This document shows, one piece after another, positions 1-54,215 of a stretch of 54,215 bases of DNA. The number at the start of each line of letters is the position of its first letter. Positions within the stretch are counted from its first letter, which is position 1. Both the position numbers and the translations under genes were made by a program. Origin of the DNA: Defluviitaleaceae bacterium (GTDB taxonomy: Bacteria > Bacillota > Clostridia > Lachnospirales > WRAX01); contig WQZZ01000002.1 of NCBI GenBank assembly GCA_009780485.1, positions 1 through 54,215 on the forward strand, read 5' to 3'. A model generated the notes under the pieces. The model was not told the origin of the DNA, did not search any database, and saw only the letters and a list, made by a program, of their open reading frames with translations.

Positions 1-129
1 AACCCACTAACAGGTGATGATGGACCAAACACAAATGCAGGTGTCCTAGCAGTTCCGTTCTTTGCAAGCTTCGCAGCTCTGTTTGGAGCTTTGATGAGAA
101 GGCGTAAGGATGGTAAGGGTGTTAGGTAG
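1..129 (+). CDS. 3' end of a surface protein gene carrying a sortase-type C-terminal sorting signal (partial, start outside window)
   Basis: Frame 1 reads NPLTGDDGPNTNAGVLAVPFFASFAALFGALMRRRKDGKGVR-stop (TAG 127-129): xPxTG-like motif, hydrophobic segment, R/K-rich tail. Confidence 0.55.
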   Translation, partial: NPLTGDDGPNTNAGVLAVPFFASFAALFGALMRRRKDGKGVR

Positions 130-202
130 GGGTTAGGAGTGTTAATAAAGACCTGTCGCACAATAATTAGACATACTATGTTATTCATATATGCGTAAGG
201 GT

Positions 203-246
203 GGTCTGGCTAACTTACTCGAATGAAAATTGTGGTTAGTCAGACC
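203..246 (+). terminator. stem-loop downstream of the surface protein gene (weak terminator candidate)
   Basis: GGTCTGGCTAAC (203-214) pairs with GTTAGTCAGACC (235-246), 12 bp with one G-U. The loop is 20 nt and the T tract is poor. Confidence 0.3.
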
Positions 247-297
247 ATTTGAATATGAAAGCAGAGCTGCGATGCGGATGTAATTACAATCTTAACC

Positions 298-469
298 AAC
301 AAAAACAACCCCTCATCTACTGGATTACACATTCCTCTTTCAACCCTTCATATGCCTCTCGTCCCGCTCGAAATGGAAAGCGCACTTCCCGAGTATTCTC
401 CCATGGGACGAGTGAAGGATTTGATATGAGGGAGTTTGTGTAGTCTGGTGGATGGGGGGTTGTTTTGTT
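298..469. repeat. ~170-nt extended imperfect palindrome (MITE-like element or long-hairpin ncRNA)
   Basis: AACAAAAACAACCCCTCATCTACTGGATTACACA (298-331) matches the reverse complement of TGTGTAGTCTGGTGGATGGGGGGTTGTTTTGTT (437-469). Inner arms CTCGTCCC (358-365) and GGGACGAG (405-412) also pair. ORFs here (249-443, 340-545) lack RBS. Confidence 0.5.
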
Positions 470-865
470 TGAGGGAATATGTTTTCTGGATGTACTGTAA
501 TTTCGACAAAAAAACCAGCCACTTCAGGTGTGAACTGCACCCCAAAAGTTAGAAATTAAAACTAACTGTTTGAAGTCACTTTCCCTTTATGGCAAAATAA
601 AACTATCAGTAAAAACTCGAAGTAGTGCTAGGGGTAATTAGAAGGTGGATTATCATTCAATGATGCCGTAAATATCGTTGGAGTCAAGAACAAAAATGAG
701 TGAGAATGTATTAAGTTTACGATATCATATGACCCAAAAATATGAAAGTCAAAAGGTAGACTTGATTAAAATTTGGCTACCGAAAATTAGTGATTAATGC
801 TTACTTAAAAAGTTACAAATGGACTATAGTCAATAAAGTAGACGCAATTTCATAAAACAACTTAT

Positions 866-966
866 CATTCGCCATAAAACTCCTTCCCCTTCTCATCGGG
901 TGAAAGAAAATCATTGGCTGAATGGGGTCTATCTTTGTTATAGAAACCTTCTATGTACTCAAACAG
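866..966 (-). pseudogene. IS3-family transposase (rve integrase core) C-terminal remnant
   Basis: Minus strand reads LFEYIEGFYNKDRPHSANDFLSPDEKGKEFYGE-stop (stop 866-868), the conserved tail of IS3 OrfB. The rest of the gene is absent. Confidence 0.5.
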
Positions 967-968
967 CG

Positions 969-1130
969 ATAGGTTTCGAACTTAATCCTCGATATTTGCT
1001 AGACGCACTAAGAGTAATTACCACGGAGCAGGTGCGGATGGATTTTAGTAATCAGACATCACCTTGCATCATAACACCAGATGATGACGATGACAACAAG
1101 CACCTTGTATTACCACTAAGAATGAGATAA
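969..1130 (+). pseudogene. dnaN: DNA polymerase III beta sliding-clamp C-terminal fragment
   Basis: IGFELNPRYLLDALRVITTEQVRMDFSNQTSPCIITPDDDDDNKHLVLPLRMR-stop matches the clamp C-terminal signature (IGFNxxYLLDAL ... lMPmR). Only ~54 aa remain and they abut the IS3 remnant. Confidence 0.6.
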
Positions 1131-1145
1131 GAGGGGTGATAAAAA

Positions 1146-1506
1146 ATGCCTTATGACTACGACCCGCACCAAACCCCACCACCACAACGCTCCATGCCCC
1201 GTGATGAGCAAGCTGAACTTGCCTTAATCTCATCAATGCTTTTCGACAGCGAAGCCCTAGCCATCGGAGCAGAGAGGGTAAAGTCCACAGACCTATATAG
1301 GCTGGATTATAGGGTGATTTTCACGGCTTTAGCAGAATTGCACAATGCCAAACTGCCCTGTTGACTTAATCACCCTAAAAAACAGATTAGAGGAGCAAGA
1401 AGCATTTGACAAGATAGGTGGTAATGAAACCCTTGCCGTTATCTCCACCGCCGTGTCAACATCAGCCAGGAAATCCAAACAGAGGTTATGCGGGTTCGTT
1501 TTTTAA
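1146..1506 (+). pseudogene. dnaB: replicative DNA helicase N-terminal domain fragment, frameshifted at the CCC run 1356-1358 and truncated
   Basis: RDEQAELALISSMLFDSEALAIGAERVKSTDLYRLDYRVIFTALAELHNAKLP continues one base out of frame as VDLITLKNRLEEQEAFDKIGGNETLAVISTAVSTSA, the DnaB N-terminal domain. No RecA-like ATPase domain follows. Confidence 0.6.
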
Positions 1507-1632
1507 TTAAACGCTTGGAGTTGGCTGGATGGAATGGACATGATATTGGCGTAGTTAGTACCATAATTCATTGCCATTTTGAAGAACACCCCCACGATAA
1601 ATATATCAATATCAACATCGGGTAATTATTCC

Positions 1633-1670
1633 AAATTTGCCGATAAACGTAATTGTTTATCGGCAAATTT
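1633..1670. promoter_or_regulatory. perfect 16-bp inverted repeat (operator or hairpin) immediately upstream of the 1692 ORF
   Basis: AAATTTGCCGATAAAC gtaatt GTTTATCGGCAAATTT. Confidence 0.4.
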
Positions 1671-1691
1671 TATAACAAGGAAGTGATTAGC

Positions 1692-2102
1692 ATGAAAGTT
1701 ACAGAAACAATTCAATTTTTAATAGAACAAAGAGCATATTGCCTTGAAATGTTGATGCAAGATGGTATGAGGGCGGGGGAGCATTACGCACAAAAGGCGG
1801 CTTGGCTGTCACAAATCTTGATAGGCATAACAGCTTATCCACTTGTGGAAGGTGAAGTGACAGGGCGTATGATTATGGCTACTGGCGAAATACCCTATCT
1901 TAAAATGGCATGGGATGCACTAGAGGAAGTTGAAAACCTGTGGCGGTATTACCAAACCACAGGCAATGATAAATGGCGGCAAATTTCTCTTGCGCATTTG
2001 GGGTACGAAGAATTTTACACCGAAGCGGGCCGAGCGGCAGGGTATAGCGGATTTGGGCAGGTGGACGATAGACTCAGGGAGTTAGAAAAGATTGTCAAGT
2101 AA
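1692..2102 (+). CDS. hypothetical protein (136 aa)
   Basis: ATG at 1692 is preceded by an AAGGAAG RBS. The ORF-track start at 1653 lies inside the hairpin and has no RBS. No recognisable motif. Confidence 0.5.
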   Translation: MKVTETIQFLIEQRAYCLEMLMQDGMRAGEHYAQKAAWLSQILIGITAYPLVEGEVTGRMIMATGEIPYLKMAWDALEEVENLWRYYQTTGNDKWRQISLAHLGYEEFYTEAGRAAGYSGFGQVDDRLRELEKIVK

Positions 2103-2204
2103 TTTCTATTTCAAGTGGCATTTTTGACTACATTCTGACCACTTGACACCAAAATGACTACGCAAAATCTACAACTTTTAGATAAAATTAAGCAAAATTG
2201 AAGC

Positions 2205-2248
2205 AAGAAAAAACCCCGATAATCATTGTAGTTATCGGGGTTTTGTTT
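2205..2248. terminator. bidirectional rho-independent terminator
   Basis: A-run, CCCCGATAA (2214-2222) / TTATCGGGG (2232-2240), T-run. It could serve tRNA-Arg (minus) and the 1692 ORF (plus). Confidence 0.7.
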
Positions 2249-2250
2249 TA

Positions 2251-2324
2251 CGTGTGCATGAGGATTTGAACCCCAGACCTTCTGATCCGTAGTCAGACGC
2301 TCTGTCCAGCTGAGCTATGCACAC
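2251..2324 (-). tRNA. tRNA-Arg, anticodon ACG; CCA not encoded
   Basis: Reverse complement is GTGTGCATAGCTCAGCTGGACAGAGCGTCTGACTACGGATCAGAAGGTCTGGGGTTCAAATCCTCATGCACACG. Acceptor GTGTGCA/TGCACAC, D arm GCTC/GAGC, anticodon arm TCTGA-CTACGGA-TCAGA, T arm with TTCAAAT loop. Confidence 0.92.
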
Positions 2325-2444
2325 ATCGCTACTGTTTTAAGCAACAAAAGATATTATACAACATCCCCAAACAAAAAGCAAGCCTTTTTTGAAATTTTTT
2401 TAATGTATTTTGTGGGGCTGTAAATGCAGGTTGTGGTTTATCTG

Positions 2445-2473
2445 TTGACTTGTGTGTCAATGCTTGCTATAAT
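2445..2473 (+). promoter_or_regulatory. sigma-A-type promoter of the LytTR operon
   Basis: TTGACT (2445-2450), 17-nt spacer, TATAAT (2468-2473). Confidence 0.6.
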
Positions 2474-2493
2474 GGGCTTACCGAGGTGAGGAA

Positions 2494-2952
2494 ATGCGTC
2501 TAACCGCCGAAAAAAATGCGGATTTGGATGACGATTATATCCATATAAAATACAGAGAGATGACACCCACCATAAACAAAATTTTCCAAATTTGTCAGGT
2601 AGAAGGGTCTGTTTTGCTGTGTGAAAAAGACGAGGCTACCCATCGTGTGGATGTGGGCGATGTGTTGTATATAGAATGGGTGGACAGTCGCAGTTGCATT
2701 TACACTAAAGACCATGTTCTCACCATCCCGTCTTCCCTGGCACAGCTGGAAGAAGCCCTAAGCAAGCGTAACTTTATCCGAATCAGCAAGTCTACCTTGG
2801 TAAATATCTGGAAGATACAGTCAGTGGCATCGGGGTTAAACTTCAAACTGACGGCAGAACTGCTCAATGGCGAAAAAGTTGTGGTCAGCCGTCATTACCG
2901 TGCGGGACTGTTATCGGCAATCAACACTTTGGCTAAGGAGGTGGGCAAATAA
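2494..2952 (+). CDS. LytTR-family DNA-binding protein (no receiver domain)
   Basis: GAGGTGAGGAA RBS. The C-terminal half (VLYIEWVDSRSCIYTKDHVLTIPSSLAQLEEALSKRNFIRISKSTLVNIWKIQSV) is the LytTR fold signature. Confidence 0.8.
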   Translation: MRLTAEKNADLDDDYIHIKYREMTPTINKIFQICQVEGSVLLCEKDEATHRVDVGDVLYIEWVDSRSCIYTKDHVLTIPSSLAQLEEALSKRNFIRISKSTLVNIWKIQSVASGLNFKLTAELLNGEKVVVSRHYRAGLLSAINTLAKEVGK

Positions 2953-3422
2953 TGCGGCGTTTTGCTTTTGAAAGTTTGTTTGAAGGCAACAAGTTGGTAA
3001 TTGCCTGTGTTTTCTTCACCATATTTGTTGTTATCAATGCAATTATACAAGCCATCCTTGGTGTGGAACTTAACTTAAACTTAGCCTTTGTATTTGCTAG
3101 TTTTATTGTTATCACAGCAAACCTTTTACCCATTTGGTTCTTCCAAAAACTGGAGGAGAAGGGGCGGATAAGCTTACAAAGTTACTACTTTTGGAGTGGC
3201 TACCCCATGCACTATTTTATATCGGCAGGCTTGTTGACAATCGCACTAGGCATCTACCATATTTTTAACACCATAACCATTACAATTTTTTTAACAAATC
3301 TTGTATCTTACACAGTTGTCTATGTGGCATTTGCCTTGGGGTCGGCTGTGTTTTACCAGATACAAATAATCATCGCCAACCGAAATCTTAAAAAAATCAT
3401 AAAAAGTAGAGGAGAGAAGTAA
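2952..3422 (+). CDS. small multi-pass membrane protein (DUF3021-like partner of LytTR regulators)
   Basis: Overlaps the LytTR stop (ATAATG). About four hydrophobic helices. LytTR plus a small membrane protein is a recurrent Firmicutes pair. Confidence 0.55.
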   Translation: MRRFAFESLFEGNKLVIACVFFTIFVVINAIIQAILGVELNLNLAFVFASFIVITANLLPIWFFQKLEEKGRISLQSYYFWSGYPMHYFISAGLLTIALGIYHIFNTITITIFLTNLVSYTVVYVAFALGSAVFYQIQIIIANRNLKKIIKSRGEK

Positions 3423-4201
3423 TGATTAAACTGGATGCTTTTCAATTAAAATGTTTTGCCATTGTGGCAATGGTGCTAAACCACATGACTGTAACTTGGT
3501 GGAATTTGTTGCCAATGTGGCTAATTTTCCCTATGTATGCAATTGGTGGGGCAACCTTCCCAATTATGGCGTTTTTTGTGGTGGAGGGGTATCGCCACAC
3601 ATCAAGCCTTAAAAAGTACATTTTGCGTCTGTTTATATTTGCATTAATTGCAACACCATTCCATTTTATGGCATTGGTTATGCCGCTTAGTGGCGGAATA
3701 CTTTTAGCCTATCCCTATCTGAACATTTTGTACAGCATAATTGCCAGCCTGTTGGTGCTAGTGCTTTATGACAAAATCAAAATCAAGCTGCTGTTTTGGC
3801 TGTTGATATTCCCGATAATCGCAGTCCTTTCGTTCTTCTTATTGGAATGGTACTTTGTTAGCATTACCACTGTACTTCTGTTCCACGTCATCAATAACGA
3901 AAAGGCAAGGCGCATCGTTCCGCCACTTGTTGCGGGGGTTCTATGGCTGGGGCTTGGTTTTGTGTCTGGCTCGATGCCATTAGAAGTTTTTGGGGACATG
4001 GATATTCTTATCACAAACCCAGACCTTTATAGGGTTATGCCAACATTTGCCATTGGTTGCGTAATTGCGGGCTTGTTGCTAATGGGCTTCACAGGCGAAC
4101 GTGGCAGACGCATGAAATGGCTGTTTTACGCCTTCTACCCATCACATCTTGCTCTATTATGGGCAGGTGCAATGCTGTTCCGTGCATTAGGCTGGATGTA
4201 G
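3422..4201 (+). CDS. TraX-family membrane protein
   Basis: N-terminus LDAFQLKCFAIVAMVLNHM and a polytopic hydrophobic profile are typical of TraX family proteins. Start is coupled to the previous stop (TAATG). Confidence 0.65.
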   Translation: MIKLDAFQLKCFAIVAMVLNHMTVTWWNLLPMWLIFPMYAIGGATFPIMAFFVVEGYRHTSSLKKYILRLFIFALIATPFHFMALVMPLSGGILLAYPYLNILYSIIASLLVLVLYDKIKIKLLFWLLIFPIIAVLSFFLLEWYFVSITTVLLFHVINNEKARRIVPPLVAGVLWLGLGFVSGSMPLEVFGDMDILITNPDLYRVMPTFAIGCVIAGLLLMGFTGERGRRMKWLFYAFYPSHLALLWAGAMLFRALGWM

Positions 4202-4210
4202 CATTAACCA

Positions 4211-4254
4211 ACAACACGCCATTGTAGACTTTGTCCCAATGGCGTGTTGTTTTA
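4211..4254. terminator. bidirectional terminator between convergent genes
   Basis: ACAACACGCCATTG (4211-4224) pairs with CAATGGCGTGTTGT (4237-4250), followed by TTT. Confidence 0.7.
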
Positions 4255-4686
4255 TTATCCCGCAAATCCACTCATCAATTGCCAACAAACACCAAATTTA
4301 TCTTCCAGCACAACATAAGCGGTGCAGTAAGTGGTGCTAGTCATGGGCGTTAAAATAGTTGCTTCGTCATAAAGCAGCTTATAAGCGTCATTCAACTCCT
4401 CATCAGAATTAAATTCTACTATAAAACTAACATTATTCGCTTTACCTTTCACGGTTTCGTCAAGCAGTCCCATAGAATCGTCAGCCAAGTCCATGCGTTT
4501 ACCACCTATGGTAATTTGGGAGTAAAATACAAAATCTTCCTCACCAACTTTGCACTCAAAATCCTCGGAATTTGCATCCTTAAAAAGTATCTTTTCCCGA
4601 ACTTTTGCACCAAAGGTGACTTTGTAAAGTTCTATGGCTTCGTTGCATTGCCCCTTAAAGGAAAGGCATGGTACTAATTTAGGCAT
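4255..4686 (-). CDS. VOC-superfamily protein, PhnB-like (glyoxalase/bleomycin-resistance fold)
   Basis: Start MPKLVPCLSFKGQCNEAIELYKVTFGA follows a GGAGGG RBS and the C-terminus is LEDKFGVCWQL. These match the PhnB/3-demethylubiquinone-methyltransferase-like domain pattern. The track start at 4758 lacks an RBS. Confidence 0.65.
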   Translation of the reverse strand: MPKLVPCLSFKGQCNEAIELYKVTFGAKVREKILFKDANSEDFECKVGEEDFVFYSQITIGGKRMDLADDSMGLLDETVKGKANNVSFIVEFNSDEELNDAYKLLYDEATILTPMTSTTYCTAYVVLEDKFGVCWQLMSGFAG

Positions 4687-4960
4687 AATATCCCTCCATA
4701 TTTGGTTTTGCGGAAAGAACAATCTTTCTCTCCGCCCATCAATATCATTGTAAACCATTACGTAACGTAAAGGTCAAGTGTTTTTTGAAATTAATTTTAT
4801 AGGCTTAAGAACCCTTATATTCCTTTGTGCTAGTTGCAATCATTCTGGATTTAGGGTATGATATATACTAGGCATCAAAATTATAGTGAATGGAATACAA
4901 TCACCAAAGCAGTGACATAATTAAACTGTGATATTGTAGTATTAAGAGCGGAGGAAGCAC

Positions 4961-5878
4961 ATGGACGGCAAAAAGATTTCTGTAATAACTGGGGTTCACA
5001 ATACAGGGGCGTATCTCGACAAGTGCATAACCTCGGTTCTGTCACAAACCCATAGCAATTTAGAGTTTATAATCGTCGATAACGAATCTACAGACAACAG
5101 TGCAGAGATTGTGCGTAAATATTTAGGCGACGATAGGATTAAATTTATACAGCAGAAAAATGCAGGGCCATCAGGGGCGAGAAACAAGGGCTTAGATGTT
5201 GCCACAGGCGATTATATTACATTCATAGACAGCGATGATTGGATAGAACCCGCAAAATACGAAAAAATGCTTAATGTTATGCAAGACACTGGGTCAGACA
5301 TCGTGGTTTGTGACTTTAATCTGGTATATGAAGACGGGCAACCAGAGCAACCAAAATATTCAAACACCCAAGACCAAGTTATAGATTTACAAGAAGACTT
5401 GCAAGAATATCTCGCTAGGTGCTTAATCAAGCCCAGAACCAACAATTACATTTGGTCACGGCTTTACAGAACCGAAACCATACAAAATACAGGTCTACGC
5501 TTTGAAAGTCTTACCCTAGGCGATGACACCTTGTTTAACTTCCAACTATTAGCCCATGTTGGCAAAATAGCTTTTGTGAAAGACGGTTTCTACAACTATC
5601 TCCAAAGAAAGTCGTCGCTAATACATTCCCACGCAAAAAAAGAGCCACTAGCAAACTGCTATGCCGACCAATTTGACTTTTTGGTTAAGCATTACAAAGC
5701 CAGTGGCAACCAAGAGTTAATAGACAGCCTACCAATTTTTGCCTTCACAAGAATGAGAAGCGTATTTTTCTACTCCCGTTTAGCTGGAATGACAAACGGC
5801 GAAATCATCGAAATGCTGAAAGTGGATTGGAAGGGCAGGCAAATCGTTAATTATATAACAGGGATGCCCACAACCTAA
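4961..5878 (+). CDS. family 2 glycosyltransferase
   Basis: ISVITGVHNTGAYLDKCITSVLSQTHSNLEFIIVDNESTDNS ... FIDSDDW: GT-A fold with DxD. Confidence 0.85.
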   Translation: MDGKKISVITGVHNTGAYLDKCITSVLSQTHSNLEFIIVDNESTDNSAEIVRKYLGDDRIKFIQQKNAGPSGARNKGLDVATGDYITFIDSDDWIEPAKYEKMLNVMQDTGSDIVVCDFNLVYEDGQPEQPKYSNTQDQVIDLQEDLQEYLARCLIKPRTNNYIWSRLYRTETIQNTGLRFESLTLGDDTLFNFQLLAHVGKIAFVKDGFYNYLQRKSSLIHSHAKKEPLANCYADQFDFLVKHYKASGNQELIDSLPIFAFTRMRSVFFYSRLAGMTNGEIIEMLKVDWKGRQIVNYITGMPTT

Positions 5879-7032
5879 ATAAAATCAAGATATTCCGAAG
5901 TTTGCTTTTTCCATTCCCTTGCCTTTTCGGTGAGGTTTAAGCGGACTTCTTTTTCATTTGCTTCAAGCACCTTAAAAGCAGTCTTTACAACATAAGGTTC
6001 TTCTATTTCTTTAATGTCTATCACAAATTGACCCACGCCCAAATCCTCGGCAATGCCCGTGGACTTATTGGTTTTCCCAAGTACAATGGTAGGCACTCCC
6101 GTGGAATAGGCAGCAACAGAAGCGTGAAACCTAGCACATATCAAAAACCCACACTTTGATATAGCAAACTTACGCTGAGCCGCAGAAAGTTTATTGTCAA
6201 CCAGCCATACACGAGAACGCAAGTTCGGCGGGACATATTCCGCAATCTCTGCCAAGGTTTCCAAGTCATTATCAACAGGCATAACAACATGGGGTATCAG
6301 CATAATGGATTTATCAGTTTCTAACAGCACATAATCAATTAGATTTAATATATTTTTCTTGATTATGCCCGCCACCTTCTCTTTGCGGGTTATAAGTGGT
6401 CCAACATTAATCCCGACTGCACGCCCATCAGCAAATTCTTCGCCCTTCGGAAATTCAAACCCCTCTGGTTCTAATCCAAACGCAGGGTCAGGCAACAGAT
6501 GGATATTTGCCGAAACACCACTATCACGCAAGGCTTTAAGCGTCTTTGTTTCTCTTGGAAGTATATGAGTGTAAGAACTTAAAACACCAACCATTTTTGG
6601 TGTAATGGCAGATGGTTCTATAGAGCATCCCCACAATATGCTCTTAGCACCTTTCTGTACAGCCACCTCTTGAAAAACTTCCAGCCTATACCAGTTATTG
6701 TAACAAAAATTGTCCCCACCAACAGAAATTAATACCGTATCAGAGGTAACAGACAGCAGTGCATCTGAATACATTTTTCGTGCAGCACTTCTCTTTTCCT
6801 CCCACGACGATGCCTGCCTTTCCTCATCCCATGCTTGGTTATTAACGGAAAATAACACATCAGCATCCAGTTTAAGCTCCAAATCCTGCTCAGGAAAATG
6901 CGAGGACACAGCAATATGTGCTTCTTTACCATATTTCTCTCTAATTATAGAAATGGTGGTGCTGGCTATTGCCTCAGCCCCGTGGTTATAAGACCCAGGG
7001 TGGGCATAAAGTAAAAATCTTTTCATTTTCAT
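5875..7032 (-). CDS. polysaccharide pyruvyl transferase family protein
   Basis: N-terminal YAHPGSYNHGAEAI, GGDNF motif and C-terminal ARFHASVAAYSTGVPT are typical of the CsaB/WcaK-type pyruvyl transferase family. Confidence 0.7.
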   Translation of the reverse strand: MKMKRFLLYAHPGSYNHGAEAIASTTISIIREKYGKEAHIAVSSHFPEQDLELKLDADVLFSVNNQAWDEERQASSWEEKRSAARKMYSDALLSVTSDTVLISVGGDNFCYNNWYRLEVFQEVAVQKGAKSILWGCSIEPSAITPKMVGVLSSYTHILPRETKTLKALRDSGVSANIHLLPDPAFGLEPEGFEFPKGEEFADGRAVGINVGPLITRKEKVAGIIKKNILNLIDYVLLETDKSIMLIPHVVMPVDNDLETLAEIAEYVPPNLRSRVWLVDNKLSAAQRKFAISKCGFLICARFHASVAAYSTGVPTIVLGKTNKSTGIAEDLGVGQFVIDIKEIEEPYVVKTAFKVLEANEKEVRLNLTEKAREWKKQTSEYLDFI

Positions 7033-8012
7033 TCACCCGCTTCATCAAATTTGCTTAGCACATTGGTTAAAGAAAGTTTGTGTTCCTCATGTACCCCAGA
7101 CCTTGCAAGGGCTTCTTTGGTGTATGGATGCTCCAAAATATCCTCTATTACTAGACGTTTCTCTAAGTCACTTAAATCGGATTTTAATGCCATATTTATT
7201 GTATACCCCACAGCAGCGGCATAGGTATTGTAAATGCGGTCAATGTTTTTTGTTGTCCCGCCGTTTCGCAACTCCAGATATTTCTTATATGAATCAAAAA
7301 TCTGCCTGTCAGACGCAACTCTGCCCTTGCTAAACTGATGGATTACAGAGCTTGGTGAAATATAATATTTATGATGACTTCCACCCAACACACCAACCTT
7401 ATTGGCGTGTCCAAAAACATGAAGTGCAAAAGATGTGTCCCTGCCATAAGCCAAAGAGGAAATGCTCTTATGCCAGTCAGCAATTTTAGCTCTTTTCAAG
7501 ACAGGGGCAGAATACAACTTGCCCCAAATGGTATACATAAACGGTAAGTAAACTGAAAACTTGTTGGCAAAATCGTCACCTTCTATGACAATGCTATCAC
7601 TTATAGCCCATCCACCGTCCATGGACACACCCGTTTCCGCTGACACCCTATCGTTACCACAGGCAACTATATCGCACTTATTTTCCTCCAAAAAAGCAAG
7701 TGCCTTTTCAAAAAAATCTAAACTGTATTCGTCATCGGCATCAAGTGTGCAGAAAAAGTGGCTATCTTCCATAGCGTCAATTATTCTATCCAACTTAAAC
7801 ATATCGTTGCAACCCTGATATGTGCGGTTTTCGTTTGTATAGAAAGGGATAACACGATGGTCTTTCTCAGCGTATTGTTCAACAATATTCCGAGTTTGAC
7901 CGTTGTCCTTTGAAGCGTTATCCATCAAATAAAGGCACAGATTTGGATATGTTTGGTTTAACACACTGTCAACCGCCCGATGTAATGTGTCTTTTGCGTT
8001 ATAGGCTCTCAT
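7029..8012 (-). CDS. family 2 glycosyltransferase (start uncertain)
   Basis: RAYNAKDTLHRAVDSVLNQTYPNLCLYLMDNASKDN ... TLDADDEY. The in-frame upstream codons (KGKIHVR) look like the first GT-A beta-strand but no ATG/GTG/TTG is available. Confidence 0.75.
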   Translation of the reverse strand: MRAYNAKDTLHRAVDSVLNQTYPNLCLYLMDNASKDNGQTRNIVEQYAEKDHRVIPFYTNENRTYQGCNDMFKLDRIIDAMEDSHFFCTLDADDEYSLDFFEKALAFLEENKCDIVACGNDRVSAETGVSMDGGWAISDSIVIEGDDFANKFSVYLPFMYTIWGKLYSAPVLKRAKIADWHKSISSLAYGRDTSFALHVFGHANKVGVLGGSHHKYYISPSSVIHQFSKGRVASDRQIFDSYKKYLELRNGGTTKNIDRIYNTYAAAVGYTINMALKSDLSDLEKRLVIEDILEHPYTKEALARSGVHEEHKLSLTNVLSKFDEAGE

Positions 8013-8062
8013 TCGGACGTGTATCTTTCCTTTATCGCTGTTTATAACACCAACCCCTTATA

Positions 8063-8923
8063 TTATAAATGTTCACCCAAACGTTCTAAATGGCTTTCAA
8101 ATCCCTCAAGGTTATTTGTTGTAATTAATTTGTGCATATTCCGCATAAACGCAACTTTAGATTTATTTATGCAGTCAGCAATCTCTGGTGCGTGCCTCAG
8201 CAGATAGTCTGCACGTGTATGATACATCTCTAAATACTCATCAAGCAACTGTGGTGTCAGCATCCTAGGATTTTCTATAAATGAAGTCATATTAGATGAA
8301 TGTTTTCTAAAATAGTAATAAGGCATATTGTGTACAGACACGCATTTGGCACGCTCAAAAAGCTTGTATATCACATGTATATCATCAATAAGCGTGTTTG
8401 TCGGCACTTGTATGCCATCCCAAAGTGTTCTACGGAAAAGCTTCGTTGGAGGTGCCACGTTATAAAGCTCTCTTTTCAGCAATTCCCTAAGCCCTTGCAA
8501 TCTCTCAAAGTCAAACCGAATATCGCCCACAAAGTAAGGTTTCAACTCACCTTCAAAGTCAAGGTAACTGCCACACATAGAAATGTCAGCACCATTACTT
8601 TCAGCCATAGAAACAAGGAAACTTAGCATTTCAGGCTTACATCTATCATCATCGTCAACACAGGTGATATAATCCCCAGTCGCCTCAAGCAAACCCGCAT
8701 TAAAACCAAGTGCTTTGCCCTTATTCTCATCCATGGTAATAAGCTTAACACGAGAATCCGATTGTGCGTATTGTTCGCAAATTTTATCAGTACCATCCGT
8801 AGAGCCGTTATTTACCAACAAAACCTCATAATCTTGAAAGGTTTGGTTTTTCAAGCAATCTATCATGGTAGGCAAAAAGTGTTCACGATTATAAGTAACA
8901 AGCAAAACACTTACTTTTGGCAT
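8063..8923 (-). CDS. family 2 glycosyltransferase
   Basis: MPKVSVLLVTYNREHFLPTMIDCLKNQTFQDYEVLLVNNGSTDGT ... CVDDDD. Confidence 0.85.
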   Translation of the reverse strand: MPKVSVLLVTYNREHFLPTMIDCLKNQTFQDYEVLLVNNGSTDGTDKICEQYAQSDSRVKLITMDENKGKALGFNAGLLEATGDYITCVDDDDRCKPEMLSFLVSMAESNGADISMCGSYLDFEGELKPYFVGDIRFDFERLQGLRELLKRELYNVAPPTKLFRRTLWDGIQVPTNTLIDDIHVIYKLFERAKCVSVHNMPYYYFRKHSSNMTSFIENPRMLTPQLLDEYLEMYHTRADYLLRHAPEIADCINKSKVAFMRNMHKLITTNNLEGFESHLERLGEHL

Positions 8924-8924
8924 T

Positions 8925-9989
8925 TTATTTTTCTCCTAAAAATTGCAAATATCGTGTAACCCCTTCCTCTGTACGTACAGATGGGGCATATCCCAGCATA
9001 TTTTTGATTTTGTTCAGGTCTGGACAACGTCTTTGTGGGTTGTCGGTGTTATAATGCTTGTCTGGGTGTGTACGCATAACAATTTCCTCTTTGTAGCCAA
9101 ACATTTCTTTTGCGACACCTTGATAAATCCCAGCAAGCTCACGTATAGTAATTTCAGCCATATCATTGCCTGCGTTAAAAGCATCAAATTTACCGTATAA
9201 AGCACATTTTAGCGATGCGACAGTCATGTCCGTGCCATAACAAAAGGTTCGTGTAGCCTTCCCGTCACTATAAAGAGTTATTGGTTCGCCATTAAGCACA
9301 TTCATGGCAAAGTCCGCTGGCGCACGCTTATCATTAACACGCAAACCTGGACCATAACTGTTAAAGGGGCGTATTATTGTAGACGGAAACCCTCTCGAAT
9401 GATAGAAATTGTAACAAAGGGTTTCGGCATAACGCTTTGACTCGTCATAACAGGCACGTGGTCCAACTGGGTTTACATTGCCCCAATAATTTTCTGGTGT
9501 TGGCACTTTGGTATTACACGGGTCGCCATAAATTTCGCTGGTGGAATAAAACAAAAGGTTGTATATACCTTTGTTTTCATAAAAGTCCAGCAGACGACGC
9601 AAACCAACAACATCAGCATCCATGGTTTGGATGGGATGCAAACGATAATACACAGGCGAAGCTAAAGATGCCATATGAAAAATCAAATCAGCATCACTCG
9701 CAAATGAAAAATCATAGTCAACAACATCACCTTCATGTATGGTAAAAAGCGGATGCCCTTGCAACCCGTCCACCCATTCGGGTTTGCCAAAAACATAATT
9801 ATCCAGGGCATACACGTGTTTTACACCAAGCTCCTGCCCATATTTTGCAAAAAACTGCATCATAAAAAAACCGAGCGAACCCGCAAAACCAGTAATAAAG
9901 ACGGTTTTGTCAGAAAGTTTGCGATGCTCCTCATCGCTAAGTCCCTGCATAATATTTAACAAATCTTCTTGTAAAATTTTACCTTGCAT
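8925..9989 (-). CDS. NAD-dependent epimerase/dehydratase, UDP-glucuronate decarboxylase (UDP-xylose synthase)-like
   Basis: Rossmann motif VFITGFAGSLG, catalytic STSEIYG and YDESKRYAE (YxxxK). Lies directly downstream of the UDP-glucose dehydrogenase. Start chosen at ATG 9989 after GGAGTG; the track start is 10016. Confidence 0.7.
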   Translation of the reverse strand: MQGKILQEDLLNIMQGLSDEEHRKLSDKTVFITGFAGSLGFFMMQFFAKYGQELGVKHVYALDNYVFGKPEWVDGLQGHPLFTIHEGDVVDYDFSFASDADLIFHMASLASPVYYRLHPIQTMDADVVGLRRLLDFYENKGIYNLLFYSTSEIYGDPCNTKVPTPENYWGNVNPVGPRACYDESKRYAETLCYNFYHSRGFPSTIIRPFNSYGPGLRVNDKRAPADFAMNVLNGEPITLYSDGKATRTFCYGTDMTVASLKCALYGKFDAFNAGNDMAEITIRELAGIYQGVAKEMFGYKEEIVMRTHPDKHYNTDNPQRRCPDLNKIKNMLGYAPSVRTEEGVTRYLQFLGEK

Positions 9990-9994
9990 CTTCA

Positions 9995-11227
9995 TCACTC
10001 CAAAAAATATCTGCAATCCACAAATGTTTTATCTTTGAATTCTTGGTTAATGCCTTTGAAATCGCTCCAAGCCGTCACAAGGGCGATGGTGTCGCAAACC
10101 TCGCACAACTCCTTGGCGGACTTTGCGTACTTAATGTCAAAATCATAATGCTTTTGAAATTCATCATTTGCCATGGGGTCATACCCCCAGATATTACCAT
10201 AACCCGCCTTAATCAACTCTCCAATAATTTTGGCAGCAGAACTGTCCCTTACATCATCAGACCCTGCCTTAAAGGAAAGTCCCAAAACTCCAATTACGTC
10301 CCCTTTACCTCTGGTCGCCTTAATGATTTTTTGTGCGGTTATAACTGGCATTTCATTGTTAAGGGATATTACACTTTCCAAAATATTCATATCACGCCCA
10401 CGGTTACGTCCCAGTGCCGCCAGAGCTTCCGTGTCTTTTGGCAGACAATATCCCCCATATCCACAACCAGGATAAATATAGGAATTTATACCCGCATCCG
10501 CCAACCGCTTATCTTCATGCAAAACCTTAAAAGCCTTTGCAATTTCAATATCACCCACCGTATCTGCAAGTATTGACATTTCGTTTGCATAACTGATAAG
10601 GGTTGCCAGCAAAGAATTGGACAAATACTTAATAAATTCTGAGGTGCTTGGCGTTACAAAGCGAACAGGTGCATTAAACGGCTCATAAACCTTTGCCAGC
10701 ACTTCCTTAGCCCCATCACAACTCACTCCGCAAACAACCCTATCAGGATACATAAAATCTTCCCAACAATACCCTTCACGCAAAAATTCTGGATTTGAAG
10801 CAACAGCATTCTTCGTCCCTTTGCTAGAAATATAATCCACAACACGCCCAACACTTCCAGGAGGCACAGTGGACTTTACAACAAAAACACATCTTTCTGA
10901 CACATTGCCAATTACATCGTCAATTACACTAAAAACATAGGACAAATCAGCACTGCCATCAGGAAGCCCAGGCGTACCCACGCATAAAAAACAAATGTCG
11001 CAGTCAATAACAGCTTCCACGGCAGAACCTGACACATGAAAGGTCTTACCAAGATTGCGTACCAAAGCCTCACCCAGCCCAGGCTCATAAAACGGCACAC
11101 CGCCACCCGATATAACACCACTACGTTCTGAACTTATATCGAAGCCACGCACCATAAAACCCTTATCTGCAAACCCAAGACCAGTGGTAAGCCCTACAAA
11201 CCCCAAGCCAAAAACCGAAATCCTCAC
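9995..11227 (-). CDS. ugd: UDP-glucose/GDP-mannose dehydrogenase family protein, probably UDP-glucose 6-dehydrogenase
   Basis: N-terminal ISVFGLGFVGLTTG Rossmann motif and catalytic-Cys motif GYGGYCLPKD. GTG start. Confidence 0.8.
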   Translation of the reverse strand: MRISVFGLGFVGLTTGLGFADKGFMVRGFDISSERSGVISGGGVPFYEPGLGEALVRNLGKTFHVSGSAVEAVIDCDICFLCVGTPGLPDGSADLSYVFSVIDDVIGNVSERCVFVVKSTVPPGSVGRVVDYISSKGTKNAVASNPEFLREGYCWEDFMYPDRVVCGVSCDGAKEVLAKVYEPFNAPVRFVTPSTSEFIKYLSNSLLATLISYANEMSILADTVGDIEIAKAFKVLHEDKRLADAGINSYIYPGCGYGGYCLPKDTEALAALGRNRGRDMNILESVISLNNEMPVITAQKIIKATRGKGDVIGVLGLSFKAGSDDVRDSSAAKIIGELIKAGYGNIWGYDPMANDEFQKHYDFDIKYAKSAKELCEVCDTIALVTAWSDFKGINQEFKDKTFVDCRYFLE

Positions 11228-11267
11228 GGCATCACACCCCTTTTCTAAACGTAACTATTTTTAGCAT

Positions 11268-12038
11268 CTACCATACCTTCCACTTCGCTTTATCTTTTGC
11301 CCAAGCATCTTCAAGGGCGTGTTTATCACGCTGGGTATCCATGCACGCCCAAAAACCGTAATGTTTATAAGCCTGCAACTTGCCTATTTTGCTTAATTTG
11401 CTCATGGGGTCTTGTTCCAGTACTGTTGAATCGCCATCAATATATCCAAAAAGCTGGGGGTCAGCCACCATGAAGCCGCCATTTATCCAAGAGGTGTCCT
11501 CCGTTGCCTTCTCCCTAAAGGATGCAACTGTTATACCCTCAATATCCAAAACACCAAAACGACCACCAGGTCTAATTGCGGTGGTTGTCAATATCGCACC
11601 CTGCGCTTTGTGTTGCGACAAAAGTGCGTTCAAATCCACATTTGACACGCCATCCCCATATGTCAGCATAAATGTCTCGTTGCCCACATAAGGCTTAATG
11701 CGTTTAACACGACCGCCAGTCATGGTGTCCTTGCCAGTGTCTATTAAGGTAACGCGCCATGGTTCTGCCAAATTGCTGTGCATTTCCATGATGCCACCTT
11801 TTGTAAAGTCGAATGTCATATCGCTGTGGCGTAAATAATAATTAGCAAAATATTCCTTTATCATCCAACCCTTATATCCGCAACAAATCACAAAATCATT
11901 AAAACCAAATGATGAATAGTACCGCATGATATGCCACAAAATGGGCTTTTCGCCAATTTCTATCATAGGTTTTGGTCTTAGGTGGCTTTCTTCTGAAATA
12001 CGTGTGCCATATCCACCTGCTAGGATAACAACTTTCAC
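11268..12038 (-). CDS. rfbF: glucose-1-phosphate cytidylyltransferase
   Basis: MKVVILAGGYGTRISEESHLRPKPMIEIGEKPILWHIMRYYSSFGFNDFVICCGYKG is near-canonical RfbF/DdhA sequence. Confidence 0.85.
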   Translation of the reverse strand: MKVVILAGGYGTRISEESHLRPKPMIEIGEKPILWHIMRYYSSFGFNDFVICCGYKGWMIKEYFANYYLRHSDMTFDFTKGGIMEMHSNLAEPWRVTLIDTGKDTMTGGRVKRIKPYVGNETFMLTYGDGVSNVDLNALLSQHKAQGAILTTTAIRPGGRFGVLDIEGITVASFREKATEDTSWINGGFMVADPQLFGYIDGDSTVLEQDPMSKLSKIGKLQAYKHYGFWACMDTQRDKHALEDAWAKDKAKWKVW

Positions 12039-12448
12039 CTGCGTCCCACCTCCATGACCTTCAAATCGCTTTTAATTTGAGATGTGGAAATCTCTTGCGT
12101 TCTAGGAAGATAAATAACTTCACAAAACTCTTTCAAATAATCAAATTTGCCTTCCCAATCATCTCCCATAACAAAAACATCAGCCCGATACAACTTAATG
12201 TCGTTGGCTTTCTGCTCCCATGTTTCTTCGGGTATCACCAAGTCAACAAATCTAAGGGCTTCTAAAAGCAACTTGCGTTCTTCATAGCTGAAATAAGGCT
12301 TTTTATTTTTATGTTCTGCACTAAACTCATCACAGGACAAGGCGACGATTAGATAATCGCCCATCTCTTTTGCTCGCCTAAGCAAATGTATATGTCCGTA
12401 ATGCAACAAATCAAAAGTGCCGTATGTTATCACTCGCTTCATCTGCAA
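12035..12448 (-). CDS. tagD: glycerol-3-phosphate cytidylyltransferase
   Basis: VITYGTFDLLHYGHIHLLRRAKEMGDYLIVALS carries the HxGH cytidylyltransferase signature. Size (137 aa) is typical of TagD/TarD. Confidence 0.9.
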   Translation of the reverse strand: MQMKRVITYGTFDLLHYGHIHLLRRAKEMGDYLIVALSCDEFSAEHKNKKPYFSYEERKLLLEALRFVDLVIPEETWEQKANDIKLYRADVFVMGDDWEGKFDYLKEFCEVIYLPRTQEISTSQIKSDLKVMEVGRR

Positions 12449-12461
12449 ACTGCCCCCTTTA

Positions 12462-14042
12462 TTAATTTAAGATTAGGTTTTTAACATATTCAAAAATCCT
12501 CGCACCTGCCATGCCGCCATCTTCTGTAAATGCTTCACGGTAGCTTTTTGCCCGTTTTTCCACAACTTCCGACGTGTTTTTGTCAGATGACACATAGGAA
12601 ATAAAGTCATCCAAGTTAAAAGTATCGCTTTCACAATCGGCATACCAATACAAACCCCTAGTAACGTCAGGCTCCTTGAAGTTCGTTTTTTTCGCAATGC
12701 CCAAGGTATTGCAACCAGCAATAAAGGTCTTTGGCTCAATCCTCAAGGCGGGCTTGCCTGTAAAAGCGTACATATATAACACGGAGCTAATGTCGCCATA
12801 ATAAGCATCTGACCAAGCTATGGCTCGATGCAAGTCATGTGTTTCGTCTAAAATACCAATCCCACTTTTAACAAAAACATCCATTACTTTTTTAATTTGT
12901 TGGGCGGCCTCTGGATATGTCTTTCTTAGTATATCTCCAAGGAAAGGGTGGGGTCTCCACCACAAAACGGCATCTTTTCTTCCTGAAAAAACAGAAATTA
13001 TGTCAAGGAGCTTTTGAAGGTATACCGCAATTGATGAAGCTTGTCCAGCACCCACCAGAGACGAATTGTAAAGTATAACCTTTCTATCACCAATAACATC
13101 TAGCCATTCCTTCGGCATTACAAATTCTTCCTGACTTGAATTAATAGTCTTATCAATTTTAGGATGACCCAAAGCAACAAACTTATCAAGCTTGCGTTCA
13201 TCATCTTCGGTTTTCACACCAAGAGCCTTCCTGTTTGCCCCTTGGTATATCTGCTTAACATTTTCGGATTGCGTTATAACCAAATCAGCATTAACACTTC
13301 CAGGTGTTGCAAATAGGTTGTAATTATCCTTGTTTTCGTGGCTGCTTGCAACAATATGTTTATCAACAAATTCCTTTCTTGCATCATCGTCACCCGCCAC
13401 TTTGTCGATAAATATATGATACGGCACATATACCAACATATCTGTTGCTTCTTTAAGGTTTTCAACATAATAATCAGGATGTATTGTAACCGTGCCAGAA
13501 CCTAAGTTGTAAGGGCAGAACGTAAAAATAGCATCAGGGCGGCGTGCCTTGATGTCATATTTTTGGTAATCCGTTATCTCGAACCTTTCGTCATAAAACC
13601 CTAATGCTTCCAGATGGGTTTCATCTGGTATTTCACCATCCTTGTGGACTATATAAGGGACAGAAACCCAATACGCATCACAACTAGGGTCGGATTTTGC
13701 GGCTAAATAAATCGACTCTATACTATCGCTCTGTGCGACCTTGTGGCTTATAAACGCAATCTCAAAACAAGTTGGCTTTAGCTCTAACCTCACACTGTTT
13801 TCGATTTTCACAATTTGCTCATCCAACAATCCATCAACGTTTTCACCATTGTGTGCCTTGAACAAAAGTTCGCAATACTCCACAATAAGCTCTACGGTGA
13901 CAGTGCCTTCACCCACAACATCCTCAATAAAATCACAAATAGACAAAGCTGCTTCTTGACATTCGGCATACATACTAGAGGACTGGGCATTTTCTATAGT
14001 TTTTAGCAAATCTAAAATTTGGCTTTGATGCTGTTTCTTCAT
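12462..14042 (-). CDS. putative CDP-glycerol glycerophosphotransferase-like (TagB/TagF-fold) protein
   Basis: C-terminal half (VLWWRPHPFL ... DLHRAIAWSDAYYGDISSVLYMYAFTGKP) resembles the TagF catalytic region. Sits directly downstream of tagD. Confidence 0.5.
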   Translation of the reverse strand: MKKQHQSQILDLLKTIENAQSSSMYAECQEAALSICDFIEDVVGEGTVTVELIVEYCELLFKAHNGENVDGLLDEQIVKIENSVRLELKPTCFEIAFISHKVAQSDSIESIYLAAKSDPSCDAYWVSVPYIVHKDGEIPDETHLEALGFYDERFEITDYQKYDIKARRPDAIFTFCPYNLGSGTVTIHPDYYVENLKEATDMLVYVPYHIFIDKVAGDDDARKEFVDKHIVASSHENKDNYNLFATPGSVNADLVITQSENVKQIYQGANRKALGVKTEDDERKLDKFVALGHPKIDKTINSSQEEFVMPKEWLDVIGDRKVILYNSSLVGAGQASSIAVYLQKLLDIISVFSGRKDAVLWWRPHPFLGDILRKTYPEAAQQIKKVMDVFVKSGIGILDETHDLHRAIAWSDAYYGDISSVLYMYAFTGKPALRIEPKTFIAGCNTLGIAKKTNFKEPDVTRGLYWYADCESDTFNLDDFISYVSSDKNTSEVVEKRAKSYREAFTEDGGMAGARIFEYVKNLILN

Positions 14043-14272
14043 AACTCGACCTCCTGTCGATATTACTATAATCAGCTCGAACCTATATTATACCAAATTG
14101 TAACAATTTTTTCAAGCGTTTTTGAAAATTTGTTAATGACAGCCAACATAAGCCTAATGGGGCGGTCTTACCTTAAGGTTATTTTCCTGCTGTGTTAACC
14201 AAGGGTTGTCTTAAGTTTATTGATACATATGAACTATTGTTTGCAATACCCGAAAGGGATATATACAACAGA

Positions 14273-14314
14273 CAAAAAAGCCACCCACTCCTTTTGGAGC
14301 GGGGCGGCTTTTTG
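14273..14314 (-). terminator. orphan rho-independent terminator, proposed original ssrA terminator
   Basis: A-run, GCCACCCACTCC / GGAGCGGGGCGGC imperfect GC-rich stem, T-run. No minus-strand gene lies immediately upstream except across the ICE junction at 14428. Confidence 0.5.
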
Positions 14315-14427
14315 TATTCCGTTTAGCACAATTTGATTGCTTCGTACAAAATCACCTTTCAATCACGGTCCTGTAAAATCCATTTACAAAAATGAGTTTT
14401 ACAGGGTTCGGATTTGAATGGAATAAC

Positions 14428-14455
14428 TGGAGGTGGGTATGTCATAGTCGAACAC
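14428..14455. other. attL of the ICE (core TGGAGG plus element-side arm)
   Basis: TGGAGG (14428-14433) is identical to the ssrA 3' end at 47549-47554. AGTCGAACAC (14446-14455) is the exact inverted copy of GTGTTCGACT (47525-47534). Confidence 0.6.
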
Positions 14456-14596
14456 CTAATTTACTACAAATGCAGACTAATACTCATTTCCTCATTCACC
14501 TAGTTAAAAAAGGTCAGAGATTTAATGCCCTTTCCCGCTATTGTCAAATCCCAATATTTTATCACTGGCAGAGTATTCGGGATAATTGTAAAAATA

Positions 14597-14628
14597 TAAA
14601 AAAGGCGACCTTCGAGGTTGCCTTTTTT
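14597..14628. terminator. bidirectional rho-independent terminator after the XRE gene
   Basis: A-run, GGCGACCT tcg AGGTTGCC (one G-U), TTTTTT. Confidence 0.65.
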
Positions 14629-14675
14629 ACTTGTCTTAAATCTCAAAGCAAAACCTACTGGGTGAAAAGAAAAAT

Positions 14676-14897
14676 CTATATTTGCTCACCAGTATCATTA
14701 AGAGTTAGGCTCACATTAAAAGTACATCCAAGAACCCTTGCCATCTCGTGCAATTCATTTTCTGTAAAATTATCCCTTTTTAGCTTATTGCTTAGGTTGG
14801 ATGGTGCTGTGCCTATCCCTTCCGCTAATTCCTTTAAGGTCATACCCCTCTTTATGAGGGCTATTTTTATTTTTTCTGCCATGTACATTTTGACCAT
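14676..14897 (-). CDS. XRE-family helix-turn-helix transcriptional regulator
   Basis: IKIALIKRGMTLKELAEGIGTAPSNLSNKLKRDNFTENEL is a Cro/C1-type HTH. The start may be an internal ATG (14888 or 14882). Confidence 0.8.
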   Translation of the reverse strand: MVKMYMAEKIKIALIKRGMTLKELAEGIGTAPSNLSNKLKRDNFTENELHEMARVLGCTFNVSLTLNDTGEQI

Positions 14898-15006
14898 TTC
14901 CCCCTACTCGTTGGATTTTGGATTTAGTGTAACACACTTATAAAAAATAATCAACACTTATTTTATAATTTAATATAGAATTTATGAAAAAAGTTACAAA
15001 AAAAGC

Positions 15007-15035
15007 TTGACAAAGATATAAATATAGTGTATAAT
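15007..15035 (+). promoter_or_regulatory. consensus sigma-A promoter of the J-domain gene
   Basis: TTGACA (15007-15012), 17 nt, TATAAT (15030-15035). Confidence 0.65.
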
Positions 15036-15079
15036 ATAACTATAAATCAAATTAAATAACTTAGGAGGAAACAAACACC

Positions 15080-15604
15080 ATGAAAAGAAACCAAAGTAAC
15101 ACAAAGAATTACAAATACTTCACCCCAACCCCACAAACAGCAGAAGAAACTAAAAAGATGTACAGAAAACTAGCCAAACAATATCATCCAGACAATGGGG
15201 GCGATACCCAAAAGATGTCAGAAGTAAACAACGAATATCACGAGTTATGGGAGAAACTCAAAAATGTACACGTAAACGCTAAGGGTGAGCAATACGAAAG
15301 AGAAACTAACGAAACCCCAGAAGAATTTATAAACCTAATCAATATATTAATGGGATTAGAAGGGATTGTAATTGAAATTATCGGTTGCTTTGTTTGGGTC
15401 AGTGGTGACACAAAACCCCATAGAGAAGCATTAAAAGCACTTAAATTCCGTTGGCACTCTAAAAAGCTTTGTTGGTATTTAGCCCCGGAGGATTACAAAC
15501 CAAGAAGCCGTAAGGATTACGATATGGACGAAATCCGCCATATGTACGGCACAAGTGGGGAAGTGAATAGCAACGGCATGAGCAAAATATCTGTAACGAG
15601 TTAG
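15080..15604 (+). CDS. J-domain (DnaJ-like) protein with unrelated C-terminal domain
   Basis: AGGAGGAAA RBS. KMYRKLAKQYHPDNGGDTQKMSEVNNEYHELWEKL contains the HPD motif. The C-terminus CFVWVSGDTKPHREALKALKFRWHSKKLCWY has no Zn-finger or G/F region. Confidence 0.75.
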   Translation: MKRNQSNTKNYKYFTPTPQTAEETKKMYRKLAKQYHPDNGGDTQKMSEVNNEYHELWEKLKNVHVNAKGEQYERETNETPEEFINLINILMGLEGIVIEIIGCFVWVSGDTKPHREALKALKFRWHSKKLCWYLAPEDYKPRSRKDYDMDEIRHMYGTSGEVNSNGMSKISVTS

Positions 15605-15744
15605 AAAGGGGCTTTAGGATAGAGTGGCTTAAAAGTGAAAATTATGGGCTATGCAGGTACGAAGAACTAAAAACATGATTGAGTGGCAGGGGGTGGTATG
15701 GTCTACCCCTTGCATAAAAAATAAAACTTCTTGGAGGATTTAAT

Positions 15745-16128
15745 ATGCAATCAATAGAATTTCAAATAAGCGAAATAATGAAAACAACCGAATGGAGGCA
15801 GGTTAATGACTTTTTCTGGAACTTAAAATACCCTAACCTCAATTGGAAAGATTGGCATATAGATAAAAAAGGCAAGTTAGAAATTTTACTTAATCCGCCC
15901 AATGGTGCATTTGAAACAGACTATGTGTTTGATAGTGGGTACTGTGTGAAGATTGCCAAAGAGATTGAGAAGCAACGGGCAGAAACATTTAATACTGTTA
16001 TAGAAGCTGAAATCAAACAACAGCTTGATTTTCTCGGTGTCAATAAGATTGTTTTCAAAAGCCGTGTTGTACTTACAAAATCGGGGAGTTATTCCAAAAT
16101 AATGAGCTTTTCTAGGGTTTTGGAGTGA
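15745..16128 (+). CDS. hypothetical protein (127 aa)
   Basis: TGGAGGA RBS before ATG 15745. No recognisable motif. Confidence 0.5.
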   Translation: MQSIEFQISEIMKTTEWRQVNDFFWNLKYPNLNWKDWHIDKKGKLEILLNPPNGAFETDYVFDSGYCVKIAKEIEKQRAETFNTVIEAEIKQQLDFLGVNKIVFKSRVVLTKSGSYSKIMSFSRVLE

Positions 16129-16178
16129 TTTAACGGTCTTAATGCGTTACGAAATCTAAATGAAAGTCGAAAAACTTC

Positions 16179-16207
16179 TTGACAATACTATAAATTTATA
16201 GTATAAT
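16179..16207 (+). promoter_or_regulatory. consensus promoter with an embedded palindromic operator for the toxin-antitoxin pair
   Basis: TTGACA (16179-16184), 17 nt, TATAAT (16202-16207). The spacer contains the perfect palindrome CTATAAATTTATAG (16188-16201). Confidence 0.65.
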
Positions 16208-16230
16208 ACATTATGAGGGGAGGAAATACA

Positions 16231-16560
16231 TTGAATATCATAAATTACGAAACATCGGGCGGTAAAGATTTAATACGTGAATATATTAATGACCTGCCCA
16301 AAAATGAGAAACTAGAATTTTTTGACATCATAATAACCATAGAAGAAGATGGATACCCAGCCCTTAAAAACATCAACACCAGACATCTAATGGGCAAAAT
16401 GTGGGAAATAAAATTCTCACAAAACCGCATAATGTATATAGTGGCTGATGCTGATAACATTTATTTCCTCCACGCTTGCAAGAAACAAAAAGGCAAGGCT
16501 GAAAAATTTGAGCTTGAAACAGCCGTAAAGCGAGCTAAAGAGTTTGGATTAAAAGTTTAA
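16231..16560 (+). CDS. type II toxin, RelE/ParE superfamily (phage Gp49-like / HigB-like)
   Basis: ETSGGKDLIREYINDLPKNEK ... MWEIKFSQNRIMYIV ... FLHACKKQKGKAEKFELETA matches the Gp49/DUF891 pattern. TTG start at 16231 follows GGAGGAAA; the track start is 16213. Confidence 0.65.
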   Translation: MNIINYETSGGKDLIREYINDLPKNEKLEFFDIIITIEEDGYPALKNINTRHLMGKMWEIKFSQNRIMYIVADADNIYFLHACKKQKGKAEKFELETAVKRAKEFGLKV

Positions 16561-16613
16561 TAAGGGTTAATCATTTATTTAACTTGTTATATTATAGTGA
16601 AGGAGGGCTTTTG

Positions 16614-16922
16614 ATGCCTGGAAGAAAAGTTGACATTGACGAAATCAAAAGGGAAAGGCAAGAGTTAATTAATTCTGACCCCGAATTGGCAAAAGCTTCG
16701 GAGGAATGGAACAAAGAATATGTATTCCGCAAAAAACTGACGCAAGCCCGCAAAGAAGCAGGACTTACCCAAAAAGAGCTTGAAAATCTTTCTGGGTTAG
16801 ACCAACGCACCATCAGTCGCATGGAGATTGACGAAAAAATCAGCCCTAGCATTAGGACGCTGATTAAGTATCTAGGTGCTTTGGGGTATCAATTGGATAT
16901 TACCAAAGCTACAGCAGAATAA
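16614..16922 (+). CDS. XRE-family HTH antitoxin (HigA-like)
   Basis: GAAGGAGGG RBS before ATG 16614. LTQARKEAGLTQKELENLSGLDQRTISRMEID is an HTH. Lies immediately downstream of the Gp49-like toxin. Confidence 0.65.
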   Translation: MPGRKVDIDEIKRERQELINSDPELAKASEEWNKEYVFRKKLTQARKEAGLTQKELENLSGLDQRTISRMEIDEKISPSIRTLIKYLGALGYQLDITKATAE

Positions 16923-16928
16923 TTTCAT

Positions 16929-16956
16929 GGGACGGTCAACCCGTCCTTTTTCTTTT
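16929..16956 (+). terminator. rho-independent terminator
   Basis: GGGACGG tcaa CCCGTCC followed by TTTTTCTTTT. Confidence 0.8.
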
Positions 16957-17222
16957 CACACAGTCTTAAATTTAACAACTGAAAATTTTGCTGTTGTGCT
17001 ACTTGAACATACATAAAGATAATAAGAGTATTAAAATTAAAGATTTAAGCCGATGCCGTCATGGCTCAAAATCCCTTGATTGCGAGGTTTGGACTGGATG
17101 AAGCCATGTAACAAATTACAAAACCCAAAACATCAAAATAAAAAATACACTGCACTAAAATACAAAGTCCACAAAGTATCTTGCATTTTTATGTATATCC
17201 ATAACATAAATATTTCATAAAA

Positions 17223-17262
17223 TGTCAGATTATTGTGCATAAGGTGTCAGATTATTGTGCAT
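17223..17262. repeat. two tandem 18-bp direct repeats (iteron-like)
   Basis: TGTCAGATTATTGTGCAT at 17223-17240 and 17245-17262, period 22 bp. Confidence 0.85.
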
Positions 17263-17300
17263 GAAATTAAAAATTTTGGTCTAAATGAATGTCTTAAAAT

Positions 17301-17338
17301 CAAAAAAACCAGAAAACCGCTTGGCGATTTTCTGGTTG
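17301..17338 (-). terminator. rho-independent terminator ending the long minus-strand ICE operon
   Basis: On the minus strand, AACCAGAAAA-TCGCCAAGCGG-TTTTCTGGTT is followed by TTTTTTTG. Confidence 0.75.
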
Positions 17339-17389
17339 AGGACATTTTGAATATGAGAGTAAATAAAAAATGACTGTTTACAAACCTTC

Positions 17390-18523
17390 TTAAATGGTTT
17401 GGGGATGCAGGTTGTTTTGTGACTGTAGATGGTTTTGTGGATGTGGATGGTTTTGTTGTGTACGCTGGATGAGGGATGAGGGATGTTGTATTAGGGGCGT
17501 TTGCTTAGTCTGCTTTTCTGTCCCCTGCTCCCTGTCCTTGCTCCTCAACAACGAATGAATGTATTGTGCAGACAAAAAACCACAAGCTTTTATGGTTTCC
17601 ATGATTAGAGCAACTTTCTTACTAAAGCCCATAACCTTATACGAACGCATGAGCTGACAAACTGTGTCCGCTACCTGACGAAGCTCATCAATGCTTGCAG
17701 GTAATACCGCCCTCATCTTGTGCATAGCAAAGATTATTGCATGGGTGGTCTTTGTATCGGCTTCTTTTGTTGGTCGGCGTTCGTGCAGTTTGAAATCTAC
17801 GTTGGCTATACCAAAAGGGATTGAAATGTTATTGCCATCTAAAATAAAACTCACCATGTCATTGATGCGTGGATTTTTGGCTAGGGAGTTAATCATACTC
17901 ACAACTGAACGTCTTGACTTGCAAACCCAGCCCATTACAGTTTCAATTCGTAAATTTATTGACGAGTAACCTTTGTGGTAATTCATTAGCTTGATGATGT
18001 TTAAGATGATTATTTTTTGACTTTTCGACAGCTTGTGGAAAGCTGGTCTATGTAGTATTTCGTAGTTTACGTTTAGGTATGGTTTGTTCTTGTATTCTTG
18101 GGGGTCGATATTGTTAGGGTTGATGTTGTTTGGGTCGGCATCCGCTTGTATGGGCGTGAAATTATTGTCAACAAATTTTAGTGACCAATAACCGTAGTGC
18201 CAAGTTTCCCCTTCGCCATAACCATTGTCGTAGCTACGGCCAAGAGTGTAGTCAACACCTCTCCCATCCACGTCAACCACATCACTTGTACGGATAATGT
18301 CCCTATCAAATTTAAGTTCAATAACTCCTATGCTTGCCAAACGGTCAAGGCCTTTATAAAAGCTCGAAACCGACATACCCAAGGTATCAACTGCACGCTT
18401 GTAATGGACACCACAAACAAGCCCGCAATCATCTTGATATTGGGCTAGGTATATGGCTAATGAGATGTCTTTGCCTGTGGCAAAGTTCATCAGCTTGTCC
18501 AAGTTGTGCAAGGCTAGTTTCAT
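17390..18523 (-). CDS. putative replication-initiator-like protein with two winged-helix-like segments
   Basis: N-terminus (DISLAIYLAQYQDDCGLVCGVHYKRAVDTLGMSVSSFYKGLDRLASIGVIEL) resembles RepA_N/wHTH initiators. A second similar segment is LSKSQKIIILNIIKLM ... SRRSVVSMINSLAKN. Q/H/P/N-rich tail. Confidence 0.4.
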   Translation of the reverse strand: MKLALHNLDKLMNFATGKDISLAIYLAQYQDDCGLVCGVHYKRAVDTLGMSVSSFYKGLDRLASIGVIELKFDRDIIRTSDVVDVDGRGVDYTLGRSYDNGYGEGETWHYGYWSLKFVDNNFTPIQADADPNNINPNNIDPQEYKNKPYLNVNYEILHRPAFHKLSKSQKIIILNIIKLMNYHKGYSSINLRIETVMGWVCKSRRSVVSMINSLAKNPRINDMVSFILDGNNISIPFGIANVDFKLHERRPTKEADTKTTHAIIFAMHKMRAVLPASIDELRQVADTVCQLMRSYKVMGFSKKVALIMETIKACGFLSAQYIHSLLRSKDREQGTEKQTKQTPLIQHPSSLIQRTQQNHPHPQNHLQSQNNLHPQTI

Positions 18524-18630
18524 TTTTCACCTCGTGAAATTTTGAAATTTTAGATTTATGAAGCCTAAATTTATGTATTTGAAATCTTAAATTTGTGTTT
18601 GAAATTTCTAAATCTTTGTCTTGTAATTTT

Positions 18631-19641
18631 TCAGCTTCTGGACTTAATCGCTTCCTTGATAAATGTTGCAACCATCACCGTCATAACGTAGCTATCCAAC
18701 ACACATTTTTTGAACACTCCGACAACTAAGATAAAAAATGTTGCAAATATAATCCTAATAATACCATCGGTAAATATGCCGTAAGGTACACCAGCGGACA
18801 GGACAGACACACCGTTCCAAAGTAGCATCGCACCAATAGCATAAAAACCTAATGACACCATCAAGGAGTGCATGGTCGCCAATACTGCTTGCCTTGTCAT
18901 GGCTTTACCACCTCGTGCGTAAGAAGCAACTACCAACTTTATACTTTCTGGCAAACTTAAATTTGGTCGTAAGAATACATAAGCGAGGCAACATTCATCA
19001 ATATATCTAATCAGTTTACTTGTAAACATCCTAGCTGGCAGACTTAGCACACCCAGTCCTGACGTTGTTCTTTGGACAACGGGTCTTAGAGCAACCACAG
19101 CTTGATGCACAACCTTATCAGCTACAAAAAATAAATTAGCTGTCGCAAATTTATTTTTTGCTTGGGTTATGCCGTAGGTGAGTTGGTTTAGAGAGGTGGT
19201 GTGCAATACGTCAACGGCTTTGGTTGATGTGGTGTTGGTGGTGATGGATTGATTGTGGGTGGTGTCTGTAATAGGCGGGACTGTGGTGGGTGTAATGTCC
19301 TCGGATACAATCTTAACAATTGTGGCGATATGACCGACCTGAACCATATACCGTAAATATTTTTTCAAAATAAAAGCCAGCGGGGGCAGGGTAACAATTA
19401 TTAGAACGAAGCCCCATATTGCATGACGACCAACATCAAGCCACACATTCCAATCGCTCAATATTCTAAAATCGCTCCATAAATTGGTGGCTTCTGACAT
19501 GGATGTGATACCGTTAGCGATAAGCACTAGAAGGATAACCACATAAATAACGAATAACAACCGCAAACCCAACTTGACCCACGTAAAAGGCAAGGTCTGC
19601 TTGAAAATTTGGGGTGGGGTTATTGAATTGGCTTTTGACAT
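18631..19641 (-). CDS. polytopic membrane protein, unknown function
   Basis: ATG 19641 follows ACGGAGG; the track start at 19680 lacks an RBS. Several hydrophobic helices and a central T/P/N-rich linker. Confidence 0.55.
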   Translation of the reverse strand: MSKANSITPPQIFKQTLPFTWVKLGLRLLFVIYVVILLVLIANGITSMSEATNLWSDFRILSDWNVWLDVGRHAIWGFVLIIVTLPPLAFILKKYLRYMVQVGHIATIVKIVSEDITPTTVPPITDTTHNQSITTNTTSTKAVDVLHTTSLNQLTYGITQAKNKFATANLFFVADKVVHQAVVALRPVVQRTTSGLGVLSLPARMFTSKLIRYIDECCLAYVFLRPNLSLPESIKLVVASYARGGKAMTRQAVLATMHSLMVSLGFYAIGAMLLWNGVSVLSAGVPYGIFTDGIIRIIFATFFILVVGVFKKCVLDSYVMTVMVATFIKEAIKSRS

Positions 19642-19689
19642 AATGACCTCCGTAATTATTGTTTGATTTTTTATCGTCATTAGTTTTTA

Positions 19690-20168
19690 ATTTTTCGTCA
19701 TCTGGACGCTGACTTTATTTCTCACCCAGTCAATTTTCGTCTGGTTGATATTTCTGGAGTGTCGTTTGTTTGGTGGCTCGTGACAAGGTTGTAACGTGGT
19801 GGCAACAGACAAAAAGGTTACTGTCAATAAGTGGTAAAACATGGTCATATTTCGCTGTTTTAACTTTGGCAAGCAGTGTATCGTGGGACTGTCGTCCCTC
19901 GATACCCGCTTGTTGGGGCTACGCCCCAAGCCCCAAAACCGAAAGCACTCGCTACGCTCGGCTTTCAAAAAACAGTCGTTTGCCTGTGGCTTGCTCTCCG
20001 AAGTGCAAGACCAAATCCCAAGACAAAAGTGCAAGACCAAAGACCATGACGGCAATTAAAATTTCATCACAAAAATTTAGTTATAAGACCAAATTTAATT
20101 CACAAATTTTGTACGTGGTGAAAGAAAAATTATAAGACCAATTACAAGACCAAAGCACATGACCACCA
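19690..20168. other. ~480-bp non-coding region with iteron-like repeats and GC-rich hairpins (candidate oriT and/or replication origin)
   Basis: AAGTGCAAGACCAAA at 20001-20015 and 20027-20041. TTATAAGACCAA at 20081-20092 and 20130-20141. CAAGACCAAA again at 20145-20154. Hairpins at 19878-19905, 19913-19929 and 19941-19966. AT-rich block at 20050-20130. Confidence 0.45.
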
Positions 20169-21647
20169 TTAGCGACCATGTGTGCCGTGGTTGATATTAG
20201 GCATCGGCATATCACGGTTAGGGTTATTGAGTAGTGATATGCTAACGGCTTTTGCCTTTGTTAATTCTCGTGATTGACTGGATAAATTTTTATGAGTAGT
20301 GGAGTGTTTGGCTCGTTGCTTTTGTAGTGTTGCACGTTCTGCTTGTAGGTCTTTAGGATGAGGGACCGGCTTGCCTTTTGACTTGCCGTAGCCATTAGTT
20401 GTAAAATAATTTATAGCAGCTTGACGGCGTGCTAAAGTTGATGGGTCGGTTGTGTTAGCACCCTCATTATAATTTCGTATCTCGACCAATAGTTGATTGA
20501 CTTCTTCTATTCGCTTGTCAACTTTAACTAGAGCATCGCCCACTAAATCTTGCTTGTGTTGTACTGCTTGCAACTGCCCATCCAGCTTGTCCATGGTGTC
20601 AATGTTTTGTTGGTTGAGGTAGGACAGGGTATTGATTGCGTCCCTGTTTTTGAAACCAGCGTCTAGTTGTGCATGGATGATGGATTGCATCTGGGTTAGG
20701 AAGTCTTGGGGTTGGTATTGGTGGGTGTTGTCATCTTGGTATGATTGTTGCTTAGTGTCAACATCTTGGTGGACTTGGTGTGCAACCTGTATCTTCGCAT
20801 CATCATGTGACGGCGAGGATGCAGGTTGTGTCTGATGATGTTGGCTGGCAATCTTGGCTTCGATGTTTGACAACCCATAACCCTCACCCAAAGACTTTTC
20901 TGTTAGGCGTACTGGTTGCTTAAAATCATTATGGGACAAGGAAATATTTTTGCCCCTTTGCTTGGATGACCAGCCAAAGTCGGACTTCAAAACCGATAAA
21001 AACTCTTTTAAGTTTTTGGGTTGGTGCTTATGTAGTGCCAAGTCAATATTGGCACGCAGTACATCACGATTTGAAAGATGGGCGTACTTTTTGACTTGGT
21101 AGGATTGCATGGTCTGCTCCCTACTGGATGACCTCTGACTGGGCTTTTCAATGATAGACAAACCATTCTCCAAGCAGAGGTAATCACTAACTTTTCGCAA
21201 TGCCATTGCGGAGAATGAGAAGTCGTGAAACTTCCTATCAGCATCCAACTGCACCGCATTAAAATAAATATGGTTATGTATATGACCACGGTCAACGTGA
21301 GTGCCGACCACAAAGGCATGATTATTTTTAGTAAATTTTAATGCTGTTTCATAACCAATGCGGTTGGCATCTTCTGGACTTATTTCCCCTGGCTTGAAGG
21401 ATTGTTTAAGGTGATACAAAAGCACATCTTTGTCAACTGGAAGATGTCGCCCACCCCCGTTGTGATATTGGGCTTTGGTTTGCAGAAACTGACTGGATGC
21501 AGTTTCTGGTGTACAGCCATGAACGGACACAAGGCGACCGCTGTCTGTCTTGTTGGGGTTGATACCGTAATTGATACAGTCACTCATGGTGCGGGTTGCG
21601 GATTTGCCTCTGGATGCTTTGATTGATGAAATGTTTGTCCATGCCAT
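20169..21647 (-). CDS. relaxase/mobilisation nuclease domain protein (MobA/VirD2-type)
   Basis: N-terminal relaxase domain with histidine triad VGTHVDRGHIHNHIYFNAV. Long Q/H/D-rich linker and coiled C-terminal part. Confidence 0.85.
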   Translation of the reverse strand: MAWTNISSIKASRGKSATRTMSDCINYGINPNKTDSGRLVSVHGCTPETASSQFLQTKAQYHNGGGRHLPVDKDVLLYHLKQSFKPGEISPEDANRIGYETALKFTKNNHAFVVGTHVDRGHIHNHIYFNAVQLDADRKFHDFSFSAMALRKVSDYLCLENGLSIIEKPSQRSSSREQTMQSYQVKKYAHLSNRDVLRANIDLALHKHQPKNLKEFLSVLKSDFGWSSKQRGKNISLSHNDFKQPVRLTEKSLGEGYGLSNIEAKIASQHHQTQPASSPSHDDAKIQVAHQVHQDVDTKQQSYQDDNTHQYQPQDFLTQMQSIIHAQLDAGFKNRDAINTLSYLNQQNIDTMDKLDGQLQAVQHKQDLVGDALVKVDKRIEEVNQLLVEIRNYNEGANTTDPSTLARRQAAINYFTTNGYGKSKGKPVPHPKDLQAERATLQKQRAKHSTTHKNLSSQSRELTKAKAVSISLLNNPNRDMPMPNINHGTHGR

Positions 21648-21712
21648 CAGTCGTATCCTGTAGGTTCGTCATCATGAACCTCACCATCAAACTCTACGTT
21701 ATGTTTTTTCAT
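21647..21712 (-). CDS. 21-aa small ORF translationally coupled to the relaxase
   Basis: GAGGAGG RBS, ATG 21712, MKKHNVEFDGEVHDDEPTGYD, and a stop overlapping the relaxase ATG (ATGA). Below the ORF-track cutoff. Confidence 0.35.
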   Translation of the reverse strand: MKKHNVEFDGEVHDDEPTGYD

Positions 21713-21727
21713 CAGTCCTCCTCATCA

Positions 21728-23437
21728 TCAGTCCTCCCCCTCATCGTCATACCCAATCCAAGCAAATATAAATGGATTAAAGTGTGTCCTATTACCAAGA
21801 ACATTTGCACGAATAACCTCAAAATGCAAATGTGGTCCCGTGGATGCTCCTGTGCTACCTACCGTGCCGATGGGGTCGCCCATTTCTACTTCCTGTCCGA
21901 CATAGACAGATATTTCGTGTAAGTGGGCATATCTGGTATGTATCATATACGGCAGTCGTGGAGGAAATAACCTTGCGGGTATATAGTGAGTTATTTCTAT
22001 CCAGTTACCAAAACCACCTGCTTGATATTCGGCTCTAGTAACCGTACCGTCTTGACTGGCTATAACTGGCGTGCCTGTAGGTCTGGCTATGTCTATTCCA
22101 CGGTGCATCTGTCTTGTTCCTGTAAACGGGTCTAAACGCCACCCAAAGCGACTGGACACGAACCCATCCCAGCGGAAGTCGAAGGGCGAACCTACAAACT
22201 GGCGGTTGCCATGCCCCATTTCCAAAAACATATCAAAATGTTCTTCTTGGTCTGCACCTTCTTCGGTGTCTGGGTTTGTAGCAAACATCTCCCTGAAAAT
22301 ATCTTCCATGGATGTTGTGTCAAGAAATATGTAAATGAAATGCCATTCGTATTCAATGATGACGGTTTCTTCCCATTCAACCCATACCATATATGAAATC
22401 CAATGCTCACCACCGTCACCATCGTATTCATACCATCCGTGGTCTTGGTATTCACCGAAGGTCATAATTACTGTTTGAGTTCGTATTTCGTAGAATGTTT
22501 CGGTTGTGATTTGGTATTGCATATCTATCATTGCAAATATTGCTGGGCGTATTTGCGGATAGAATATTTGGTCGTGGAGAATCGCTGTAAAACCTGACAA
22601 TAGCATATGGGGGCAGTGGTTGATTGCTTGGATTAAAGGAGTAACCAATATTCTAATGGCATCCCCTCCGAAAGTTTCCCCTATTGTGACAGCACCATCT
22701 TCTAAAGTCCATTGGGAGGCAAGGCGGGCTTGTTCGCTACCATTCAAGAATGATGCAGCTTCATTAAAACCAGAAACGTCCATGCTTAATAGGTACTCCT
22801 TTATCTCAACCTCACCTTCGGTATAGGCTATGGTTGTGTTGTTTAGGTCGTCATCATCAGCAAGAAAGCTGGTTGCAGCGATTATCGTTGCAAAGCCGAT
22901 AATCATTGATATAATGGCAAGGACTACGATTATGGCTACCACCGCCATCACAAGAAACCCAAGAACCATTAAAACATAGGGGTTGGTAAGGGATGCTTGT
23001 CCTAACCTTCGGAGCATCCTGCCAACACCCCGCAATGATAGTCTAAACCAGTTGCGGGGGTTAAACATATGGATGCTGGAGGGATTAAGGGCAATTCTTG
23101 CCCTTTGTTGAACCATACGCATCTTTGCCTTACGTTTCATTGCCATTCTTGCCTTTTGCACTTCTTGGCTTGACTTGCCGAATTTGCTTTCAAGTCCTGT
23201 AATCCTAGATTTATCACGGCTATCCCTAAGCTTCATGCCAAGGTTTTGCCCAGCAGACCTGCCAACCCTATAGCCTTTTCTGGTGGTATTTTGACCATGC
23301 TTTGCAAAGTCATCTTCTTCATCGCCTGTGTCGGGCATACCGCCAGAAAGGGTGGTTCTGGATGCTTGGGATATGAAGTTTGAGAGGTAGGGGGAGGTTG
23401 GGGTTATTTTGTTATCATTGTCATTACTGATTTTCAT
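21728..23437 (-). CDS. membrane-anchored M23-family metallopeptidase (conjugation cell-wall hydrolase)
   Basis: Central TM region (PYVLMVLGFLVMAVVAIIVVLAIISMIIGF). C-terminal M23 motifs HRGIDIARPTGTPV ... GSTGASTGPHLHFEV. Confidence 0.85.
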   Translation of the reverse strand: MKISNDNDNKITPTSPYLSNFISQASRTTLSGGMPDTGDEEDDFAKHGQNTTRKGYRVGRSAGQNLGMKLRDSRDKSRITGLESKFGKSSQEVQKARMAMKRKAKMRMVQQRARIALNPSSIHMFNPRNWFRLSLRGVGRMLRRLGQASLTNPYVLMVLGFLVMAVVAIIVVLAIISMIIGFATIIAATSFLADDDDLNNTTIAYTEGEVEIKEYLLSMDVSGFNEAASFLNGSEQARLASQWTLEDGAVTIGETFGGDAIRILVTPLIQAINHCPHMLLSGFTAILHDQIFYPQIRPAIFAMIDMQYQITTETFYEIRTQTVIMTFGEYQDHGWYEYDGDGGEHWISYMVWVEWEETVIIEYEWHFIYIFLDTTSMEDIFREMFATNPDTEEGADQEEHFDMFLEMGHGNRQFVGSPFDFRWDGFVSSRFGWRLDPFTGTRQMHRGIDIARPTGTPVIASQDGTVTRAEYQAGGFGNWIEITHYIPARLFPPRLPYMIHTRYAHLHEISVYVGQEVEMGDPIGTVGSTGASTGPHLHFEVIRANVLGNRTHFNPFIFAWIGYDDEGED

Positions 23438-23469
23438 AGATAGTCACCCCTCGTAATACATAGATAGTG

Positions 23470-23853
23470 TTATTGTGCTGATGTAACAATCCCTAAAAGC
23501 TTACTGACTTCTTTGGATAGTGCAACATAATCACCCCGCAAAGTATCCACATCCTTCAAAAGCATGGGCTGTTGACTGTTTACTGCCCTTGCAATCTGAT
23601 TAAGGTTGTTAGTGGCGTTTGACAGCAGAAATGTTAGTTGATTTATGCTGGATAAATCAATATCCAAGATAAAGCCTTGGTTTATTATCTCTCTGATAAA
23701 GTGGGAGCGATTTTTAGCCCCCACCTGTGCCATTCTCTCTAACAAAGCGGTTTTTTCTTCATCAGACATATATACCTTGATGCAATGTTGCTTGGTTTCG
23801 GGTTTTGTATCTGGCTTGGTTTCATGCTTTTCGCTTGACTTAGTTTCCATCAT
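23470..23853 (-). CDS. mobC: MobC-family relaxosome accessory protein
   Basis: IKVYMSDEEKTALLERMAQVGAKNRSHFIREIINQ (RHH-like) and NNLNQIARAVN are MobC hallmarks. Start at ATGATG 23853/23850 overlaps the upstream stop. The track N-terminal extension to 24153 is a shadow frame. Confidence 0.7.
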   Translation of the reverse strand: MMETKSSEKHETKPDTKPETKQHCIKVYMSDEEKTALLERMAQVGAKNRSHFIREIINQGFILDIDLSSINQLTFLLSNATNNLNQIARAVNSQQPMLLKDVDTLRGDYVALSKEVSKLLGIVTSAQ

Positions 23854-25282
23854 CAGCATCCATATCAACATCGGCATCTTCTGAATGGTAATCATGCTCG
23901 TTTTCGTTGTCATCGTCATGGCTACCGTGTTCATCATCGAATAAATCGTCTGCACTTTCTGGGTCGTTGCGGTCTGAATGGGTGTGGTCTTCTTGGTTGT
24001 TGGTTTCTTGGTTGGAGTTGTAATGACCGTCAGCATCACCATCGCCCTCATAATGACCACCTTCACCATCGCTTTCAAACTCATCCCCAAAATCACCGTC
24101 AAACTCATCACCGAAACCATCTTCACCATCGACAAAGCCACCAACTCCAGCATTACGCTTTTTCTGGCGGGATTTAATCATAAAGAAAAATCCAATGCTC
24201 ATAGCACCCAGCATAACTAGCAAAGATACAGCACTCATGCCGACCCTGCCACTGCCTGTATCGTGATATATGACTTCTTGACCAGTAACAACTTGAATCT
24301 GTTGACTATTGGCAATACCCGCCCCATGTCCAGCTTGTATGCCACCAAATCCTAACATTCCGCCTTGCTGTATGCTGGCTTCGTCACCAGCTTCCCAAGC
24401 TAAAGACATTAAATAAAATTCTGTAACAGGGGCTAAGAAATATACATTGTCTGCATCTCTTGCCCTGTCTATGATTAGAAAGAATGTATTACCTGCTTGG
24501 CTGTTAATTGTAATGAACTCCATATCTCCTACCATGATAGTGTCCACTAGCTCACCGCCACCGTCTGGGGTTAGTGGGCTTGGGGTTTGCTCTGTTCTTG
24601 GTAGAATTACTTGACCGTTTGTTGTGGGTAGGTCTGGTAGGTGTCGGGGTTCTGACTGAGTTACGTTCGGCTGTATATTATTGTTATCAGTGTCATTATT
24701 ATTGTTGTAGTCATCATAAGCACCGTTGTTTTCCCATTCGGATGAGGTAATGCCAAGGGCATCAAAAAACCACTCTGGAGGCAATTCGTCTGGCAGGGCT
24801 GATGTTTCTGCTTGGTATGTTACTCCAGTGGATGCTTGGGGGATGGAATTATCTGTGGTTGCTGTGCTTGTAGTGCCTGCACCGTTACTGAGTTGTCCAT
24901 TTGACACAGATGCTTGACTATTGTTTTCAAGACTTGATACAGGGGTAATGGACAAGATGTTTAATGGGGTGTGGTTTATGGCATTGCGTCCATCACTTGT
25001 GCTGTTGACGTTATTGCTGTCATTGTAGGTGTTTTGTTGGGAAGTATTAGCCTCCAAACTTTCGCCAAAAACTACCAACGAAAACGAAAGCGATAACCGT
25101 ACGATAAGCCAACATACCAAAAACATAATTGACAGAGCCGTTATAACCCCAAAAACGCATACTTTGGTTTCCTCTGATGTTGTTGCACGTTTTAATGTTG
25201 CACGTTTTGATGACGGCATTGCAGATACCATCGGAAATCTCGATATGTAAGTGTTAGTTGAATATTTGTCATTTTTAACCAT
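23840..25282 (-). CDS. DUF4366-like (CD1107-family) membrane-anchored mobile-element protein with acidic/His-rich tail
   Basis: AGGAGGAAG RBS and N-terminal TM. Core EFITINSQAGNTFFLIIDRARDADNVYFLAPVTEFYLMSLA is the DUF4366 signature. Second TM, then a D/E/G/H-rich tail. Confidence 0.65.
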   Translation of the reverse strand: MVKNDKYSTNTYISRFPMVSAMPSSKRATLKRATTSEETKVCVFGVITALSIMFLVCWLIVRLSLSFSLVVFGESLEANTSQQNTYNDSNNVNSTSDGRNAINHTPLNILSITPVSSLENNSQASVSNGQLSNGAGTTSTATTDNSIPQASTGVTYQAETSALPDELPPEWFFDALGITSSEWENNGAYDDYNNNNDTDNNNIQPNVTQSEPRHLPDLPTTNGQVILPRTEQTPSPLTPDGGGELVDTIMVGDMEFITINSQAGNTFFLIIDRARDADNVYFLAPVTEFYLMSLAWEAGDEASIQQGGMLGFGGIQAGHGAGIANSQQIQVVTGQEVIYHDTGSGRVGMSAVSLLVMLGAMSIGFFFMIKSRQKKRNAGVGGFVDGEDGFGDEFDGDFGDEFESDGEGGHYEGDGDADGHYNSNQETNNQEDHTHSDRNDPESADDLFDDEHGSHDDDNENEHDYHSEDADVDMDADDGN

Positions 25283-25596
25283 TGCCTACTTCCTCCTAAG
25301 TCATTGAATTATGACGGAGTTTTCGGCACTCCATCACTCTAATTTATTTGTTCTTTTTCGTAAAAAAATATTGTAATTTTATATGTAAAACTCGTTATAT
25401 AACGCAATCATTTTTTATTAATTAGCATCAGCAGTTTTACAACCACCCCATATCTTCCCCAGAAATGAGGTGTCAGCCATGAGGTATTTGCCATTCAGAT
25501 GAATTGCGTTGGGGTGGTTGCCCTGCTGATTATTGCTAATTGTTACCGATTATTTCTGTTTGTTGTTGGCTTCCGTGAGTTTAATTACGGAAGGTA

Positions 25597-28500
25597 TTAC
25601 TTGGTTGCGACAGCACTTTTGCGACGTTTGACTAAGATTAAGGTTGATAAACTTGCCATAGCGACAAACCCTATAGCTGTAAAGATTGTTGTAAAAGTGT
25701 TGAAAGTGTCGTCTGTTTGAGGGTTGGTAGTTGCTGTGTCGTTTGGCGTTATTACTAATTCGTCTGCTGTTTCGTCATCATCTTCATAATCGTCATATGG
25801 TGCAGGTGCTGATTGCTGTAGACCTACTGGCTCGTCAGCCGTTGGTGCAGGTGCTGATTGCTGTGGTTCTGCTGGTTCGTTTACTACTGGAGTTGGAGCA
25901 TAAACGGCTTGTTGAGGTGCGTTTGGCTCGTATACCGTTGACTGCTCTGGTTGTGGGGTCTGGTTGTTAGTTTCTGTGTCGGGTGCGGTGTCAGGTTGCT
26001 GTGGAGCTTCGGGAGTTGTTTGCGGTGGAGTTTGGTTGTTGTCGTAGTCGTTATCGTCAGTGTCATCATCACCATTATCATCATAATCTCCACCGCCTGC
26101 ACCATTATCATCACCAATATCTGGCTCATCTACTGGCGGTTGTGGTGTAGGACGCTCTATTGGTGGGGTGGTAACGGGTAGCTCTGGTACATACCAAACA
26201 GCTTTCAGAATAGTATGACCATTAGCGAAAACGCCACCACCCATAGCAATGACTTCCACGTCCTCATTAGACATCGGTGTGTAGGTTGTACCCACTACCC
26301 TCCAGCCAAGGAAAATACGGTTAGCTTCGATGCTTTCCATGAAGTTGGCTTTAATGTCAGATTTGGTAACGTCTTTACCGTAATTGCTGATGCCCATGCT
26401 ACCTACAATTCCATTGTAAGAGCCGTAACCATCATTACCATTGTCGGGGTTAGTGTTATTATCGCCACTATCGCCACTATCTGGGTCTGCATCATAATCA
26501 CTCCCCAAATCAGGAACAACAAACCCACCCAACTCATAAAGTGAGCGTCCCTGCCTTAGAGTCGCACTTGCTACATCATCACCATCAACAACAAAGGTAA
26601 CATCCGCTTGCCAGACAGCATAAAGGCTAGTGGCTGAATTGATGTTTGTTGTAGGTGACAATGGCGTGTCGCCGTTAGGCTCATTGCTCCAGTGTACAAA
26701 CTCCCAATTGTTGTTATGGACTGTCGGTATACTCGGAAATCTCTCATTAAGAGGATTACCAAGACGAATACCACGGCTTAGTGGTTCTCCACTGGGTAGA
26801 CTAGCTAGACCACCTAAACCAGCATCGAAGTTGATAACGGCATACCATTGTGCAAATAACACAGTAGCATGAGGGAACATATAACTGGAGTTAGGGTCTA
26901 TAGTGATACCACTACCATCCATGCGGGTATTCCATCCAAGGAAAGACACACCTGCTGGAGCAGTAATTAATGGGTCGCCACCTGTGTTTGCAATACTGTT
27001 AGGGAATTGGACATAACGGGTGTAGCTATCCTGTCCATTAATAACACCTTGCACTTGAACCATGCCATAATCATCAATGACGATTGCTGGTCCGAAACCA
27101 CGGTGGAACATGATGCCTGTGTTTGCTACCCATTGAGCAAAGACTGTGGTGTTTTGTGTCATTACAGTAGTAGCATCAAACCAATGTCCTAGGGTGTCAT
27201 CTCCTGTTATGTGAGTATGCCAGCCAATAAAGGTGTGACCAAACAGCACTGGGGCTGGTAGTGACAAAGGTGTGTTTGGTGTACCAACGGCTTGATGGTT
27301 ATTAGCAATGGTTCTGCCAAGCATCACTTCTTGGGTGGTGATAAGATTACTTTGGTTAGGGTCTTGGGAATTGCGGTTATCGTTGAATGTAAGTGTACCA
27401 CCCCAAGTAGCATAGATAGTCGGTCCACCTATAATCCCCGCTTGTGCATAAGTGCCAGGGAAACTAGCACGCCCTAAAGTCCCTGTAAAAAACGAACCAG
27501 AACCATCAGGAGCTAAGTTCCAACCCATGAAGCGATAACCTACTCTTGATGTAATACCAGCTTGTCCTGTAGATACTGGGAAGTGGAAGAAACCACCACC
27601 TACATTTGGACCTACCCAGTTCATTATATTGTTGTGGGTGTTGTGGGTGTAGTTACCATCTGCAAGGTGAGGTTGTATAGCCCATGGAATAACATTAGGA
27701 TTATAAGCAACAGGGTTTGTCGGGTCTCCAGCGAACACATTTCGCACAAAGGTGTTACCCCTGTTAATATCAGTCCCACCATTAGGGTCAAACTGGATAT
27801 ACATTGCAGGTCTAAAACGTGCTGCTAGATGAACACCACCAATAGGCATTTGCCCATGTACGTTGTTATTACTTGTTCCTCTAAATCCTAACCACGCTGG
27901 TAAAGACCAGTTAGGATTTAGTTCTGGTTGGATTGGTCCTAGTTGTACTCTTATACGCTCGCCAGCTTCATCTAGCACATATTCACCCATGGCATCCAGC
28001 AAATAGGGTAGGTTTAGAGTGCCAGGAATGTCATCCACATACCAACCCATAAAGATATAACCTAGTTTAACTGGATGGGCTGGCATCTCGCCTACATTCA
28101 ACATACCTGTGCCATTACAATTGATTGTAAGTGGGTTATTTGTACCTCTATAAGATACAGGTACATTGGCAGTGTTGTTGGTATTCATATAACCATGACG
28201 GAAATCCTCTGCACCCCTTCTCCAAATCGCCCCCTCTGGGAGGTGGAAGGTAACAGATGAAGATGTTTCTACTTCTGCCCATTGTGCGTAAAGGTGTAGA
28301 CTTTGAGTAATAAGAAGAACATCATTACCACTTATGGATGTATTCCAATCAGCAGATGTGAATGTACCATCCGAAGCTACGTTTATTACATGGTCTGGAT
28401 GATAAATACGTTCAACGCTTGGGTGACTTAGGTTTGCTTGGACTGTCCAGCCTAAGAACTCTCTGCCTTGCGGACTTTCCAAAGCAGGAAGCCCATAACG

Positions 28501-30390
28501 TCTTGTAGGGTTATCTGCGGGTGTCCAAAGACCAGATGTAAAGCCTTGAGAATCGCCACCTCTTAGAGTGTCGATTAGCAGGGCTTGCCCTGCTGGTATG
28601 CCAGAACCACCCATTGCTTGGTTTTTCTGGACTAGGTATCTTGGTATCATCCGTAGTACCTCGGTACTGCGGTTTAATTCCTGCCCGCCATTAGCCACAA
28701 ACTCTATGCGGGCAACCCAGTTAGCATGAACTTCCATGGATTGGGTAATCTCTACATTGGAACGACCGTTTAAGCTCGGCAATAACCTTGTACTCAAGAA
28801 GTAAGCTATGGGGGCATCCCCAGGGGGAGCTATACGTTGGACAGGACTTGCACCACCTGCGAAATTACCTTCTGTCCACCATCTGGCTACTTGGTCTGGT
28901 GTACCTGTCCACCAGCCCTCTAAGTGAAACCCAGCAGGGGCAATCGCAACAGGAGCGCCGAACCTATAAGATGTTAGATGTTGGTTTAATGGCACAACAC
29001 CTTCACCAGTACGGCTAGAACGATGAATAGACATACCATGATGGGCTAGCCTTGTTGCCATTCCAGAACCATCATTCAACAAACCACCGTCAGATGGTGA
29101 TATTGTGCCATCGCCAGCATTAAAGGTAATGGTGTGTACAGCACCTTCTGCCCAAACGGCTTGAATTTCTAGGTTGCTATTGATGACCGTATCAACAGTG
29201 AACACATCGCCGATGACACCGCCTGTCACTACGTGCCAACCCAAAAAGGTATTAGTGGCACTGGTTGGGTTCACAGGAAACACAATGCCTGTAATGTCAG
29301 CCATATGTGAAATGGTTTCGCCACGCAGTACAACCCTTGTAGCTAGATGAGTTACATTTGTTGGGTCAGTGCCAGCAACATCCATGTTGTTTGGGATAAT
29401 ACCGCCCAGATGGAATGATACTGATAGACCCCAGACTGCATAGGCGGCTAGGTTGCCGTATTCGTCTAGGTCGTCTACGGTAATTACTGTGGATGGGGTT
29501 AAAATTCTACCATTCAAACCATTGACAGAACCATTACCAACACCATTACCATAACTGTCAGAACCATTACCGATACCACCACCATAGCCATCAGAACTAC
29601 TAATCACCCAATGAATAAAGGCATACCCATCAAGTGTAGGGTCTTGCGGGAAAACGGCAACCCTTCCGTCAGCAGTTAAGAAACTAGTTTCATCTCCAGT
29701 CAATAGCTGTCCACCCATTGGATTAAAGTGGATAGTGCCGATAGAAAAGGGCATCGCTACACGATTGCCAGCAACTGCACCGTTTACCCCGCCAGTAACT
29801 GTGCCTGTACCAGCACCCGCACCAATGCCAACACCATCACCAGAACCTGCACCAGCATTGACACCATCACCAGAACCCATGTCTGTATTTGGTGTATTTG
29901 GGTCAGATGGTGATGCTGGTGTATCTGCATTGGGTAAATCTGATGTTGGTTTGTCGCCATCATCATTGTACTTGTCGGAGTATTCATCATCGGCATCTTC
30001 GCAAGAACACTCGTCATCGGCGTACTGGTCGCAATAGTCGTAATCAGGATAATCTGCTTCTGGTTTGTTGTGTTCTGGTGAATATTCATGTTCTCCAGAA
30101 TAATCATAATCGAAATAGCGATAATCCGAATACACATCATCAGAATGGTTTTCATCGTCACCATAATAGTGACCGTTATCATAAACATAACTACCATGTC
30201 TACCATGACTATCATATCCAGCGTTTTCCGTTACACCAGCGAAAACTAGCTGGGTTGAGAAGCTGGATAGAACCATAGCAAACACCAATGTCCATGCAAT
30301 CAATCTTGATGGTATGGACTTTCTTGACTTTACTTGATTTGTTTGTGTTGACTGTATTGCTTGTATTTCCTGTAATACCTTTACTTCCAT
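25597..30390 (-). CDS. 1597-aa cell-surface protein with ~10 Listeria-Bacteroides (InlB B-repeat/Flg_new-type) repeats and a C-terminal sorting signal
   Basis: Signal peptide LIAWTLVFAMVLSSFSTQLVFA. Repeats are marked by FIHW, FLGWHV, LEGWW, FLGWTV, FMGWYV, FMGWNL, FIGWHT, FLGWNT, FVHWSN and FLGWRV. C-terminus is NPQTDDTFNTFTTIFTAIGFVAMASLSTLILVKRRKSAVATK. Confidence 0.85.
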   Translation of the reverse strand: MEVKVLQEIQAIQSTQTNQVKSRKSIPSRLIAWTLVFAMVLSSFSTQLVFAGVTENAGYDSHGRHGSYVYDNGHYYGDDENHSDDVYSDYRYFDYDYSGEHEYSPEHNKPEADYPDYDYCDQYADDECSCEDADDEYSDKYNDDGDKPTSDLPNADTPASPSDPNTPNTDMGSGDGVNAGAGSGDGVGIGAGAGTGTVTGGVNGAVAGNRVAMPFSIGTIHFNPMGGQLLTGDETSFLTADGRVAVFPQDPTLDGYAFIHWVISSSDGYGGGIGNGSDSYGNGVGNGSVNGLNGRILTPSTVITVDDLDEYGNLAAYAVWGLSVSFHLGGIIPNNMDVAGTDPTNVTHLATRVVLRGETISHMADITGIVFPVNPTSATNTFLGWHVVTGGVIGDVFTVDTVINSNLEIQAVWAEGAVHTITFNAGDGTISPSDGGLLNDGSGMATRLAHHGMSIHRSSRTGEGVVPLNQHLTSYRFGAPVAIAPAGFHLEGWWTGTPDQVARWWTEGNFAGGASPVQRIAPPGDAPIAYFLSTRLLPSLNGRSNVEITQSMEVHANWVARIEFVANGGQELNRSTEVLRMIPRYLVQKNQAMGGSGIPAGQALLIDTLRGGDSQGFTSGLWTPADNPTRRYGLPALESPQGREFLGWTVQANLSHPSVERIYHPDHVINVASDGTFTSADWNTSISGNDVLLITQSLHLYAQWAEVETSSSVTFHLPEGAIWRRGAEDFRHGYMNTNNTANVPVSYRGTNNPLTINCNGTGMLNVGEMPAHPVKLGYIFMGWYVDDIPGTLNLPYLLDAMGEYVLDEAGERIRVQLGPIQPELNPNWSLPAWLGFRGTSNNNVHGQMPIGGVHLAARFRPAMYIQFDPNGGTDINRGNTFVRNVFAGDPTNPVAYNPNVIPWAIQPHLADGNYTHNTHNNIMNWVGPNVGGGFFHFPVSTGQAGITSRVGYRFMGWNLAPDGSGSFFTGTLGRASFPGTYAQAGIIGGPTIYATWGGTLTFNDNRNSQDPNQSNLITTQEVMLGRTIANNHQAVGTPNTPLSLPAPVLFGHTFIGWHTHITGDDTLGHWFDATTVMTQNTTVFAQWVANTGIMFHRGFGPAIVIDDYGMVQVQGVINGQDSYTRYVQFPNSIANTGGDPLITAPAGVSFLGWNTRMDGSGITIDPNSSYMFPHATVLFAQWYAVINFDAGLGGLASLPSGEPLSRGIRLGNPLNERFPSIPTVHNNNWEFVHWSNEPNGDTPLSPTTNINSATSLYAVWQADVTFVVDGDDVASATLRQGRSLYELGGFVVPDLGSDYDADPDSGDSGDNNTNPDNGNDGYGSYNGIVGSMGISNYGKDVTKSDIKANFMESIEANRIFLGWRVVGTTYTPMSNEDVEVIAMGGGVFANGHTILKAVWYVPELPVTTPPIERPTPQPPVDEPDIGDDNGAGGGDYDDNGDDDTDDNDYDNNQTPPQTTPEAPQQPDTAPDTETNNQTPQPEQSTVYEPNAPQQAVYAPTPVVNEPAEPQQSAPAPTADEPVGLQQSAPAPYDDYEDDDETADELVITPNDTATTNPQTDDTFNTFTTIFTAIGFVAMASLSTLILVKRRKSAVATK

Positions 30391-30469
30391 AGTATTCCTC
30401 CTCTTTGTGAGATATAGGGCGGGAGGGACTTACGCCCTTGGGTGTGAACACTTCACCTTTGCCCCTCGC

Positions 30470-30502
30470 TCTCATCAGATGGATGGTGGTCCTCTGATGA
30501 GA
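30470..30502 (-). promoter_or_regulatory. perfect 10-bp-stem hairpin in the adhesin leader, overlapping the uORF 3' end
   Basis: TCTCATCAGA (30470-30479) and TCTGATGAGA (30493-30502), 13-nt loop. Confidence 0.6.
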
Positions 30503-30549
30503 AATGTTACTGTATTTACAGCAACTTTTTTGATGGTTTTTTGCATCAT
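30475..30549 (-). CDS. 24-aa upstream ORF in the adhesin leader
   Basis: AAAGGAG RBS, ATGATG at 30549, MMQKTIKKVAVNTVTFLIRGPPSI-stop. The stop codon lies inside the 3' arm of the hairpin. Confidence 0.35.
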   Translation of the reverse strand: MMQKTIKKVAVNTVTFLIRGPPSI

Positions 30550-30606
30550 CAAAACTCCTTTCAAGTATTAAAATTTGATTATTGAATTTGATAGTTTTTA
30601 AGATAA

Positions 30607-31170
30607 TCAAAATCCTTTTGCAAGAACAAACCGATTAAATTCTGGACACAATCCAAGACTTGCCATTAAAGCCCTATTAAATTTGTTACCAGCTTTATTT
30701 AGGCTACGTATATACCCAACTTTGTGTCTAAAGACAGATTTGTCCAATGTATGAACCTGCTCGAACTGGACAACGCTGGTTTCAAAGCGGTCAAAAGACC
30801 TCATATTCTCGAACTTTATGTCACGTTGATTTATGTAAGCGTGGGTTGGCATATGGGGCTTTTTGTCTGTTGATGTGATGATTGCCACAATCACAGTGGG
30901 AGCGTAGTGGTTGCCTATGTTGTTTTGTAGGACTAGCACAGGGCGTACACCGCATTGACTACTTCCTATGGTTTTGGGGATGTCGGCGAAGTATATGTCA
31001 CCTCGTTTGTAGATTGCGGTTATGGGGTCGAGAATTGTGTATTCTGGTATTACGTAGTTAGGTTTTTTATGGGTAGACTTTGAAACGTCATATCTTCTTT
31101 GGTATTTTCTCATGGGGTCATTTCGCCCCCTCCTTGTCTTTGTTTGGTGCATTGTTTTCAGGTTTGTCAT
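30607..31170 (-). CDS. MazF/PemK-family endoribonuclease toxin with a basic N-terminal extension
   Basis: KRGDIYFADIPKTIGSSQCGVRPVLVLQNNIGNHYAPTVIVAIITS ... SVVQFEQVHTLDKS aligns by eye with B. subtilis EndoA/MazF. Start is 31170 or ATG 31113; either leaves at least 35 extra N-terminal residues. Confidence 0.8.
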   Translation of the reverse strand: MTNLKTMHQTKTRRGRNDPMRKYQRRYDVSKSTHKKPNYVIPEYTILDPITAIYKRGDIYFADIPKTIGSSQCGVRPVLVLQNNIGNHYAPTVIVAIITSTDKKPHMPTHAYINQRDIKFENMRSFDRFETSVVQFEQVHTLDKSVFRHKVGYIRSLNKAGNKFNRALMASLGLCPEFNRFVLAKGF

Positions 31171-31435
31171 CAGATTGATTTTTGGGTTCTTTTGTTGATA
31201 CAGGCTCTTTAGGTTTTGGAGAGGTGTTTCGTAAAAGTTTTTCTACATCTTCCAAAGACACGCTATGCTTTTTCATCAGCCCTTGGATGATGCCACCCTC
31301 AATATCTTTGCCCTTGGCTTCGAGGATTGATATTTCCTGTTGGGCAATATCCAGTTGTTGGCGTAACTTGTCCGCCTTGGCATGGGCAACTAATAATTGT
31401 TTGTTGTTACTTTCAAGGCGTTGGTGTGAACTCAT
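31118..31435 (-). CDS. DUF4315-like coiled-coil conjugation protein
   Basis: ADKLRQQLDIAQQEISILEAKGKDIEGGIIQGLMKKHSVSLEDVEKLL, with size and position after VirB4 typical of DUF4315. K/P/E-rich tail. Confidence 0.6.
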   Translation of the reverse strand: MSSHQRLESNNKQLLVAHAKADKLRQQLDIAQQEISILEAKGKDIEGGIIQGLMKKHSVSLEDVEKLLRNTSPKPKEPVSTKEPKNQSDDKPENNAPNKDKEGAK

Positions 31436-34224
31436 TGGGATGCTACCTCCTTGGCTTCTTTGGTTTCATTGACTTTATTGGTTTTACTGACTTGGCTGGT
31501 CTTAATGGCTTCTTTGTTTTTGGCGAGCTTGATTGAGTTAATCGAACCAATCGGATTAGTAAAGTTGGTCGAGTGGGTCGAACCATGCAAGTCACTGGGC
31601 TTGGTAGTCATAACCTTGTAAAGCTCGGTATCTTCGGGGAATTTATCTTTAGCAGCGATTATGTTGTTGCCATACTTTATCAAGACATCGCCCTGCTCTG
31701 CGTTAGTTACATGAGCTAGATGCCCTGGCGAAATATTAAATCTTTCTGCCAATATCTTACCATCATCAGGTGCTTGGTCTAGGAGTGCTACAAACTCGCA
31801 GTTTTCAAGGATGTTTGCGACTTCTGCGGATAACAGAAACTCCTTTACATTCTGTGTAATAACAGTGGGTATTGCACCCCACTTTCTAAAACGCTTGTAC
31901 ATCTCGGCTGAGTATGACGCTGTTTGCTTATGGCGTATGAGGAGATGGAACTCGTCAGAATATGTCCATGTACCTATGCCTAAGTTTCTGTTGCGGGACA
32001 CTCTTGACCATATTTGGTCTTGAATAATGAGCATAGCTAAGGGTCGCATACTCTCCCCAAGGGATTTAGTATCAAAGCAGATAAGGCGATTATCGGCATC
32101 TATGTTGGTTTGGTGGTTAAACATTGTGTATGAACCCTTAACAAAGCGATATAGGGCGTGGGCAAGGTTTTGTGACTTTTCCTTCCAGTTACTATTTTCT
32201 GGATTTTCTGGGTCAGTTTCATTTATTAAAGCATTGTACAAATCTTCTAATATTGGCATATTTTCTGGGATAGGATTTTTAAGGTACTCACGATAAACAA
32301 CCACCACACAATGGTCGATTATTGACTGCTCTACATCTTCAAGCCCATTTGGGCGGGTAGTGATGGTTTCCATCATTGAGGCGATAAACTCGCTTTTTAA
32401 CCCGATGGGGTCGTTGGGTTCTTCTTTTGTGCCGTAATCCAACACAATGTCCATTGGGTTTATATGGGTTTTTGATGCGGTGGAGAGTTTTACTACTGTC
32501 CCACGAAGCTTTTTTACAAGGGCTGAATACTCTCCCTCTGGGTCAAGGATGAGTATGGTGTCACCAGTAGCTAGGAATACATGGACAAACTCTCTTTTTA
32601 CAAAGAAGGATTTACCAGAGCCTGGGATGCCCAGTACAACTCCGTTTGGGTTCTTTAACTTCTTACGATTGGCAAGTATAACCCTGCCCGATATAGCATT
32701 AGTGCCGTAATATATGGCTTCTGCATCCTCTTGGAATAGTTCTTGCGAGGAAAAAGGCATAAAGGCTGCAACGGCTGATGTTATTAGTTTTCTGGATAGT
32801 GGGCTTGGGATTTGGTTTACACCTAAAGCTAGGGATGATGCTAGACCCTGTTCTTGTAAGTATTCCAGTCCGTGTAATTTACAGCTATATTGTGAAGCAA
32901 TGCTTTTAGTGGATGCTATTCTTCCATCAAGGTCTGGCGGGTTGCTTGCAAGGTGCATTACTATAAAATGGGTGTCAAAAAGTTCTTCGTTTCCTTGTAA
33001 ATCCTTTATTAATCCAGTTGCAGCCTCAGAATACATCTTGATGTCTGGAGGTAGTATATCTGCGTCATAGTTTTCTCGAAAAGCTTTCTTTTGACCAGCG
33101 GACTTGGTTGCGTTTACCTCTGAAAGTTTTGCTTTGCCGTATTTTATGGCAGTGGATTTGTCCATGGGTTTTATGTGTTGTGTTATGATTATGGGGTAAT
33201 CTGTGTCTAAGAGTTTTGATAAAAACTTGTCGGGTAGTTCTTCTGCTGATATTTCTAGGTAGGACATTGCACATAGGGTTTTGTTTCCGATGGGTTGGGC
33301 AGGTTTATTGGAGTAGGACGACTTCGCTTCCAACACAAAGGTATCAGCTTGAAAACGGAAACTTTGTGGGCTTATGTAATCTTTGGTGGTGGCGTGGATG
33401 TTGTTATCTAAGGGAAACCCTGTAGCGTTTGTTTTGCGATTGCTAGGTAAAACAAATCTGTCCTTTGGGTGTGGGTTTAACTGCTTATGTAACAATTTTA
33501 ATCTCTCTTGTCCATCCAGTGGGTATGCCGTCACTCGTAAAGCCTTGAAAATCGAAAGCATTTCCCTTTCAATGCGGTTTAGTCTGTTTGAGGCATCTTT
33601 TATATTCTTGGCGTGTATGCCGAAAGTGGCGTATTTTCTTTTCACTAAGCCCTTGCCAGCGTCAGCAAGTTTTTGGCGTAGCATTGTGTAAAATTCTTTG
33701 CGTATGTTTTGGAAGCGGTCGTCTTTGCCTTGCAACTTGACAGCAGTTTCAATTTCTTGTAAATCTGGGTAGTAATTCATGTAAGTAAGTTGTAGTGAAA
33801 CATCTTCGCTGAATGAATTGAGTAATTGACACCATTGACCAAAGATGCGTCTTTTTTCGTGTTGACCAGCCATTTGGAAGTTGGTGTCCTCAAAAGCTAT
33901 GGTTTTAGTGTAGTAGTCACCTTCTACGTGACATAGACCGCTGGAGAGCATTGTTATGTATGGGATTGTGTCGTGTGGATTTGTTGGTGGTACGGCTTGT
34001 CCAAAGGCTTTTTTGTATAAGAATTGTTTGGACTGGGTGAAGAAAGAAATGGATGGTTTACGTTTAGTTGGCGGTTGGTTGGTTTGTGGTTGTTTTTGGT
34101 ACGGGGGTTGTTGGTTTTTGTTGTGTGGTTGCGGTTTGTAGTTTTGTTGGTTTTTGTGGTTCTGACCCTTGTGGTTTGGATGGTTTCTTTGGGTTGGTTG
34201 TGTTGTTTTTGTGGCTTGGGGCAT
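31432..34224 (-). CDS. VirB4-like conjugative transfer ATPase (CD1110/TcpF-type)
   Basis: Walker A GIPGSGKSFFVKRE and N-terminal IPYITMLSSGLCHVEGDYYTKTIAFEDTNFQ are typical of Firmicutes VirB4. Q/P/N/K-rich N-terminal extension. Confidence 0.9.
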   Translation of the reverse strand: MPQATKTTQPTQRNHPNHKGQNHKNQQNYKPQPHNKNQQPPYQKQPQTNQPPTKRKPSISFFTQSKQFLYKKAFGQAVPPTNPHDTIPYITMLSSGLCHVEGDYYTKTIAFEDTNFQMAGQHEKRRIFGQWCQLLNSFSEDVSLQLTYMNYYPDLQEIETAVKLQGKDDRFQNIRKEFYTMLRQKLADAGKGLVKRKYATFGIHAKNIKDASNRLNRIEREMLSIFKALRVTAYPLDGQERLKLLHKQLNPHPKDRFVLPSNRKTNATGFPLDNNIHATTKDYISPQSFRFQADTFVLEAKSSYSNKPAQPIGNKTLCAMSYLEISAEELPDKFLSKLLDTDYPIIITQHIKPMDKSTAIKYGKAKLSEVNATKSAGQKKAFRENYDADILPPDIKMYSEAATGLIKDLQGNEELFDTHFIVMHLASNPPDLDGRIASTKSIASQYSCKLHGLEYLQEQGLASSLALGVNQIPSPLSRKLITSAVAAFMPFSSQELFQEDAEAIYYGTNAISGRVILANRKKLKNPNGVVLGIPGSGKSFFVKREFVHVFLATGDTILILDPEGEYSALVKKLRGTVVKLSTASKTHINPMDIVLDYGTKEEPNDPIGLKSEFIASMMETITTRPNGLEDVEQSIIDHCVVVVYREYLKNPIPENMPILEDLYNALINETDPENPENSNWKEKSQNLAHALYRFVKGSYTMFNHQTNIDADNRLICFDTKSLGESMRPLAMLIIQDQIWSRVSRNRNLGIGTWTYSDEFHLLIRHKQTASYSAEMYKRFRKWGAIPTVITQNVKEFLLSAEVANILENCEFVALLDQAPDDGKILAERFNISPGHLAHVTNAEQGDVLIKYGNNIIAAKDKFPEDTELYKVMTTKPSDLHGSTHSTNFTNPIGSINSIKLAKNKEAIKTSQVSKTNKVNETKEAKEVASQ

Positions 34225-34798
34225 GATGCACCTCCTTTTTACTATGATTTGTTTGCACTTGTTTTGATAATGGTATGATTATCGGTGGTTTTGTTGCTGG
34301 TGGTTTTGTGGGGTGTTGGTTTTTGTGTGGTTGATGGATGGATTTAGATTGAGGTGTGGATTGGGGTTTAGGTTGGGATGCGGAGTGTAATGGGGGTTTA
34401 GGTTTGGGTATGGGTTGGGATGTAGACTTGGATTGTAAACTAAGTTTGTGCTGGAATTGGGGTTTGGATTGCGGGTTAGGTCGGTGCGTGGGACTATTCT
34501 TCTTGAAACTGCGTGAAGAAGGAAACAGCCAAAACCGTAACTTTAGCACCATCATCCTTTCCATGGATAGTCCTTCCCTTTTGTTAAATCCTAACATAAT
34601 AATGGGTATTACCACGAATATTACAATCCAAGCCGCACCAACGATGCTGATGCCGAGTAATCCAGTTGCTATTTGATAGGCTATAAAGCCAGCACCAAAG
34701 GCAATGGCTAGATATATCCATTGTTTTTTGGTTAGTATTCCAGTTTTGACTTTCATTTGGTCTAGGTCTTTGGGGATTGAGATGTAATTGTCTTCCAT
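34064..34798 (-). CDS. PrgI-family (TcpE-like) small T4SS membrane protein with a long P/Q/K/S-rich tail
   Basis: First ~100 aa carry two TM helices (LTKKQWIYLAIAFGAGFIAYQIATGLLGISIVGAAWIVIFVVIPIIMLGF) in the standard position upstream of VirB4. The tail overlaps the virB4 start by 161 nt. Confidence 0.6.
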   Translation of the reverse strand: MEDNYISIPKDLDQMKVKTGILTKKQWIYLAIAFGAGFIAYQIATGLLGISIVGAAWIVIFVVIPIIMLGFNKREGLSMERMMVLKLRFWLFPSSRSFKKNSPTHRPNPQSKPQFQHKLSLQSKSTSQPIPKPKPPLHSASQPKPQSTPQSKSIHQPHKNQHPTKPPATKPPIIIPLSKQVQTNHSKKEVHHAPSHKNNTTNPKKPSKPQGSEPQKPTKLQTATTQQKPTTPVPKTTTNQPTAN

Positions 34799-34858
34799 GT
34801 GTTTTCATCCTTTCTTGGGTGGTTTGTGGTTTGGTTGCTGTGGGTTGGTTTAGGTTAG

Positions 34859-35752
34859 TTAAGATGCTCCGAAGATGCTTTTTGATATTTGTTGGGTTTT
34901 TAGGAGAAGGATAATCATCATAACCGATACACCTGCATAAACGAACATCATCATTCCAATCCCTTCTGCGGATGGAGTTATAGGAATGAGTGCCATTGTA
35001 GCACCATTAAGAACGAGTACCATTATCATCAAAAACCCTTGGAAAGATGTTGCCACCAATGTTTTTATATAGTTATTGCCCACGCTACTCCATTCCCTGT
35101 TTATCAATGTTGCAAACGGGATTGGGGCAAGTGACATTTTCATCAAAATCAAAATCATTCTGTAAATCACAATAATCATAATTATCATCCGACAAGCCGT
35201 CATAATAAAACCCAAAAGAAAGCTGGTTATCCATAGAGAAGACAAAGTGGTTATAAAATAATAATTCCTAAGATTGTCTTCTAAGGCATCAAGCATTATA
35301 TCAAAATTTAGAGCCTCAATACCCATGCCTTCTTGTGCGAGGGTTACAGCTTCTGCACCTATGCCAAAAATCCAATTGACTATAGGAAATACATTAGTTA
35401 AGAGAAGTACGCCAATGAAGACCTTTACAAGCCACTTGAAAAGATGAGTGTAATCAAAATCCCTAAGTGTATTACCCTCTGACAGCATAGACATGAACTC
35501 ATATCCCACAATTAAAGCGAAAGCCACAAGAGCAATCGGCAAAATGGTGCTGTTAGCAAAATTTTCTATTATCCCAAAATGGTAGCCACCCAAAAAGTTT
35601 TCTGGTGTTTGAGCTAACATTTGTGCGGACTGCTCCACTTCATTTTCCCAATTAGCAAAAGCGTTTTCAACATTACTAACGATGCCTTGTATTAAGATGT
35701 CTTCTATCTCTGCAATGATGTCGTTGAATATCCTTTGTATAAAGTCCCCCAT
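34859..35752 (-). CDS. VirB6-like polytopic T4SS membrane protein (CD0415/CD1112-type)
   Basis: N-terminus MGDFIQRIFNDIIAEIEDILIQGIVSNVENAF followed by 5-6 TM helices, positioned between Maff2 and PrgI. Confidence 0.55.
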   Translation of the reverse strand: MGDFIQRIFNDIIAEIEDILIQGIVSNVENAFANWENEVEQSAQMLAQTPENFLGGYHFGIIENFANSTILPIALVAFALIVGYEFMSMLSEGNTLRDFDYTHLFKWLVKVFIGVLLLTNVFPIVNWIFGIGAEAVTLAQEGMGIEALNFDIMLDALEDNLRNYYFITTLSSLWITSFLLGFIMTACRMIIMIIVIYRMILILMKMSLAPIPFATLINREWSSVGNNYIKTLVATSFQGFLMIMVLVLNGATMALIPITPSAEGIGMMMFVYAGVSVMMIILLLKTQQISKSIFGAS

Positions 35753-35790
35753 TGGCGTACTTCCTCCTAAAAATCACTCATACTACTCTC

Positions 35791-36087
35791 TTACACCGTA
35801 AATATATCCCCTAACATAGGAATAATAAGCGCTCCCACAACCATAAGCCCAACGCCACCAATTACCTGCCATCTGCCTTGGCTGACCTTCGCACCATCAC
35901 CATCACCTTGACCATCAAACAACTTAACGATGCCAAAGCCTGATAACATACCGCCACCACCAACAACTATTGCTTGTAAGATGCTGATGATTTGTGTCCA
36001 CATTTGAAAACCTGCATCAGGGTTTACGGTCATTCCTGTTAGGGACATTGTGCCACTTAAAATTTCTTGTAGCGTAGATTGAAACAT
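35791..36087 (-). CDS. Maff2-family mobile-element protein
   Basis: Two glycine-rich TM segments (AIVVGGGGMLSGFGIVKLF ... VIGGVGLMVVGALIIPML). AGGAGGAAAG RBS places the start at ATG 36087. Confidence 0.65.
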   Translation of the reverse strand: MFQSTLQEILSGTMSLTGMTVNPDAGFQMWTQIISILQAIVVGGGGMLSGFGIVKLFDGQGDGDGAKVSQGRWQVIGGVGLMVVGALIIPMLGDIFTV

Positions 36088-36104
36088 AAAACTTTCCTCC
36101 TTTT

Positions 36105-37844
36105 TCACACAGTAGATTTATGTATTTTTGCTTGTGTGTTGTTTTTGGGCGGAACTCTCGCCCTTGGTCTGGGTGTTGCTTTTTGTTGTCGGGGTTTGGT
36201 GTTGCTACCCTTACTAGGCTTCTTTATGCCACCATTCATCATCCTATATACTGGATGTGTCGTCACATCAAACTTATCCGATAAAAACGGTGGAACACCT
36301 CTAAGGATTAGCAGACACTTGCCCCCATCCAGACGAGCCAGCTCGTCAGCAGTCATAAGTTCACGCCCAGTCTTTTTGTAACTTTTGCTAAAAGACCCGC
36401 TTTTGCCTTTGGTTTCAGAATTGTCCATCATGTCAATGGTTTCTTTACCCATAACTCTTGTGAGGTATTTAAGCGTTTCTTCATCGTCACCGCCAAGGAA
36501 AAGCTTTGTATCACAGTTGCCAATAATTGTGTTCATATGTTCTTTGTATACGGCTTTTAGTTGGCTAAGGTTTTGCAGTATTATACAGGCTGATATTTCA
36601 CGGCTTCTAATGGTGGCAATGAGCCTGTGAAAGTTAGGTATTTTGCCAAGATTTGCAAACTCGTCCAAGATACAGCGGACGTGGACTGGTAATCTTCCGT
36701 CACGAAATCTATATTTGCTCTCTGCACGGTTTACGAGAGTGGAGAACATTTGAAAGTAGAGCATGGTTGCTATAAAGCTGTAGGTGGAGTCCGTATCATC
36801 TGTAATAACGAAAAGGGCAGTTTTTCTATCGCCTATAGTTTCCAACTTCATTTCATCTTTTTCCATTACATCCCTAACCGCTTGGATGTCAAACACTGCA
36901 AGGCGTACACCGCATGAAATGATGATAGATTTTAGGGTCTTGCCAGCACCTTGCTTGAATTTTTTATATTGCCTTACAGAAAAGTCATCTGGGTACAGGT
37001 CTTCTATTCTCTCAAACTCTCTATCCACCATACTTTTGTAGTTCTCGTCCCCTTCTTTAACTTCCATGCTTGTAACCATTTCAACTAAGGTGTTCATGTT
37101 GTGCATGGTTTTGTCCTTTACATGAAATTTGATATATGCTATTAAAGCCATATACAAAAGCTTTTCGCTTTTTGTCCAAAAGTCTCCGTCATCACTGGAT
37201 TTAGTGTTTTCTGTAGTGCTACTCTGTAGAACATTTACAACTCGCAGTATATCGTCCTCGGTCTTTATGTAATCAAAAGGATTATAGCCCATAGAAGCAC
37301 CGAAATCCTTTAGGTTAAGCACACGCACGTCATATCCGCCCACCTTCTCCAAGACCTTACCTAGTGAATAAAAAAGCTCTCCTTTGGGGTCCGTTATTAC
37401 GTATGAGCTGTGCATTTGCATTATATTTGGGACGCAGAAGAAGCGAGTTTTACCAGAGCCAGCACCGCCAAATACCAGCATATTTTTATTGCGTCCATAC
37501 TTGGGGATGTCTGGTCGGCTGTTCATTGTTAGACCTTCTGTGGCAGTTAGGATTACATTTTGTCTGGGGTTTGTGTCCATGTATGGTTTCATGTCCTCAG
37601 ATGTACCCCATCGGGCAGAGCCGTGTTCTATACCACGTCTATATTTACGCTTGTCTTTACCCATGACCCTAATCGACACAAAGGCGGTGGCGGTTGCTCC
37701 AGCTAGAATGAAGTTATTGAACTGCACTAATTGCAGGGTAAAGTTGATATAAAATACCACAAAGGCAACCATTGCAAATATTATGGCGTTTGATATTATT
37801 TCTCTTTTTTGTTTTTCTTTTTTGTCTGTGGTTATGGTGTACAC
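36105..37844 (-). CDS. VirD4/TraG-type type IV coupling protein
   Basis: N-terminal TM helices, Walker A VFGGAGSGKTRFFCVPN and Walker B-like region ALFVITDD. Basic C-terminal tail. GTG start is uncertain. Confidence 0.9.
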   Translation of the reverse strand: MYTITTDKKEKQKREIISNAIIFAMVAFVVFYINFTLQLVQFNNFILAGATATAFVSIRVMGKDKRKYRRGIEHGSARWGTSEDMKPYMDTNPRQNVILTATEGLTMNSRPDIPKYGRNKNMLVFGGAGSGKTRFFCVPNIMQMHSSYVITDPKGELFYSLGKVLEKVGGYDVRVLNLKDFGASMGYNPFDYIKTEDDILRVVNVLQSSTTENTKSSDDGDFWTKSEKLLYMALIAYIKFHVKDKTMHNMNTLVEMVTSMEVKEGDENYKSMVDREFERIEDLYPDDFSVRQYKKFKQGAGKTLKSIIISCGVRLAVFDIQAVRDVMEKDEMKLETIGDRKTALFVITDDTDSTYSFIATMLYFQMFSTLVNRAESKYRFRDGRLPVHVRCILDEFANLGKIPNFHRLIATIRSREISACIILQNLSQLKAVYKEHMNTIIGNCDTKLFLGGDDEETLKYLTRVMGKETIDMMDNSETKGKSGSFSKSYKKTGRELMTADELARLDGGKCLLILRGVPPFLSDKFDVTTHPVYRMMNGGIKKPSKGSNTKPRQQKATPRPRARVPPKNNTQAKIHKSTV

Positions 37845-37896
37845 CCCCTTTTTGATTTTTTGCTTGTATATGGCTATAGTTTACAAGTTGATACCC

Positions 37897-38424
37897 TCAC
37901 GCATTTACCGTTGTTCCGTATGCAAGGAAAATGACAATCGTTAATACACTCAATATCAATATAAGTCTTATAATCGGCATGAAATATCTACCGTAAATTC
38001 CCCGAAACACCCACAAACCACCTTTCTTTCCTTTCTTGCCGTTACAACGAACACAACAGGCAACTAGATTTGAAATGTGGTTGACCCCATCGGGCAGGGT
38101 TTTGAAATGCTCCCTCAAATGCTTGGTATACTGCACCCTGCGGATGGAATGGATGTGGTCAACAACGATTTTAGGCTTGTCCCACATGACACGCCCGCAG
38201 TATGGACAAAAGTATAGACTTTCAAAGGCTTTGTTCGGGAATACTTTCAAAAGGAAGCCTTGTACGGAGGGTGGTATTTGCCAACCCTTATCATGCTCGA
38301 AGTATCGCCGTCTGTAGTCGTGACTACGTTTTAGGGTCTTTGTTCGTTCTATGTAAGGTTTTTTATTCACGATGTCCACCTTGCTCATGTGACCCAGCAG
38401 GTTTTGTATGAGTAAGTTGACCAT
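37897..38424 (-). CDS. HNH endonuclease with a C-terminal transmembrane anchor
   Basis: CPYCG ... VVDHIHSIRR ... NHISNLVACCVRCNGKKG gives the HNH/Zn-finger pattern. C-terminus FMPIIRLILILSVLTIVIFLAYG is hydrophobic. No clear RBS. Confidence 0.65.
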   Translation of the reverse strand: MVNLLIQNLLGHMSKVDIVNKKPYIERTKTLKRSHDYRRRYFEHDKGWQIPPSVQGFLLKVFPNKAFESLYFCPYCGRVMWDKPKIVVDHIHSIRRVQYTKHLREHFKTLPDGVNHISNLVACCVRCNGKKGKKGGLWVFRGIYGRYFMPIIRLILILSVLTIVIFLAYGTTVNA

Positions 38425-38507
38425 CGTTTATAAATATGGTACAATCGCAATTAGGGTTAGGGAGTACGTAATTCCGCATTTTACCCCTAGGAGGAGAATG
38501 TACAAAG

Positions 38508-39230
38508 ATGATGTTTTTGGATGTCCAAGATTTAGATGAGTTTTTTTCTTTGTTTTTGCAAGAGGTGGAACGCTTGCCCCTAAATAGAAGACGTGACTGC
38601 AAAAACACCTTAACTGAATACATAAACTTTTTCAACGCAATACCTCCTACGTATTATAAACTCGAATACCGCCGTAAATTTGAAGTGACCGTCTATACGG
38701 AGCGACCTTTTTATACTATACGCTGGTGTGAAAAGACATTAAATGACCTTGCAACAAGCAATCCTCAACACAAAACACGTATAAAGGTTGAAAAATGTAA
38801 GGAATTGGTGGACGCTGATATTTTACAAAACCCAAAGCAACTACAATTCATACCAAGTAAAGGAGCAATAATAATCGGTGATACATCAACTATATTCCCT
38901 ACATGTCCTCTTACAATCCTTGACGGAAATCATCGCTTCGCAAAGGCTGTATACGATAAAGCTGAATATATAGAAGCTTATTTTCTCCATCCTTGTATTC
39001 ACACAGAAGCGATTAGCAATGAATACATCAAAGCACTCTATAAGACACACAGCAATTGCTTGTTGACTTTGATGTATTATTCAGGCGTAATGAAAGCGGA
39101 CGAGGTGAAAAAAGGAATTCTTTTTCTTGATGGGTTATCCGACCCCCTAAGCAGCAGTCTCCAGAAAATTGGTAGTGATAAGAGGTTATCTACTATACTA
39201 AGGAACTTTTTCAGCAGACCAAGACACTAG
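38508..39230 (+). CDS. hypothetical protein with a ParB/Srx-like DGNHR motif
   Basis: AGGAGGAG RBS. IKVEKCKELV ... PLTILDGNHRFAKAVYDKAEYIEAYFL resembles the ParB N-terminal/sulfiredoxin-fold core (DGxHR). It is the only plus-strand gene inside the transfer region. Confidence 0.45.
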   Translation: MMFLDVQDLDEFFSLFLQEVERLPLNRRRDCKNTLTEYINFFNAIPPTYYKLEYRRKFEVTVYTERPFYTIRWCEKTLNDLATSNPQHKTRIKVEKCKELVDADILQNPKQLQFIPSKGAIIIGDTSTIFPTCPLTILDGNHRFAKAVYDKAEYIEAYFLHPCIHTEAISNEYIKALYKTHSNCLLTLMYYSGVMKADEVKKGILFLDGLSDPLSSSLQKIGSDKRLSTILRNFFSRPRH

Positions 39231-39296
39231 GTTTGCTTTATCGATGCTTTCGTTTCATGCCACAATATTCCTAACGGTTATATGTTGCATTGTATT

Positions 39297-39827
39297 TCAA
39301 AATGGTAAATTATCATCAGCGAGGCTGTTATCAACTTCATAAAAAGTATCGTTGGGCGATGTGTCGTCTTGGCTTTGGCTTTGAGGTTGGGTGTGAGATT
39401 GACTTTGGGGATTGGAATTATTATCACTTTGTGAAGAAGAAACATCAGTATCGTTTTGGTTATTGTTGGCACTTTCATTTCTGCCCTCAAAACTAGCACG
39501 GCTTTCTGCAAAGAAATGTTCGTTGGTGATTACCTCTGTAACCCAACGGCGATTACCTCCTTGGTCGTCATAATTACGCACCTGTATTCTTCCAACAACG
39601 CTGACTAATTGTCCCTTTTGATAGAACTTTGCAACAAACTCCGCATCCTTGCCGAAGCAAGTGCAGTTGATGAAGTCAGCGGATTGTTCGCCAGCATCTT
39701 TTCTTTCACGGCTTATTTGCCTGTCTACAGCTAAAGTGTAGCGAACTACAGCAATTGGATTTGCTCCTGCACTGTAACGTATTTCTGGGTCACGGGCTAG
39801 TCTGCCCATTAGGATTATTTTGTTCAT
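39297..39827 (-). CDS. ssb: single-stranded DNA-binding protein
   Basis: MNKIILMGRLARDPEIRY ... OB fold, Q/S/N-rich linker and acidic tip DDNLPF. Confidence 0.9.
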   Translation of the reverse strand: MNKIILMGRLARDPEIRYSAGANPIAVVRYTLAVDRQISRERKDAGEQSADFINCTCFGKDAEFVAKFYQKGQLVSVVGRIQVRNYDDQGGNRRWVTEVITNEHFFAESRASFEGRNESANNNQNDTDVSSSQSDNNSNPQSQSHTQPQSQSQDDTSPNDTFYEVDNSLADDNLPF

Positions 39828-39876
39828 GGTGGTCAGCCTCCTAGTTTAATGAAATGGCTTAAATTTGTTGTTTTTG

Positions 39877-40386
39877 CTAAAATTGTTTCTGTATTAGGAC
39901 TTTGCAAATATCACGTTGTGTACATAATTCGCATAGTGCCTTGGTGTTGGGATACATCTTGCAAGGTTCACCGCTAATGAACGACCAATAGTCGATGTCC
40001 AAGTTGTTCAGGTTGTCTATCGGTTTTATTTTAAGAGTGAACCTTTCATCCTTAGTGTATCTGTACTCCACTCTACGAAAGTTAAACTCTTTGTTGTAAA
40101 CAGGGTGTTGCTCTAGCCAGTAAAACAAAATTTCTTCAAATTTTTCTGTAAATGCAATGGGTTCGTGGATAGTTCTGCTAGAATAGTGGTGACGATAATG
40201 AACACCCGCAATCATGTCATGCGGTATTTGTTTATTGAAAACAACCTTGATGAAGTCCAAAACGGCTTCTTTGCTGACTTCTTTTTTCTTTTGTATTTTC
40301 ATCGTTTCTACACGGTGTTTAATATATATCCATACAGAACATGTCGCTATTGCCAGTGTTATGGTTACCCAATAAAGTACCAACAA
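39877..40386 (-). CDS. hypothetical protein with N-terminal TM helix (169 aa)
   Basis: TTG start after AAGGGGG. No recognisable motif. Confidence 0.45.
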   Translation of the reverse strand: MLVLYWVTITLAIATCSVWIYIKHRVETMKIQKKKEVSKEAVLDFIKVVFNKQIPHDMIAGVHYRHHYSSRTIHEPIAFTEKFEEILFYWLEQHPVYNKEFNFRRVEYRYTKDERFTLKIKPIDNLNNLDIDYWSFISGEPCKMYPNTKALCELCTQRDICKVLIQKQF

Positions 40387-40397
40387 TCAAAACCCCC

Positions 40398-40526
40398 TTA
40401 GTCTTCTTGGTCTGCATTGACATCGCCGTCATCCGCATTGTCACAATCACTGCCATTTTCTAGGCAGGATATATCATTGATATTGCGTCCTAATGCTCTT
40501 GTGTATATAAATCTAGGTAATTTCAT
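40398..40526 (-). CDS. 42-aa ORF with a strongly acidic C-terminal half
   Basis: GGAGGGTG RBS, MKLPRFIYTRALGRNINDISCLENGSDCDNADDGDVNADQED-stop. Fills the gap between neighbouring genes. Below the ORF-track cutoff. Confidence 0.35.
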   Translation of the reverse strand: MKLPRFIYTRALGRNINDISCLENGSDCDNADDGDVNADQED

Positions 40527-40528
40527 AG

Positions 40529-40909
40529 TCAATCACCCTCCTTTTCCTTGTTATTTTGTTTTTCTATAATTAAAAACCATAAAATTACAATCGAAATAGT
40601 GAGAAAAATCACCGATATTACAAGAGATGTGTTTTTAATGGCTTCGGAAGCAACCAACCTAGCTGAAACTCCCATGGCGACGTACACGGCTGTTGAAAAA
40701 ATGCACCCTTGACGCAATATTTTGTATACCTCTTTTCTCTTCTTTGGTGGCAAGCACCAATTTCCGCCATTTAAGTAACGTACTTGTTCGGATGCGGTTT
40801 CCTCTGTTGAGAAGACACAATCAAGTCGGTTGAACTCCCCATTTGGTTCAAAGAAACCAACTTCATAAACCGTGTTTTGTTTTGTCTGCGACTTTCTGTA
40901 AACCCACAT
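40529..40909 (-). CDS. hypothetical protein, small N-terminal domain plus two C-terminal TM helices
   Basis: VYEVGFFEPNGEFNRLDCVFSTEETASEQVRYLNGG followed by two hydrophobic segments. Confidence 0.5.
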   Translation of the reverse strand: MWVYRKSQTKQNTVYEVGFFEPNGEFNRLDCVFSTEETASEQVRYLNGGNWCLPPKKRKEVYKILRQGCIFSTAVYVAMGVSARLVASEAIKNTSLVISVIFLTISIVILWFLIIEKQNNKEKEGD

Positions 40910-40929
40910 TTTCTATCCTCCCCCCTCTG

Positions 40930-43452
40930 TTATCTCCCAGATAGTTCTGGTGGTGGCGGTGTGTTAGGTGTTGGGGCGGATAACCCCTTATCTTGTTGAT
41001 TTTGTTTGCCAAATCCCATTTGCTCCGCCTTATTGATTTGTTTATTAAATTCTTTATTGAATTTCTTGTAATCTCGTCCCATCTTAAAAGGGATACTATG
41101 GTCAACTGTATTGGTGGTGACATGATGCTTGTCACTCCATCCCTTTGCAAAGACCAGTTTTTCAGCTATATTTTCATGGTGGCGACGAAGGTTGTTTGGT
41201 TCACGTAGTTGGGCTTGTTTGGCTAGTGCATCGGGGTTTATTAATTCTTTGACCCTTGTTAGCTCTGCTGGGTCTTTTGGTTCAAATTTTTGTATGCTGT
41301 AATCAAGTAGCCCGTTGTTGTTTCTGCTACCTTCGTAGGTGACAGAATAGACATCGTTATTGATGTTGTAAAATGCCATGTTGTGGCTGACAAGGGCTGG
41401 TGGGTGGAAGCTTGTGTTGGTGGTTCTGTCGTTGCCTTTGTCGTTGTCCTTGTAATTATCGGTATATCTGCCCTCATCAGTACCGCTGGATATTCCAGCC
41501 CCTCCATAACGTGCAGTATTTCTCTTATCCACCAAAACATCATTAAAGTCTTTAATGGGTCTGGTATCTGGGTTTGAAATATCGTTCCAATCCCTAATTA
41601 CCCCTACCTGCGGTGGTTTATATTCCACCGTATATTTGTCTGGATATTTCTGGTTTAACTGGCTCATAATCCGATGTGCAGCGTCTTGTCCTGCTTTGTC
41701 GTTATCGAGGTTTAAGACAATTTTGTCAATGTTGGGATGTTGTTTTAGGTAGGTTTCAAGCCCTAATGAGGACGTACCCCCAAGGGATATTCTGTGTACA
41801 CAATTCCAGTGTTGTCCAATTTTTGGGTTTTGTTTGTCTAGTGTTGCTTTGGACATGGCATCAATAGGAGATTCTGTCACAAAGACTATCTTTGAGATGT
41901 CTTTGTGTTGCTCTTTGATTGGTATAACGAAAGGCACGGACTTAGTGCTATTGGTGGCTTCGCCTATAAATTTTTTGTCTGTATTATCCTTTGTTCCTCT
42001 CAGGGAGGCATATTTGGCAACACCATCTTGGTCAAAGCCAACAAAAACGGCGTTGTTGTGGGGTTTACTTTGATATAAAACCTTTTGCTCAAAGCAATAA
42101 TTTACAATATCCTCGTCTATGGCTCTATTTTCTGTGAGATAATCCGTCACGGCTGTGCGACCCCAACTGGCTTTGGGTAATTCAATCGGACCTTTTGGTT
42201 CGGGTGGTTCGGGTGGGTGTGGTTCTTGAGGTTTAGGGGCTTGGTTAAGGTTGCTATCCACATTGCTTTTAGGTGTATGTTGGGGCTGTCCAGAGTGTGT
42301 CGTTTGGGATTGGTTGGACTTGACTGTTTCCGCATAGTTAGGCGTTAGATACTTTACTGCATCTACGAAGTTGTACCCTCGCACCTTAGACATAAAATCT
42401 AGGGCAGTTTTTCCGCTTATGTCCCTAGAGTGCCATTTCCAAGCATAACCACCATCTTTTGAAGGGAAGATTTTCAGGCTGTCATGGTCTTTTAGTTTGT
42501 ATGTATCTGCACTATGACGGGTTATGTTGTCGGGTTCGTTGGTTTTTATGTAATCTAGTACACATACAGAACGAGCTTCGTCTCTACGTGCTTCACTAAC
42601 GAATTTGTCGTTGACTTTACTGTTGGTTTTACTGTTGGTCTTACTACTGACAGTGCCAGTGTTGTTGTGGCTTGATTTTTGCTCTTGCTTAGGTTGCTGG
42701 ATTTGTTCTTGGTTTGGTTCTTGTCGGGGTTGTGTGTCATTTTTTGGATTGGGTTGTGCGGGTTGTGGTTGAATTGATGAATGTGATGGATAGTCTGGAT
42801 AGTTTGAGTGGTCAGGGTAGTACGGGTATTCCTTGGATTGGGATTGCTTTGAGTATTGTGATATTTGTTGCTCATAAGACCATAGTGCGTCATCCCAAGG
42901 GTCTTGTGTGGAATGGTTATTTTGGTTGGGGTTGGGTTGGGGTGCTGTTTGCTCGTGTTGGTCGGAATTAGACAAAGGTGCTGTTTGCTCGTGTTGTAGG
43001 GGTGTAGAGGATGTAGAGGATTGCTCTGCTTGTGATTGTATTTGTGATTGGGTGTGGTGGATGTGTTCTGGATTGGTTTGTTGTGGAGTTTGGTGCAAAG
43101 ATGTATTTGCCAGTGTCTGCTGTTCTGCGGTTGATGAGGATTGATTTGTCTGCCCTAAGGTTTGATTTTGACCTTCCATGCCCTTTTGGGCGTTAAAACC
43201 CTCTAAAACTGCCCTGTCAATCGCTTTGCGAAGTTCTGCCGTGGCAGGGAAAGCAATGTCGTAATATTTACCGTCAGACCCCTTGCTTTGGGGCATGGCT
43301 ACAAAGTTGCCTTTTGCACCACTCATCACACGTACACCGTTTATGGCTATTAGATTGTTTATGGTGATGTTGGCAAAGGCTAGGGTGCTGTTTTTGGGGC
43401 TTAGAATTGGGTTGATTTTTACGTCTATTTGGAATTGTTGGGGTTGGGTCAT
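40930..43452 (-). CDS. fusion protein: N-terminal SpoVG-like domain, ~200-aa low-complexity linker, DUF3991/Toprim primase-like region, C-terminal domain
   Basis: Residues ~1-90 (LAFANITINNLIAINGVRVMSGAKGNFVAMPQSKGSDGKYYDIAFPATAELRKAI) match SpoVG. VTDYLTENRAIDEDIVNYCFEQKVLYQS ... AVFVGFD is DUF3991-like. VFVTESPIDAMS ... LNLDNDKAGQDAA is Toprim. Confidence 0.75.
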   Translation of the reverse strand: MTQPQQFQIDVKINPILSPKNSTLAFANITINNLIAINGVRVMSGAKGNFVAMPQSKGSDGKYYDIAFPATAELRKAIDRAVLEGFNAQKGMEGQNQTLGQTNQSSSTAEQQTLANTSLHQTPQQTNPEHIHHTQSQIQSQAEQSSTSSTPLQHEQTAPLSNSDQHEQTAPQPNPNQNNHSTQDPWDDALWSYEQQISQYSKQSQSKEYPYYPDHSNYPDYPSHSSIQPQPAQPNPKNDTQPRQEPNQEQIQQPKQEQKSSHNNTGTVSSKTNSKTNSKVNDKFVSEARRDEARSVCVLDYIKTNEPDNITRHSADTYKLKDHDSLKIFPSKDGGYAWKWHSRDISGKTALDFMSKVRGYNFVDAVKYLTPNYAETVKSNQSQTTHSGQPQHTPKSNVDSNLNQAPKPQEPHPPEPPEPKGPIELPKASWGRTAVTDYLTENRAIDEDIVNYCFEQKVLYQSKPHNNAVFVGFDQDGVAKYASLRGTKDNTDKKFIGEATNSTKSVPFVIPIKEQHKDISKIVFVTESPIDAMSKATLDKQNPKIGQHWNCVHRISLGGTSSLGLETYLKQHPNIDKIVLNLDNDKAGQDAAHRIMSQLNQKYPDKYTVEYKPPQVGVIRDWNDISNPDTRPIKDFNDVLVDKRNTARYGGAGISSGTDEGRYTDNYKDNDKGNDRTTNTSFHPPALVSHNMAFYNINNDVYSVTYEGSRNNNGLLDYSIQKFEPKDPAELTRVKELINPDALAKQAQLREPNNLRRHHENIAEKLVFAKGWSDKHHVTTNTVDHSIPFKMGRDYKKFNKEFNKQINKAEQMGFGKQNQQDKGLSAPTPNTPPPPELSGR

Positions 43453-43582
43453 GGCGTGTCCCTCCTTTCTATGTTTTTTGTATTTTCTATAAATTGTCTT
43501 GATGTGCTTTTCACTTAAAGACTTTACTGGGTGAAAGAAAAAAGCTTGGGTGGTGCTGTGTGTTGTGGTGTAGTGCAGTAGA

Positions 43583-43789
43583 TTAAGCTTGTGCCTGTGC
43601 GATTACCTTTTGTAGTTCTGCATGGTTGCTGGGTAATTCTCCGTATTTGTTTTTGTGGTATTCGATATATTTTTTGGCGAACACAGGGTCTTTGTAGGCT
43701 GATTGGATTGTGTCGATTAGTGGACGGCATAGGGTTCGTATCACGTGGGGTGGTATGGTTTTGGTGTTGATTTTTACAGGATATTTCAT
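43583..43789 (-). CDS. hypothetical protein (68 aa)
   Basis: Tightly packed after the upstream ORF. No motif. Confidence 0.45.
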   Translation of the reverse strand: MKYPVKINTKTIPPHVIRTLCRPLIDTIQSAYKDPVFAKKYIEYHKNKYGELPSNHAELQKVIAQAQA

Positions 43790-43792
43790 GGG

Positions 43793-44011
43793 TTAGCCTC
43801 CTGATGGTGATAGTGTCATCTGAATAGCATCTGCTGAGTGAGTTGGCGTAGGTTTAGGGTTTCTATTTGCACGCTCATATCCGTCAATATATCCCTCTAA
43901 CCTGCTGGCGACCCGCTCCTGTTCTTTTTGGGGGAGTTGTGACATCATAATAACGGTTTTGTAAATGGGGTGTTCCTTGTTTAGTAGTGTTTTGGATTGG
44001 TTACTTTGCAC
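43793..44011 (-). CDS. hypothetical protein (72 aa, GTG start; could start at an internal ATG)
   Basis: Start overlaps the upstream small ORF. No motif. Confidence 0.4.
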   Translation of the reverse strand: MQSNQSKTLLNKEHPIYKTVIMMSQLPQKEQERVASRLEGYIDGYERANRNPKPTPTHSADAIQMTLSPSGG

Positions 44012-44180
44012 GGGATTTTCCTCCTTCCTCTTGGCTTAGGTTATCCAGATTTTTATTCCATTCCTCAAATTTGCGTAAATTTTCAGGATTTGAGAAGAAT
44101 TTTTCAGCTAGTTTGTTGATTTTACTGGCTGTATGGTCTGTTATATTGTGTTTTGGGATTATTTTGGTGGTTGGGTTCAT
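44001..44180 (-). CDS. 59-aa first gene of the transfer operon, hypothetical
   Basis: GGAGTG RBS, ATG 44180, MNPTTKIIPKHNITDHTASKINKLAEKFFSNPENLRKFEEWNKNLDNLSQEEGGKSRAK-stop. Below the ORF-track cutoff. Confidence 0.4.
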   Translation of the reverse strand: MNPTTKIIPKHNITDHTASKINKLAEKFFSNPENLRKFEEWNKNLDNLSQEEGGKSRAK

Positions 44181-44219
44181 TGGTCACACTCCTATATACT
44201 ATTATGTGATTGTAGAAAC

Positions 44220-44248
44220 ATTATAACAAGATTATTTGTTACTGTCAA
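44220..44248 (-). promoter_or_regulatory. consensus promoter of the leftward transfer operon
   Basis: On the minus strand: TTGACA (44248-44243), 17 nt, TATAAT (44225-44220). The -35 sits in the 15-mer GTGTTGACAGTAACA. Confidence 0.65.
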
Positions 44249-44289
44249 CACTTTTATAAAAATATTTTGTGTTTTTTGATAATTATGTG

Positions 44290-44318
44290 TTGACAGTAAC
44301 ACTCAAATGACATATACT
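44290..44318 (+). promoter_or_regulatory. promoter of the rightward XRE regulator gene
   Basis: TTGACA (44290-44295), 17 nt, TATACT (44313-44318). The -35 sits in the same 15-mer, GTGTTGACAGTAACA (44287-44301). Confidence 0.65.
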
Positions 44319-44340
44319 AGACTTTAAGAGGGTGAGAAAA

Positions 44341-44865
44341 ATGTATCAACGAATCAAAGAGGTTCGCAAAAGTACGGGCAAGACGCAAAAAGTTTTCGGT
44401 GAGTCCTTGGGGGTTTCTCGTGAAACTCTGGCAAGTTATGAAATTGGGCGTGTTACACCTAGTAAAACATTTCTGCAACTACTTTGCACAACCTACCGTG
44501 TGAATGAAAAATGGTTATTGTCTGGTGATGGTACGATGTTTACCGAAACCAAAGAAGATGCCATAGACCGTTTCGCAAGCGAACACGGCTTGACATTTTA
44601 CGCCAAAAAAGTATTACAGAGCTATCTTGCACTTGATGCGGGTGGACGTGAAGCGGTGGATGGTTGGTTACATAGTTTCGTGGAATTAAGCAAAGAGGAG
44701 GTTGGTGAAGAAATTAATCCAAACGTTACTTCTATTCTGACTCCCACACTAAAAATAGAAGCGGAAGCACAGGCTGTAGCTAAATTTGCTCACGATGAAT
44801 ACATAAGAGAAAAAAGTGGGGCATCCCCAGCATCTTCCTCTACAGGCTTAAAGCAGAAGGGGTAG
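44341..44865 (+). CDS. XRE-family HTH regulator with a ~110-aa C-terminal domain (candidate ICE repressor)
   Basis: IKEVRKSTGKTQKVFGESLGVSRETLASYEIGRVTPS is an HTH. ATG 44341 follows AAGAGGGTGAG. Divergent from the transfer operon. Confidence 0.75.
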   Translation: MYQRIKEVRKSTGKTQKVFGESLGVSRETLASYEIGRVTPSKTFLQLLCTTYRVNEKWLLSGDGTMFTETKEDAIDRFASEHGLTFYAKKVLQSYLALDAGGREAVDGWLHSFVELSKEEVGEEINPNVTSILTPTLKIEAEAQAVAKFAHDEYIREKSGASPASSSTGLKQKG

Positions 44866-44936
44866 GGGATTGGGTGATTGATTACATTAAACTAGCAAAA
44901 CAAAACAATTTTATGTAGTTTATGGAGGTAGGTTTT

Positions 44937-45284
44937 ATGGAGTTAAACAAAGTGAGAAAAATCATTTCAACTACAGTGTTGACAATGCTTTTGGTTCTGG
45001 TTTTGTCATCTTGCGGAGGAAACCGAGCCATTGTAGGTACTTGGGAAATAGTTGAAACAAACCAAACGCTTAGCCGTGTCGGGGATAGAACAATCCTCAA
45101 TGCCGATGGAACAGGGAGGTCGAGAGGTTCTGGTTTTAGGTGGCACGTAGACGGTGATTATTTAGTGACAAACGTACCATTGTTCGGTAATATGTACGAA
45201 AGATTTGAATTAGAGGGCAATCGTTTAACGGTACACCATGATGATAGGGGTCGAAGAATATCGGTGTTTGAGAGAGTAGAATAA
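44937..45284 (+). CDS. small lipoprotein (lipocalin-like GTWxI start)
   Basis: GGAGGTAGG RBS. Signal peptide with lipobox LVLSSC-GG, and the mature part begins NRAIVGTWEIV. Confidence 0.65.
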   Translation: MELNKVRKIISTTVLTMLLVLVLSSCGGNRAIVGTWEIVETNQTLSRVGDRTILNADGTGRSRGSGFRWHVDGDYLVTNVPLFGNMYERFELEGNRLTVHHDDRGRRISVFERVE

Positions 45285-45306
45285 TTATTTTAAGGGCGGA
45301 TGGAAT

Positions 45307-45831
45307 ATGATAAAATTTATTATTTTTGGAGGATTAGCTCTCATCACCTTAATTGTTTTAGTCATAATACTAGGGTACAGAGCCATATTACCTTTCATTC
45401 CTTACTTAGCTGTACTGTCAGCCGTATTATTTCTTGTGTTTGACACAATCTCGATTACCACAAACAGCGGTAGTATTGTAGTGCTGGGATTAGGTCTATT
45501 TCACCAACTACTACCGTATGACATTAATGCTTTTCTTGGACTAGGATTTATCGCCGTAGTATTAGTTGTTACTGGATTTATTTGGTATAAAGTGCAAAGG
45601 ATACATATTAAGCTAGTAACCCGAAAAGGTTTTTACCCAGCCAACATTATTGTTTTCGCTATCCTTGGACTTACCGTAGCTCATATTGTGAGGGTAGTAT
45701 ATTTTACCGAAGCCAGCCCCGCCAACAACCACAACCACGTAATTATACCCATTATTGCGGGAATTTCAACATTCCTAATTCTATCCTTTTGCAAGAGATT
45801 GGAACGCAAGTATTGGAGGATAACTAGATAA
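45307..45831 (+). CDS. polytopic membrane protein, unknown function
   Basis: Five or six hydrophobic helices. No motif. Confidence 0.55.
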   Translation: MIKFIIFGGLALITLIVLVIILGYRAILPFIPYLAVLSAVLFLVFDTISITTNSGSIVVLGLGLFHQLLPYDINAFLGLGFIAVVLVVTGFIWYKVQRIHIKLVTRKGFYPANIIVFAILGLTVAHIVRVVYFTEASPANNHNHVIIPIIAGISTFLILSFCKRLERKYWRITR

Positions 45832-45910
45832 ATTATCCCCCTATTCTCGAGACCCCAATGATTGATATAGCTAAAATATTTTGGGATGAGTAAAAGATAA
45901 ACAACAAAAA

Positions 45911-45937
45911 ACCGCCCTTGCTACAACAAGAAGCGGT
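45911..45937 (-). terminator. minus-oriented hairpin plus T-run upstream of the recombinase gene
   Basis: Minus strand reads ACCGCTTCTTG ttgtag CAAGGGCGGT followed by TTTTTTG. No minus-strand gene lies upstream other than ssrA. Confidence 0.4.
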
Positions 45938-46028
45938 AAATAAATCACGAAATGCACCACATCAGAATAATACATTTCCACGCCCCTATTATACCACCCT
46001 TCGGGCTGGAATGGAAGGGGTAATTTTT

Positions 46029-47675
46029 ATGAGTGAAAAGTTACATGGATTAAAAGCCGTTATCTATGCCCGCTACAGCTCCAATAATCAGTCGGAGCAA
46101 TCCATCGAAGGACAATTAAGGGTCTGCCAAGAGTTTGCCGAAAAGCACAAAATGACAGTTGTTGGACACTATATTGACCGTGCCATCAGTGGTACAACAG
46201 ACGAGCGGGAAGAATTTCAACGGATGCTAAAAGATTCCGATAGAAAATTGTTCGGAGCTGTCATTTGCTATAAAATGGACAGATTTTCCCGCAACCGATA
46301 TGATTCTGCTATTTACAAGGCAAGACTAAAAAAGAATGGCGTAAAAATTTGCTACGCAGCAGAAGCCATTCCAGATGGTCCAGAAGGCATAATTTTGGAG
46401 TCTTTGCTTGAAGGTATGGCTGAATACTATTCAGAGGAACTATCCCAAAAAATACGCCGTGGACAACGTGAATCAGCTTTGAAATGCAAGCACATGGGAG
46501 GCAAGCCACCACTGGGGTATAAAGTTACAGATGAAAAGAAATATATCCTTTGCGAAGTCACTGCCCCATTGGTTGTAAAAATTTTTAATATGTACGATAC
46601 TGGTATACCCGTCATTGACATTTGCAATGAACTAACTGCAATGAACACAAAGACTGGTATCGGTGGCATTTGGAACAAAAACAGTTTGCGTAAGATTTTG
46701 AAGAACCAAAAATACATAGGAATTTACGAAGCCAAAGGGGTTCGTGTGGAAGGTGGTGTACCATCAATCGTGGATATAGAACTTTTTAAGCGTGTACAGG
46801 AGCGTGTGGAGATAAACCGAAAAGCCCCTGCAAAAGGTCAATCTGAAAAGGCTGATTTTTTATTGACAGGCAAACTCTACTGTGGCAAGTGCCAACAAGG
46901 TATGCTTGGTATCAGCGGTAAAAGCAAGAGTGGTAAAGTCCATTATTACTACACCTGCGGTAATAAGTGGCGACACAAAACCTGTGATAAAAAGAATGTG
47001 CGTAAGGATTGGTTGGAAAATTTCGTTGTAACGGAAACGGTCAAACATATACTACAACCCGATAAAATAAATATTATCGCCCAGCGTTGCGTGGAAATCC
47101 ACAAAAAAGAGATGTCAGACGACAGAGAGTTGACCTACTTGAAAAATCAACTTGCCGAAACCCAAAAAGCCCTTAATAATCTTATGACAGCAATCGAACA
47201 AGGTATAATCACAAAATCAACTAAAGCCCGCCTTGCAGAGCTAGAAACAGCAACCGAAAAACTAGAATTTGAAATAAACTTGCAAACCACCCGTCAACCC
47301 CAGCTAACAGAAAGACACATCATCTTCATGCTGTCACAATTCCTACGTGAAACAGACGCAGAAATCGAAGAATATAACAGAGATGTGATTGAAGCCTTTA
47401 TTGACAAGGTTTATTTGTATGACGACAAGATAATAACCACCTATAATTTAACAAAAGAAAATTCCGAGCTTGACAGCACGGAACTCGCTTTGGTTTGTGA
47501 TGCTGATTTGAAAGGATTTTCTGAGTGTTCGACTTTAGAACACTTACATGGAGGCGAGGAGAGTCGAACTCCTGTCCGAGAACCAGTCCACGAGGACTTC
47601 TTCCATCATAGTCAGTTTCGGAATTTCCCCCGCACACAGAAAACTGACAAAGCTGTGTGCGGGGTAGCTACTTAA
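46029..47675 (+). CDS. large serine recombinase; the last ~39 codons are read from antisense ssrA
   Basis: KAVIYARYSSNNQSEQSIEGQ (catalytic Ser), recombinase domain, Zn-ribbon CGKCQQG ... YYYTCGNKWRHKTCDKK and coiled-coil. ATG 46029 follows GGAAGGGG. Confidence 0.9.
   Translation: MSEKLHGLKAVIYARYSSNNQSEQSIEGQLRVCQEFAEKHKMTVVGHYIDRAISGTTDEREEFQRMLKDSDRKLFGAVICYKMDRFSRNRYDSAIYKARLKKNGVKICYAAEAIPDGPEGIILESLLEGMAEYYSEELSQKIRRGQRESALKCKHMGGKPPLGYKVTDEKKYILCEVTAPLVVKIFNMYDTGIPVIDICNELTAMNTKTGIGGIWNKNSLRKILKNQKYIGIYEAKGVRVEGGVPSIVDIELFKRVQERVEINRKAPAKGQSEKADFLLTGKLYCGKCQQGMLGISGKSKSGKVHYYYTCGNKWRHKTCDKKNVRKDWLENFVVTETVKHILQPDKINIIAQRCVEIHKKEMSDDRELTYLKNQLAETQKALNNLMTAIEQGIITKSTKARLAELETATEKLEFEINLQTTRQPQLTERHIIFMLSQFLRETDAEIEEYNRDVIEAFIDKVYLYDDKIITTYNLTKENSELDSTELALVCDADLKGFSECSTLEHLHGGEESRTPVREPVHEDFFHHSQFRNFPRTQKTDKAVCGVAT
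47525..47554. other. attR of the ICE (element-side arm plus core TGGAGG)
   Basis: GTGTTCGACT (47525-47534), 14 nt, TGGAGG (47549-47554, the last 6 nt of tmRNA read in antisense). Confidence 0.6.
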
Positions 47676-47891
47676 GTCTTTACCCCATGGCGTAGCAACA
47701 TAGGATAAGTGCCCCATCTGTCGATGCCAGACCCCTGACCGACGGGTTTATCAGGGCTGACAACGGCTTTAATTAAGCCGCAAAAGCGTAATCGTTATTG
47801 TCGATTATATTTAGGTTTGCCTTGATGACGCAGATGCGCTGCGGATGGCTATCCAAGTTTCCCAAATCCCCGTCGAAACCAGTACGCCCCC
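47549..47891 (-). ncRNA. ssrA: tmRNA (transfer-messenger RNA)
   Basis: 5' GGGGGCGTACTGGTTTCGACGGGG and 3' GGACAGGAGTTCGACTCTCCTCGCCTCCA form the tRNA-like domain. Tag reading frame GACAATAACGATTACGCTTTTGCGGCTTAA (47802-47773) encodes DNNDYAFAA-stop after AAATATAATC. CCA not encoded. Confidence 0.9.
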
Positions 47892-47922
47892 AAATTGTGG
47901 CGTTACAGAGATTTTATATTAT

Positions 47923-47951
47923 AGTATACACAGTTTTTACGATGATGTCAA
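47923..47951 (-). promoter_or_regulatory. ssrA promoter
   Basis: Minus strand: TTGACA (47951-47946), 17 nt, TATACT (47928-47923). Confidence 0.6.
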
Positions 47952-48076
47952 TAGGAAGTTTGTGACACCCACGACAATCTAATCCCGAAATAAGCCATCA
48001 ATCGCATAAAATCACCGCCCGATTCTTTTTGGTTGAAGAGTGTGAAAAATATTTTCGGCAAACGCAGAAAAAACTC

Positions 48077-48127
48077 TTGACACTTAGTTTAGACATCTGT
48101 ATAATATTAAATATCGGCAATTGCCGA
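48077..48127 (+). promoter_or_regulatory. consensus promoter plus palindromic operator of the BlaI-like operon
   Basis: TTGACA (48077-48082), 17 nt, TATAAT (48100-48105), then the perfect palindrome TCGGCAATTGCCGA (48114-48127). An extra half-site TTTCGGCAAA lies at 48053-48062. Confidence 0.6.
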
Positions 48128-48175
48128 AAATCTCTCGAGAGAGTAATACAATTATTTTTTGGAAGGGGTGACACA

Positions 48176-48553
48176 ATGGAAAAGATGAAAAAACTGCCGG
48201 ATGCGGAGTTTGACATCATGAAAGTGGTATGGGCAAATGAACCGCCCATCACATCAAACATAATCATGCAACAGCTGGGCAATGTGAAGGGGTGGAAAGC
48301 GCAATCTGCTATCTCGTTAATGCTTAGGCTGGTTGAGCGGGGTTTTCTTCGTACAGAGAAGAACGGGAAAGAACGCACTTACTTTCCTTTGGTTGATAAG
48401 GAGGATTACCTTAAGTTTGAAACGGACAACTTTGTCAAACAGTTTCACGACAATTCATTCCTTAACCTTGTTACAACTATGTATGGGGATAAACCCATGA
48501 GTTATGACGATATTGACGAATTGCTAAATTGGGCAAAAGAGCGGAGGGGTTAG
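48176..48553 (+). CDS. BlaI/MecI/CopY-family transcriptional repressor
   Basis: LPDAEFDIMKVVWANEPPITSNIIMQQLGNVKGWKAQSAISLMLRLVERGFLRTEKNGKERTYFPL is a BlaI-type winged helix. ATG 48176 follows GGAAGGGGTG. Confidence 0.85.
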   Translation: MEKMKKLPDAEFDIMKVVWANEPPITSNIIMQQLGNVKGWKAQSAISLMLRLVERGFLRTEKNGKERTYFPLVDKEDYLKFETDNFVKQFHDNSFLNLVTTMYGDKPMSYDDIDELLNWAKERRG

Positions 48554-48554
48554 T

Positions 48555-50012
48555 ATGCAAAATTTCATCATAACTTTACTAATTTGCTCTGCTACCATGT
48601 CCGTGCTTGCATTGTTGTATATGGCAATCACACCACTTTTGGCAAAACGTTATTCTGAAAAAGGGCGTTATTACGCATGGTTGGTTATTGTTATCGGTTT
48701 GATAATCCCTTTTAGACCGAGTTGGACAAGTGCGATATTTACTGTAGACGTTCCTGTGGCGAATGTTGGAGATTACTTTGCAAACACGGCTACACAAACA
48801 TGGAACGGTAACATTACGACGATACCAACACTTGTGATTGATGCAAGCACTTTACCTATTGCCACAACCTTTAGCATTACACTGTGGCAAGGTATAACGG
48901 TGGTGTGGTTGATTGGTGCGGTAGCATTTATTGCTTTACAAGTCATCAGACACTATCGTTTTGCGAAAACAGCAAGACGATGGAGCGAAACTATAACAAA
49001 CAAGCAAATCTTATCCACATTCAATGAGTTAAAAGCGGAAATGGGGATAAAGAAGAGAATAGGCTTGTGCATTAACCCTTGTGCTGGCAGTCCAATGATG
49101 ATTGGGTTTATCAAACCACAAATACTATTGCCAACGGAAGAACTGGCAGAAGATGAACTACGCTTTATTCTAAAGCATGAACTTGTGCATTATAAACGTA
49201 ACGACTTGCTGTATAAATCTTTGGTGCTTGTAGCAACGGCGATACATTGGTTTAACCCCGTTGTTTATCTAATGGCAAGGGTGGTCGATTCATTATGTGA
49301 AACATCTTGCGATGCCGAGGTTGTGCGTAACGCAAACAAAGATACCCGCCTAGAGTACAGCGAAACAATAATTGGTGCAGTGAAGTATCGTTCAAAAACA
49401 AAGCTGTCTACAGCTTTTTCAACTAATTTTTATGGAGGTAAAAAAGGAATGAAAAACAGAATTTCGTCCATTATGGACACGAGCAAGAAAAGAGCGGGAG
49501 CATTTATATTATTTGGTATGCTTATCCTAACATTGGGTACTGGTGTTGTGGTTGTGGCAAATTTAAGTGTTTTTGCAAGCCAAGAAATTATAGCAGAGTC
49601 TGTTGAACAAGTAGAGCTTATAACGAATGAACCAGTAGAATTTATAGAAATTGAATCAGACATGTCGGTTGTTGTGGAAATACCTGAACGAAACGCAAGT
49701 GCTGAAATGACATATTTGCTTCTAATCCTAGAAGGTTCTTCGGAAGTGCCAACTATGCAATTGGAGCATGCTGTTAGAATCGGTGCTAATGCAATTTATA
49801 GCGAGTTTGGTTTATGTATAGACGGTTTAACAGGAAGAATGTTGTTTATCGATGGTGCAGATGGTATACAAAGATGGGTAGGCAACATTTTTTCTGAAGA
49901 ATTAACCACCCATTCAGATGCTAATGAATTATTTCACTTCTCAATAAATGCAGAAACGGACGAAGTGCTGTGGATGCATATGAACACCGTGGATACGCCA
50001 TTTAATGGGTAA
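48555..50012 (+). CDS. BlaR1/MecR1-family M56 metallopeptidase sensor with a non-PBP extracellular domain
   Basis: TM helices and HEXXH motif (ILKHELVHYKRND). The C-terminal ~150 aa lack an SxxK-type penicillin-binding motif. Confidence 0.75.
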   Translation: MQNFIITLLICSATMSVLALLYMAITPLLAKRYSEKGRYYAWLVIVIGLIIPFRPSWTSAIFTVDVPVANVGDYFANTATQTWNGNITTIPTLVIDASTLPIATTFSITLWQGITVVWLIGAVAFIALQVIRHYRFAKTARRWSETITNKQILSTFNELKAEMGIKKRIGLCINPCAGSPMMIGFIKPQILLPTEELAEDELRFILKHELVHYKRNDLLYKSLVLVATAIHWFNPVVYLMARVVDSLCETSCDAEVVRNANKDTRLEYSETIIGAVKYRSKTKLSTAFSTNFYGGKKGMKNRISSIMDTSKKRAGAFILFGMLILTLGTGVVVVANLSVFASQEIIAESVEQVELITNEPVEFIEIESDMSVVVEIPERNASAEMTYLLLILEGSSEVPTMQLEHAVRIGANAIYSEFGLCIDGLTGRMLFIDGADGIQRWVGNIFSEELTTHSDANELFHFSINAETDEVLWMHMNTVDTPFNG

Positions 50013-50028
50013 ATTGCAGAAACCAAAT

Positions 50029-50060
50029 AAAAAAGCACCCTAATGATGGGTGCTTTTTTA
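50029..50060. terminator. bidirectional rho-independent terminator
   Basis: AAAAAAGCACCC taatgat GGGTGCTTTTTT. Confidence 0.8.
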
Positions 50061-50125
50061 TAATGCCGAATAATCTAAAAATATTCCCGAACCACACAAA
50101 AAGATAGTTCGGCTTTTGTGTTTGG

Positions 50126-53100
50126 TTAAACGATTTCTTCTGGTGCGTCAAGGTCTTCTTTGGTAATGTCCTTGTTTTTGTGGAACATATCATACAAAAT
50201 CGGCACGACGAAAAGGGTGGTTATTGTGGCGTAGAAAAGACCACCAATGGTGGCAACCGCCATTGGTTGCATCATTTCTGTGCCTTCGCCAATGCCGATT
50301 GCAAGTACGGACATAGCGAATATGGTAGATATTGCCGTCATTAGGATTGGGCGCAGACGCTTACGACCAGCATCCACAATAGCTTCGGTTTTAGTCATAC
50401 CTTCCCAGCGGTCTTGGGTGATACGGCTAACAAGCACAATACCGTTGTTGATGGCAACACCCGATAAAAGTATCAAACCAATCATAGCCACAATGGACAA
50501 AGGCATACCAGCCAGCATCAACGTGACGAAGCCACCTGTAAACGCCAATGGGATGGTAAACATGATAACAAACGGGGCCATAAGCGACTGGAATTGCGCG
50601 ACCATGATAAGGTAGGTCAGCAACAGCCCAAGGGCAATCATCAAGATGAGGTCGTTCATAGCGTCGTTTATCATTTCCATTTCCCCGCCAACTTCTATGC
50701 GAGCATCACCCGCAGGCACAAATTCTTCCAACAAAGCTTCAATTTCAGCGTTTACCAAAGCCACGTTAAAACCGTCTTCCAAGCCACCAGAAACCGTCAC
50801 AAATCGGCTACGGTTAATGCGGCTAATGGACGTAAAGCCCAAATCTTCGTGTACGGTGGCAATTTCTGATAATGCAACATAACCCGCAGGGGTTGCAATT
50901 TGCATATTTTCAATGTCCGCACGGGTTGGCTCTATAAAATCCCCATCGGTTATGACGATTTCATAATTTCTGCCAGAAAGGGTCATGTTCATGGTTTGTT
51001 CGTTTGGGGATAGGTTGTTCATGGCTTCCATAAACACTTGCGCAATTGTCAGACCCCGTGCCATGGCAGCATCCCTGTCCACCACAATGCGGAGTTCTAA
51101 ATTGGCATCTTCTGCAAAGTCCGTTACATTGGTTGTGCCTTCCACGCTGTTCACCAGCTCCGCAAGGGCAATTGCTGTGTCACGGATGTCATCCAGCTCC
51201 GTCCCTATAACTTGCAAGGAAATGGCATTACCCATCATCATGCCCATTCCACCATCAGCACCTTCTACTTGGACTTCCAAACCAAGACTTTCGCCAATTT
51301 CACGTATTTCCGCTGCCATGTCCCATTGGGTTGTTGTGCGGTCTTCCGACATTAACAAATCCATGTTAATGGTTGTGCTGACAGCACCACCAAACATTCC
51401 GCCACCGCCCATGGCAGCCATAAATCCACCGCCACCACCGACGGTTACGCCAACAGTTTCTACGTCAGCCATGGCAAGAACAAGGGCAGAAAACACACGG
51501 GCAACCTCTACAGCATCCTCAAAGGTTGCATCTTCTGGCATCTCCGCCGATACGTGAACCTGTGGCATATCCATATCTGGGAACAATTCCATACCCTGCT
51601 GTAAAATGCCCCATGTTGCAAGTGCAAAAGCAGCGATTGACGCCAATAAAACAGGCCATTTGAAACGAAGCGACCAACGCAAAGATTTTTCATAAACATC
51701 AAGCATCTTTTCGTGGAATTTTCCACCCGTGTGCTTTTTAACCCCACGCAACATGGTGGAAGCCGCCGCAGGCACAACCGTCATTGCCACAATCAAACTA
51801 GCAAGGAGAGAGTAGGCGATTGTCAAGCCCAAATCCCCGAAAATTTGTCGGGTTATACCACTTGTAAACACAATTGGCAAAAACATGGCAGTGGTAGTTA
51901 GCGTTGCCGCAGCAATTGCTCCCGCAACCTGTTTTGTGCCGTAAACCGCCGCCCGTGCCGCCGACTTGCCGTCCGCTTTCATACGATAAATATTTTCGAT
52001 AACAACAATAGAATTATCAACAAGCATACCCACCGTAAGGGCAAGACCACCCATGGAAATCATGTTTAAGGTGATACCACTAAAATACATAGCAGTAAAC
52101 GCCAGCATGATAGAAACAGGAATGGAGATTGCCACAACAAGGGTTGGTCGAACATCCCGCAAGAAAATAAACAAAACCACAATGGCGAGTATGCCACCAA
52201 TCAACAAATTGTCCAAAACAGAACTAACAACCACATCAATCATTTCACCTTGGTCCATTAGGATGGTGAAAACCAGCCCATCATGCTCGACAGACAGTGC
52301 ATCCATACGGTCACGCACATCGCTGGTTACGTCAGCAGTCACAAATCCAGATTGTGCTTGAAGTGTAAACATCACGCTGTCATAGCCATTTACCTGCGTA
52401 AAAGTCAAATGGCTGTCGTCAGTTTCAAAAACATGAGCCACATCAGATAGGCGTATCGGTTCAACCCCAGCAAGCCCCATAAGTGAAGGGTCAAAAATCA
52501 ACATATTTTTAATTTCGTCAAGGGTTTCAAAACGGTCGCCCACACGCACCATATATTCGGCAGCACCGTCCACCAAAAGCCCAGCGGGCATGGAAAAGTT
52601 TTGGGCAAACAAAATGCCAGAAATTGCGTCAACACTAATCATGCCAGCAGGTATGCCGATTTCTGGCATCTCGCCATTAACGGCATCAATACCCATACCC
52701 CCTAACATCTCGGTAACTTCTATTGTTGCCTGCTCTAGAGCGACATCCATGGGTACACCTTCCAACATGAGTTCATTCATGTGTGCAACCACCATGGATT
52801 CCATTTGTCCCATCATTGCATCTAGCATCGCTTGCCCAGCTTGTGCCAACTGTGCATTAACCGCCTGCACATACTCATCCCGCACAACCACATGCAACTG
52901 ATTTTGCACCAAACCAGACAGGTTTACCACGGCAACACCAGGTACACCCTCAATGGCAGGGGCAACAACATCACTTGCAAATGCAGAAAGCTCCGCAATC
53001 TCCAGCCCTTCCATATGGACATTTGCCGTCATTATAGGCATCATATCTGGGTTCATCCGCATGGTCATGGGACGTGCCGTCCCTTCGGGCAAGGTAATAG

Positions 53101-53437
53101 AATCCAAAGCCTCCCGAAGCTCCAACGCTGCCGAATCCATATTGGTAGCCCCTGTAAACTCCAGCAAAATTATGGAAACGTGTTCATTAGAAATAGACTG
53201 CACATTAGCAATCCCACTAAGCGTAGACAAGCGCCCCTCTAACGGTATCGACACATCCCTTTCCACCTGCTCTGGCGTTGCCCCTATATATGTAGTAAAA
53301 ACCGCCGCAAAAGGCAAGTCCATAGACGGCAACAAGTCCGTTGACGTACCCATAAAGGACACAACCCCCAAAACAATTACCAGCACAACCCCCACCAAAA
53401 CCGTAAAGGGCTTGCGTACACTAAACTTTTCTATCAT
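50126..53437 (-). CDS. RND-superfamily efflux transporter permease (AcrB/AcrD/AcrF family)
   Basis: About 1100 aa with the 12-TM/two-large-loop architecture. N-terminus MIEKFSVRKPFTVLVGVVLVIVLG. ATG 53437 follows GGAGGA. Confidence 0.9.
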   Translation of the reverse strand: MIEKFSVRKPFTVLVGVVLVIVLGVVSFMGTSTDLLPSMDLPFAAVFTTYIGATPEQVERDVSIPLEGRLSTLSGIANVQSISNEHVSIILLEFTGATNMDSAALELREALDSITLPEGTARPMTMRMNPDMMPIMTANVHMEGLEIAELSAFASDVVAPAIEGVPGVAVVNLSGLVQNQLHVVVRDEYVQAVNAQLAQAGQAMLDAMMGQMESMVVAHMNELMLEGVPMDVALEQATIEVTEMLGGMGIDAVNGEMPEIGIPAGMISVDAISGILFAQNFSMPAGLLVDGAAEYMVRVGDRFETLDEIKNMLIFDPSLMGLAGVEPIRLSDVAHVFETDDSHLTFTQVNGYDSVMFTLQAQSGFVTADVTSDVRDRMDALSVEHDGLVFTILMDQGEMIDVVVSSVLDNLLIGGILAIVVLFIFLRDVRPTLVVAISIPVSIMLAFTAMYFSGITLNMISMGGLALTVGMLVDNSIVVIENIYRMKADGKSAARAAVYGTKQVAGAIAAATLTTTAMFLPIVFTSGITRQIFGDLGLTIAYSLLASLIVAMTVVPAAASTMLRGVKKHTGGKFHEKMLDVYEKSLRWSLRFKWPVLLASIAAFALATWGILQQGMELFPDMDMPQVHVSAEMPEDATFEDAVEVARVFSALVLAMADVETVGVTVGGGGGFMAAMGGGGMFGGAVSTTINMDLLMSEDRTTTQWDMAAEIREIGESLGLEVQVEGADGGMGMMMGNAISLQVIGTELDDIRDTAIALAELVNSVEGTTNVTDFAEDANLELRIVVDRDAAMARGLTIAQVFMEAMNNLSPNEQTMNMTLSGRNYEIVITDGDFIEPTRADIENMQIATPAGYVALSEIATVHEDLGFTSISRINRSRFVTVSGGLEDGFNVALVNAEIEALLEEFVPAGDARIEVGGEMEMINDAMNDLILMIALGLLLTYLIMVAQFQSLMAPFVIMFTIPLAFTGGFVTLMLAGMPLSIVAMIGLILLSGVAINNGIVLVSRITQDRWEGMTKTEAIVDAGRKRLRPILMTAISTIFAMSVLAIGIGEGTEMMQPMAVATIGGLFYATITTLFVVPILYDMFHKNKDITKEDLDAPEEIV

Positions 53438-53897
53438 TTTTATCCTCCAATTTTTCGTTTGACATTTGGCTAAAAACATCCGCAAAGCGGGTAAACAAGC
53501 GGACGGCTCCCTTTGCGTCCTCGTCCCCCAGTCTTTGAATAAATTCTGTTAAAGTATTATCAAATTCCCGCTCTGCCTGTTGCAAAACTGCCTGACCTTC
53601 ATCGGTCAGCACAATCGTAGTTTTTCGGCGGTTGCTTTTTTTAACTTCACGGGACAGATAACCCTTTTTCTCCAAATGGTTTGCCATTTGGGAAATTGCC
53701 GCCTTGGACACATGAAGCCTTTCCTGCAAATCTACCATATAAACATTACATTCGCTGTCAGCACTGTTGCAAGCAATGCACCGCATAAGCTTTAAGGATG
53801 TTATGTCCATGTCTAAATTTGAAAAAACCACAGTCCACTTAATGCGTTGCATACGATGAAACACCTGCACCAACTGCTCTTTTAACCGAGCCTCCAT
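53421..53897 (-). CDS. MarR-family transcriptional regulator
   Basis: LQERLHVSKAAISQMANHLEKKGYLSREVKKSNRRKTTIVLTDEG is a MarR wHTH. The stop overlaps the RND start. Confidence 0.85.
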   Translation of the reverse strand: MEARLKEQLVQVFHRMQRIKWTVVFSNLDMDITSLKLMRCIACNSADSECNVYMVDLQERLHVSKAAISQMANHLEKKGYLSREVKKSNRRKTTIVLTDEGQAVLQQAEREFDNTLTEFIQRLGDEDAKGAVRLFTRFADVFSQMSNEKLEDKNDRKV

Positions 53898-53998
53898 TTT
53901 ATCCTCCTTCTTAGTTAATCAGCAAACAGTAAACCGCTTTACAGTATACATCAAAACATTTCGTCTGTCAACTATATTTTTTGTAAGGCAAAAAGTGC

Positions 53999-54027
53999 TT
54001 GACAAGGGCTAATATTTGTTGTATAAT
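53999..54027 (+). promoter_or_regulatory. consensus promoter driving a structured leader
   Basis: TTGACA (53999-54004), 17 nt, TATAAT (54022-54027). Confidence 0.6.
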
Positions 54028-54037
54028 GTCGCCATGT

Positions 54038-54196
54038 GCTGGTTTTTCTGCAAAGAAAATACGCAAGACAGGCATTAGAATTGAACACCCTAACCTGTCT
54101 TGCGTACCCAACCAGCCATAATAAATGACCTAGGTGCATTATACACCATCTAGGTCTGGTTTGCAACACCAAATTCCAACCTAGGAGGTGAACTAA
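54038..54196 (+). promoter_or_regulatory. ~160-nt structured 5' leader (riboswitch-like or attenuator), class not recognised
   Basis: Nested helices GCTGGTT (54038-54044)/AACCAGC (54110-54116) and TACGCAAGACAGG (54060-54072)/CCTGTCTTGCGTA (54094-54106). CACCATCTAGGT (54145-54156) can pair with the SD region AACCTAGGAGGTG (54178-54190). Confidence 0.45.
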
Positions 54197-54215
54197 ATGG
54201 AAAACCAGTACACAA
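54197..54215 (+). CDS. 5' end of an unidentified gene (partial)
   Basis: AGGAGGTG RBS, ATG 54197, MENQYT... Confidence 0.4.

Follow-up and report, generated by a model that had tools for sequence, protein, structure and literature searches.

The 3′ ends of tDNAs are ascribed in reviews to tyrosine integrases (PMC4701971, PMC5704250), and both reviews and island-finding tools presume such enzymes at tRNA and tmRNA gene ends (PMC4383910, PMC5704250); according to the Islander study, no serine recombinase was known to target tDNAs (PMC4383910). The ssrA islands of Dehalococcoides, however, encode a CcrB-like serine recombinase whose gene overlaps ssrA, and ssrA-specific integration has been assigned to DsiB (McMurdie et al. 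2011; PMC3146451). For the LI integrase, the zinc-ribbon motif occupies positions 16–24 in attP and 11–19 in attB, a shift of 5 bp (PMC3783163).

The window analyzed here is a 54,215-nt stretch of a Defluviitaleaceae bacterium (contig WQZZ01000002.1, positions 1 to 54,215). Our analysis supports, with a probability of roughly 0.88, the reading that window positions 14434–47554 are an ICE that its own large serine recombinase (LSR) inserted at the very 3′ terminus of ssrA.

Ends of the Element and the Empty Site

Inspection of the window located TGGAGG at both proposed ends of the element (Table 1), as the first-pass annotation had reported. The hexamer alone is weakly informative, with 15 copies on the + strand of the window against 8.6 expected. 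Of the 100 pairs of copies separated by more than 1 kb, the pair starting at 14428 and 47549 yields the reconstructed site with the highest symmetry (17 of 26 positions match, including a perfect run of 10 nt); in every other pair the longest perfect run is no more than 5.

Decisive, independent proof of the ends is provided by a public metagenome contig carrying the empty site (L088; JGI sample 3300010369). Its nucleotides 1–63 match window 14371–14433 at 100% identity and its nucleotides 58–3904 match window 47549–51395 at 99.92% identity, both matches sharing a single TGGAGG; the junction reads ...GGAATAACTGGAGGCGAGGAG..., the very empty site that had been predicted. Because this junction joins both flanks directly, it fixes the element as window 14434–47554, or 33,121 bp with one core copy counted; the earlier estimate of about 33.1 kb and the placement of the XRE/J-domain/HigBA module inside the element are both borne out. 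A second contig from the same sample (L085) contains the occupied left junction, 100% identical to the window. Occupied and empty alleles are both present in one sample, and the element is polymorphic for presence and absence.

The empty-site contig differs from the window by three SNPs in 3.8 kb, so its empty allele comes from a different strain and is not an excisant. This difference would suit a fixed relic that has lost excision and transfer, the polymorphism then reflecting old strain divergence, as would the scans for the circular junction, which gave no match (two of them used a collection without the relevant sample, where a zero is uninformative). Such a relic is nevertheless unlikely: the conjugation and recombination reading frames are all intact, and these frames, together with the near identity of the flanks and the co-occurrence of both alleles in one sample, favor recent movement. 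The element is probably still active.

Gene Content and the Recombinase

The element carries a complete Gram-positive-type ICE set, consisting of relaxase, coupling protein, VirB4, VirB6-like protein, PrgI, hydrolase, primase, and SSB (Table 1). It is identified as an ICE by a relaxase (PF03432), a coupling protein (PF02534), and a VirB4 protein (PF19044) that lie, with an LSR, between defined att sites. The VirB4-type ATPase has a sub-threshold match to PF03135 (16.8 bits; cut-off 21). A surface or adhesin role is suggested for the 1,597-aa repeat protein, and the genes at 44341–45831, encoding an HTH_3 regulator and two small proteins, are candidates for regulation or for a directionality factor.

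Table 1. Features of the element and its flanks (positions in the window)
Feature	Position	Strand	Evidence or remark
Chromosomal (distal) attB half, attP-type arm GGGTTCGGATTT...	14402–14427	+	Family arm matrix
Left TGGAGG core	14428–14433	+	Putative crossover dinucleotide GG at 14429–14430
P′ arm of attP, left element end	14434–14455	+	AGTCGAAC at 14446–14453, half-site positions 17–24
XRE-type HTH regulator, 73 aa	14676–14897	-	Pfam HTH_26, HTH_3
J-domain (DnaJ-like) protein, 174 aa	15080–15604	+	Weak PF00226 match
HigB-like (Gp49) toxin	16231–16560	+	PF05973
HTH antitoxin	16614–16922	+	PF01381
Relaxase, 492 aa	20169–21647	-	PF03432
Peptidase M23 cell-wall hydrolase	21728–23437	-	PF01551
MobC/NikA-like accessory protein; CD1107-like conjugation protein	23470–23850; 23840–25282	-	PF19514, PF21983, PF14283
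1,597-aa protein, Listeria-Bacteroides repeats	25597–30390	-	PF09479, E = 1.5e-16
PemK/MazF-type toxin	30607–31170	-	PF02452, E = 3e-21
VirB4-type conjugation ATPase, 930 aa	31432–34224	-	PF19044, PF01935
PrgI-family protein; TrbL/VirB6-like protein	34064–34798; 34859–35752	-	PF12666, PF19478
Type IV coupling protein (VirD4/TraG type)	36105–37844	-	PF02534 (E = 6e-65), PF12696
Single-strand DNA-binding protein	39297–39827	-	PF00436
DUF3991/Toprim primase-like protein, 840 aa	40930–43452	-	PF13154, PF13155
HTH_3 regulator	44341–44865	+	Domain match
Two small proteins, no assigned function	within 44937–45831	+	Directly upstream of recombinase
LSR, 548 aa in the integrated form	46029–47675	+	PF00239, PF07508, PF13408
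P arm of attP, within LSR 3′ coding end	47525–47548	+	GTTCGACT at 47527–47534, half-site positions 17–24
Right TGGAGG core: discriminator base and last 5 nt of ssrA acceptor stem	47549–47554	+	L088, ARAGORN
ssrA (tmRNA), intact, tag DNNDYAFAA	47549–47891	-	ARAGORN; Rfam RF00023

The LSR is located at the ssrA-proximal end of the element and combines a Resolvase, a Recombinase, and a Zn_ribbon_recom domain; it is the element's only recombinase and its sole Resolvase-domain protein. Among 20 homologs, R15, Y16, and S17 (R-Y-S) are invariant, as are cysteines C285, C288, and C319; C310 is conserved in at least 90%. The reading frame crosses the junction at 47549, and its last 42 codons are antisense ssrA; from the excised circle, a product of 531 aa is predicted, with a tail differing from that of the integrated form. 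In many homologs the C terminus reads ...GG(D/E)x(S/N)RTPV, a tail encoded by antisense tDNA.

Placement of ssrA by ARAGORN and Rfam (RF00023, 156 bits over 47546–47891) sets its 3′ end at 47549, which makes this base the discriminator base, with CCA not encoded, and upholds the earlier identification of the right TGGAGG as the antisense of the tmRNA 3′ terminus. The majority of ssrA islands rely on tyrosine integrases (PMC4383910), and the locus could be imagined as a classical tmRNA island whose tyrosine integrase is elsewhere or lost and in which the serine recombinase is a passenger. However, the called genes of the element gave no domain match to a tyrosine integrase or a DDE transposase, and none to Phage_integrase, including in 10 proteins scanned separately. 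The ssrA sequence repeated on the element is TGGAGG only, with no longer 3′ tDNA fragment, a repeat of 6 bp versus the 15–45 bp of a tDNA fragment; the LSR gene also spans the junction, as do its homologs in many genomes. A passenger role for the recombinase has next to no likelihood.

Attachment Sites

The reconstructed attP is a 52-bp site with dyad symmetry whose core shared with attB is 6 bp. The 10-mers AGTCGAACAC (14446–14455) and GTGTTCGACT (47525–47534) are perfect inverted repeats of each other, and both stand 16 nt from a dyad axis that falls between TG and GAGG of the core, and the coordinates given for them in the first-pass annotation are correct. On the excised circle, the attP junction is predicted to read ...CACTTACATGGAGGTGGGTATG.... 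The crossover dinucleotide is probably GG (47550–47551 in the right copy).

The motif GTTCGACT occupies half-site positions 17–24 in both attP arms and 12–19 in the tmRNA T-loop (AGTCGAAC at 47562–47569 of the + strand); it is presumably read by the zinc-ribbon domain. That the motif lies 5 bp further out in attP than in the T-loop fits what the LI-integrase model requires (PMC3783163), and this spacing, with an arm motif found family-wide, strengthens the original proposal of a symmetric attP of LSR type.

The 5-bp inward shift (12–19 versus 17–24) is confined to the ssrA half of attB, whereas the chromosomal half has attP-type spacing, with GTTCGGAT at half-site positions 17–24 (14406–14413). 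This chromosomal arm is the best match to the family arm matrix in the whole window (20.7 versus 14.1 for the next), is also found in the empty-site contig, and lines up in register with the 3′ ends of the LSR genes in L004, L006, and others. On this point the earlier account is corrected: the site is not a plain attB and carries an attP-type arm on its chromosomal half. The arm is probably the fossil of an earlier related element, and integration would then formally have been into an attR-like site. An attR-like empty site poses the puzzle of how directionality is controlled where elements accrete at one hot spot.

The coiled-coil model expects integration at a P/B hybrid site of this kind to be poor; given that model, the attP-type spacing in the chromosomal half of attB counts against our best explanation of the locus.

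Relatives at tmRNA and tRNA Gene Ends

Relatives (45–77% identity) are inserted at the same nucleotide in tmRNA or tRNA genes and occur in both orientations. Dozens of related elements occupy this nucleotide in gut and rumen Clostridia, and among Clostridia the LSR clade is frequent at the ends of tmRNA and tRNA genes. The LSR adjoins antisense tmRNA in four loci (L004, L007, L014, and L092), tRNA-Asn in L009, and tRNA-Met in L016; in each of these the arm motif stands exactly 14 nt ahead of the discriminator base. In the opposite orientation, ten loci have an LSR element directly 3′ of a tRNA-Glu, tRNA-Leu, or tRNA-Ala gene, and show GTTCGGAT/ATCCGAAC in both arms; L057 has this layout at tmRNA, on a contig that covers the tmRNA-side arm only (AGTCGAAC). 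The two arms co-vary, being GTTCGACT/AGTCGAAC in both the window and L015 and GTTCGGAT/ATCCGAAC in the tRNA-end group. The relatives have the same att geometry; in the opposite-orientation group the arm motifs are separated by 31 nt instead of 32, so the symmetry is inexact across the family.

The closest homolog (P0003, 77% identity) is located in the end of a chemotaxis-receptor gene and not in ssrA, a site that counts against our best explanation.

One TGGAGG in the empty site and two in the occupied site would also be seen if a transposon-like insertion had produced a 6-bp target-site duplication, with the 10-mers as subterminal inverted repeats. That origin is very improbable: no DDE transposase is found among the called genes of the element, the inverted repeats lie 12–14 nt inside the ends and are not terminal, and the relatives recur at one tmRNA or tRNA nucleotide with the core sequence carried in the recombinase-side arm. 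In L015 both arms are joined, with the core between them.

For an ICE integrated by its own LSR, a mechanism can be proposed in which an LSR dimer would bind the attP of about 52 bp through the motif GTTCGACT at positions 17–24 of both arms. The conserved half of the partner site would be the tmRNA acceptor and T-arm, the T-loop supplying the motif at 12–19. Strand exchange would take place at GG, two bases beside the discriminator base that correspond to tRNA-like positions 72 and 71; exchange at GG would leave only 6 bp of target identity on the element and ssrA intact. It is somewhat more probable than the contrary that a large clostridial LSR clade adopted the T-loop/acceptor geometry, universal among tRNA-like domains, as an attB half-site with crossover at 71–72, an arrangement that would be harmless, usable in either orientation, and easily switched between tmRNA and tRNA genes, with the other side almost free (the fossil arm included). 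If this is true, the rule that tDNA targets belong to tyrosine integrases only would be overturned and a structural reason for the exception given.

Comparison with Known Systems

The textbook rule is narrowed by a serine-recombinase ICE mapped at ssrA with single-nucleotide precision. Tools that search for a displaced tDNA fragment, such as Islander, would overlook all such elements. For genome engineering, the att geometry offers portable sites that can be tested; one attB half is conserved in nearly all bacteria. The first-pass annotation had called a serine-recombinase ICE at ssrA unusual; this holds in part but was overstated, given the Dehalococcoides precedent (PMC3146451) and a clade that is common in Clostridia.

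The element resembles classical tRNA/tmRNA islands (Islander; PMC4383910) in its target gene, which stays intact, and in the integrase gene beside the tDNA, but those islands have a tyrosine enzyme and restore a 3′ gene fragment, where this one has a serine enzyme and 6 bp only. With the Firmicutes ICEs and IMEs that serine recombinases move (those of Streptococcus and the Tn4451/Tn5397 group; PMC4701971, PMC5704250), it shares a Gram-positive host, a conjugative or mobilizable nature, the recombinase type, and very short bounding repeats; those elements, however, enter and disrupt protein-coding genes (rumA, mutT, hsdM, traG) or have low specificity, whereas this one uses a tDNA 3′ end.

The LSR has the same domain set as the LI/A118 phage-type integrases (Rutherford et al. 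2013; PMC3783163), and the sites are alike in an imperfectly dyad-symmetric attP of some 50 bp, a short identity with attB, and, for the ssrA half here, a motif 5 bp further inward in attB (16–24 and 11–19 there; 17–24 and 12–19 here). The LI/A118 target is a protein-coding gene, in contrast to the undisrupted structural RNA gene end used here, and only one attB half follows the LI/A118 model, the other having attP-type spacing.

Judged by its described traits, Dehalococcoides DsiB has in common with the LSR a recombinase 3′ end that overlaps the junction and reads into antisense ssrA; the islands there have a variable recombinase C-terminal tail and accrete in tandem beside ssrA (PMC3146451). 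They are non-conjugative, mobilizable elements of Chloroflexi in which a small serine recombinase (DsiA) accompanies DsiB, the ssrA repeat is 20 bp long, and the insertion point lies in the T-loop, whereas the element described here has a full conjugation system, one LSR, and a 6-bp core at the acceptor end, at tRNA-like positions 71–72.

Ends of the Element and the Empty Site

The ends of the element are proven by an empty site on a metagenomic contig (L088; JGI 3300010369, Ga0136643_10094071), found by look-up of the BlaI-like protein adjoining ssrA, the tmRNA gene at the right end. Nucleotides 1-63 of this contig match window positions 14371-14433 at 100% identity and nucleotides 58-3904 match 47549-51395 at 99.92%, with one TGGAGG common to both matches. 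The first-pass annotation had predicted the empty junction ...GGAATAACTGGAGGCGAGGAG..., which is present here, and had placed ends about 33.1 kb apart; the contig bears out both ends, and the measured length is 33,121 bp. The sequences on which that prediction was built were also recovered (TGGAGG at 14428-14433 and 47549-47554, AGTCGAACAC at 14446-14455, and GTGTTCGACT at 47525-47534).

A second contig from the same sample (L085) carries the occupied left junction and matches 12 kb of the window at 100% identity, so occupied and empty alleles coexist there; three SNPs in L088 show that its empty allele comes from a sister strain rather than from excision. Because a 6-nt overlap is too short for a k-mer assembly join, reads presumably span the L088 junction. 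Among the look-ups with flanking and element proteins, the BlaI-like protein alone reached the empty site; those with the left flanking protein, the BlaR1-like protein of the right flank, and the J-domain protein led only to occupied copies, whose aligned parts were 100% identical to the window. The predicted circular junction (...TTAGAACACTTACATGGAGGTGGGTATGTCAT...) had no match in an exact-pattern scan of viral contigs. Exact-pattern scans of metagenome contigs for the empty junction and the element's left arm likewise gave no matches, zeros without weight since the collection lacks sample 3300010369 and the patterns contained in L085 and L088 went unfound.

The tmRNA gene lies at 47549-47891 on the minus strand (tag DNNDYAFAA by ARAGORN; 156-bit match to RF00023 in Rfam). 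CCA is not encoded and 47549 is the discriminator base, so TGGAGG is the antisense of the discriminator and of the five bases that end the acceptor stem. Taken by itself, the hexamer is not significant (15 observed on the plus strand of the window versus 8.6 expected). Of the 100 pairs of TGGAGG copies separated by more than 1 kb, the 14428/47549 pair gives the most symmetric joined site (17/26 symmetric positions), with a perfect run of 10 nt as against 5 or fewer in every other pair.

Upstream of ssrA is a promoter-like site (47923-47951, minus strand). A terminator at 14284-14303 (minus strand) lies downstream of ssrA in the empty site and 33 kb from it in the occupied state, where read-through from ssrA would be antisense to the recombinase gene; one may speculate that this could act as a brake on recombinase expression.

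Gene Content and the Recombinase

The element is a complete Gram-positive-type integrative and conjugative element (ICE), with genes assigned from precomputed Pfam hits and one additional scan. Its sole recombinase is a large serine recombinase (LSR); none of its called genes has a recorded Pfam hit to a tyrosine recombinase or DDE transposase.

Features of the element and its attachment sites (window coordinates; half-site positions are counted outward from the axis dividing the core into TG and GAGG)
Feature	Coordinates	Remarks
attP arm P' motif	14446-14453	Half-site positions 17-24
XRE regulator, J-domain protein, and HigBA-like pair	16231-16922 (HigB/HigA-like pair)	Left end
Relaxase	20169-21647	
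M23 hydrolase	21728-23437	
MobC-like and CD1107-like proteins	23470-25282	
Repeat protein	25597-30390	1597 aa
MazF/PemK toxin	30607-31170	Inside transfer operon
VirB4	31432-34224	
PrgI	34064-34798	
VirB6-like	34859-35752	
Coupling protein	36105-37844	
HNH endonuclease	37897-38424	Adjoins coupling protein gene
SSB	39297-39827	
DUF3991/Toprim primase	40930-43452	
Recombinase	46029-47675	548 aa; Resolvase, Recombinase, and Zn_ribbon_recom domains
attP arm P motif	47527-47534	Half-site positions 17-24
tmRNA T-loop motif	47562-47569	Half-site positions 12-19

The LSR reading frame crosses 47549 and runs on for 42 codons in antisense ssrA, giving the 548-aa product of the integrated state; in the excised circle, a 531-aa protein with a different tail is predicted. 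Conservation of the protein stops near ...YNLTNE..., followed by a variable stretch and a short block, (C/G)S(D/T)L...GG, after which many homologs continue with (D/E)x(S/N)RTPV. These RTPV-type tails are translated antisense tDNA, so the terminal conservation is at the DNA level: what is conserved is an arm of attP (the 52-bp site rebuilt by joining the element ends) followed by the target.

Relatives at tmRNA and tRNA Gene Ends

Scanning one genome per species turned up 552 relatives, of which 80 were kept. The 3′ end of the recombinase gene adjoins antisense tmRNA in three fetched loci (L004, L007, and L014), tRNA-Asn in L009, and tRNA-Met in L016; in L092 (homolog P0005, 66% identity) the order is LSR, antisense ssrA, smpB, and rnr. 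All six have GTTCG(A/G/T)NT exactly 14 nt before the discriminator base. The fetched loci contain seven tmRNAs, to which the window tmRNA is only 58-62% identical.

About 45 more distant loci have GTTCGGAT, 14 nt, and T(C/G)CACCA, followed by a terminator. In 10 of these (L037, L043, L046, L052-L055, L064, L065, and L073) a gene for tRNA-Glu, tRNA-Leu, or tRNA-Ala is found 5-9 kb upstream, with 10 nt and then ATCCGAAC after its ...CACCA end; these are small elements of 5-9 kb with a related LSR, immediately following the tRNA gene and inserted at the same position of the tDNA but in reverse orientation, and their arm-motif spacer is 31 nt versus 32. L057 has this layout at a tmRNA, the contig showing only the tmRNA-side arm, AGTCGAAC. 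The arms co-vary, as expected if one protein domain reads both: the window and L015 carry GTTCGACT/AGTCGAAC in both arms, and the tRNA-end group carries GTTCGGAT/ATCCGAAC.

On the 2.2-kb contig L015, GTTCGACT, 32 nt, and AGTCGAAC come after the LSR 3′ end, at 1494-1550; this attP-like arrangement may be the junction of a related element in circular or tandem form. In Caproicibacter fermentans EA1 (L006, 5910-5960) the LSR gene adjoins only a fragment of about 26 nt resembling an ssrA 3′ end, and the 10 kb fetched beyond this fragment yielded no tmRNA gene. P0003, the closest homolog (77% identity), comes from an assembly whose ENA accession number is a neighbouring one; it lies at a tDNA-like site, TGGAGGTGGCGATGGTTGAACC, within the 3′ end of a gene for a chemotaxis receptor (L089, 11515-11570); no conjugation gene was found among the element genes up to 10 kb upstream of this recombinase.

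Attachment-Site Geometry

The zinc-ribbon domain of LI integrase recognizes a motif located at positions 16-24 in attP and 11-19 in attB; the coiled-coil geometry, and with it directionality, is set by this 5-bp shift (PMC3783163). The window, with 17-24 and 12-19, is a close match. The LSR zinc-ribbon domain presumably reads the T-loop, and the putative crossover dinucleotide is the GG at 14429-30 and 47550-51. All tRNA-like domains share a fixed spacing between T-loop and acceptor end, so by the same rule crossover falls at positions 71-72 in every relative, whether at tmRNA or tRNA; this geometry could explain why insertion is non-disruptive and why targets switch frequently among tDNAs.

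The chromosomal half of attB (14402-14427; L088 nt 32-57) carries GGGTTCGGATTT in both occupied and empty alleles, 16 nt from the crossover axis with its motif at positions 17-24. Across the whole window, this arm scores highest against the family arm matrix (20.7 versus 14.1 for the next hit), and it lines up in register with the recombinase ends of relatives. With attP-type spacing in this half, the empty site is formally attR-like. Most simply, the arm can be read as the probable fossil of a related element that occupied ssrA earlier; to its left, tblastn found no further remnant of a recombinase gene. Under the coiled-coil model, such a site would be expected to integrate poorly. Another arm-motif match, at 50103, belongs to a terminator hairpin, lacks a core at the proper distance, and was treated as a chance occurrence.

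Comparison with Known Systems

According to the Islander paper, only tyrosine integrases were known to target tDNAs (PMC4383910), and a 2017 review of integrative and mobilizable elements attributes insertion at tRNA 3′ ends to tyrosine integrases and at disruptive, gene-internal sites to serine recombinases (PMC5704250). The literature search yielded no description of the clostridial LSR clade or of T-loop reading, weak evidence given its incomplete coverage, and only one case of serine integrases at ssrA or tRNA genes. This case, the ssrA islands of Dehalococcoides with their CcrB-like recombinase DsiB (PMC3146451), is a clear precedent. With the many relatives found here, it softens the first-pass claim of rarity; the observation itself, serine-recombinase insertion at the last 6 nt of ssrA, and its interpretation as an ICE are supported. 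As in the window, the DsiB gene extends across the junction into antisense ssrA, and the tandem accretion seen in Dehalococcoides is comparable to the proposed fossil arm. Unlike the window, those islands have a second recombinase, a 20-bp repeat, an insertion point in the T-loop, and no conjugation genes. The element is a novel variant on two known kinds, the serine-recombinase ICE and the ssrA-specific serine-recombinase island; the family-wide geometry at tDNA ends and the attR-like empty site deserve further attention.

Follow-up and report, generated by a model that had tools for sequence, protein, structure and literature searches.

Why should a giant surface-protein gene lie among the transfer genes of an ICE, and how would its product be held at the cell surface? 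These questions are raised by a locus in a 54,215-nucleotide stretch of contig WQZZ01000002.1 (here called the window), which comes from a termite-gut Clostridia bacterium of the family Defluviitaleaceae known from metagenomes only. An RND gene in the window is 84% identical to its counterpart in a Defluviitaleaceae MAG. The gene of interest sits in the T4SS operon of a ∼33-kb serine-recombinase ICE. We think it reasonably probable that its product is an acidic, fibrillar accessory adhesin of host-lineage origin that was inserted into the ICE and is likely anchored by a sortase of the host.

The adhesin gene (25597..30390, including the stop codon) lies on the minus strand, as do all features given below unless stated otherwise. 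Its ATG start is preceded, at a distance of 6 nt, by a strong ribosome binding site (GAGGAGG, 30397..30403), and it encodes 1597 amino acids (171 kDa, pI 4.4). A putative N-terminal secretion signal (aa 1-52; 30235..30390) was recognized by inspection and by alignment with the N-terminus of P0188, a homolog described below. By inspection, this signal has a basic n-region (KSRKSIPSR) and a hydrophobic core (LIAWTLVFAMVLSSF), followed by VFA/G. The next segment (aa 53-160; 29911..30234) is, by composition, an acidic tip in which 22% of residues are Asp and 16% are Tyr, in keeping with the Tyr/Asp-rich N-terminal region that had been noted in the initial annotation. P0188 also has a region of similar composition. 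A Gly/Ala-rich linker (aa 161-218; 29737..29910), likewise defined by composition, leads to the repeats, and a stalk rich in Pro, Asp, Thr, and Gln (aa 1402-1555; 25726..26187) follows them. With 19% Pro and 9% Gln the stalk is P/Q-rich as originally described, but that description overlooked the 16% Asp (Thr contributes 12%), which makes the stalk as much acidic as P/Q-rich. Three imperfect 45-51-nt repeats are present within the stalk DNA at 25798-25931.

Ten diverged B-repeat units, which start with h-F-x-x-x-G-G and end with A-x-W, were delineated by using a self-trained HMM and inspection. This count agrees with the approximately 10 Listeria-Bacteroides-type repeats that had been proposed. 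Seven of the units have an exact F-x-G-W marker. The Pfam family Flg_new (PF09479) matches the adhesin over three stretches with an E value of 1.5e-16 and a score of 60.7 bits, above the gathering cutoff of 27 bits, which confirms the repeat family. At E ≤ 1, the Pfam scan of the adhesin gave nothing besides Flg_new except a weak match to an anchor model and a spurious match to Ycf2.

Unit 1 (aa 219-321; 29428..29736) carries a Gly-rich insert that is lacking in P0188 and is followed by unit 2 (aa 322-414; 29149..29427). Unit 3 (aa 417-560; 28711..29142) is an elaborated B-repeat into which a conserved GWW...RWW helix is inserted, a type seen again in other Defluviitaleaceae surface proteins. 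Next come units 4 (aa 561-706; 28273..28710), 5 (aa 710-861; 27808..28263), and 6 (aa 862-998; 27397..27807), and then unit 7 (aa 999-1090; 27121..27396), which holds the best Pfam Flg_new stretch. The series is completed by units 8 (aa 1091-1184; 26839..27120), 9 (aa 1185-1262; 26605..26838), and 10 (aa 1263-1401; 26188..26604), the last with an acidic Gly/Asp/Asn insert that P0188 lacks. Several units carry insertions of 40-80 aa. No nucleotide-level repeats exist among the units, which are old and strongly diverged.

An AF2 model of unit 2 (pLDDT 70, pTM 0.61) was compared with PDB structures by using Foldseek. The top six matches are all InlB B-repeat structures (2Y5P, 7PV9, and variants) with probabilities of 0.89-0.96, although the E value is only 0.12. 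Among PDB matches, the predicted fold of this unit tentatively fits the InlB B-repeat best. A fold search of the PDB with unit 3 gave no significant match, and a sequence search of the PDB with the adhesin found nothing. The Pfam match and the tandem F-x-G-W ... A-x-W units are shared with Flg_new/List_Bact_rpt (PF09479) surface proteins of Firmicutes and Bacteroidota. Compared with other Flg_new proteins, the adhesin is distinguished by being ICE-borne, by its diverged units, some with insertions, and by unit 3, which represents a distinct elaborated subtype.

Word-index searches with the full adhesin and with its nonrepetitive core returned essentially the query alone. An exhaustive HMMER search found P0038, and its cluster member P0188 provided a full C-terminus and a genomic context. 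P0188 (1962 aa), which comes from another termite-gut Defluviitaleaceae bacterium, is the only collinear relative of the adhesin. The alignment extends over aa 25-1399 (E 8e-116) with 28% identity overall and 24-42% identity when units are compared one by one with their counterparts. There is no nucleotide similarity between the adhesin gene and the P0188 gene and leader. The NCBI name for the P0188 cluster is Defluviitaleaceae, and the homolog is called 'InlB B-repeat-containing protein'. Its locus is chromosomal and outside any ICE, in the company of MgtE, LytR, flagellar rod genes, RecD2, and an ECF sigma factor, and the P0188 gene is preceded by its own ECF sigma/anti-sigma gene. Giant B-repeat proteins form an expanded paralogous family in termite-gut Defluviitaleaceae, and the adhesin is a member of it. 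GC content was considered as a sign of foreign origin and discarded. The adhesin gene has 45.7% GC versus 40.9% for the rest of the ICE, but the P0188 gene is also GC-richer than its neighbors, and so the value for the adhesin probably reflects amino-acid composition.

The initial annotation placed the adhesin gene between the VirB4 module and DUF4366. This is the correct operon stretch, but virB4 is not adjacent. Two genes intervene between the adhesin gene and the VirB4-like ATPase gene (31432..34224): a DUF4315-like small coiled-coil backbone gene (31118..31435) and a MazF/PemK-like toxin gene (30607..31113). On the other side is the CD1107-like (formerly DUF4366) backbone gene (23840..25282). 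Other ICE neighbors, all on the minus strand, encode T4CP, Maff2, TrbL_2, PrgI, an M23 peptidase, MobC, and a relaxase. Taken together with the putative signal peptide and the Flg_new match, these neighbors bear out the earlier view of a secreted multi-B-repeat surface protein inside an ICE T4SS operon.

Six related ICEs, whose VirB4 proteins are 74-44% identical, were examined for the same genes. In each, the DUF4315-like gene is followed directly by the CD1107-like gene, and neither the adhesin gene nor the MazF-like gene is present in any of the six. The DUF4315-like gene of the window is 44-46% identical to the small ORFs of two of these loci (L004 and L005) and 41% identical to that of L007. 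Since the small coiled-coil gene abuts the CD1107-like gene in all six ICEs, the adhesin and MazF-like genes form a 5.8-kb accessory insertion, edged by these two backbone genes, that is not part of the core T4SS. No flanking direct or inverted repeats were found around the insertion. In two termite-gut metagenomes, read depth is even over the adhesin gene and its ICE flanks, and no contig joins across the insertion. A search of GTDB genomes revealed no close relatives of VirB4 or the adhesin.

The C-terminus of the adhesin reads NPQTDDTFNTFTT-IFTAIGFVAMASLSTLILV-KRRKSAVATK. It has a tripartite layout in which NPQTD is followed, after 2-8 aa, by a hydrophobic stretch of ∼19-25 aa and KRRK. The candidate sortase motif NPQTD occupies aa 1556-1560 (25711..25725), the hydrophobic segment spans aa 1563-1587 (25630..25704), and the basic tail KRRKSAVATK comprises aa 1588-1597 (25600..25629). 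TIGR01167 matches at model positions 10-33, covering only the hydrophobic segment and tail, with 15.9 bits, which is exactly its cutoff. Pfam Gram_pos_anchor scores 13.3 bits, below its cutoff of 20. The C-terminus is not LPXTG, as had been pointed out earlier.

The sorting signal had also been likened to that of a chromosomal surface protein whose gene ends near the start of the window. Positions 1..129 on the plus strand hold the 3' end of this gene and encode NPLTGDDGPNTNAGVLAVPFFASFAALFGALMRRRKDGKGVR and a stop codon, with an NPLTGDD motif, a hydrophobic segment, and RRRK. This resemblance appears to be real. P0188 ends with NPQTSDD, a hydrophobic segment, and KRR, and its NPQTSDDF is spaced from the hydrophobic segment as NPQTDDTF is in the adhesin. 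Because NPQTSDD and NPQTD are in the same position in these two proteins, NPQT-x-D is conserved, in agreement with NPLTGDD in the chromosomal tail. When 36 relatives whose C-termini carry a hydrophobic segment and a basic tail were compared, xxxTG (LPxTG, MPQTG, NPKTGD, NARTGD) was the usual motif in this position. Judged from their sequences, the adhesin, P0188, and the chromosomal tail fit a lineage-specific NPxT-x-D signal of the class-B-sortase type.

The class B consensus NP(Q/K)(T/S)(N/G/S)(D/A), as used here for P1', combines the published class B substrates NPQTN, DNPKTGDE, NPKSSDS, NAKTNDS, and PPKTGDS (PMC11987632) with the Comfort and Clubb classification. The N-P-x-T/S core is present as NPQT in the adhesin and P0188 and as NPLT in the chromosomal tail. 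An acidic P2' residue, which is Asp1561 in the adhesin, is likewise found in all three, and P2' Asp is needed in the substrate of B. anthracis SrtB (PMC11987632). The adhesin shares the core and the acidic P2' with class B substrates such as S. aureus IsdC (NPQTN), B. anthracis IsdC (NPKTGDE), and Listeria Lmo2186 (NPKSSDS), and its NPQT is identical to that of S. aureus IsdC (PMC11987632). In contrast, the P1' residue is Asp in the adhesin, outside the Asn/Gly/Ser consensus, whereas it is Ser in P0188 and Gly in the chromosomal tail. Our literature search found neither an Asp at P1' in any verified sortase substrate nor 'NPQTD' as a sorting motif. The adhesin also differs from class B substrates in that it lacks a NEAT or heme-uptake context and has no srtB next to it. 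The scanned ORFs of the window gave no Pfam match to a sortase and no real ORF with a TLxTC motif. A search of 259 kb of related DNA was likewise negative for sortases, as were the surroundings of the adhesin gene, of P0188 (locus L008), and of P0116 (locus L016). The literature search found nothing connecting Defluviitaleaceae with sortases.

These observations bear on whether the C-terminus acts as a membrane anchor alone, with NPQTD left uncleaved and the stalk carrying the tethered protein through the wall. We consider this unlikely. It would accommodate the Asp at P1', for which we found no precedent, anchor HMM matches that do not exceed their cutoffs and take in no more than the hydrophobic segment and tail, and the failure to find a sortase in the window or in 259 kb of DNA from related loci. 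Some C. difficile proteins with complete sorting signals, such as CD0183 and CD2768, do stay uncleaved in vivo (PMC5569036), and the pLS20 adhesin functions without a sortase (PMC8092201). However, a plain membrane anchor sits poorly with the NPQT spacing, which is kept in the 28%-identical P0188 though the surrounding stalk is unalignable, with the canonical xxxTG of relatives in the same position, and with an acidic P2' that agrees with class B substrates. The comparative data favor an adhesin that is accessory to the ICE and relies on a sortase of its host. This arrangement has a parallel in C. difficile, where CD0386 (CTn1) and CD3392 (CTn7) are anchored by the chromosomal SrtB (PMC5569036). 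Like the adhesin, they are surface proteins of Clostridia conjugative elements that have a non-LPXTG signal and no sortase of their own (PMC5569036), but they are collagen-binding-type proteins with SPKTG/PPKTG signals of proven cleavage, whereas the adhesin is a B-repeat protein with NPQTD as its putative signal.

The adhesin gene is separated from the MazF-like gene by a 216-nt structured leader (30391..30606; fold z = -3.76). This leader holds a hairpin (CUCAUCAGA...UCUGAUGAG) and a CCUCCC tract 5' of the SD, and an Rfam search of it gave no match to a riboswitch or other RNA element. On the downstream side, a 314-nt AT-rich intergenic region precedes the next T4SS gene. Neither flank of the adhesin gene yielded a strong terminator, and none of the RNA runs searched contain the adhesin sequence. 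Co-expression with the T4SS is plausible.

This arrangement could suit a dedicated mating-pair-formation adhesin that is made only on T4SS induction and binds a recipient wall polymer like PrgB or p34, an analogy with PrgB that had been drawn before. The gene lies within the operon, in the stretch from virB4 to the CD1107-like gene, with the same orientation as the T4SS genes and with neither flank showing a strong terminator. Gram-positive T4SSs commonly use wall-anchored adhesins rather than pili (PMC12857230), and gene 34 of pLS20, which lies in the conjugation operon, is required for efficient liquid mating (PMC8092201). Yet the Pfam scan revealed no polymer adhesin or thioester domain, and the 314-nt gap and separate leader set the gene apart from the next T4SS gene. 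Moreover, all six related ICEs lack the adhesin and presumably transfer without it, and the closest homolog is chromosomal, behind its own ECF sigma/anti-sigma gene. Its absence from these ICEs and the non-mobile nature of its closest relative make the adhesin resemble cargo that was acquired more than a conserved part of the conjugation apparatus. The analogy with PrgB is therefore weakened, and a dedicated mating role is doubtful. We give slightly more credence, though still tentatively, to the possibility that the adhesin is purely host cargo, serving colonization or substrate binding on gut particles, the gut wall, or partner microbes, and that its operon position is an accident of a permissive site. 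At L007, unrelated cargo (SSB and small ORFs) lies between virB4 and the CD1107-like gene, there preceding the DUF4315-like gene, and both the chromosomal location of P0188 and the expanded paralogous family in termite-gut Defluviitaleaceae are in line with such an origin. As a rule, however, ICE cargo is located outside the transfer operon. Placement within the operon ties expression to transfer, which makes a benefit to the ICE hard to dismiss.

The reading that we prefer, an accessory adhesin anchored by its host, would operate as follows. The gene was probably recruited from among the chromosomal surface-protein genes of termite-gut Defluviitaleaceae and entered the ICE with the MazF-like gene, between the DUF4315-like and CD1107-like genes. 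There it is probably transcribed along with the transfer genes. Its product would be a fibrillar, acidic protein of about 160 kDa at the cell surface. Once exported by the Sec pathway through the signal peptide (aa 1-52), the protein would be retained in the membrane by its hydrophobic C-terminal segment and KRRK, and a host-encoded class-B-like sortase would most likely cut after Thr1559 (NPQT/D) and join the adhesin to peptidoglycan. The stalk of ∼150 aa rich in Pro, Asp, Thr, and Gln is predicted to cross the wall, and the ten B-repeat units would push the best-conserved, elaborated units 2-5 and the Asp/Tyr tip outward as the binding end. The protein is expected to attach to other cells or to particles and surfaces in the gut, and this could serve host and ICE transfer alike.

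Large secreted adhesins within Gram-positive conjugation clusters are represented by PrgB, the aggregation substance of pCF10, and by p34, the TED adhesin of pLS20. In contrast to these proteins, the adhesin showed neither a polymer adhesin nor a thioester domain nor a Cna-B stalk in the Pfam scan, and it is not conserved in the related ICEs examined. That ICEs or plasmids can carry sortase substrates is already known in general. What the locus would add is the capture by an ICE of a host-lineage surface adhesin, placed between two T4SS genes that normally abut and bearing a sorting signal that fits the lineage and departs from the textbook LPXTG. If the adhesin proves to help mating, the contact factors of Gram-positive conjugation, which include PAD, Cna-B, and TED adhesins, would be extended to B-repeat proteins. 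If NPQT-x-D is truly processed, the P1' tolerance known for class-B-type sortases would be widened, and the motif would offer a means to predict the surface proteome of an uncultured gut clade. The most far-reaching version combines these ideas: A class-B-like housekeeping sortase of termite-gut Defluviitaleaceae that requires N-P-x-T with an acidic P2' and tolerates Gly, Ser, or even Asp at P1' would be exploited by the ICE. The element would thereby show on the cell surface a B-repeat (Flg_new) conjugation adhesin, the first of its kind to be known, which it took from the surface-protein family of the host and wired into the T4SS operon. We regard this combination as improbable.

Exact and degenerate DNA scans of metagenome contigs yielded nothing that extends the chromosomal NPLTGDD gene. 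Other assemblies also break at this gene, and a JGI contig, which is longer by 115 nt, has an in-frame stop.

The adhesin gene occupies positions 25597–30390 (−) and encodes 1597 amino acids, in exact agreement with the initial annotation, with a GAGGAGG ribosome binding site 6 nt 5′ of the ATG. The protein has a mass of 171 kDa and a pI of 4.4. Its Tyr/Asp-rich N-terminal region, also recognized earlier, covers residues 53–160 (22% Asp, 16% Tyr) and precedes a region rich in Gly and Ala (residues 161–218). The stalk at residues 1402–1555 had been described as P/Q-rich; Pro is indeed abundant (19%), but Asp (16%) and Thr (12%) both exceed Gln (9%).

As the initial annotation expected, a Pfam scan places the repeats in PF09479 (Flg_new, the Listeria-Bacteroides or InlB B-repeat; E = 1.5e-16, 60.7 bits, cutoff 27), with only three stretches of the protein passing Pfam's own threshold. 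By self-trained HMM and inspection, the approximately 10 repeats first noticed resolve into ten units, each starting with h-F-x-x-x-G-G and ending with A-x-W: residues 219–321, 322–414, 417–560, 561–706, 710–861, 862–998, 999–1090, 1091–1184, 1185–1262, and 1263–1401. The F-x-G-W marker is exact in seven of them. E-values from an HMM trained on the adhesin's own repeats are circular and were not relied on. The count is independently supported because each unit pairs with a counterpart in P0188, a collinear homologue. Repeats at the DNA level are confined to low-complexity parts of the gene, and therefore the B-repeat array is old, without recent amplification. In one termite-gut run, minor contigs at 26551–26935 (units 8–9; depth ∼6–8 versus ∼20) carry many differences, mostly transitions, which suggests a second allele.

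Unit 2 was modeled with AF2 from an alignment that combined the adhesin's repeats with the P0188 units (pLDDT 70, pTM 0.61). The InlB B-repeat (2Y5P, 7PV9, and variants) accounts for all six top PDB hits of the model, with probabilities of 0.89–0.96, though E-values of only ∼0.1–0.2; ubiquitin-like β-grasp folds come next. This predicted fold supports the family assignment without being decisive alone. Unit 3 (28711–29142, −) is a distinct, elaborated subtype with the signature GH-x-ATRQAR-x-G-x-SI...P-x-NLN...WP-x-SAP...GWWT-x-P, which is present in at least nine proteins (P0188, P0104, P0116, P0071, P0075, P0050, P0065, P0110, and P0140). These are giant surface proteins, and three carry the Defluviitaleaceae name. 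In the unit 3 model (pLDDT 76, pTM 0.73), a Trp-rich helix supplements the β core, and no PDB entry matches the model significantly.

An HMMER search with the adhesin gave 1644 matches at E ≤ 1e-3, nearly all of them repeat-level matches to other Flg_new proteins. The standout was P0038 (E = 3e-89), named by NCBI [quoted passage not shown] whose 90% cluster contains the complete 1962-aa P0188. P0188 is collinear with the adhesin over residues 25–1399, signal peptide through unit 10 (28% identity, E = 8e-116), with individual units 24–42% identical; beyond this region it has additional, divergent B-repeats (Flg_new_2) and one more domain. Units 2–5 are the part best conserved between the two proteins, and on this ground are taken as the likely binding region. 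The P0188 gene lies among genes for MgtE, LytR_cpsA_psr, MgtC, flagellar rod proteins, RecD2, and an ECF sigma factor that carries a fused membrane segment; no conjugation genes surround it, and the setting is chromosomal. Preceding the gene (L008 7949–9563) are a 105-aa sigma-region-4-like ORF and the 431-aa ECF sigma factor, whose fusion includes an acidic extracellular tail besides the membrane segment. This arrangement suggests dedicated regulation of P0188.

From ∼17.4 to 43.5 kb, the window carries a Firmicutes-type conjugation module with every gene on the − strand. A SpoVG-DUF3991-Toprim primase, SSB, and HNH are followed by T4CP, Maff2, TrbL_2, PrgI, and a VirB4-like protein (31432–34224, −), then by a 105-aa coiled-coil ORF, a PemK/MazF-like ORF, and the adhesin, and finally by a CD1107-like protein (former DUF4366), MobC, an M23 peptidase, and a relaxase. 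Thus the adhesin does lie between the VirB4 module and DUF4366 as first reported, but two ORFs separate it from virB4. The 3′ end of a serine recombinase ORF (45918–47675, +) overlaps the 3′ part of the tmRNA gene (47546–47891, −; tag DNNDYAFAA), which locates the element at ssrA. Wall-polysaccharide and teichoic-acid-type enzyme genes form the left flank, and BlaI/BlaR1 and an RND pump the right. Together, the module, the recombinase at the tmRNA gene, and these flanks indicate an integrated ICE of ∼33 kb. No long direct repeat of the ssrA-side end was found near the other ICE end.

To place the adhesin gene within this element, the neighborhoods of six VirB4 homologues (74, 59, 51, 50, 45, and 44% identity) were compared. 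In all six, a small coiled-coil gene (labeled DUF4315 by Pfam in three) lies directly 5′ of the CD1107-like gene, usually overlapping it, and the stretches compared contain neither a large surface protein nor a MazF gene. The 105-aa ORF is 44–46% identical to the small ORFs of two related ICEs (L004 and L005) and 41% identical to that of a third (L007), and therefore corresponds to the backbone coiled-coil gene. Since the backbone pair abuts in all six relatives, the MazF-like gene and the adhesin together constitute 5.8 kb of inserted DNA that separates two genes conserved as a pair. By this comparison, the adhesin gene has clearly been inserted, and recently, between T4SS genes that are normally adjacent, and the MazF-like gene appears to have been co-inserted. 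The latter (30607 to 31113 or 31170, −; 168–187 aa; Pfam E = 3e-21) encodes a toxin-like protein extended at both termini, and its neighbors include no obvious antitoxin gene. In L007, other cargo (SSB and small ORFs) lies just 5′ of the conserved pair, which shows that insertions are tolerated in the region after virB4. In two metagenomes, the adhesin and flanking ICE genes are covered at an even read depth and no contig joins across the insertion, indicating that the adhesin gene is fixed in the element within the sampled population.

The C-terminus reads NPQTD-DTFNTFTT-IFTAIGFVAMASLSTLILV-KRRKSAVATK, which bears out the non-LPXTG ending (NPQTD, hydrophobic segment, KRRK) of the initial annotation. 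P0188 ends in ...SDGNPQTSDDFSNTAFIVFGSATILSLGALTAFLIVKRRAIR, and the tails align without gaps (N-P-Q-T-D-D-T-F versus N-P-Q-T-S-D-D-F) with equal distances from motif to hydrophobic segment; the stalks 5′ of the motif cannot be aligned. A position fixed in proteins only 28% identical argues that NPQT-x-D is functional. The likeness first drawn to a chromosomal NPLTGDD tail (1–129, +, encoding NPLTGDD...RRRKDGKGVR*) gains from this conservation in P0188, and we infer from the sequences that both are the same kind of signal. No assembly has more than the tail of the NPLTGDD gene. A JGI contig (L010 1–250) adds 115 nt, has an in-frame stop 25 codons 5′ of NPLTG, and, just upstream, departs from the ENA contig. 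The tail could be what is left of a gene, or the assemblies could have become chimeric at a repeat.

Among the best 150 of the 1644 HMMER matches, together with P0188 and the adhesin, 36 proteins end in a hydrophobic segment and basic tail. Most of these have xxxTG just upstream of the segment (LPxTG, LAxTG, MPQTG, NPKTGD, NARTGD), and NPQTD therefore occupies the position of recognized sortase motifs in these relatives. Two giant relatives, P0116 (L016 10001–21481), whose cluster carries the NCBI Defluviitaleaceae name, and P0041, have LPLMGG or LPLLGG before a hydrophobic segment and basic tail, a putative second, Thr-less, sorting-signal-like class within the same B-repeat family.

Class B sortase substrates include NPQTN (S. 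aureus IsdC), DNPKTGDE (B. anthracis IsdC), NPKSSDS and NAKTNDS (Listeria), and PPKTGDS (C. difficile CD0386), and B. anthracis SrtB requires Asp at P2′ (PMC11987632). NPLTGDD and NPQTSDD fit this pattern, as does NPQTDD except for Asp at P1′. We found no precedent for Asp at P1′ in sortase substrates and no paper describing NPQTD as a sorting motif. No sortase was detected in the window (Pfam scans of tested ORFs; TLxTC motif scan) or in 259 kb of related loci, among them the P0188 and P0116 neighborhoods. A direct precedent comes from C. difficile, whose chromosomal class B sortase has substrates encoded on ICEs, CD0386 (CTn1) and CD3392 (CTn7); in vivo, some complete sorting signals stay uncleaved (PMC5569036). 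We infer sortase processing of the adhesin. Most likely, the protein would be exported by Sec and retained in the membrane by its hydrophobic segment and KRRK tail; a host class-B-like sortase would then cut after Thr1559 and link it to peptidoglycan. The stalk would cross the wall, and the B-repeat rod would push the N-terminal part outward.

The predicted function is adhesion. In Gram-positive systems, wall-anchored adhesins often serve mating-pair formation (PMC12857230; PMC8092201), and a mating-pair role had been proposed by analogy with PrgB. The gene is co-oriented with the operon and inside it, and no convincing terminator was found on either side, so a helper role in mating would be compatible with the comparative data. 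Three observations make a core T4SS role unlikely: none of the six related ICEs has the adhesin, the homologue is encoded chromosomally with a sigma factor of its own, and the adhesin lacks a PrgB-type domain. The 216-nt leader (30391–30606, −) is predicted to fold far more stably than shuffled sequences (z = −3.76) and contains a hairpin with a 9-bp stem, CUCAUCAGA...UCUGAUGAG (30487–30519), and a CCUCCC tract ∼20 nt 5′ of the SD, which the tract could mask. Rfam has no match to this leader, and the P0188 leader is not similar to it. With this structured leader and a 314-nt AT-rich spacer 3′ of the gene, the adhesin may be regulated partly on its own.

The protein adds a new, rare representative to the multi-B-repeat wall proteins, a known class, and falls outside the families of PrgB, TED, and Cna-B adhesins. 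The system is a further example of an ICE-borne sortase-type surface protein, a class already known through CD0386 and CD3392, from which it differs in domain type, motif, and the clear recent insertion between normally abutting T4SS genes. The main interest lies in the lineage-wide NPxT-x-D signal and in whether Asp at P1′ is processed.

Adhesin DNA was present only in termite-gut metagenome runs, and the window's RND protein is 84% identical to its counterpart in a termite-gut Defluviitaleaceae MAG. Only two contigs carry the exact adhesin protein: the ENA contig of the window and a JGI contig, with 100% identity between them across 16.3 kb. Several other features of these elements were observed. 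L007 is integrated within spoVAD instead of ssrA. In the window, Gp49 (HigB-like) and HTH_3 genes (16213–16922, +) form a toxin-antitoxin-like pair close to the ICE left end, and the HNH endonuclease gene (37897–38424) lies between those for SSB and T4CP. The 840-aa protein at 40930–43452 (−) fuses an N-terminal SpoVG domain with a DUF3991-Toprim primase-like region, a fusion also present in L005 (638 aa).

Follow-up and report, generated by a model that had tools for sequence, protein, structure and literature searches.

A MazF-like gene of the EndoA lineage, lacking a canonical antitoxin partner, within the transfer operon of a Defluviitaleaceae ICE

MazF toxins normally constitute one half of a self-contained two-gene module. 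The family is thoroughly known and orphan toxins are common in surveys; Myxococcus xanthus MazF-mx, for example, is a solitary chromosomal MazF of another lineage with a developmental function, and its trans-acting neutraliser, MrpC, is encoded elsewhere. Inhibitors of the MazE type act as RNA mimics, filling the positively charged RNA groove of MazF with acidic segments, and a MazF/SraP-type link is known from S. aureus. In the B. subtilis enzyme, mutation of either Arg25 or Thr48 abolishes MazF activity (PMC7354611; PMC10893535), and cross-neutralisation between non-cognate MazE and MazF proteins of the EndoA lineage has been seen in vitro (PMC10893535). Toxins and growth inhibitors are also known from conjugative systems. 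The growth-arrest genes parA-shi of ICEclc are reported to be active in transfer-competent cells (PMC6812849). The TfiT/TfiA pair (YafQ family) is carried by the tfs4 ICE of H. pylori, and a short basic terminal lysine segment potentiates the endonuclease toxin (PMC7584586). In Bartonella, TA toxins are reported to have been recruited as conjugative T4SS substrates (PMC5675462).

Here we describe a MazF-like gene on a 54,215-nucleotide stretch of DNA from a Defluviitaleaceae bacterium (contig WQZZ01000002.1; the whole stretch analysed is hereafter named the window). What is unusual about it is the combination of a very rare and distinct subfamily, a conserved slot in a T4SS operon of Gram-positive type, translation coupled to that of a backbone gene, the lack of an antitoxin in cis and co-insertion with an RGPP leader and an adhesin.

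Family membership and active site of the MazF-like protein

An intact ORF was confirmed at 30607..31170 on the minus strand, the maximal product of which is 187 aa. The most likely form of the CDS (30607..31113, minus strand) encodes the 168-aa protein P0001. A PemK_toxin domain (Pfam PF02452, CcdB/MazF superfamily) was recognised at 30709..31008 (minus strand; residues 55-154 of the 187-aa ORF, equivalent to 36-135 of the 168-aa form), with 76.1 bits and E=3.1e-21 over profile positions 1-93 of 109; the curated Pfam cutoff for this domain is 23.1 bits. Solved EndoA/MazF structures of Bacillus and Staphylococcus proteins (4hke, 7bxy, 1ne8, 4mdx, 4me7 and 4mzm) matched end to end, query residues 53-175 in the 187-aa numbering aligning with chain residues 2-114 (E=2e-23 to 1e-21), and the identity of the domain to B. 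subtilis EndoA is ~45-48%. The original prediction that the core aligns closely with EndoA/MazF is therefore borne out both by Pfam and by the PDB matches (E ~1e-23), and the motifs quoted in it are present.

The domain includes the catalytic Arg (in GVRPV) and Thr (in IITS). No substitution of catalytic residues was found on alignment, since R57 and T80 (168-aa numbering) align with Arg25 and Thr48 of the B. subtilis enzyme and both equivalents are thus retained. All 21 columns that are invariant in an alignment of 65 MazFs (the query plus 64 homologs) are kept as well. The AF2 model of the 168-aa protein showed the strand pattern expected for an SH3-like beta-barrel, with a mean pLDDT of only 57. 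Searches of PADLOC and of NCBIfam gave no match for this protein or for the DUF4315-like protein encoded upstream. Judged from its sequence, the MazF-like protein is a genuine member of the EndoA lineage of the MazF family with intact catalytic residues.

Compared with EndoA, the protein has 8 additional residues inserted internally and a C-terminal tail of 13 residues. In addition, its subfamily has substitutions at four positions with 98-100% conservation among 62 canonical MazFs (E52S/T, S71A, R121H and R127V/L), the changes in the window protein being E->S, S->A, R->H and R->V at these invariant or near-invariant sites. This subfamily has four members in 5.8 billion proteins (P0001, P0002, P0004 and P0129). 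Its signatures are SSQ[CW]G for SEQGG (SSQCG in the window), FEQ[VI]HTLDKS for LEQIRTIDK, the 8-residue insertion, and NKF[ND].ALM near the C-terminus. The subfamily-specific substitutions are common to all members although these are only 54-71% identical, which argues for a conserved variant rather than for decay. The sequences suggest that the subfamily probably has an altered RNA specificity, an altered antitoxin specificity, or both. Since otherwise invariant residues are substituted, the cleavage motif probably differs from the canonical UACAU, and it does not appear to be predictable from the amino acid sequence.

No subfamily member was found in the GTDB species-representative genomes and plasmids, where all matches were canonical MazFs of at most 51% identity. 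Among the matches listed from JGI metagenome contigs, all were likewise canonical MazFs with identities of 51% or less. One protein with a score between those of the subfamily and the canonical MazFs (P0130) was rejected as a member; it is a canonical alr-linked MazF with an internal duplication. The MazF-like protein encoded by the related locus L001 is 75% identical to the window protein.

Start codon, N-terminal extension and selection

ATG 31113, located 4 nt past the stop of the upstream gene, is the start of the MazF-like gene in the gene calls of all public contigs carrying the protein (4/4), and gives the 168-aa form; it is likely to be the true start, rather than ATG 31170. The initiation region (31110..31135, minus strand), read from the sequence, contains a strong SD AAGGAGGGGG at 31135-31126, which lies 12-15 nt from ATG 31113, and a 3-codon mini-ORF (ATG ACC CCA TGA) at 31121-31110. 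The ATG of this mini-ORF overlaps the stop TGA of the upstream gene (31120-31118), and the stop of the mini-ORF shares nucleotides with the MazF ATG (31113-31111). The preceding in-frame part of the maximal ORF (31114..31170, minus strand, with ATG 31170 and ATG 31152) lies inside the 3' end of the upstream DUF4315-like CDS and is probably not translated as part of MazF. A possible 53-nt overlap of the two genes had been proposed, and this could not be upheld: there is no SD in front of ATG 31170 or ATG 31152, the public gene calls start at 31113, and the stretch is not conserved in L001, which has no equivalent of it. By contrast with the overlap, the absence of an alternative start closer to the MazF core held up when the codons were read, no in-frame ATG, GTG or TTG being present between ATG 31113 and the core.

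L001 has the same SD and, 5-6 nt behind it, a GTG that is in frame with MazF and serves as its start, and the mini-ORF ATG of the window is the homolog of this GTG. Between the conserved start and the conserved core the window has 74 extra nt relative to L001. Because this indel is 2 mod 3, it has put the ancestral start of the window gene out of frame, and ATG 31113 took over from it in this lineage. Weak translation by way of the mini-ORF would be specific to the window lineage, given that L001 has a well-spaced GTG and that another MazF-like gene, in the 1.4-kb contig L007, has an SD of its own; since both start regions differ from that of the window, attenuation is not a conserved feature, a point that counts against the role proposed below.

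The 74 extra nt are also the source of the basic N-terminal extension MRKYQRRYDVSKSTHKKPNYVIPEYTILDPITAIY (31009..31113, minus strand), which on comparison of the sequences is a lineage-specific product of the indel. The extension comprises ~32-35 aa before the MazF core, with 8 K/R against 3 D/E, and is net basic; residues 1-32 are predicted to be disordered (AF2, pLDDT <50). It is absent in P0002, P0004 and P0129, and only 12 residues precede the core in P0002, ~10 in P0004 and ~5 in the L007 copy. Of the 35 to ~54 extra K/R-rich residues originally described, the basic extension itself was confirmed, but its length is ~32-35 aa and not 54, since the start is at 31113.

Could this extension be an intramolecular inhibitor, i.e. 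a fused antitoxin? Its existence, and the lack of a closer start codon by which it might be bypassed, would suit such an arrangement. However, the extension is missing from the closest relatives, which have only 5-12 residues before the core, it is predicted to be disordered, and searches of the PDB and Pfam with the extension alone gave nothing meaningful and no similarity to any antitoxin. Being non-conserved, disordered and net basic, whereas the known inhibitory segments of MazE are acidic, it is ill suited to act as an intramolecular MazE mimic, and we consider the idea very improbable. If the extension is functional, it would more likely raise RNA affinity than inhibit, by analogy with the lysine segment of TfiT from the H. 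pylori ICE (PMC7584586). As to docking of the extension on the RNA groove, the AF2 model of the 168-aa protein was of too low a confidence (pLDDT 57), and in it the extension came out disordered.

Against L001, dN/dS is 0.23 in the MazF-like gene; in the DUF4315-like gene it is 0.12. The MazF-like gene is under purifying selection, which is in keeping with the 168-aa CDS. Four contigs, each from a different sample accession, carry the window DNA with 100% identity. These data bear on whether the MazF gene might be a passenger, either neutral or in decay, left over from a TA module with an inactive or barely expressed toxin. The loss of frame of the ancestral start in the window lineage would fit such decay, as would the truncation of the L007 copy after ~76 residues, the extreme rarity of the lineage (4 proteins in 5.8 billion) and the substitution of several otherwise invariant residues. 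On the other hand, a passenger would not be expected to show the dN/dS of 0.23, the retention of the catalytic Arg and Thr together with the 21 invariant positions, the sharing of the substitutions by members that are 54-71% identical, or the retention of a new in-frame ATG after a frame-shifting indel. A passenger gene is thus distinctly unlikely.

Operon context and the search for an antitoxin

The gene is embedded, as had been proposed, in a conjugation operon. The order of this T4SS operon, all on the minus strand, is VirD4, Maff2, TrbL, PrgI, VirB4, DUF4315-like, MazF-like, 24-aa leader, 1597-aa adhesin, CD1107-like, MobC/NikA-like, M23 peptidase and relaxase. The VirB4-like conjugation ATPase (31432..34224, minus strand) belongs to the CD1110 family (NCBIfam NF045971, 834 bits) and is followed by the 105-aa DUF4315-like gene, directly after which lies the MazF-like gene. 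Downstream, the adhesin leader of the original prediction was found as a 24-aa ORF, MMQKTIKKVAVNTVTFLIRGPPSI (30475..30549, minus strand), and behind it comes the surface adhesin-like gene (25597..30390, minus strand; Listeria-Bacteroides repeats, Pfam Flg_new). The RGPP codons of the leader, at 30495-30484, are located inside a 9-bp hairpin, the leader region is strongly structured (z=-3.95) and L001 has conserved FLIRGPP; translational arrest motifs described earlier include RGPP (PMC12992588).

Two ICEs from Defluviitaleaceae MAGs, L008 and L009, have the order VirB4, DUF4315-like, CD1107-like, MobC-like and M23 peptidase, without MazF and without adhesin, so that the DUF4315-like gene directly adjoins the CD1107-like one. 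The block of MazF, leader and adhesin, which both lack, is carried by L001. From this comparison of gene orders, MazF, the RGPP leader and the adhesin appear to form one block inserted between the DUF4315-like and CD1107-like genes. Within the T4SS region a MazF was found in 0 of 22 VirB4-related genome loci. A single PemK match was obtained among these loci (in L173), corresponding to a canonical MazF that lies ~6 kb downstream of VirB4, in a stretch of what seem to be housekeeping genes, and is to all appearances outside the element. Genome searches with the window VirB4 alone, or with a three-member DUF4315-like alignment, returned nothing, and a wider alignment was needed in both cases.

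No sigma-70-like promoter site was detected on the coding strand in 30200-31600 (from the VirB4 3' end to the adhesin start) by a consensus scan, which is weak evidence. Since the gene has no promoter-like site of its own, the transfer-operon transcript would be the sole source of MazF, whose synthesis would be coupled to that of the DUF4315-like protein. No known RNA family of Rfam was found in 30200-31500. The canonical EndoA motif UACAU, compared with synonymous-codon shuffles, was neither significantly enriched nor significantly depleted in any gene of the operon (6 occurrences in the adhesin gene vs 7.4 expected; the largest deviation was in the primase gene, 4 vs 1.8, z=1.9), and in a 5-mer screen restriction-site palindromes were avoided, whereas no bias in a MazF-like motif was seen. 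Regulation of the adhesin mRNA by the toxin, one of the roles initially considered, therefore stays speculative, with UACAU not enriched in the adhesin gene, and a MazF/SraP-type link as in S. aureus is not supported here, at least for the UACAU motif.

The upstream gene (31118..31435, minus strand) deserves separate consideration, given that it had been presented as a conserved DUF4315 conjugation protein. It is indeed a small coiled-coil gene placed after a CD1110-type VirB4, but the DUF4315 label is only remotely justified: its 105-aa product has no Pfam match even at E<=10, and hence does not reach the threshold of DUF4315 (PF14193). In the 5.8-billion-protein index just two relatives were found, and an exhaustive search of 1.84 billion representatives with the family profile yielded seven matches. 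The profile reaches P0128, a distant relative that scores 24.3 bits on DUF4315 (cutoff 27); another, P0125, gave E=0.08. On these sequence scores, the 105-aa protein is a remote and divergent DUF4315 relative, linked only transitively, through distant relatives. DUF4315 proteins have been described as the most divergent backbone proteins of ICEs (PMC12084326). The AF2 model of the 105-aa protein has one helix at residues 3-56, a second at 61-71 and a disordered tail at 79-105, and in the PDB the family profile matched coiled coils only. L008 and L009 encode proteins of the same family (45-46% identity, with the same IE[SG]GIIQG motif) directly after VirB4; because it is present in these MazF-less ICEs, the upstream gene is a backbone gene and not a dedicated antitoxin. 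Antisense ORFs overlapping the DUF4315-like gene, of 96 aa in the window and of 140 aa in L001, were not taken for genes; we attribute them to the codon usage of coiled coils.

A Pfam scan of the MazF neighbours and of 20 other small or unassigned ORFs of the ICE revealed no MazE, PemI, AbrB or RHH-antitoxin domain, so the claim that no canonical antitoxin is visible stands for these ORFs. The only TA-like pair among the scanned ICE ORFs was a Gp49/HTH_3 pair at 16213-16922, and no small antitoxin ORF was found by homology in the region of the supposed overlap. Type II mazEF and pemIK modules have an adjacent cognate antitoxin (MazE/PemI; AbrB/SpoVT or RHH fold), a labile protein that neutralises the toxin by direct binding, and an autoregulated promoter of their own; here, a coiled-coil protein is encoded upstream, and the 24-aa leader and the adhesin downstream. 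In P0004 only a hairpin, and no recognisable coding sequence, is present in the visible 112 nt upstream. The L007 contig carries a 105-aa gene, 61% identical to that of the window, plus the truncated MazF-like gene behind an intergenic region of its own; the pair adjoins a divergent Phd/YefM module, lacks VirB4 upstream, and its homology to the window is confined to the DUF4315-like and MazF-like genes. In all three diverged variants seen, the MazF-like gene comes immediately after a DUF4315-like gene.

This adjacency, maintained in three diverged variants and in L007 even without VirB4, raises the question of whether the DUF4315-like coiled-coil protein is a non-canonical antitoxin or another partner, in which case MazF would not be an orphan. 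The translational coupling of the two genes, and the disordered C-terminal tail of the 105-aa protein, which resembles that of many antitoxins, would agree with this. Nevertheless, the tail is P/K/E-rich, has no hydrophobic or aromatic residues and is poorly conserved, and the PDB matches of the profile point only to coiled coils. Moreover, the same family (45% identity) occupies the same post-VirB4 slot in MazF-less ICEs, P0004 has no upstream partner within its visible 112 nt, and the L007 evidence comes from a truncated MazF on a contig of just 1.4 kb. We therefore regard such a partnership as improbable.

A second way of supplying the missing partner is from the host: a chromosomal MazE (EndoAI) might neutralise the toxin in trans, the ICE carrying the toxin half only and relying on, or competing for, the housekeeping antitoxin of Firmicute hosts. 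The protein belongs to the EndoA lineage and its best matches are to chromosomal MazFs, at 45-51% identity, a lineage with an in vitro precedent for cross-neutralisation (PMC10893535). Against this, the substitutions E52S/T, S71A, R121H and R127V/L and the 8-residue insertion may alter the groove bound by MazE and RNA, and no host mazEF is visible within the window. On balance, we regard neutralisation by the host as rather unlikely.

Position inside a T4SS operon also recalls the Bartonella precedent (PMC5675462), and the MazF-like protein could be a T4SS-delivered effector that is moved into recipients during mating, with the basic extension as secretion signal. This would be pure inference, however; no secretion domain was recognised, the basic extension is not conserved in the relatives and there is no immunity gene. 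We give this possibility very little weight.

Proposed role and comparison with known systems

The interpretation that we tentatively prefer, as one possible account of the locus, is that of a solitary MazF RNase whose production is confined to times of transfer-operon expression. The MazF gene and the stalling-leader/adhesin cassette would have been inserted jointly into the T4SS operon of a CD1110-type ICE, between the DUF4315-like backbone gene and the CD1107-like gene. With neither a promoter-like site nor a cognate antitoxin gene of its own, the MazF gene would be transcribed solely as part of the transfer operon, and its translation would rely on ribosomes terminating 4 nt upstream, at the stop of the DUF4315-like ORF. 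MazF would probably reach only a low level in the window lineage, where the SD is poorly spaced, at 12-15 nt, and the ancestral start opens the 3-codon mini-ORF. The RNase would then be present, and would cut single-stranded RNA, only in cells with the transfer genes switched on, where it could act as a growth brake or as an RNA-processing factor and thereby restrain the growth of the donor or alter its transcriptome. Control would be exerted by expression, possibly plus a trans-acting antitoxin, and not by a dedicated adjacent antitoxin.

A precedent for growth arrest in transfer-competent cells exists in ICEclc (PMC6812849), and the 0/22 VirB4-related loci with a MazF in the T4SS region indicate that the insertion is rare and specific. 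Conversely, free MazF without a neutraliser would be expected to be harmful, the adjacency of the DUF4315-like and MazF-like genes in three diverged variants also fits a functional pair of two genes, and the AF2 model is of low confidence (pLDDT 57).

A more specific form of the proposal, which we hold to be rather unlikely, is that an EndoA-type RNase with altered specificity loops and without an antitoxin was taken by the ICE into its T4SS operon to act as a dedicated conjugation factor, controlled by operon expression and translational coupling instead of an antitoxin. Such a factor could serve in donor arrest or reprogramming during mating, in the processing of operon mRNA for expression of the RGPP leader and adhesin, or in delivery to recipients.

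The locus represents a MazF that, by its sequence features, appears catalytically intact and that selection has kept, in two or more diverged elements, within a conjugation operon with no partner gene. Activity of the enzyme would mean that a TA toxin can be employed by mobile elements as an effector regulated along with transfer, and the gene would join the ICEclc type of growth arrest as a mating-associated control of donor physiology. If the host MazE neutralises it, the mobile element would depend on, or compete for, a host antitoxin. The four natural variants, with 5-35 residues before the MazF core, constitute a small and tractable test case for identifying the neutralisers of orphan toxins and for relating changes of the specificity loops to changes of the MazF cleavage motif.

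Among the known systems, the closest in sequence is B. subtilis EndoA (MazF-bs, NdoA; PDB 1NE8, 4MDX and 4ME7), together with its B. anthracis, B. cereus and S. aureus orthologs, with which the window protein shares the domain from end to end (~45-48%), the equivalents of catalytic Arg25 and Thr48 and the family-invariant residues. It differs from EndoA in the basic extension, the 8-residue insertion, the 13-residue C-terminal tail, the four substitutions and the change of SEQGG to SSQCG, and its gene has no upstream ndoAI/mazE and is located in the T4SS operon of an ICE. MazF-mx of M. xanthus is similar in being a MazF homolog without an adjacent antitoxin gene, controlled from outside the locus or by expression; in contrast to the window gene, it is a chromosomal developmental gene of another MazF lineage with a known neutraliser in trans. 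The likeness to ICEclc would be functional only, namely an ICE-encoded growth inhibitor restricted to the transfer-active subpopulation, whereas the proteins are unrelated and so is the host phylum. TfiT is likewise an ICE-borne toxin and offers a model for what the basic extension may do, but it has a cognate adjacent antitoxin and the fold of the RelE/ParE superfamily. Finally, the upstream gene resembles the DUF4315 backbone proteins of Firmicute ICEs (PMC12084326) in size (~83-105 aa), in its coiled coil and in its position in the T4SS module, and differs from them in that its 105-aa product falls below the Pfam threshold and is linked to the family transitively only.

Leader ORF and RNA structures upstream of the adhesin gene

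Between the MazF and adhesin genes of the minus-strand transfer operon lies a 24-aa leader ORF, MMQKTIKKVAVNTVTFLIRGPPSI (30475..30549, minus strand), which ends in the motif RGPP. Both RGPP and RAPP have been described as motifs that arrest ribosomes and that EF-P does not relieve (PMC12992588). The RGPP codons of the leader (30495..30484, minus strand) are placed within a 9-bp hairpin with the arms CTCATCAGA...TCTGATGAG, and folding of the 231-nt leader region gave z=-3.95. The counterpart in L001, the related locus carrying the same MazF/leader/adhesin block (L001 914..1003), reads MKKATRKVTAGVVVFLIRGPPPDNNNGGK and keeps FLIRGPP. The leader looks like a putative arrest-peptide attenuator controlling the adhesin.

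A stem-loop (30438..30417, minus strand; L001 equivalent 1032..1056) precedes the adhesin SD by about 12 nt. Comparison of AGGGCG...CGCCCT in the window with AAGGGTA...TACCCTT in L001 revealed two compensatory pair changes, which, in these two sequences, suggests that this element is a conserved RNA structure. Rfam gave no match for the stem-loop.

Adhesin C-terminus and palindrome content of the window

The C-terminal end of the 1597-aa adhesin (25597..25740, minus strand) consists of ...TNPQTDDTF, a hydrophobic stretch and KRRKSAVATK, which we take to resemble a cell-wall sorting signal of the sortase-B type (NPQTN-like) rather than LPXTG.

Short GC-containing palindromes are avoided to an extreme degree throughout the window (1..54215), in the ICE and its flanks alike. 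GATC was present once (about 198 expected), and the observed occurrences of CCGG, CGCG, GGCC and GCGC were 3, 2, 7 and 14, respectively (about 102 expected for each). This avoidance would fit a host that exerts strong restriction pressure.

The L007 contig and variant MazF proteins

The same metagenome yielded L007, a contig of 1.4 kb, which contains a DUF4315-like gene and a MazF-like gene that ends after about 76 residues (features at 74..542, minus strand, and 1262..1367). At the truncation point the contig passes into unrelated sequence, in which a near-consensus promoter (TTGAAA, 17 nt, TATAAT) is present. A divergent Phd/YefM antitoxin gene and a 62-aa ParE/RelE-like fragment were found alongside. 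L007 could represent an ICE variant that has undergone rearrangement, or else a chimera created during assembly.

Among the homologs, P0003 (250 aa) and P0005 (275 aa) are single-chain tandem MazF-MazF fusions, and three MazFs of about 190 aa (P0134, P0151 and P0209) resemble one another in being extended at the C-terminus by about 70 aa.

Apparently solitary antitoxin and toxin genes

The MazF-less Defluviitaleaceae ICE L009 carries a lone Phd/YefM-like antitoxin ORF (6585..6872, minus strand) between the MobC-like and M23 peptidase genes, with no candidate toxin ORF of at least 60 aa adjoining it. This arrangement mirrors that of the window, where the toxin is the orphan.

At several canonical EndoA-type mazF genes of Clostridia genomes and metagenomes, the expected ndoAI/mazE site lacks an ORF of at least 30 aa, or a called gene (L122, L123 and L128, about 5767..6080; L170, 6765..7001; L173, 18150..18733). 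Most of these genes adjoin alr, the exception being the L173 copy, which follows an oxidoreductase-like gene, and in some, upstream TTG/GTG starts appear to extend the N-terminus. EndoA-type MazFs apparently devoid of an antitoxin may be commoner than annotation implies.

Follow-up and report, generated by a model that had tools for sequence, protein, structure and literature searches.

A predicted membrane-anchored HNH nuclease and a ParB/Srx-like DGNHR protein, probably independent accessory genes of a Tn1549-like ICE

The window (the whole 54,215-nucleotide stretch of DNA analyzed here) carries two divergent genes, one for an HNH nuclease and one for a 240-aa protein with a DGNHR motif, that are probably two functionally independent accessory genes of a Tn1549-like ICE, with the roles proposed below. 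The first-pass annotation had taken them for a pair, but the neighborhood check does not support co-inheritance, as there is no co-occurrence outside the window's own element. A DGNHR profile run over more than 100 loci with HNH-family genes matches only copies of that element. No DGNHR-family gene lies within 10 kb of the HNH gene in about 50 other HNH-family clusters, and a window-type HNH gene is present in none of the seven other DGNHR-family contexts. Because the two are never found together elsewhere, they are best regarded as independent cargo genes and not as a new two-gene system.

Could the two genes still work together? They might constitute a type IV restriction or exclusion module resembling a split GmrSD, in which an NTP-dependent ParB/Srx sensor or regulator is paired with a tethered HNH effector. 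GmrSD joins a ParB/Srx domain (DGQQR) to an HNH domain, and separate GmrS and GmrD genes exist as well (PMC4619093; PMC5512222). The two window genes have in common a divergent control region of 84 to 137 nt, and a Bacillus relative of the DGNHR gene is likewise divergent from an HNH-containing, ScoMcrA-like gene. However, GmrS and GmrD co-evolve and are co-inherited, unlike the window genes with their record of no co-occurrence. GmrSD, BrxU, and SspE are absent from the 50 Foldseek matches listed for the DGNHR model, and the HNH gene is part of the transfer operon, in contrast to the DGNHR gene, which is read from its own promoter on the other strand. PADLOC also gave no GmrSD or other system-specific match, only generic HNH-PtuB ones; as the first-pass annotation had noted for the pair, neither protein matches a described defense system. 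The PADLOC PtuB model matches the window HNH at an E value of 7.8e-5 through the generic HNH motif only, with no PtuA ATPase nearby, and nothing better than 0.014 was obtained for the DGNHR family. A single GmrSD-like system is thus highly unlikely. Since the relative in Bacillus sp. Cr_A10 (P0035) is divergent from an HNH-containing gene (SRA + HNH_2), there may, though, be a looser ParB/Srx-HNH partnership with interchangeable nucleases.

The host element, from a gut bacterium, is best explained as an ICE of about 30 kb of the clostridial Tn1549-like type. It encodes a MOBP relaxase, a CD1115 coupling protein, Maff2, TrbL/CD1112, PrgI, VirB4/CD1110, and CD1107, together with SSB, a Toprim primase, a large serine recombinase, and MobC, and a tmRNA gene adjoins it. 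The CD1115-type, VirD4-like coupling protein (36105..37844, minus strand) is recognized by Pfam T4SS-DNA_transf (E value of 6e-65) and by the RefSeq names of 52 to 55% identical homologues. Its gene begins 52 nt downstream of the HNH stop codon on the same strand. Convergent with the DGNHR gene is the SSB gene (39297..39827, minus strand; Pfam SSB). The first-pass annotation described the HNH and DGNHR genes together as a cassette interrupting the operon. That description suits the DGNHR gene alone; the HNH gene runs in the same direction as the coupling-protein gene and shares the transfer operon with it. The DGNHR gene was also rightly singled out as the only plus-strand gene of the transfer region, being the sole convincing one between about 17.4 and 43.5 kb. 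One gene caller adds a 106-aa plus-strand ORF that overlaps prgI.

The HNH gene (37897..38424, minus strand) has a maximal ORF of 175 aa, which gene callers start either at M13, an ATG at 38388 (163 aa), or at a GTG at 38370 (157 aa). The N termini of homologues match the GTG, and the true start is likely one of these two. The ORF is real and carries the motifs first quoted for it, FCPYCG...VVDHIHS...NHISNLVACCVRCN. Pfam HNH (PF01844) scores 25.7 bits against a gathering cut-off of 21.4, its whole 47-position model being covered by residues 73 to 134, and PHROG HNH families match with E values down to 3.5e-9. Those residues form the predicted catalytic core (38023..38208, minus strand), with a CxxC zinc knuckle, D89-H90, N115/N119, and C124-x-x-C127-N128; C73, C76, D89, H90, N115, N119, C124, C127, and N128 are all invariant in alignment A5. 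Judged by its sequence, this is a genuine zinc-finger HNH nuclease with its active-site residues intact. It is not the element's relaxase, as the element encodes both a MOBP relaxase and MobC. Nor is it a homing endonuclease, given its conserved tail anchor, its position inside operons, and the lack of an intron or intein context.

What about the C terminus, which the first-pass annotation read as a transmembrane helix? Residues 151 to 169, IIRLILILSVLTIVIFLAY (37918..37974, minus strand), are predicted to form a tail-anchor transmembrane helix, a call made by hydropathy alone (KD19). The mean Kyte-Doolittle value of this 19-mer is 2.72, and only 6 residues follow it. A tail anchor is expected to consist of one hydrophobic helix of about 19 residues or more at the C terminus, preceded by basic residues and followed by only a few further residues. 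The same holds across the family: 36 of 49 clusters have a KD19 of at least 1.6 at the C terminus, and the K/R count is 2.7 in the 15 residues before the hydrophobic tail and 0.84 after it. The tail is kept as a feature, not as a sequence, and because its hydrophobicity and the preceding basic residues are conserved, it is not a product of chance. It persists down to about 30% identity, including in the HNH protein of the Clostridium baratii plasmid pNPD11_1, the gene for which directly follows a coupling-protein-like gene. The sequences therefore point to a membrane-anchored nuclease, with an anchor conserved across the HNH family.

The HNH family resides inside Firmicute conjugative elements, usually co-directional with its surroundings (with both neighbors in 27 of 40 clusters). 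The neighbors themselves vary and include ParA/ParB, TopoIII, relaxase, M23 peptidase, sortase, coupling protein, VirB4, and CD1107. ArdC and primase genes are found near some relatives. The literature searched held nothing relevant on membrane-anchored HNH nucleases in conjugative elements. In four related elements, the gene upstream of the coupling protein encodes PcfB. A jackhmmer search with these four PcfB proteins found none in the window, where the HNH gene fills the slot held by PcfB in Tn1549-like relatives, directly upstream of the coupling protein. On the function of PcfB, the literature searched was again without relevant results.

The other gene (38508..39230, plus strand) encodes the 240-aa DGNHR protein, a member of a rare and unannotated family that structural modeling places in the ParB/Srx superfamily. 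This ORF, too, exists at the coordinates first given and carries PLTILDGNHRFAKAV at residues 133 to 147, and the DGNHR motif is encoded at 38922-38936. Pfam, NCBIfam, and PADLOC have no match to the protein, a word-index homology search returned only the protein itself, and tblastn against plasmids returned nothing. An exhaustive HMMER search of 1.84 billion representatives gave 26 matches, from which a PKD-repeat protein (P0010) and a polysaccharide synthase (L015) were dropped as false positives, leaving 24 true relatives. Residues I122, G140, N141, R143, and N183 are invariant in the family, and the motif D139-G-N-H-R143 is reported invariant in alignments A1 and A2. Together with PII (120-122), this motif marks a ParB/Srx-like core at about residues 88 to 170 (38769..39017, plus strand).

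The fold rests on an alignment-based AlphaFold2 model (pLDDT 88.5, pTM 0.84), the single-sequence model being unusable at a pLDDT of 43. In the alignment-based model, an extra alpha/beta domain precedes the core and a helical domain follows it. All 50 of the Foldseek PDB matches listed belong to the ParB/Srx superfamily, as the first-pass annotation had suggested from the core of the protein, albeit with weak E values (0.04 to 1) and only about 85 to 190 columns aligned. The ParB/Sulfiredoxin matches in BFVD are stronger, reaching an E value of 1e-4 and a probability of 1.00. No Pfam ParB-clan model (ParB_N, DUF262, DndB, and others) is significant for the DGNHR query, and ParB_N is matched by 1 of the 23 relatives scanned (alignment A1) at an E value of 0.13. 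The model thus supports a ParB/Srx-like core and, with it, a new family of that fold.

Which member of the superfamily does it resemble most? SbnI has the top Foldseek PDB probability (0.91) and is the best PDB profile match of the family, with PIIV...iDGNHR aligned to PVLVV...IDGVHRF. Free serine kinase structures are also among the matches listed, a DG[VH]HR-type motif is common to these proteins, and SbnI and SerK, like the DGNHR model, have a helical domain C-terminal to the core. Rather than a nuclease, the DGNHR protein could accordingly be a small-molecule or protein kinase/NTPase like SerK and SbnI, or else a regulator that uses the same fold. But the E values are marginal (0.19 by profile), none of the DGNHR contexts includes metabolic partner genes, and the family is confined to mobile elements and defense islands; we rate such a role as very unlikely.

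The first-pass annotation turned instead to Osa of pSa, which shares the ParB/Srx fold and is likewise carried by a conjugative element. Osa has its ATPase and DNase activities in one site and targets substrates bound to the coupling protein (PMC5696584), and the DGNHR gene looks constitutive and lies on a mobile element beside a coupling-protein gene. One might therefore postulate an Osa-like fertility inhibitor, a ParB/Srx ATPase/DNase acting on DNA docked at a rival coupling protein, with the HNH protein unrelated to it. The Osa structures 4o7k and 4ovb are indeed among the Foldseek matches, but only at ranks 22 and 26 of those listed, with weak E values of 0.36 to 0.38 (probability of 0.28 for the higher ranked), no better than ParB, Srx, or SbnI. 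The link stands at the level of the fold and does not extend to sequence, where the two proteins show no similarity. The hosts differ, Osa being known from Gram-negative IncW plasmids, and most DGNHR relatives lie near integrases and not T4SS genes. An Osa-like inhibitor is thus quite unlikely.

The genomic contexts of the DGNHR family come from eight loci including the window, obtained by exact look-ups, several of them on short contigs. Family members adjoin serine or tyrosine recombinases, and their locations include an ICE/IME, the edge of a prophage, and a defense island in Bacillus. The adjoining genes are prgI, integrases, recombinases, or genes of no known function. No ParA-like gene is next to any member; in the window, the neighbors are the HNH and SSB genes. 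In four of the five cases in which both flanks are known, the genes on either side are on the opposite strand, and most members stand alone, as single genes oriented against their surroundings and equipped with a promoter of their own.

The proximity to ssb and primase, typical establishment genes, brings up another possibility, namely, that the HNH and DGNHR genes are leading-region establishment or anti-defense genes that function in the recipient immediately after transfer. HerB/YfjB, a ParB-like protein encoded next to ssb in F-like plasmids, is a precedent (PMC13370423; PMC11541004), and the ArdC and primase genes near HNH relatives would fit. On the other hand, the DGNHR protein is without the GERR CTP-binding motif of ParB clamps, its gene and ssb are on opposite strands, the relaxase and mobC genes lie at a distance of about 15 kb, and DGNHR relatives also occur at prophage edges and in chromosomal islands. 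We give this possibility little credence.

How is the DGNHR gene expressed? Upstream of it is a sigma-70-type promoter (38417..38445, plus strand) with TTGACC at 38417-38422, a 17-nt spacer, and TGgTACAAT. It scores 10 of 12 matches, includes the TG, and ranks first among the promoter-like sites in 37700-39500. The extended -10, TGGTACAAT, is real, but it lies at 38437-38445 and not at 38443-38451, where it was originally placed. A homologue that is 40% identical (L014) has a corresponding upstream -10, TGTTAGAAT. Alignment with its upstream region also reveals a 5' leader (38474..38496, plus strand) with a conserved block, CCGCATTTTACC (38474-38485), so that promoter and leader are common to the two genes. 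A ribosome-binding-site scan located AGGAGGAG at 38489-38496 (plus strand). Scans for terminators and inverted repeats found no terminator around the gene, including in the gap between it and the SSB gene. The GC content of the gene is 0.37, compared to 0.41 to 0.42, but similar dips are seen elsewhere in the element; as this one is no larger than the others, composition is uninformative on recent horizontal insertion.

With families, conserved residues, fold, gene order, and lack of co-occurrence in hand, what might the two proteins do? Their functions, membrane topology, substrates, and biological roles we infer as follows. The HNH gene is the first gene of the coupling-protein/T4SS operon. 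Because a basic stretch precedes the helix, its catalytic domain is predicted to lie on the cytoplasmic face of the membrane, where cleavage or nicking of DNA at the opening of the transfer channel would serve either to process DNA in transfer or to destroy incoming rival DNA. The HNH protein is probably held at the cytoplasmic membrane face, as a nuclease that acts on DNA at the transfer channel. The DGNHR gene is a self-contained single-gene cassette opposing the transfer operon, with a promoter of the extended -10 type, a leader, and a strong ribosome-binding site. Its product may be an NTP-regulated DNase or an NTPase with a ParB/Srx nucleotide-binding core, made in the quiescent element and used against other mobile elements or phages. 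It is probably an NTP-binding ParB/Srx enzyme for mobile-element conflicts. One can speculate further that the HNH protein is an unrecognized but widespread Gram-positive T4SS-tethered nuclease replacing PcfB here, for strand processing or entry exclusion, and that the DGNHR family is a new single-gene ParB/Srx defense or fertility-inhibition module moving between ICEs and prophages with its own promoter. In this extended form, the proposal is unlikely.

Why does this matter? For now, the work chiefly corrects and annotates; the supposed two-gene system is not supported. If the proposals are true, conjugative elements of the clostridial and enterococcal type carry a conserved nuclease, tethered to the membrane, that may serve in transfer or exclusion, and the ParB/Srx superfamily gains another mobile single-gene module for mobile-element conflicts. 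The roles, if true, would also bear on competition among, and the spread of, resistance-carrying ICEs in gut Firmicutes.

How do the two proteins compare with known systems? Both are variants, in sequence or architecture, of known superfamilies. The window HNH has the CxxC...DH...N...CxxCN beta-beta-alpha-metal core of the small zinc-finger HNH endonucleases (PF01844), and its nearest solved relatives by profile are the Geobacter metallireducens HNH 4h9d and the phage HNH 5h0m. To this core its family adds a basic motif that is conserved at the N terminus (E26, R33-S34, Y37-R38), a long stretch inserted between the DH and N residues, the predicted C-terminal tail anchor, and the conjugative-element setting. 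PcfB is alike in its slot upstream of the coupling protein and in its size (about 160 aa), but it has no detectable sequence similarity to the HNH protein, no HNH motif, and no hydrophobic tail. GmrSD, whole or split into GmrS and GmrD, resembles the window in domain content, combining an NTPase-like ParB/Srx part with an HNH nuclease. Its own domains are a DUF262 (DGQQR) domain and a DUF1524 HNH, fused or encoded in one operon; the window genes, in contrast, are divergent, are not co-inherited, and lack any DUF262, DUF1524, or PADLOC match. The ParB CTPase clamps (ParB, Noc, KorB, and HerB) are typified by an adjacent ParA partner or partition locus and by the GERRxR arginine patch of box II, whereas the DGNHR gene has no ParA partner and its family reads D-G-N-H-R in place of that patch. 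The core fold is that of the ParB/Srx superfamily at large (sulfiredoxin, the N-domains of ParB, Noc, and KorB, SbnI/SerK, Atu1540, and Osa). The (I/V)DGxHR motif falls at the strand-to-helix turn that binds nucleotide phosphates, where sulfiredoxin has GCHR, ParB has GERR, and DndB/GmrS have DGQHR/DGQQR. Unlike those relatives, the DGNHR protein has an N-terminal alpha/beta domain of its own and the extra conserved residues W73, H165, H181, and N183.

Both genes under study are present where the first-pass annotation had placed them: an HNH gene on the minus strand (37897-38424) and, divergent from it, the DGNHR gene on the plus strand (38508-39230). Do the two form a pair, as had been proposed from their position beside the coupling protein? 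As a two-gene system they are not supported, and the best-supported reading is that they serve two independent accessory functions. When all ORFs from over 100 loci holding HNH-family genes were compared with the DGNHR-family profile, only copies of the window's own element matched. None of these other HNH loci carries a DGNHR gene, the outcome named beforehand as refuting the pair. The closest relative of the DGNHR gene (L014, 40% identity) is divergent from a membrane-protein gene, whose product we take, on sequence, to be PrgI-like. Elsewhere, relatives have unknown genes on either side within an ICE/IME that carries a serine recombinase (L104/L105), adjoin a tyrosine integrase (L106), or are found near a serine recombinase (L107), at a prophage edge beside the prophage's serine integrase (L108), or in a Bacillus island that includes type IV restriction-like genes (L012). 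An HNH neighbour occurs only in the Bacillus case, and it is an unrelated SRA-HNH_2 protein. The lack of co-occurrence also counts against the rival reading of the HNH and DGNHR proteins as a split GmrSD-like system. The Bacillus island (Bacillus sp. Cr_A10, JARHXR010000001.1, 100-121 kb) itself has the appearance of a defence island carried by a small integrative element. It encodes the SRA-HNH_2 protein (ScoMcrA-like), DUF2357 with PDDEXK_7, DUF8426, DUF7690/7687, a D12 methyltransferase, an FtsK/SpoIIIE protein with Replic_Relax, and a second HNH.

The window sequence is metagenomic contig k141_262239 (ENA ERZ27257297), and three further samples contain the same element, a clostridial-type integrative conjugative element with nearly all genes on the minus strand. 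Chromosomal genes flank it, those for polysaccharide biosynthesis on one side (5-14 kb) and those for BlaI/BlaR1 plus an RND pump on the other (48-53.5 kb). Transcription order begins with a primase (40930-43452, minus strand), in which an N-terminal SpoVG is fused to DUF3991 and Toprim through a long Q/P/S/N-rich low-complexity linker. Three small ORFs, the SSB (39297-39827, minus strand), the HNH gene, and, directly after it, the VirD4-like coupling protein (36105-37844, minus strand) follow. Downstream are Maff2, TrbL_2, PrgI, and a VirB4-like ATPase, then a PemK toxin, a 1597-aa surface protein, a CD1107-like protein, a MobC/NikA-like protein, an M23 peptidase, and, last of the listed transfer genes, a MOBP relaxase (20169-21647, minus strand). 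The PemK/MazF-like toxin gene (30607-31170) thus lies inside the T4SS operon, between the ATPase and surface-protein genes, and PemK-like genes recur on two other HNH-bearing elements (L001, L003). A Gp49 (HigB-like)/HTH toxin-antitoxin-like pair lies close to the element's left side (16213-16922). A large serine recombinase (plus strand, ending at 47675) abuts the tmRNA gene, which is complete (47546-47891, minus strand, Rfam 156 bits) and overlaps the 3' end of the recombinase ORF by ~130 nt (region 45918-47891). The element appears to be seated directly at the ssrA 3' end, an integration target usually tied to tyrosine integrases. A BlaI/BlaR1-type sensor-repressor pair lies just past the tmRNA gene (48029-50012).

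Which gene do related elements carry in the HNH position? The neighbouring coupling protein shares 52-55% identity with CD1115-family proteins of Tn1549-like elements. In the four elements whose coupling proteins resemble it most (Vescimonas, Enterococcus faecium, Anaerococcus, and Monoglobus; L109-L112), a ~160-aa PcfB-family gene closely precedes the coupling-protein gene. The PcfB stop and coupling-protein start codons overlap in three; Anaerococcus has one gene in between. A homology search found no PcfB or DUF6017 homologue in the window, where HNH occupies the PcfB position (37845-38424), 52 nt from the coupling-protein start. HNH is thus a member of the transfer operon and not, as first proposed, part of a cassette interrupting it. 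A role as relaxase was ruled out because the element encodes its own. In a rival reading, both genes would be leading-region establishment genes.

The HNH ORF contains the CPYC, DHIHS, and CCVRCN motifs originally quoted for it, scores 25.7 bits against Pfam HNH (cut-off, 21.4 bits), and matches many phage HNH families. Because gene callers and homologue N termini point to a later start, its true length is probably 157-163 aa, not 175. A word-index search returned six relatives, and pattern scanning across metagenomes and viral contigs contributed ~90 additional loci, giving a family of about 51 clusters at roughly 85% identity. Other collections yielded two more relatives, one on the Clostridium baratii plasmid pNPD11_1 (35% identity) and one on a human-gut contig whose database entry is an unverified phage (L017, MT835474.1, "Bacteriophage sp."). 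With DUF4317, NlpC/P60, and VirB11-like ATPase genes around the homologue, the latter looks like a conjugative element, not a phage. No variation occurs at the zinc ligands and catalytic residues (C73, C76, D89, H90, N115, N119, C124, C127, and N128) or in an N-terminal basic motif. The hydrophobic C terminus noted at first pass was confirmed: the last 25 residues are strongly hydrophobic, with a mean Kyte-Doolittle hydropathy over 19 residues (KD19) of 2.72. Nearly every member has such a stretch, variable in sequence, after G-x-W-x-x-R-G, and KD19 is at least 1.6 in 36 of the 49 clusters with a complete tail. K/R residues number 2.7 in the 15 residues preceding the stretch versus 0.84 after it. 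By the positive-inside rule, tail and K/R bias together are the signature of a membrane anchor with a cytoplasmic catalytic domain. The tail is lost in P0007 (115 aa), one of the three paralogues described below.

Close HNH relatives (45-60% identity, most of them from a few JGI/ENA metagenome samples) adjoin ParA/ParB, TopoIII, relaxase, M23 peptidase, sortase, ArdC/primase, or coupling-protein genes, and more distant ones lie near VirB4, TopoIII with UvrD, CD1107-like, DUF4317, and cell-wall hydrolase genes. HNH is co-directional with both neighbours in 27 of 40 clusters. Given these changing neighbours and this orientation, the family is an itinerant accessory gene lodged within operons of Firmicute conjugative elements. 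Adjacency to a coupling-protein gene is recurrent, not the rule; in C. baratii, HNH is directly 3' of a coupling-protein-like gene. Three paralogues, 55-60% identical, occur on three different conjugative elements of the same metagenome sample (L001/L019, L003/L028, and the window; all from ERZ27257297 or JGI 3300010162).

The DGNHR gene is organized differently. Genes on the opposite strand lie on both sides of it in four of five contexts with both flanks known (the window, L012, L104, and L106), and its upstream neighbour is divergent in 6/7. The extended -10 proposed for it is real, though its position is 38437-38445; combined with TTGACC (38417-38422), it outranks every other promoter-like site in the region. 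Promoter and 5' leader are kept between the window (38437-38485) and L014 (about 465-510), sharing TGnTAnAAT, AATTrGG, and CCGCATTTTACC. This conservation, despite only 40% protein identity, indicates that the gene moves as a self-contained cassette. The leader block might act as an operator or RNA element. Terminator and inverted-repeat scans found no terminator-like structure on either side, and transcription from ssb to HNH and the coupling protein would have to cross the DGNHR gene antisense. Speculatively, the two transcripts may interfere with each other.

The 240-aa product, present with PLTILDGNHRFAKAV, has no match in Pfam, NCBIfam, or PADLOC and one marginal ParB-like match in PHROG (E 0.031). 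Searched exhaustively with HMMER, 1.84 billion representatives yielded 26 matches at E <= 1e-3, two of them false positives; the remaining relatives are 200-240 aa long. I122, G140, N141, R143, and N183 are invariant, and W73, P120, D139, and H142 nearly so. Ten members looked up are metagenomic singletons or doubletons; another comes from Bacillus sp. Cr_A10. The AlphaFold2 model built with the family alignment is confident (pLDDT 88.5, pTM 0.84), and all 50 PDB matches listed by Foldseek belong to the ParB/Srx superfamily, namely ParB, PadC, Noc, KorB, SbnI, sulfiredoxin, serine kinase, Atu1540, pNOB8 ParB, and Osa. E-values for these 50 are modest (0.04-1), the best probability (0.91) being that of SbnI. 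Among predicted viral structures, the best match reaches E 1e-4 and probability 1.00, and nearly all named ones are ParB/Sulfiredoxin. Model and matches thus bear out the ParB/Srx-like fold predicted earlier. SbnI is also the top PDB match of the family profile (E 0.19), with PIIV...iDGNHR aligned on PVLVV...IDGVHRF, and speaks for a rival reading, that of a SerK/SbnI-like kinase. A ParB clamp was ruled out because both the GERR motif and a ParA partner are absent.

How might the two proteins function? We infer their roles only from fold, motifs, predicted topology, and context. HNH would be a metal-dependent nuclease or nickase anchored to the inner face of the membrane, co-expressed with the coupling protein and T4SS, and acting on DNA at the channel, where it might process the transferred strand or destroy rival DNA. 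The DGNHR protein would be an NTP-binding ParB/Srx enzyme, expressed from its own promoter during element silence, that in conflicts with phages or other elements could serve as an NTP-regulated DNase or NTPase.

No model in Pfam, NCBIfam, or PADLOC is dedicated to either family, RefSeq labels the C. baratii homologue plainly "HNH endonuclease," and a literature search found no report of membrane-anchored HNH nucleases of conjugative elements. Both proteins are variants inside well-known superfamilies. Precedents for the DGNHR-protein role are Osa, GmrS, and phage ParB-like DNases (PMC5512222). Osa would be the model for a rival reading, a specific fertility inhibitor, and it is among the structural matches, though not demonstrably closer to the DGNHR protein than any other superfamily member. 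At the nucleotide-phosphate-binding turn, DGNHR takes the place of GCHR in sulfiredoxin and of DGQQR/DGQHR in GmrS/DndB (PMC4619093).
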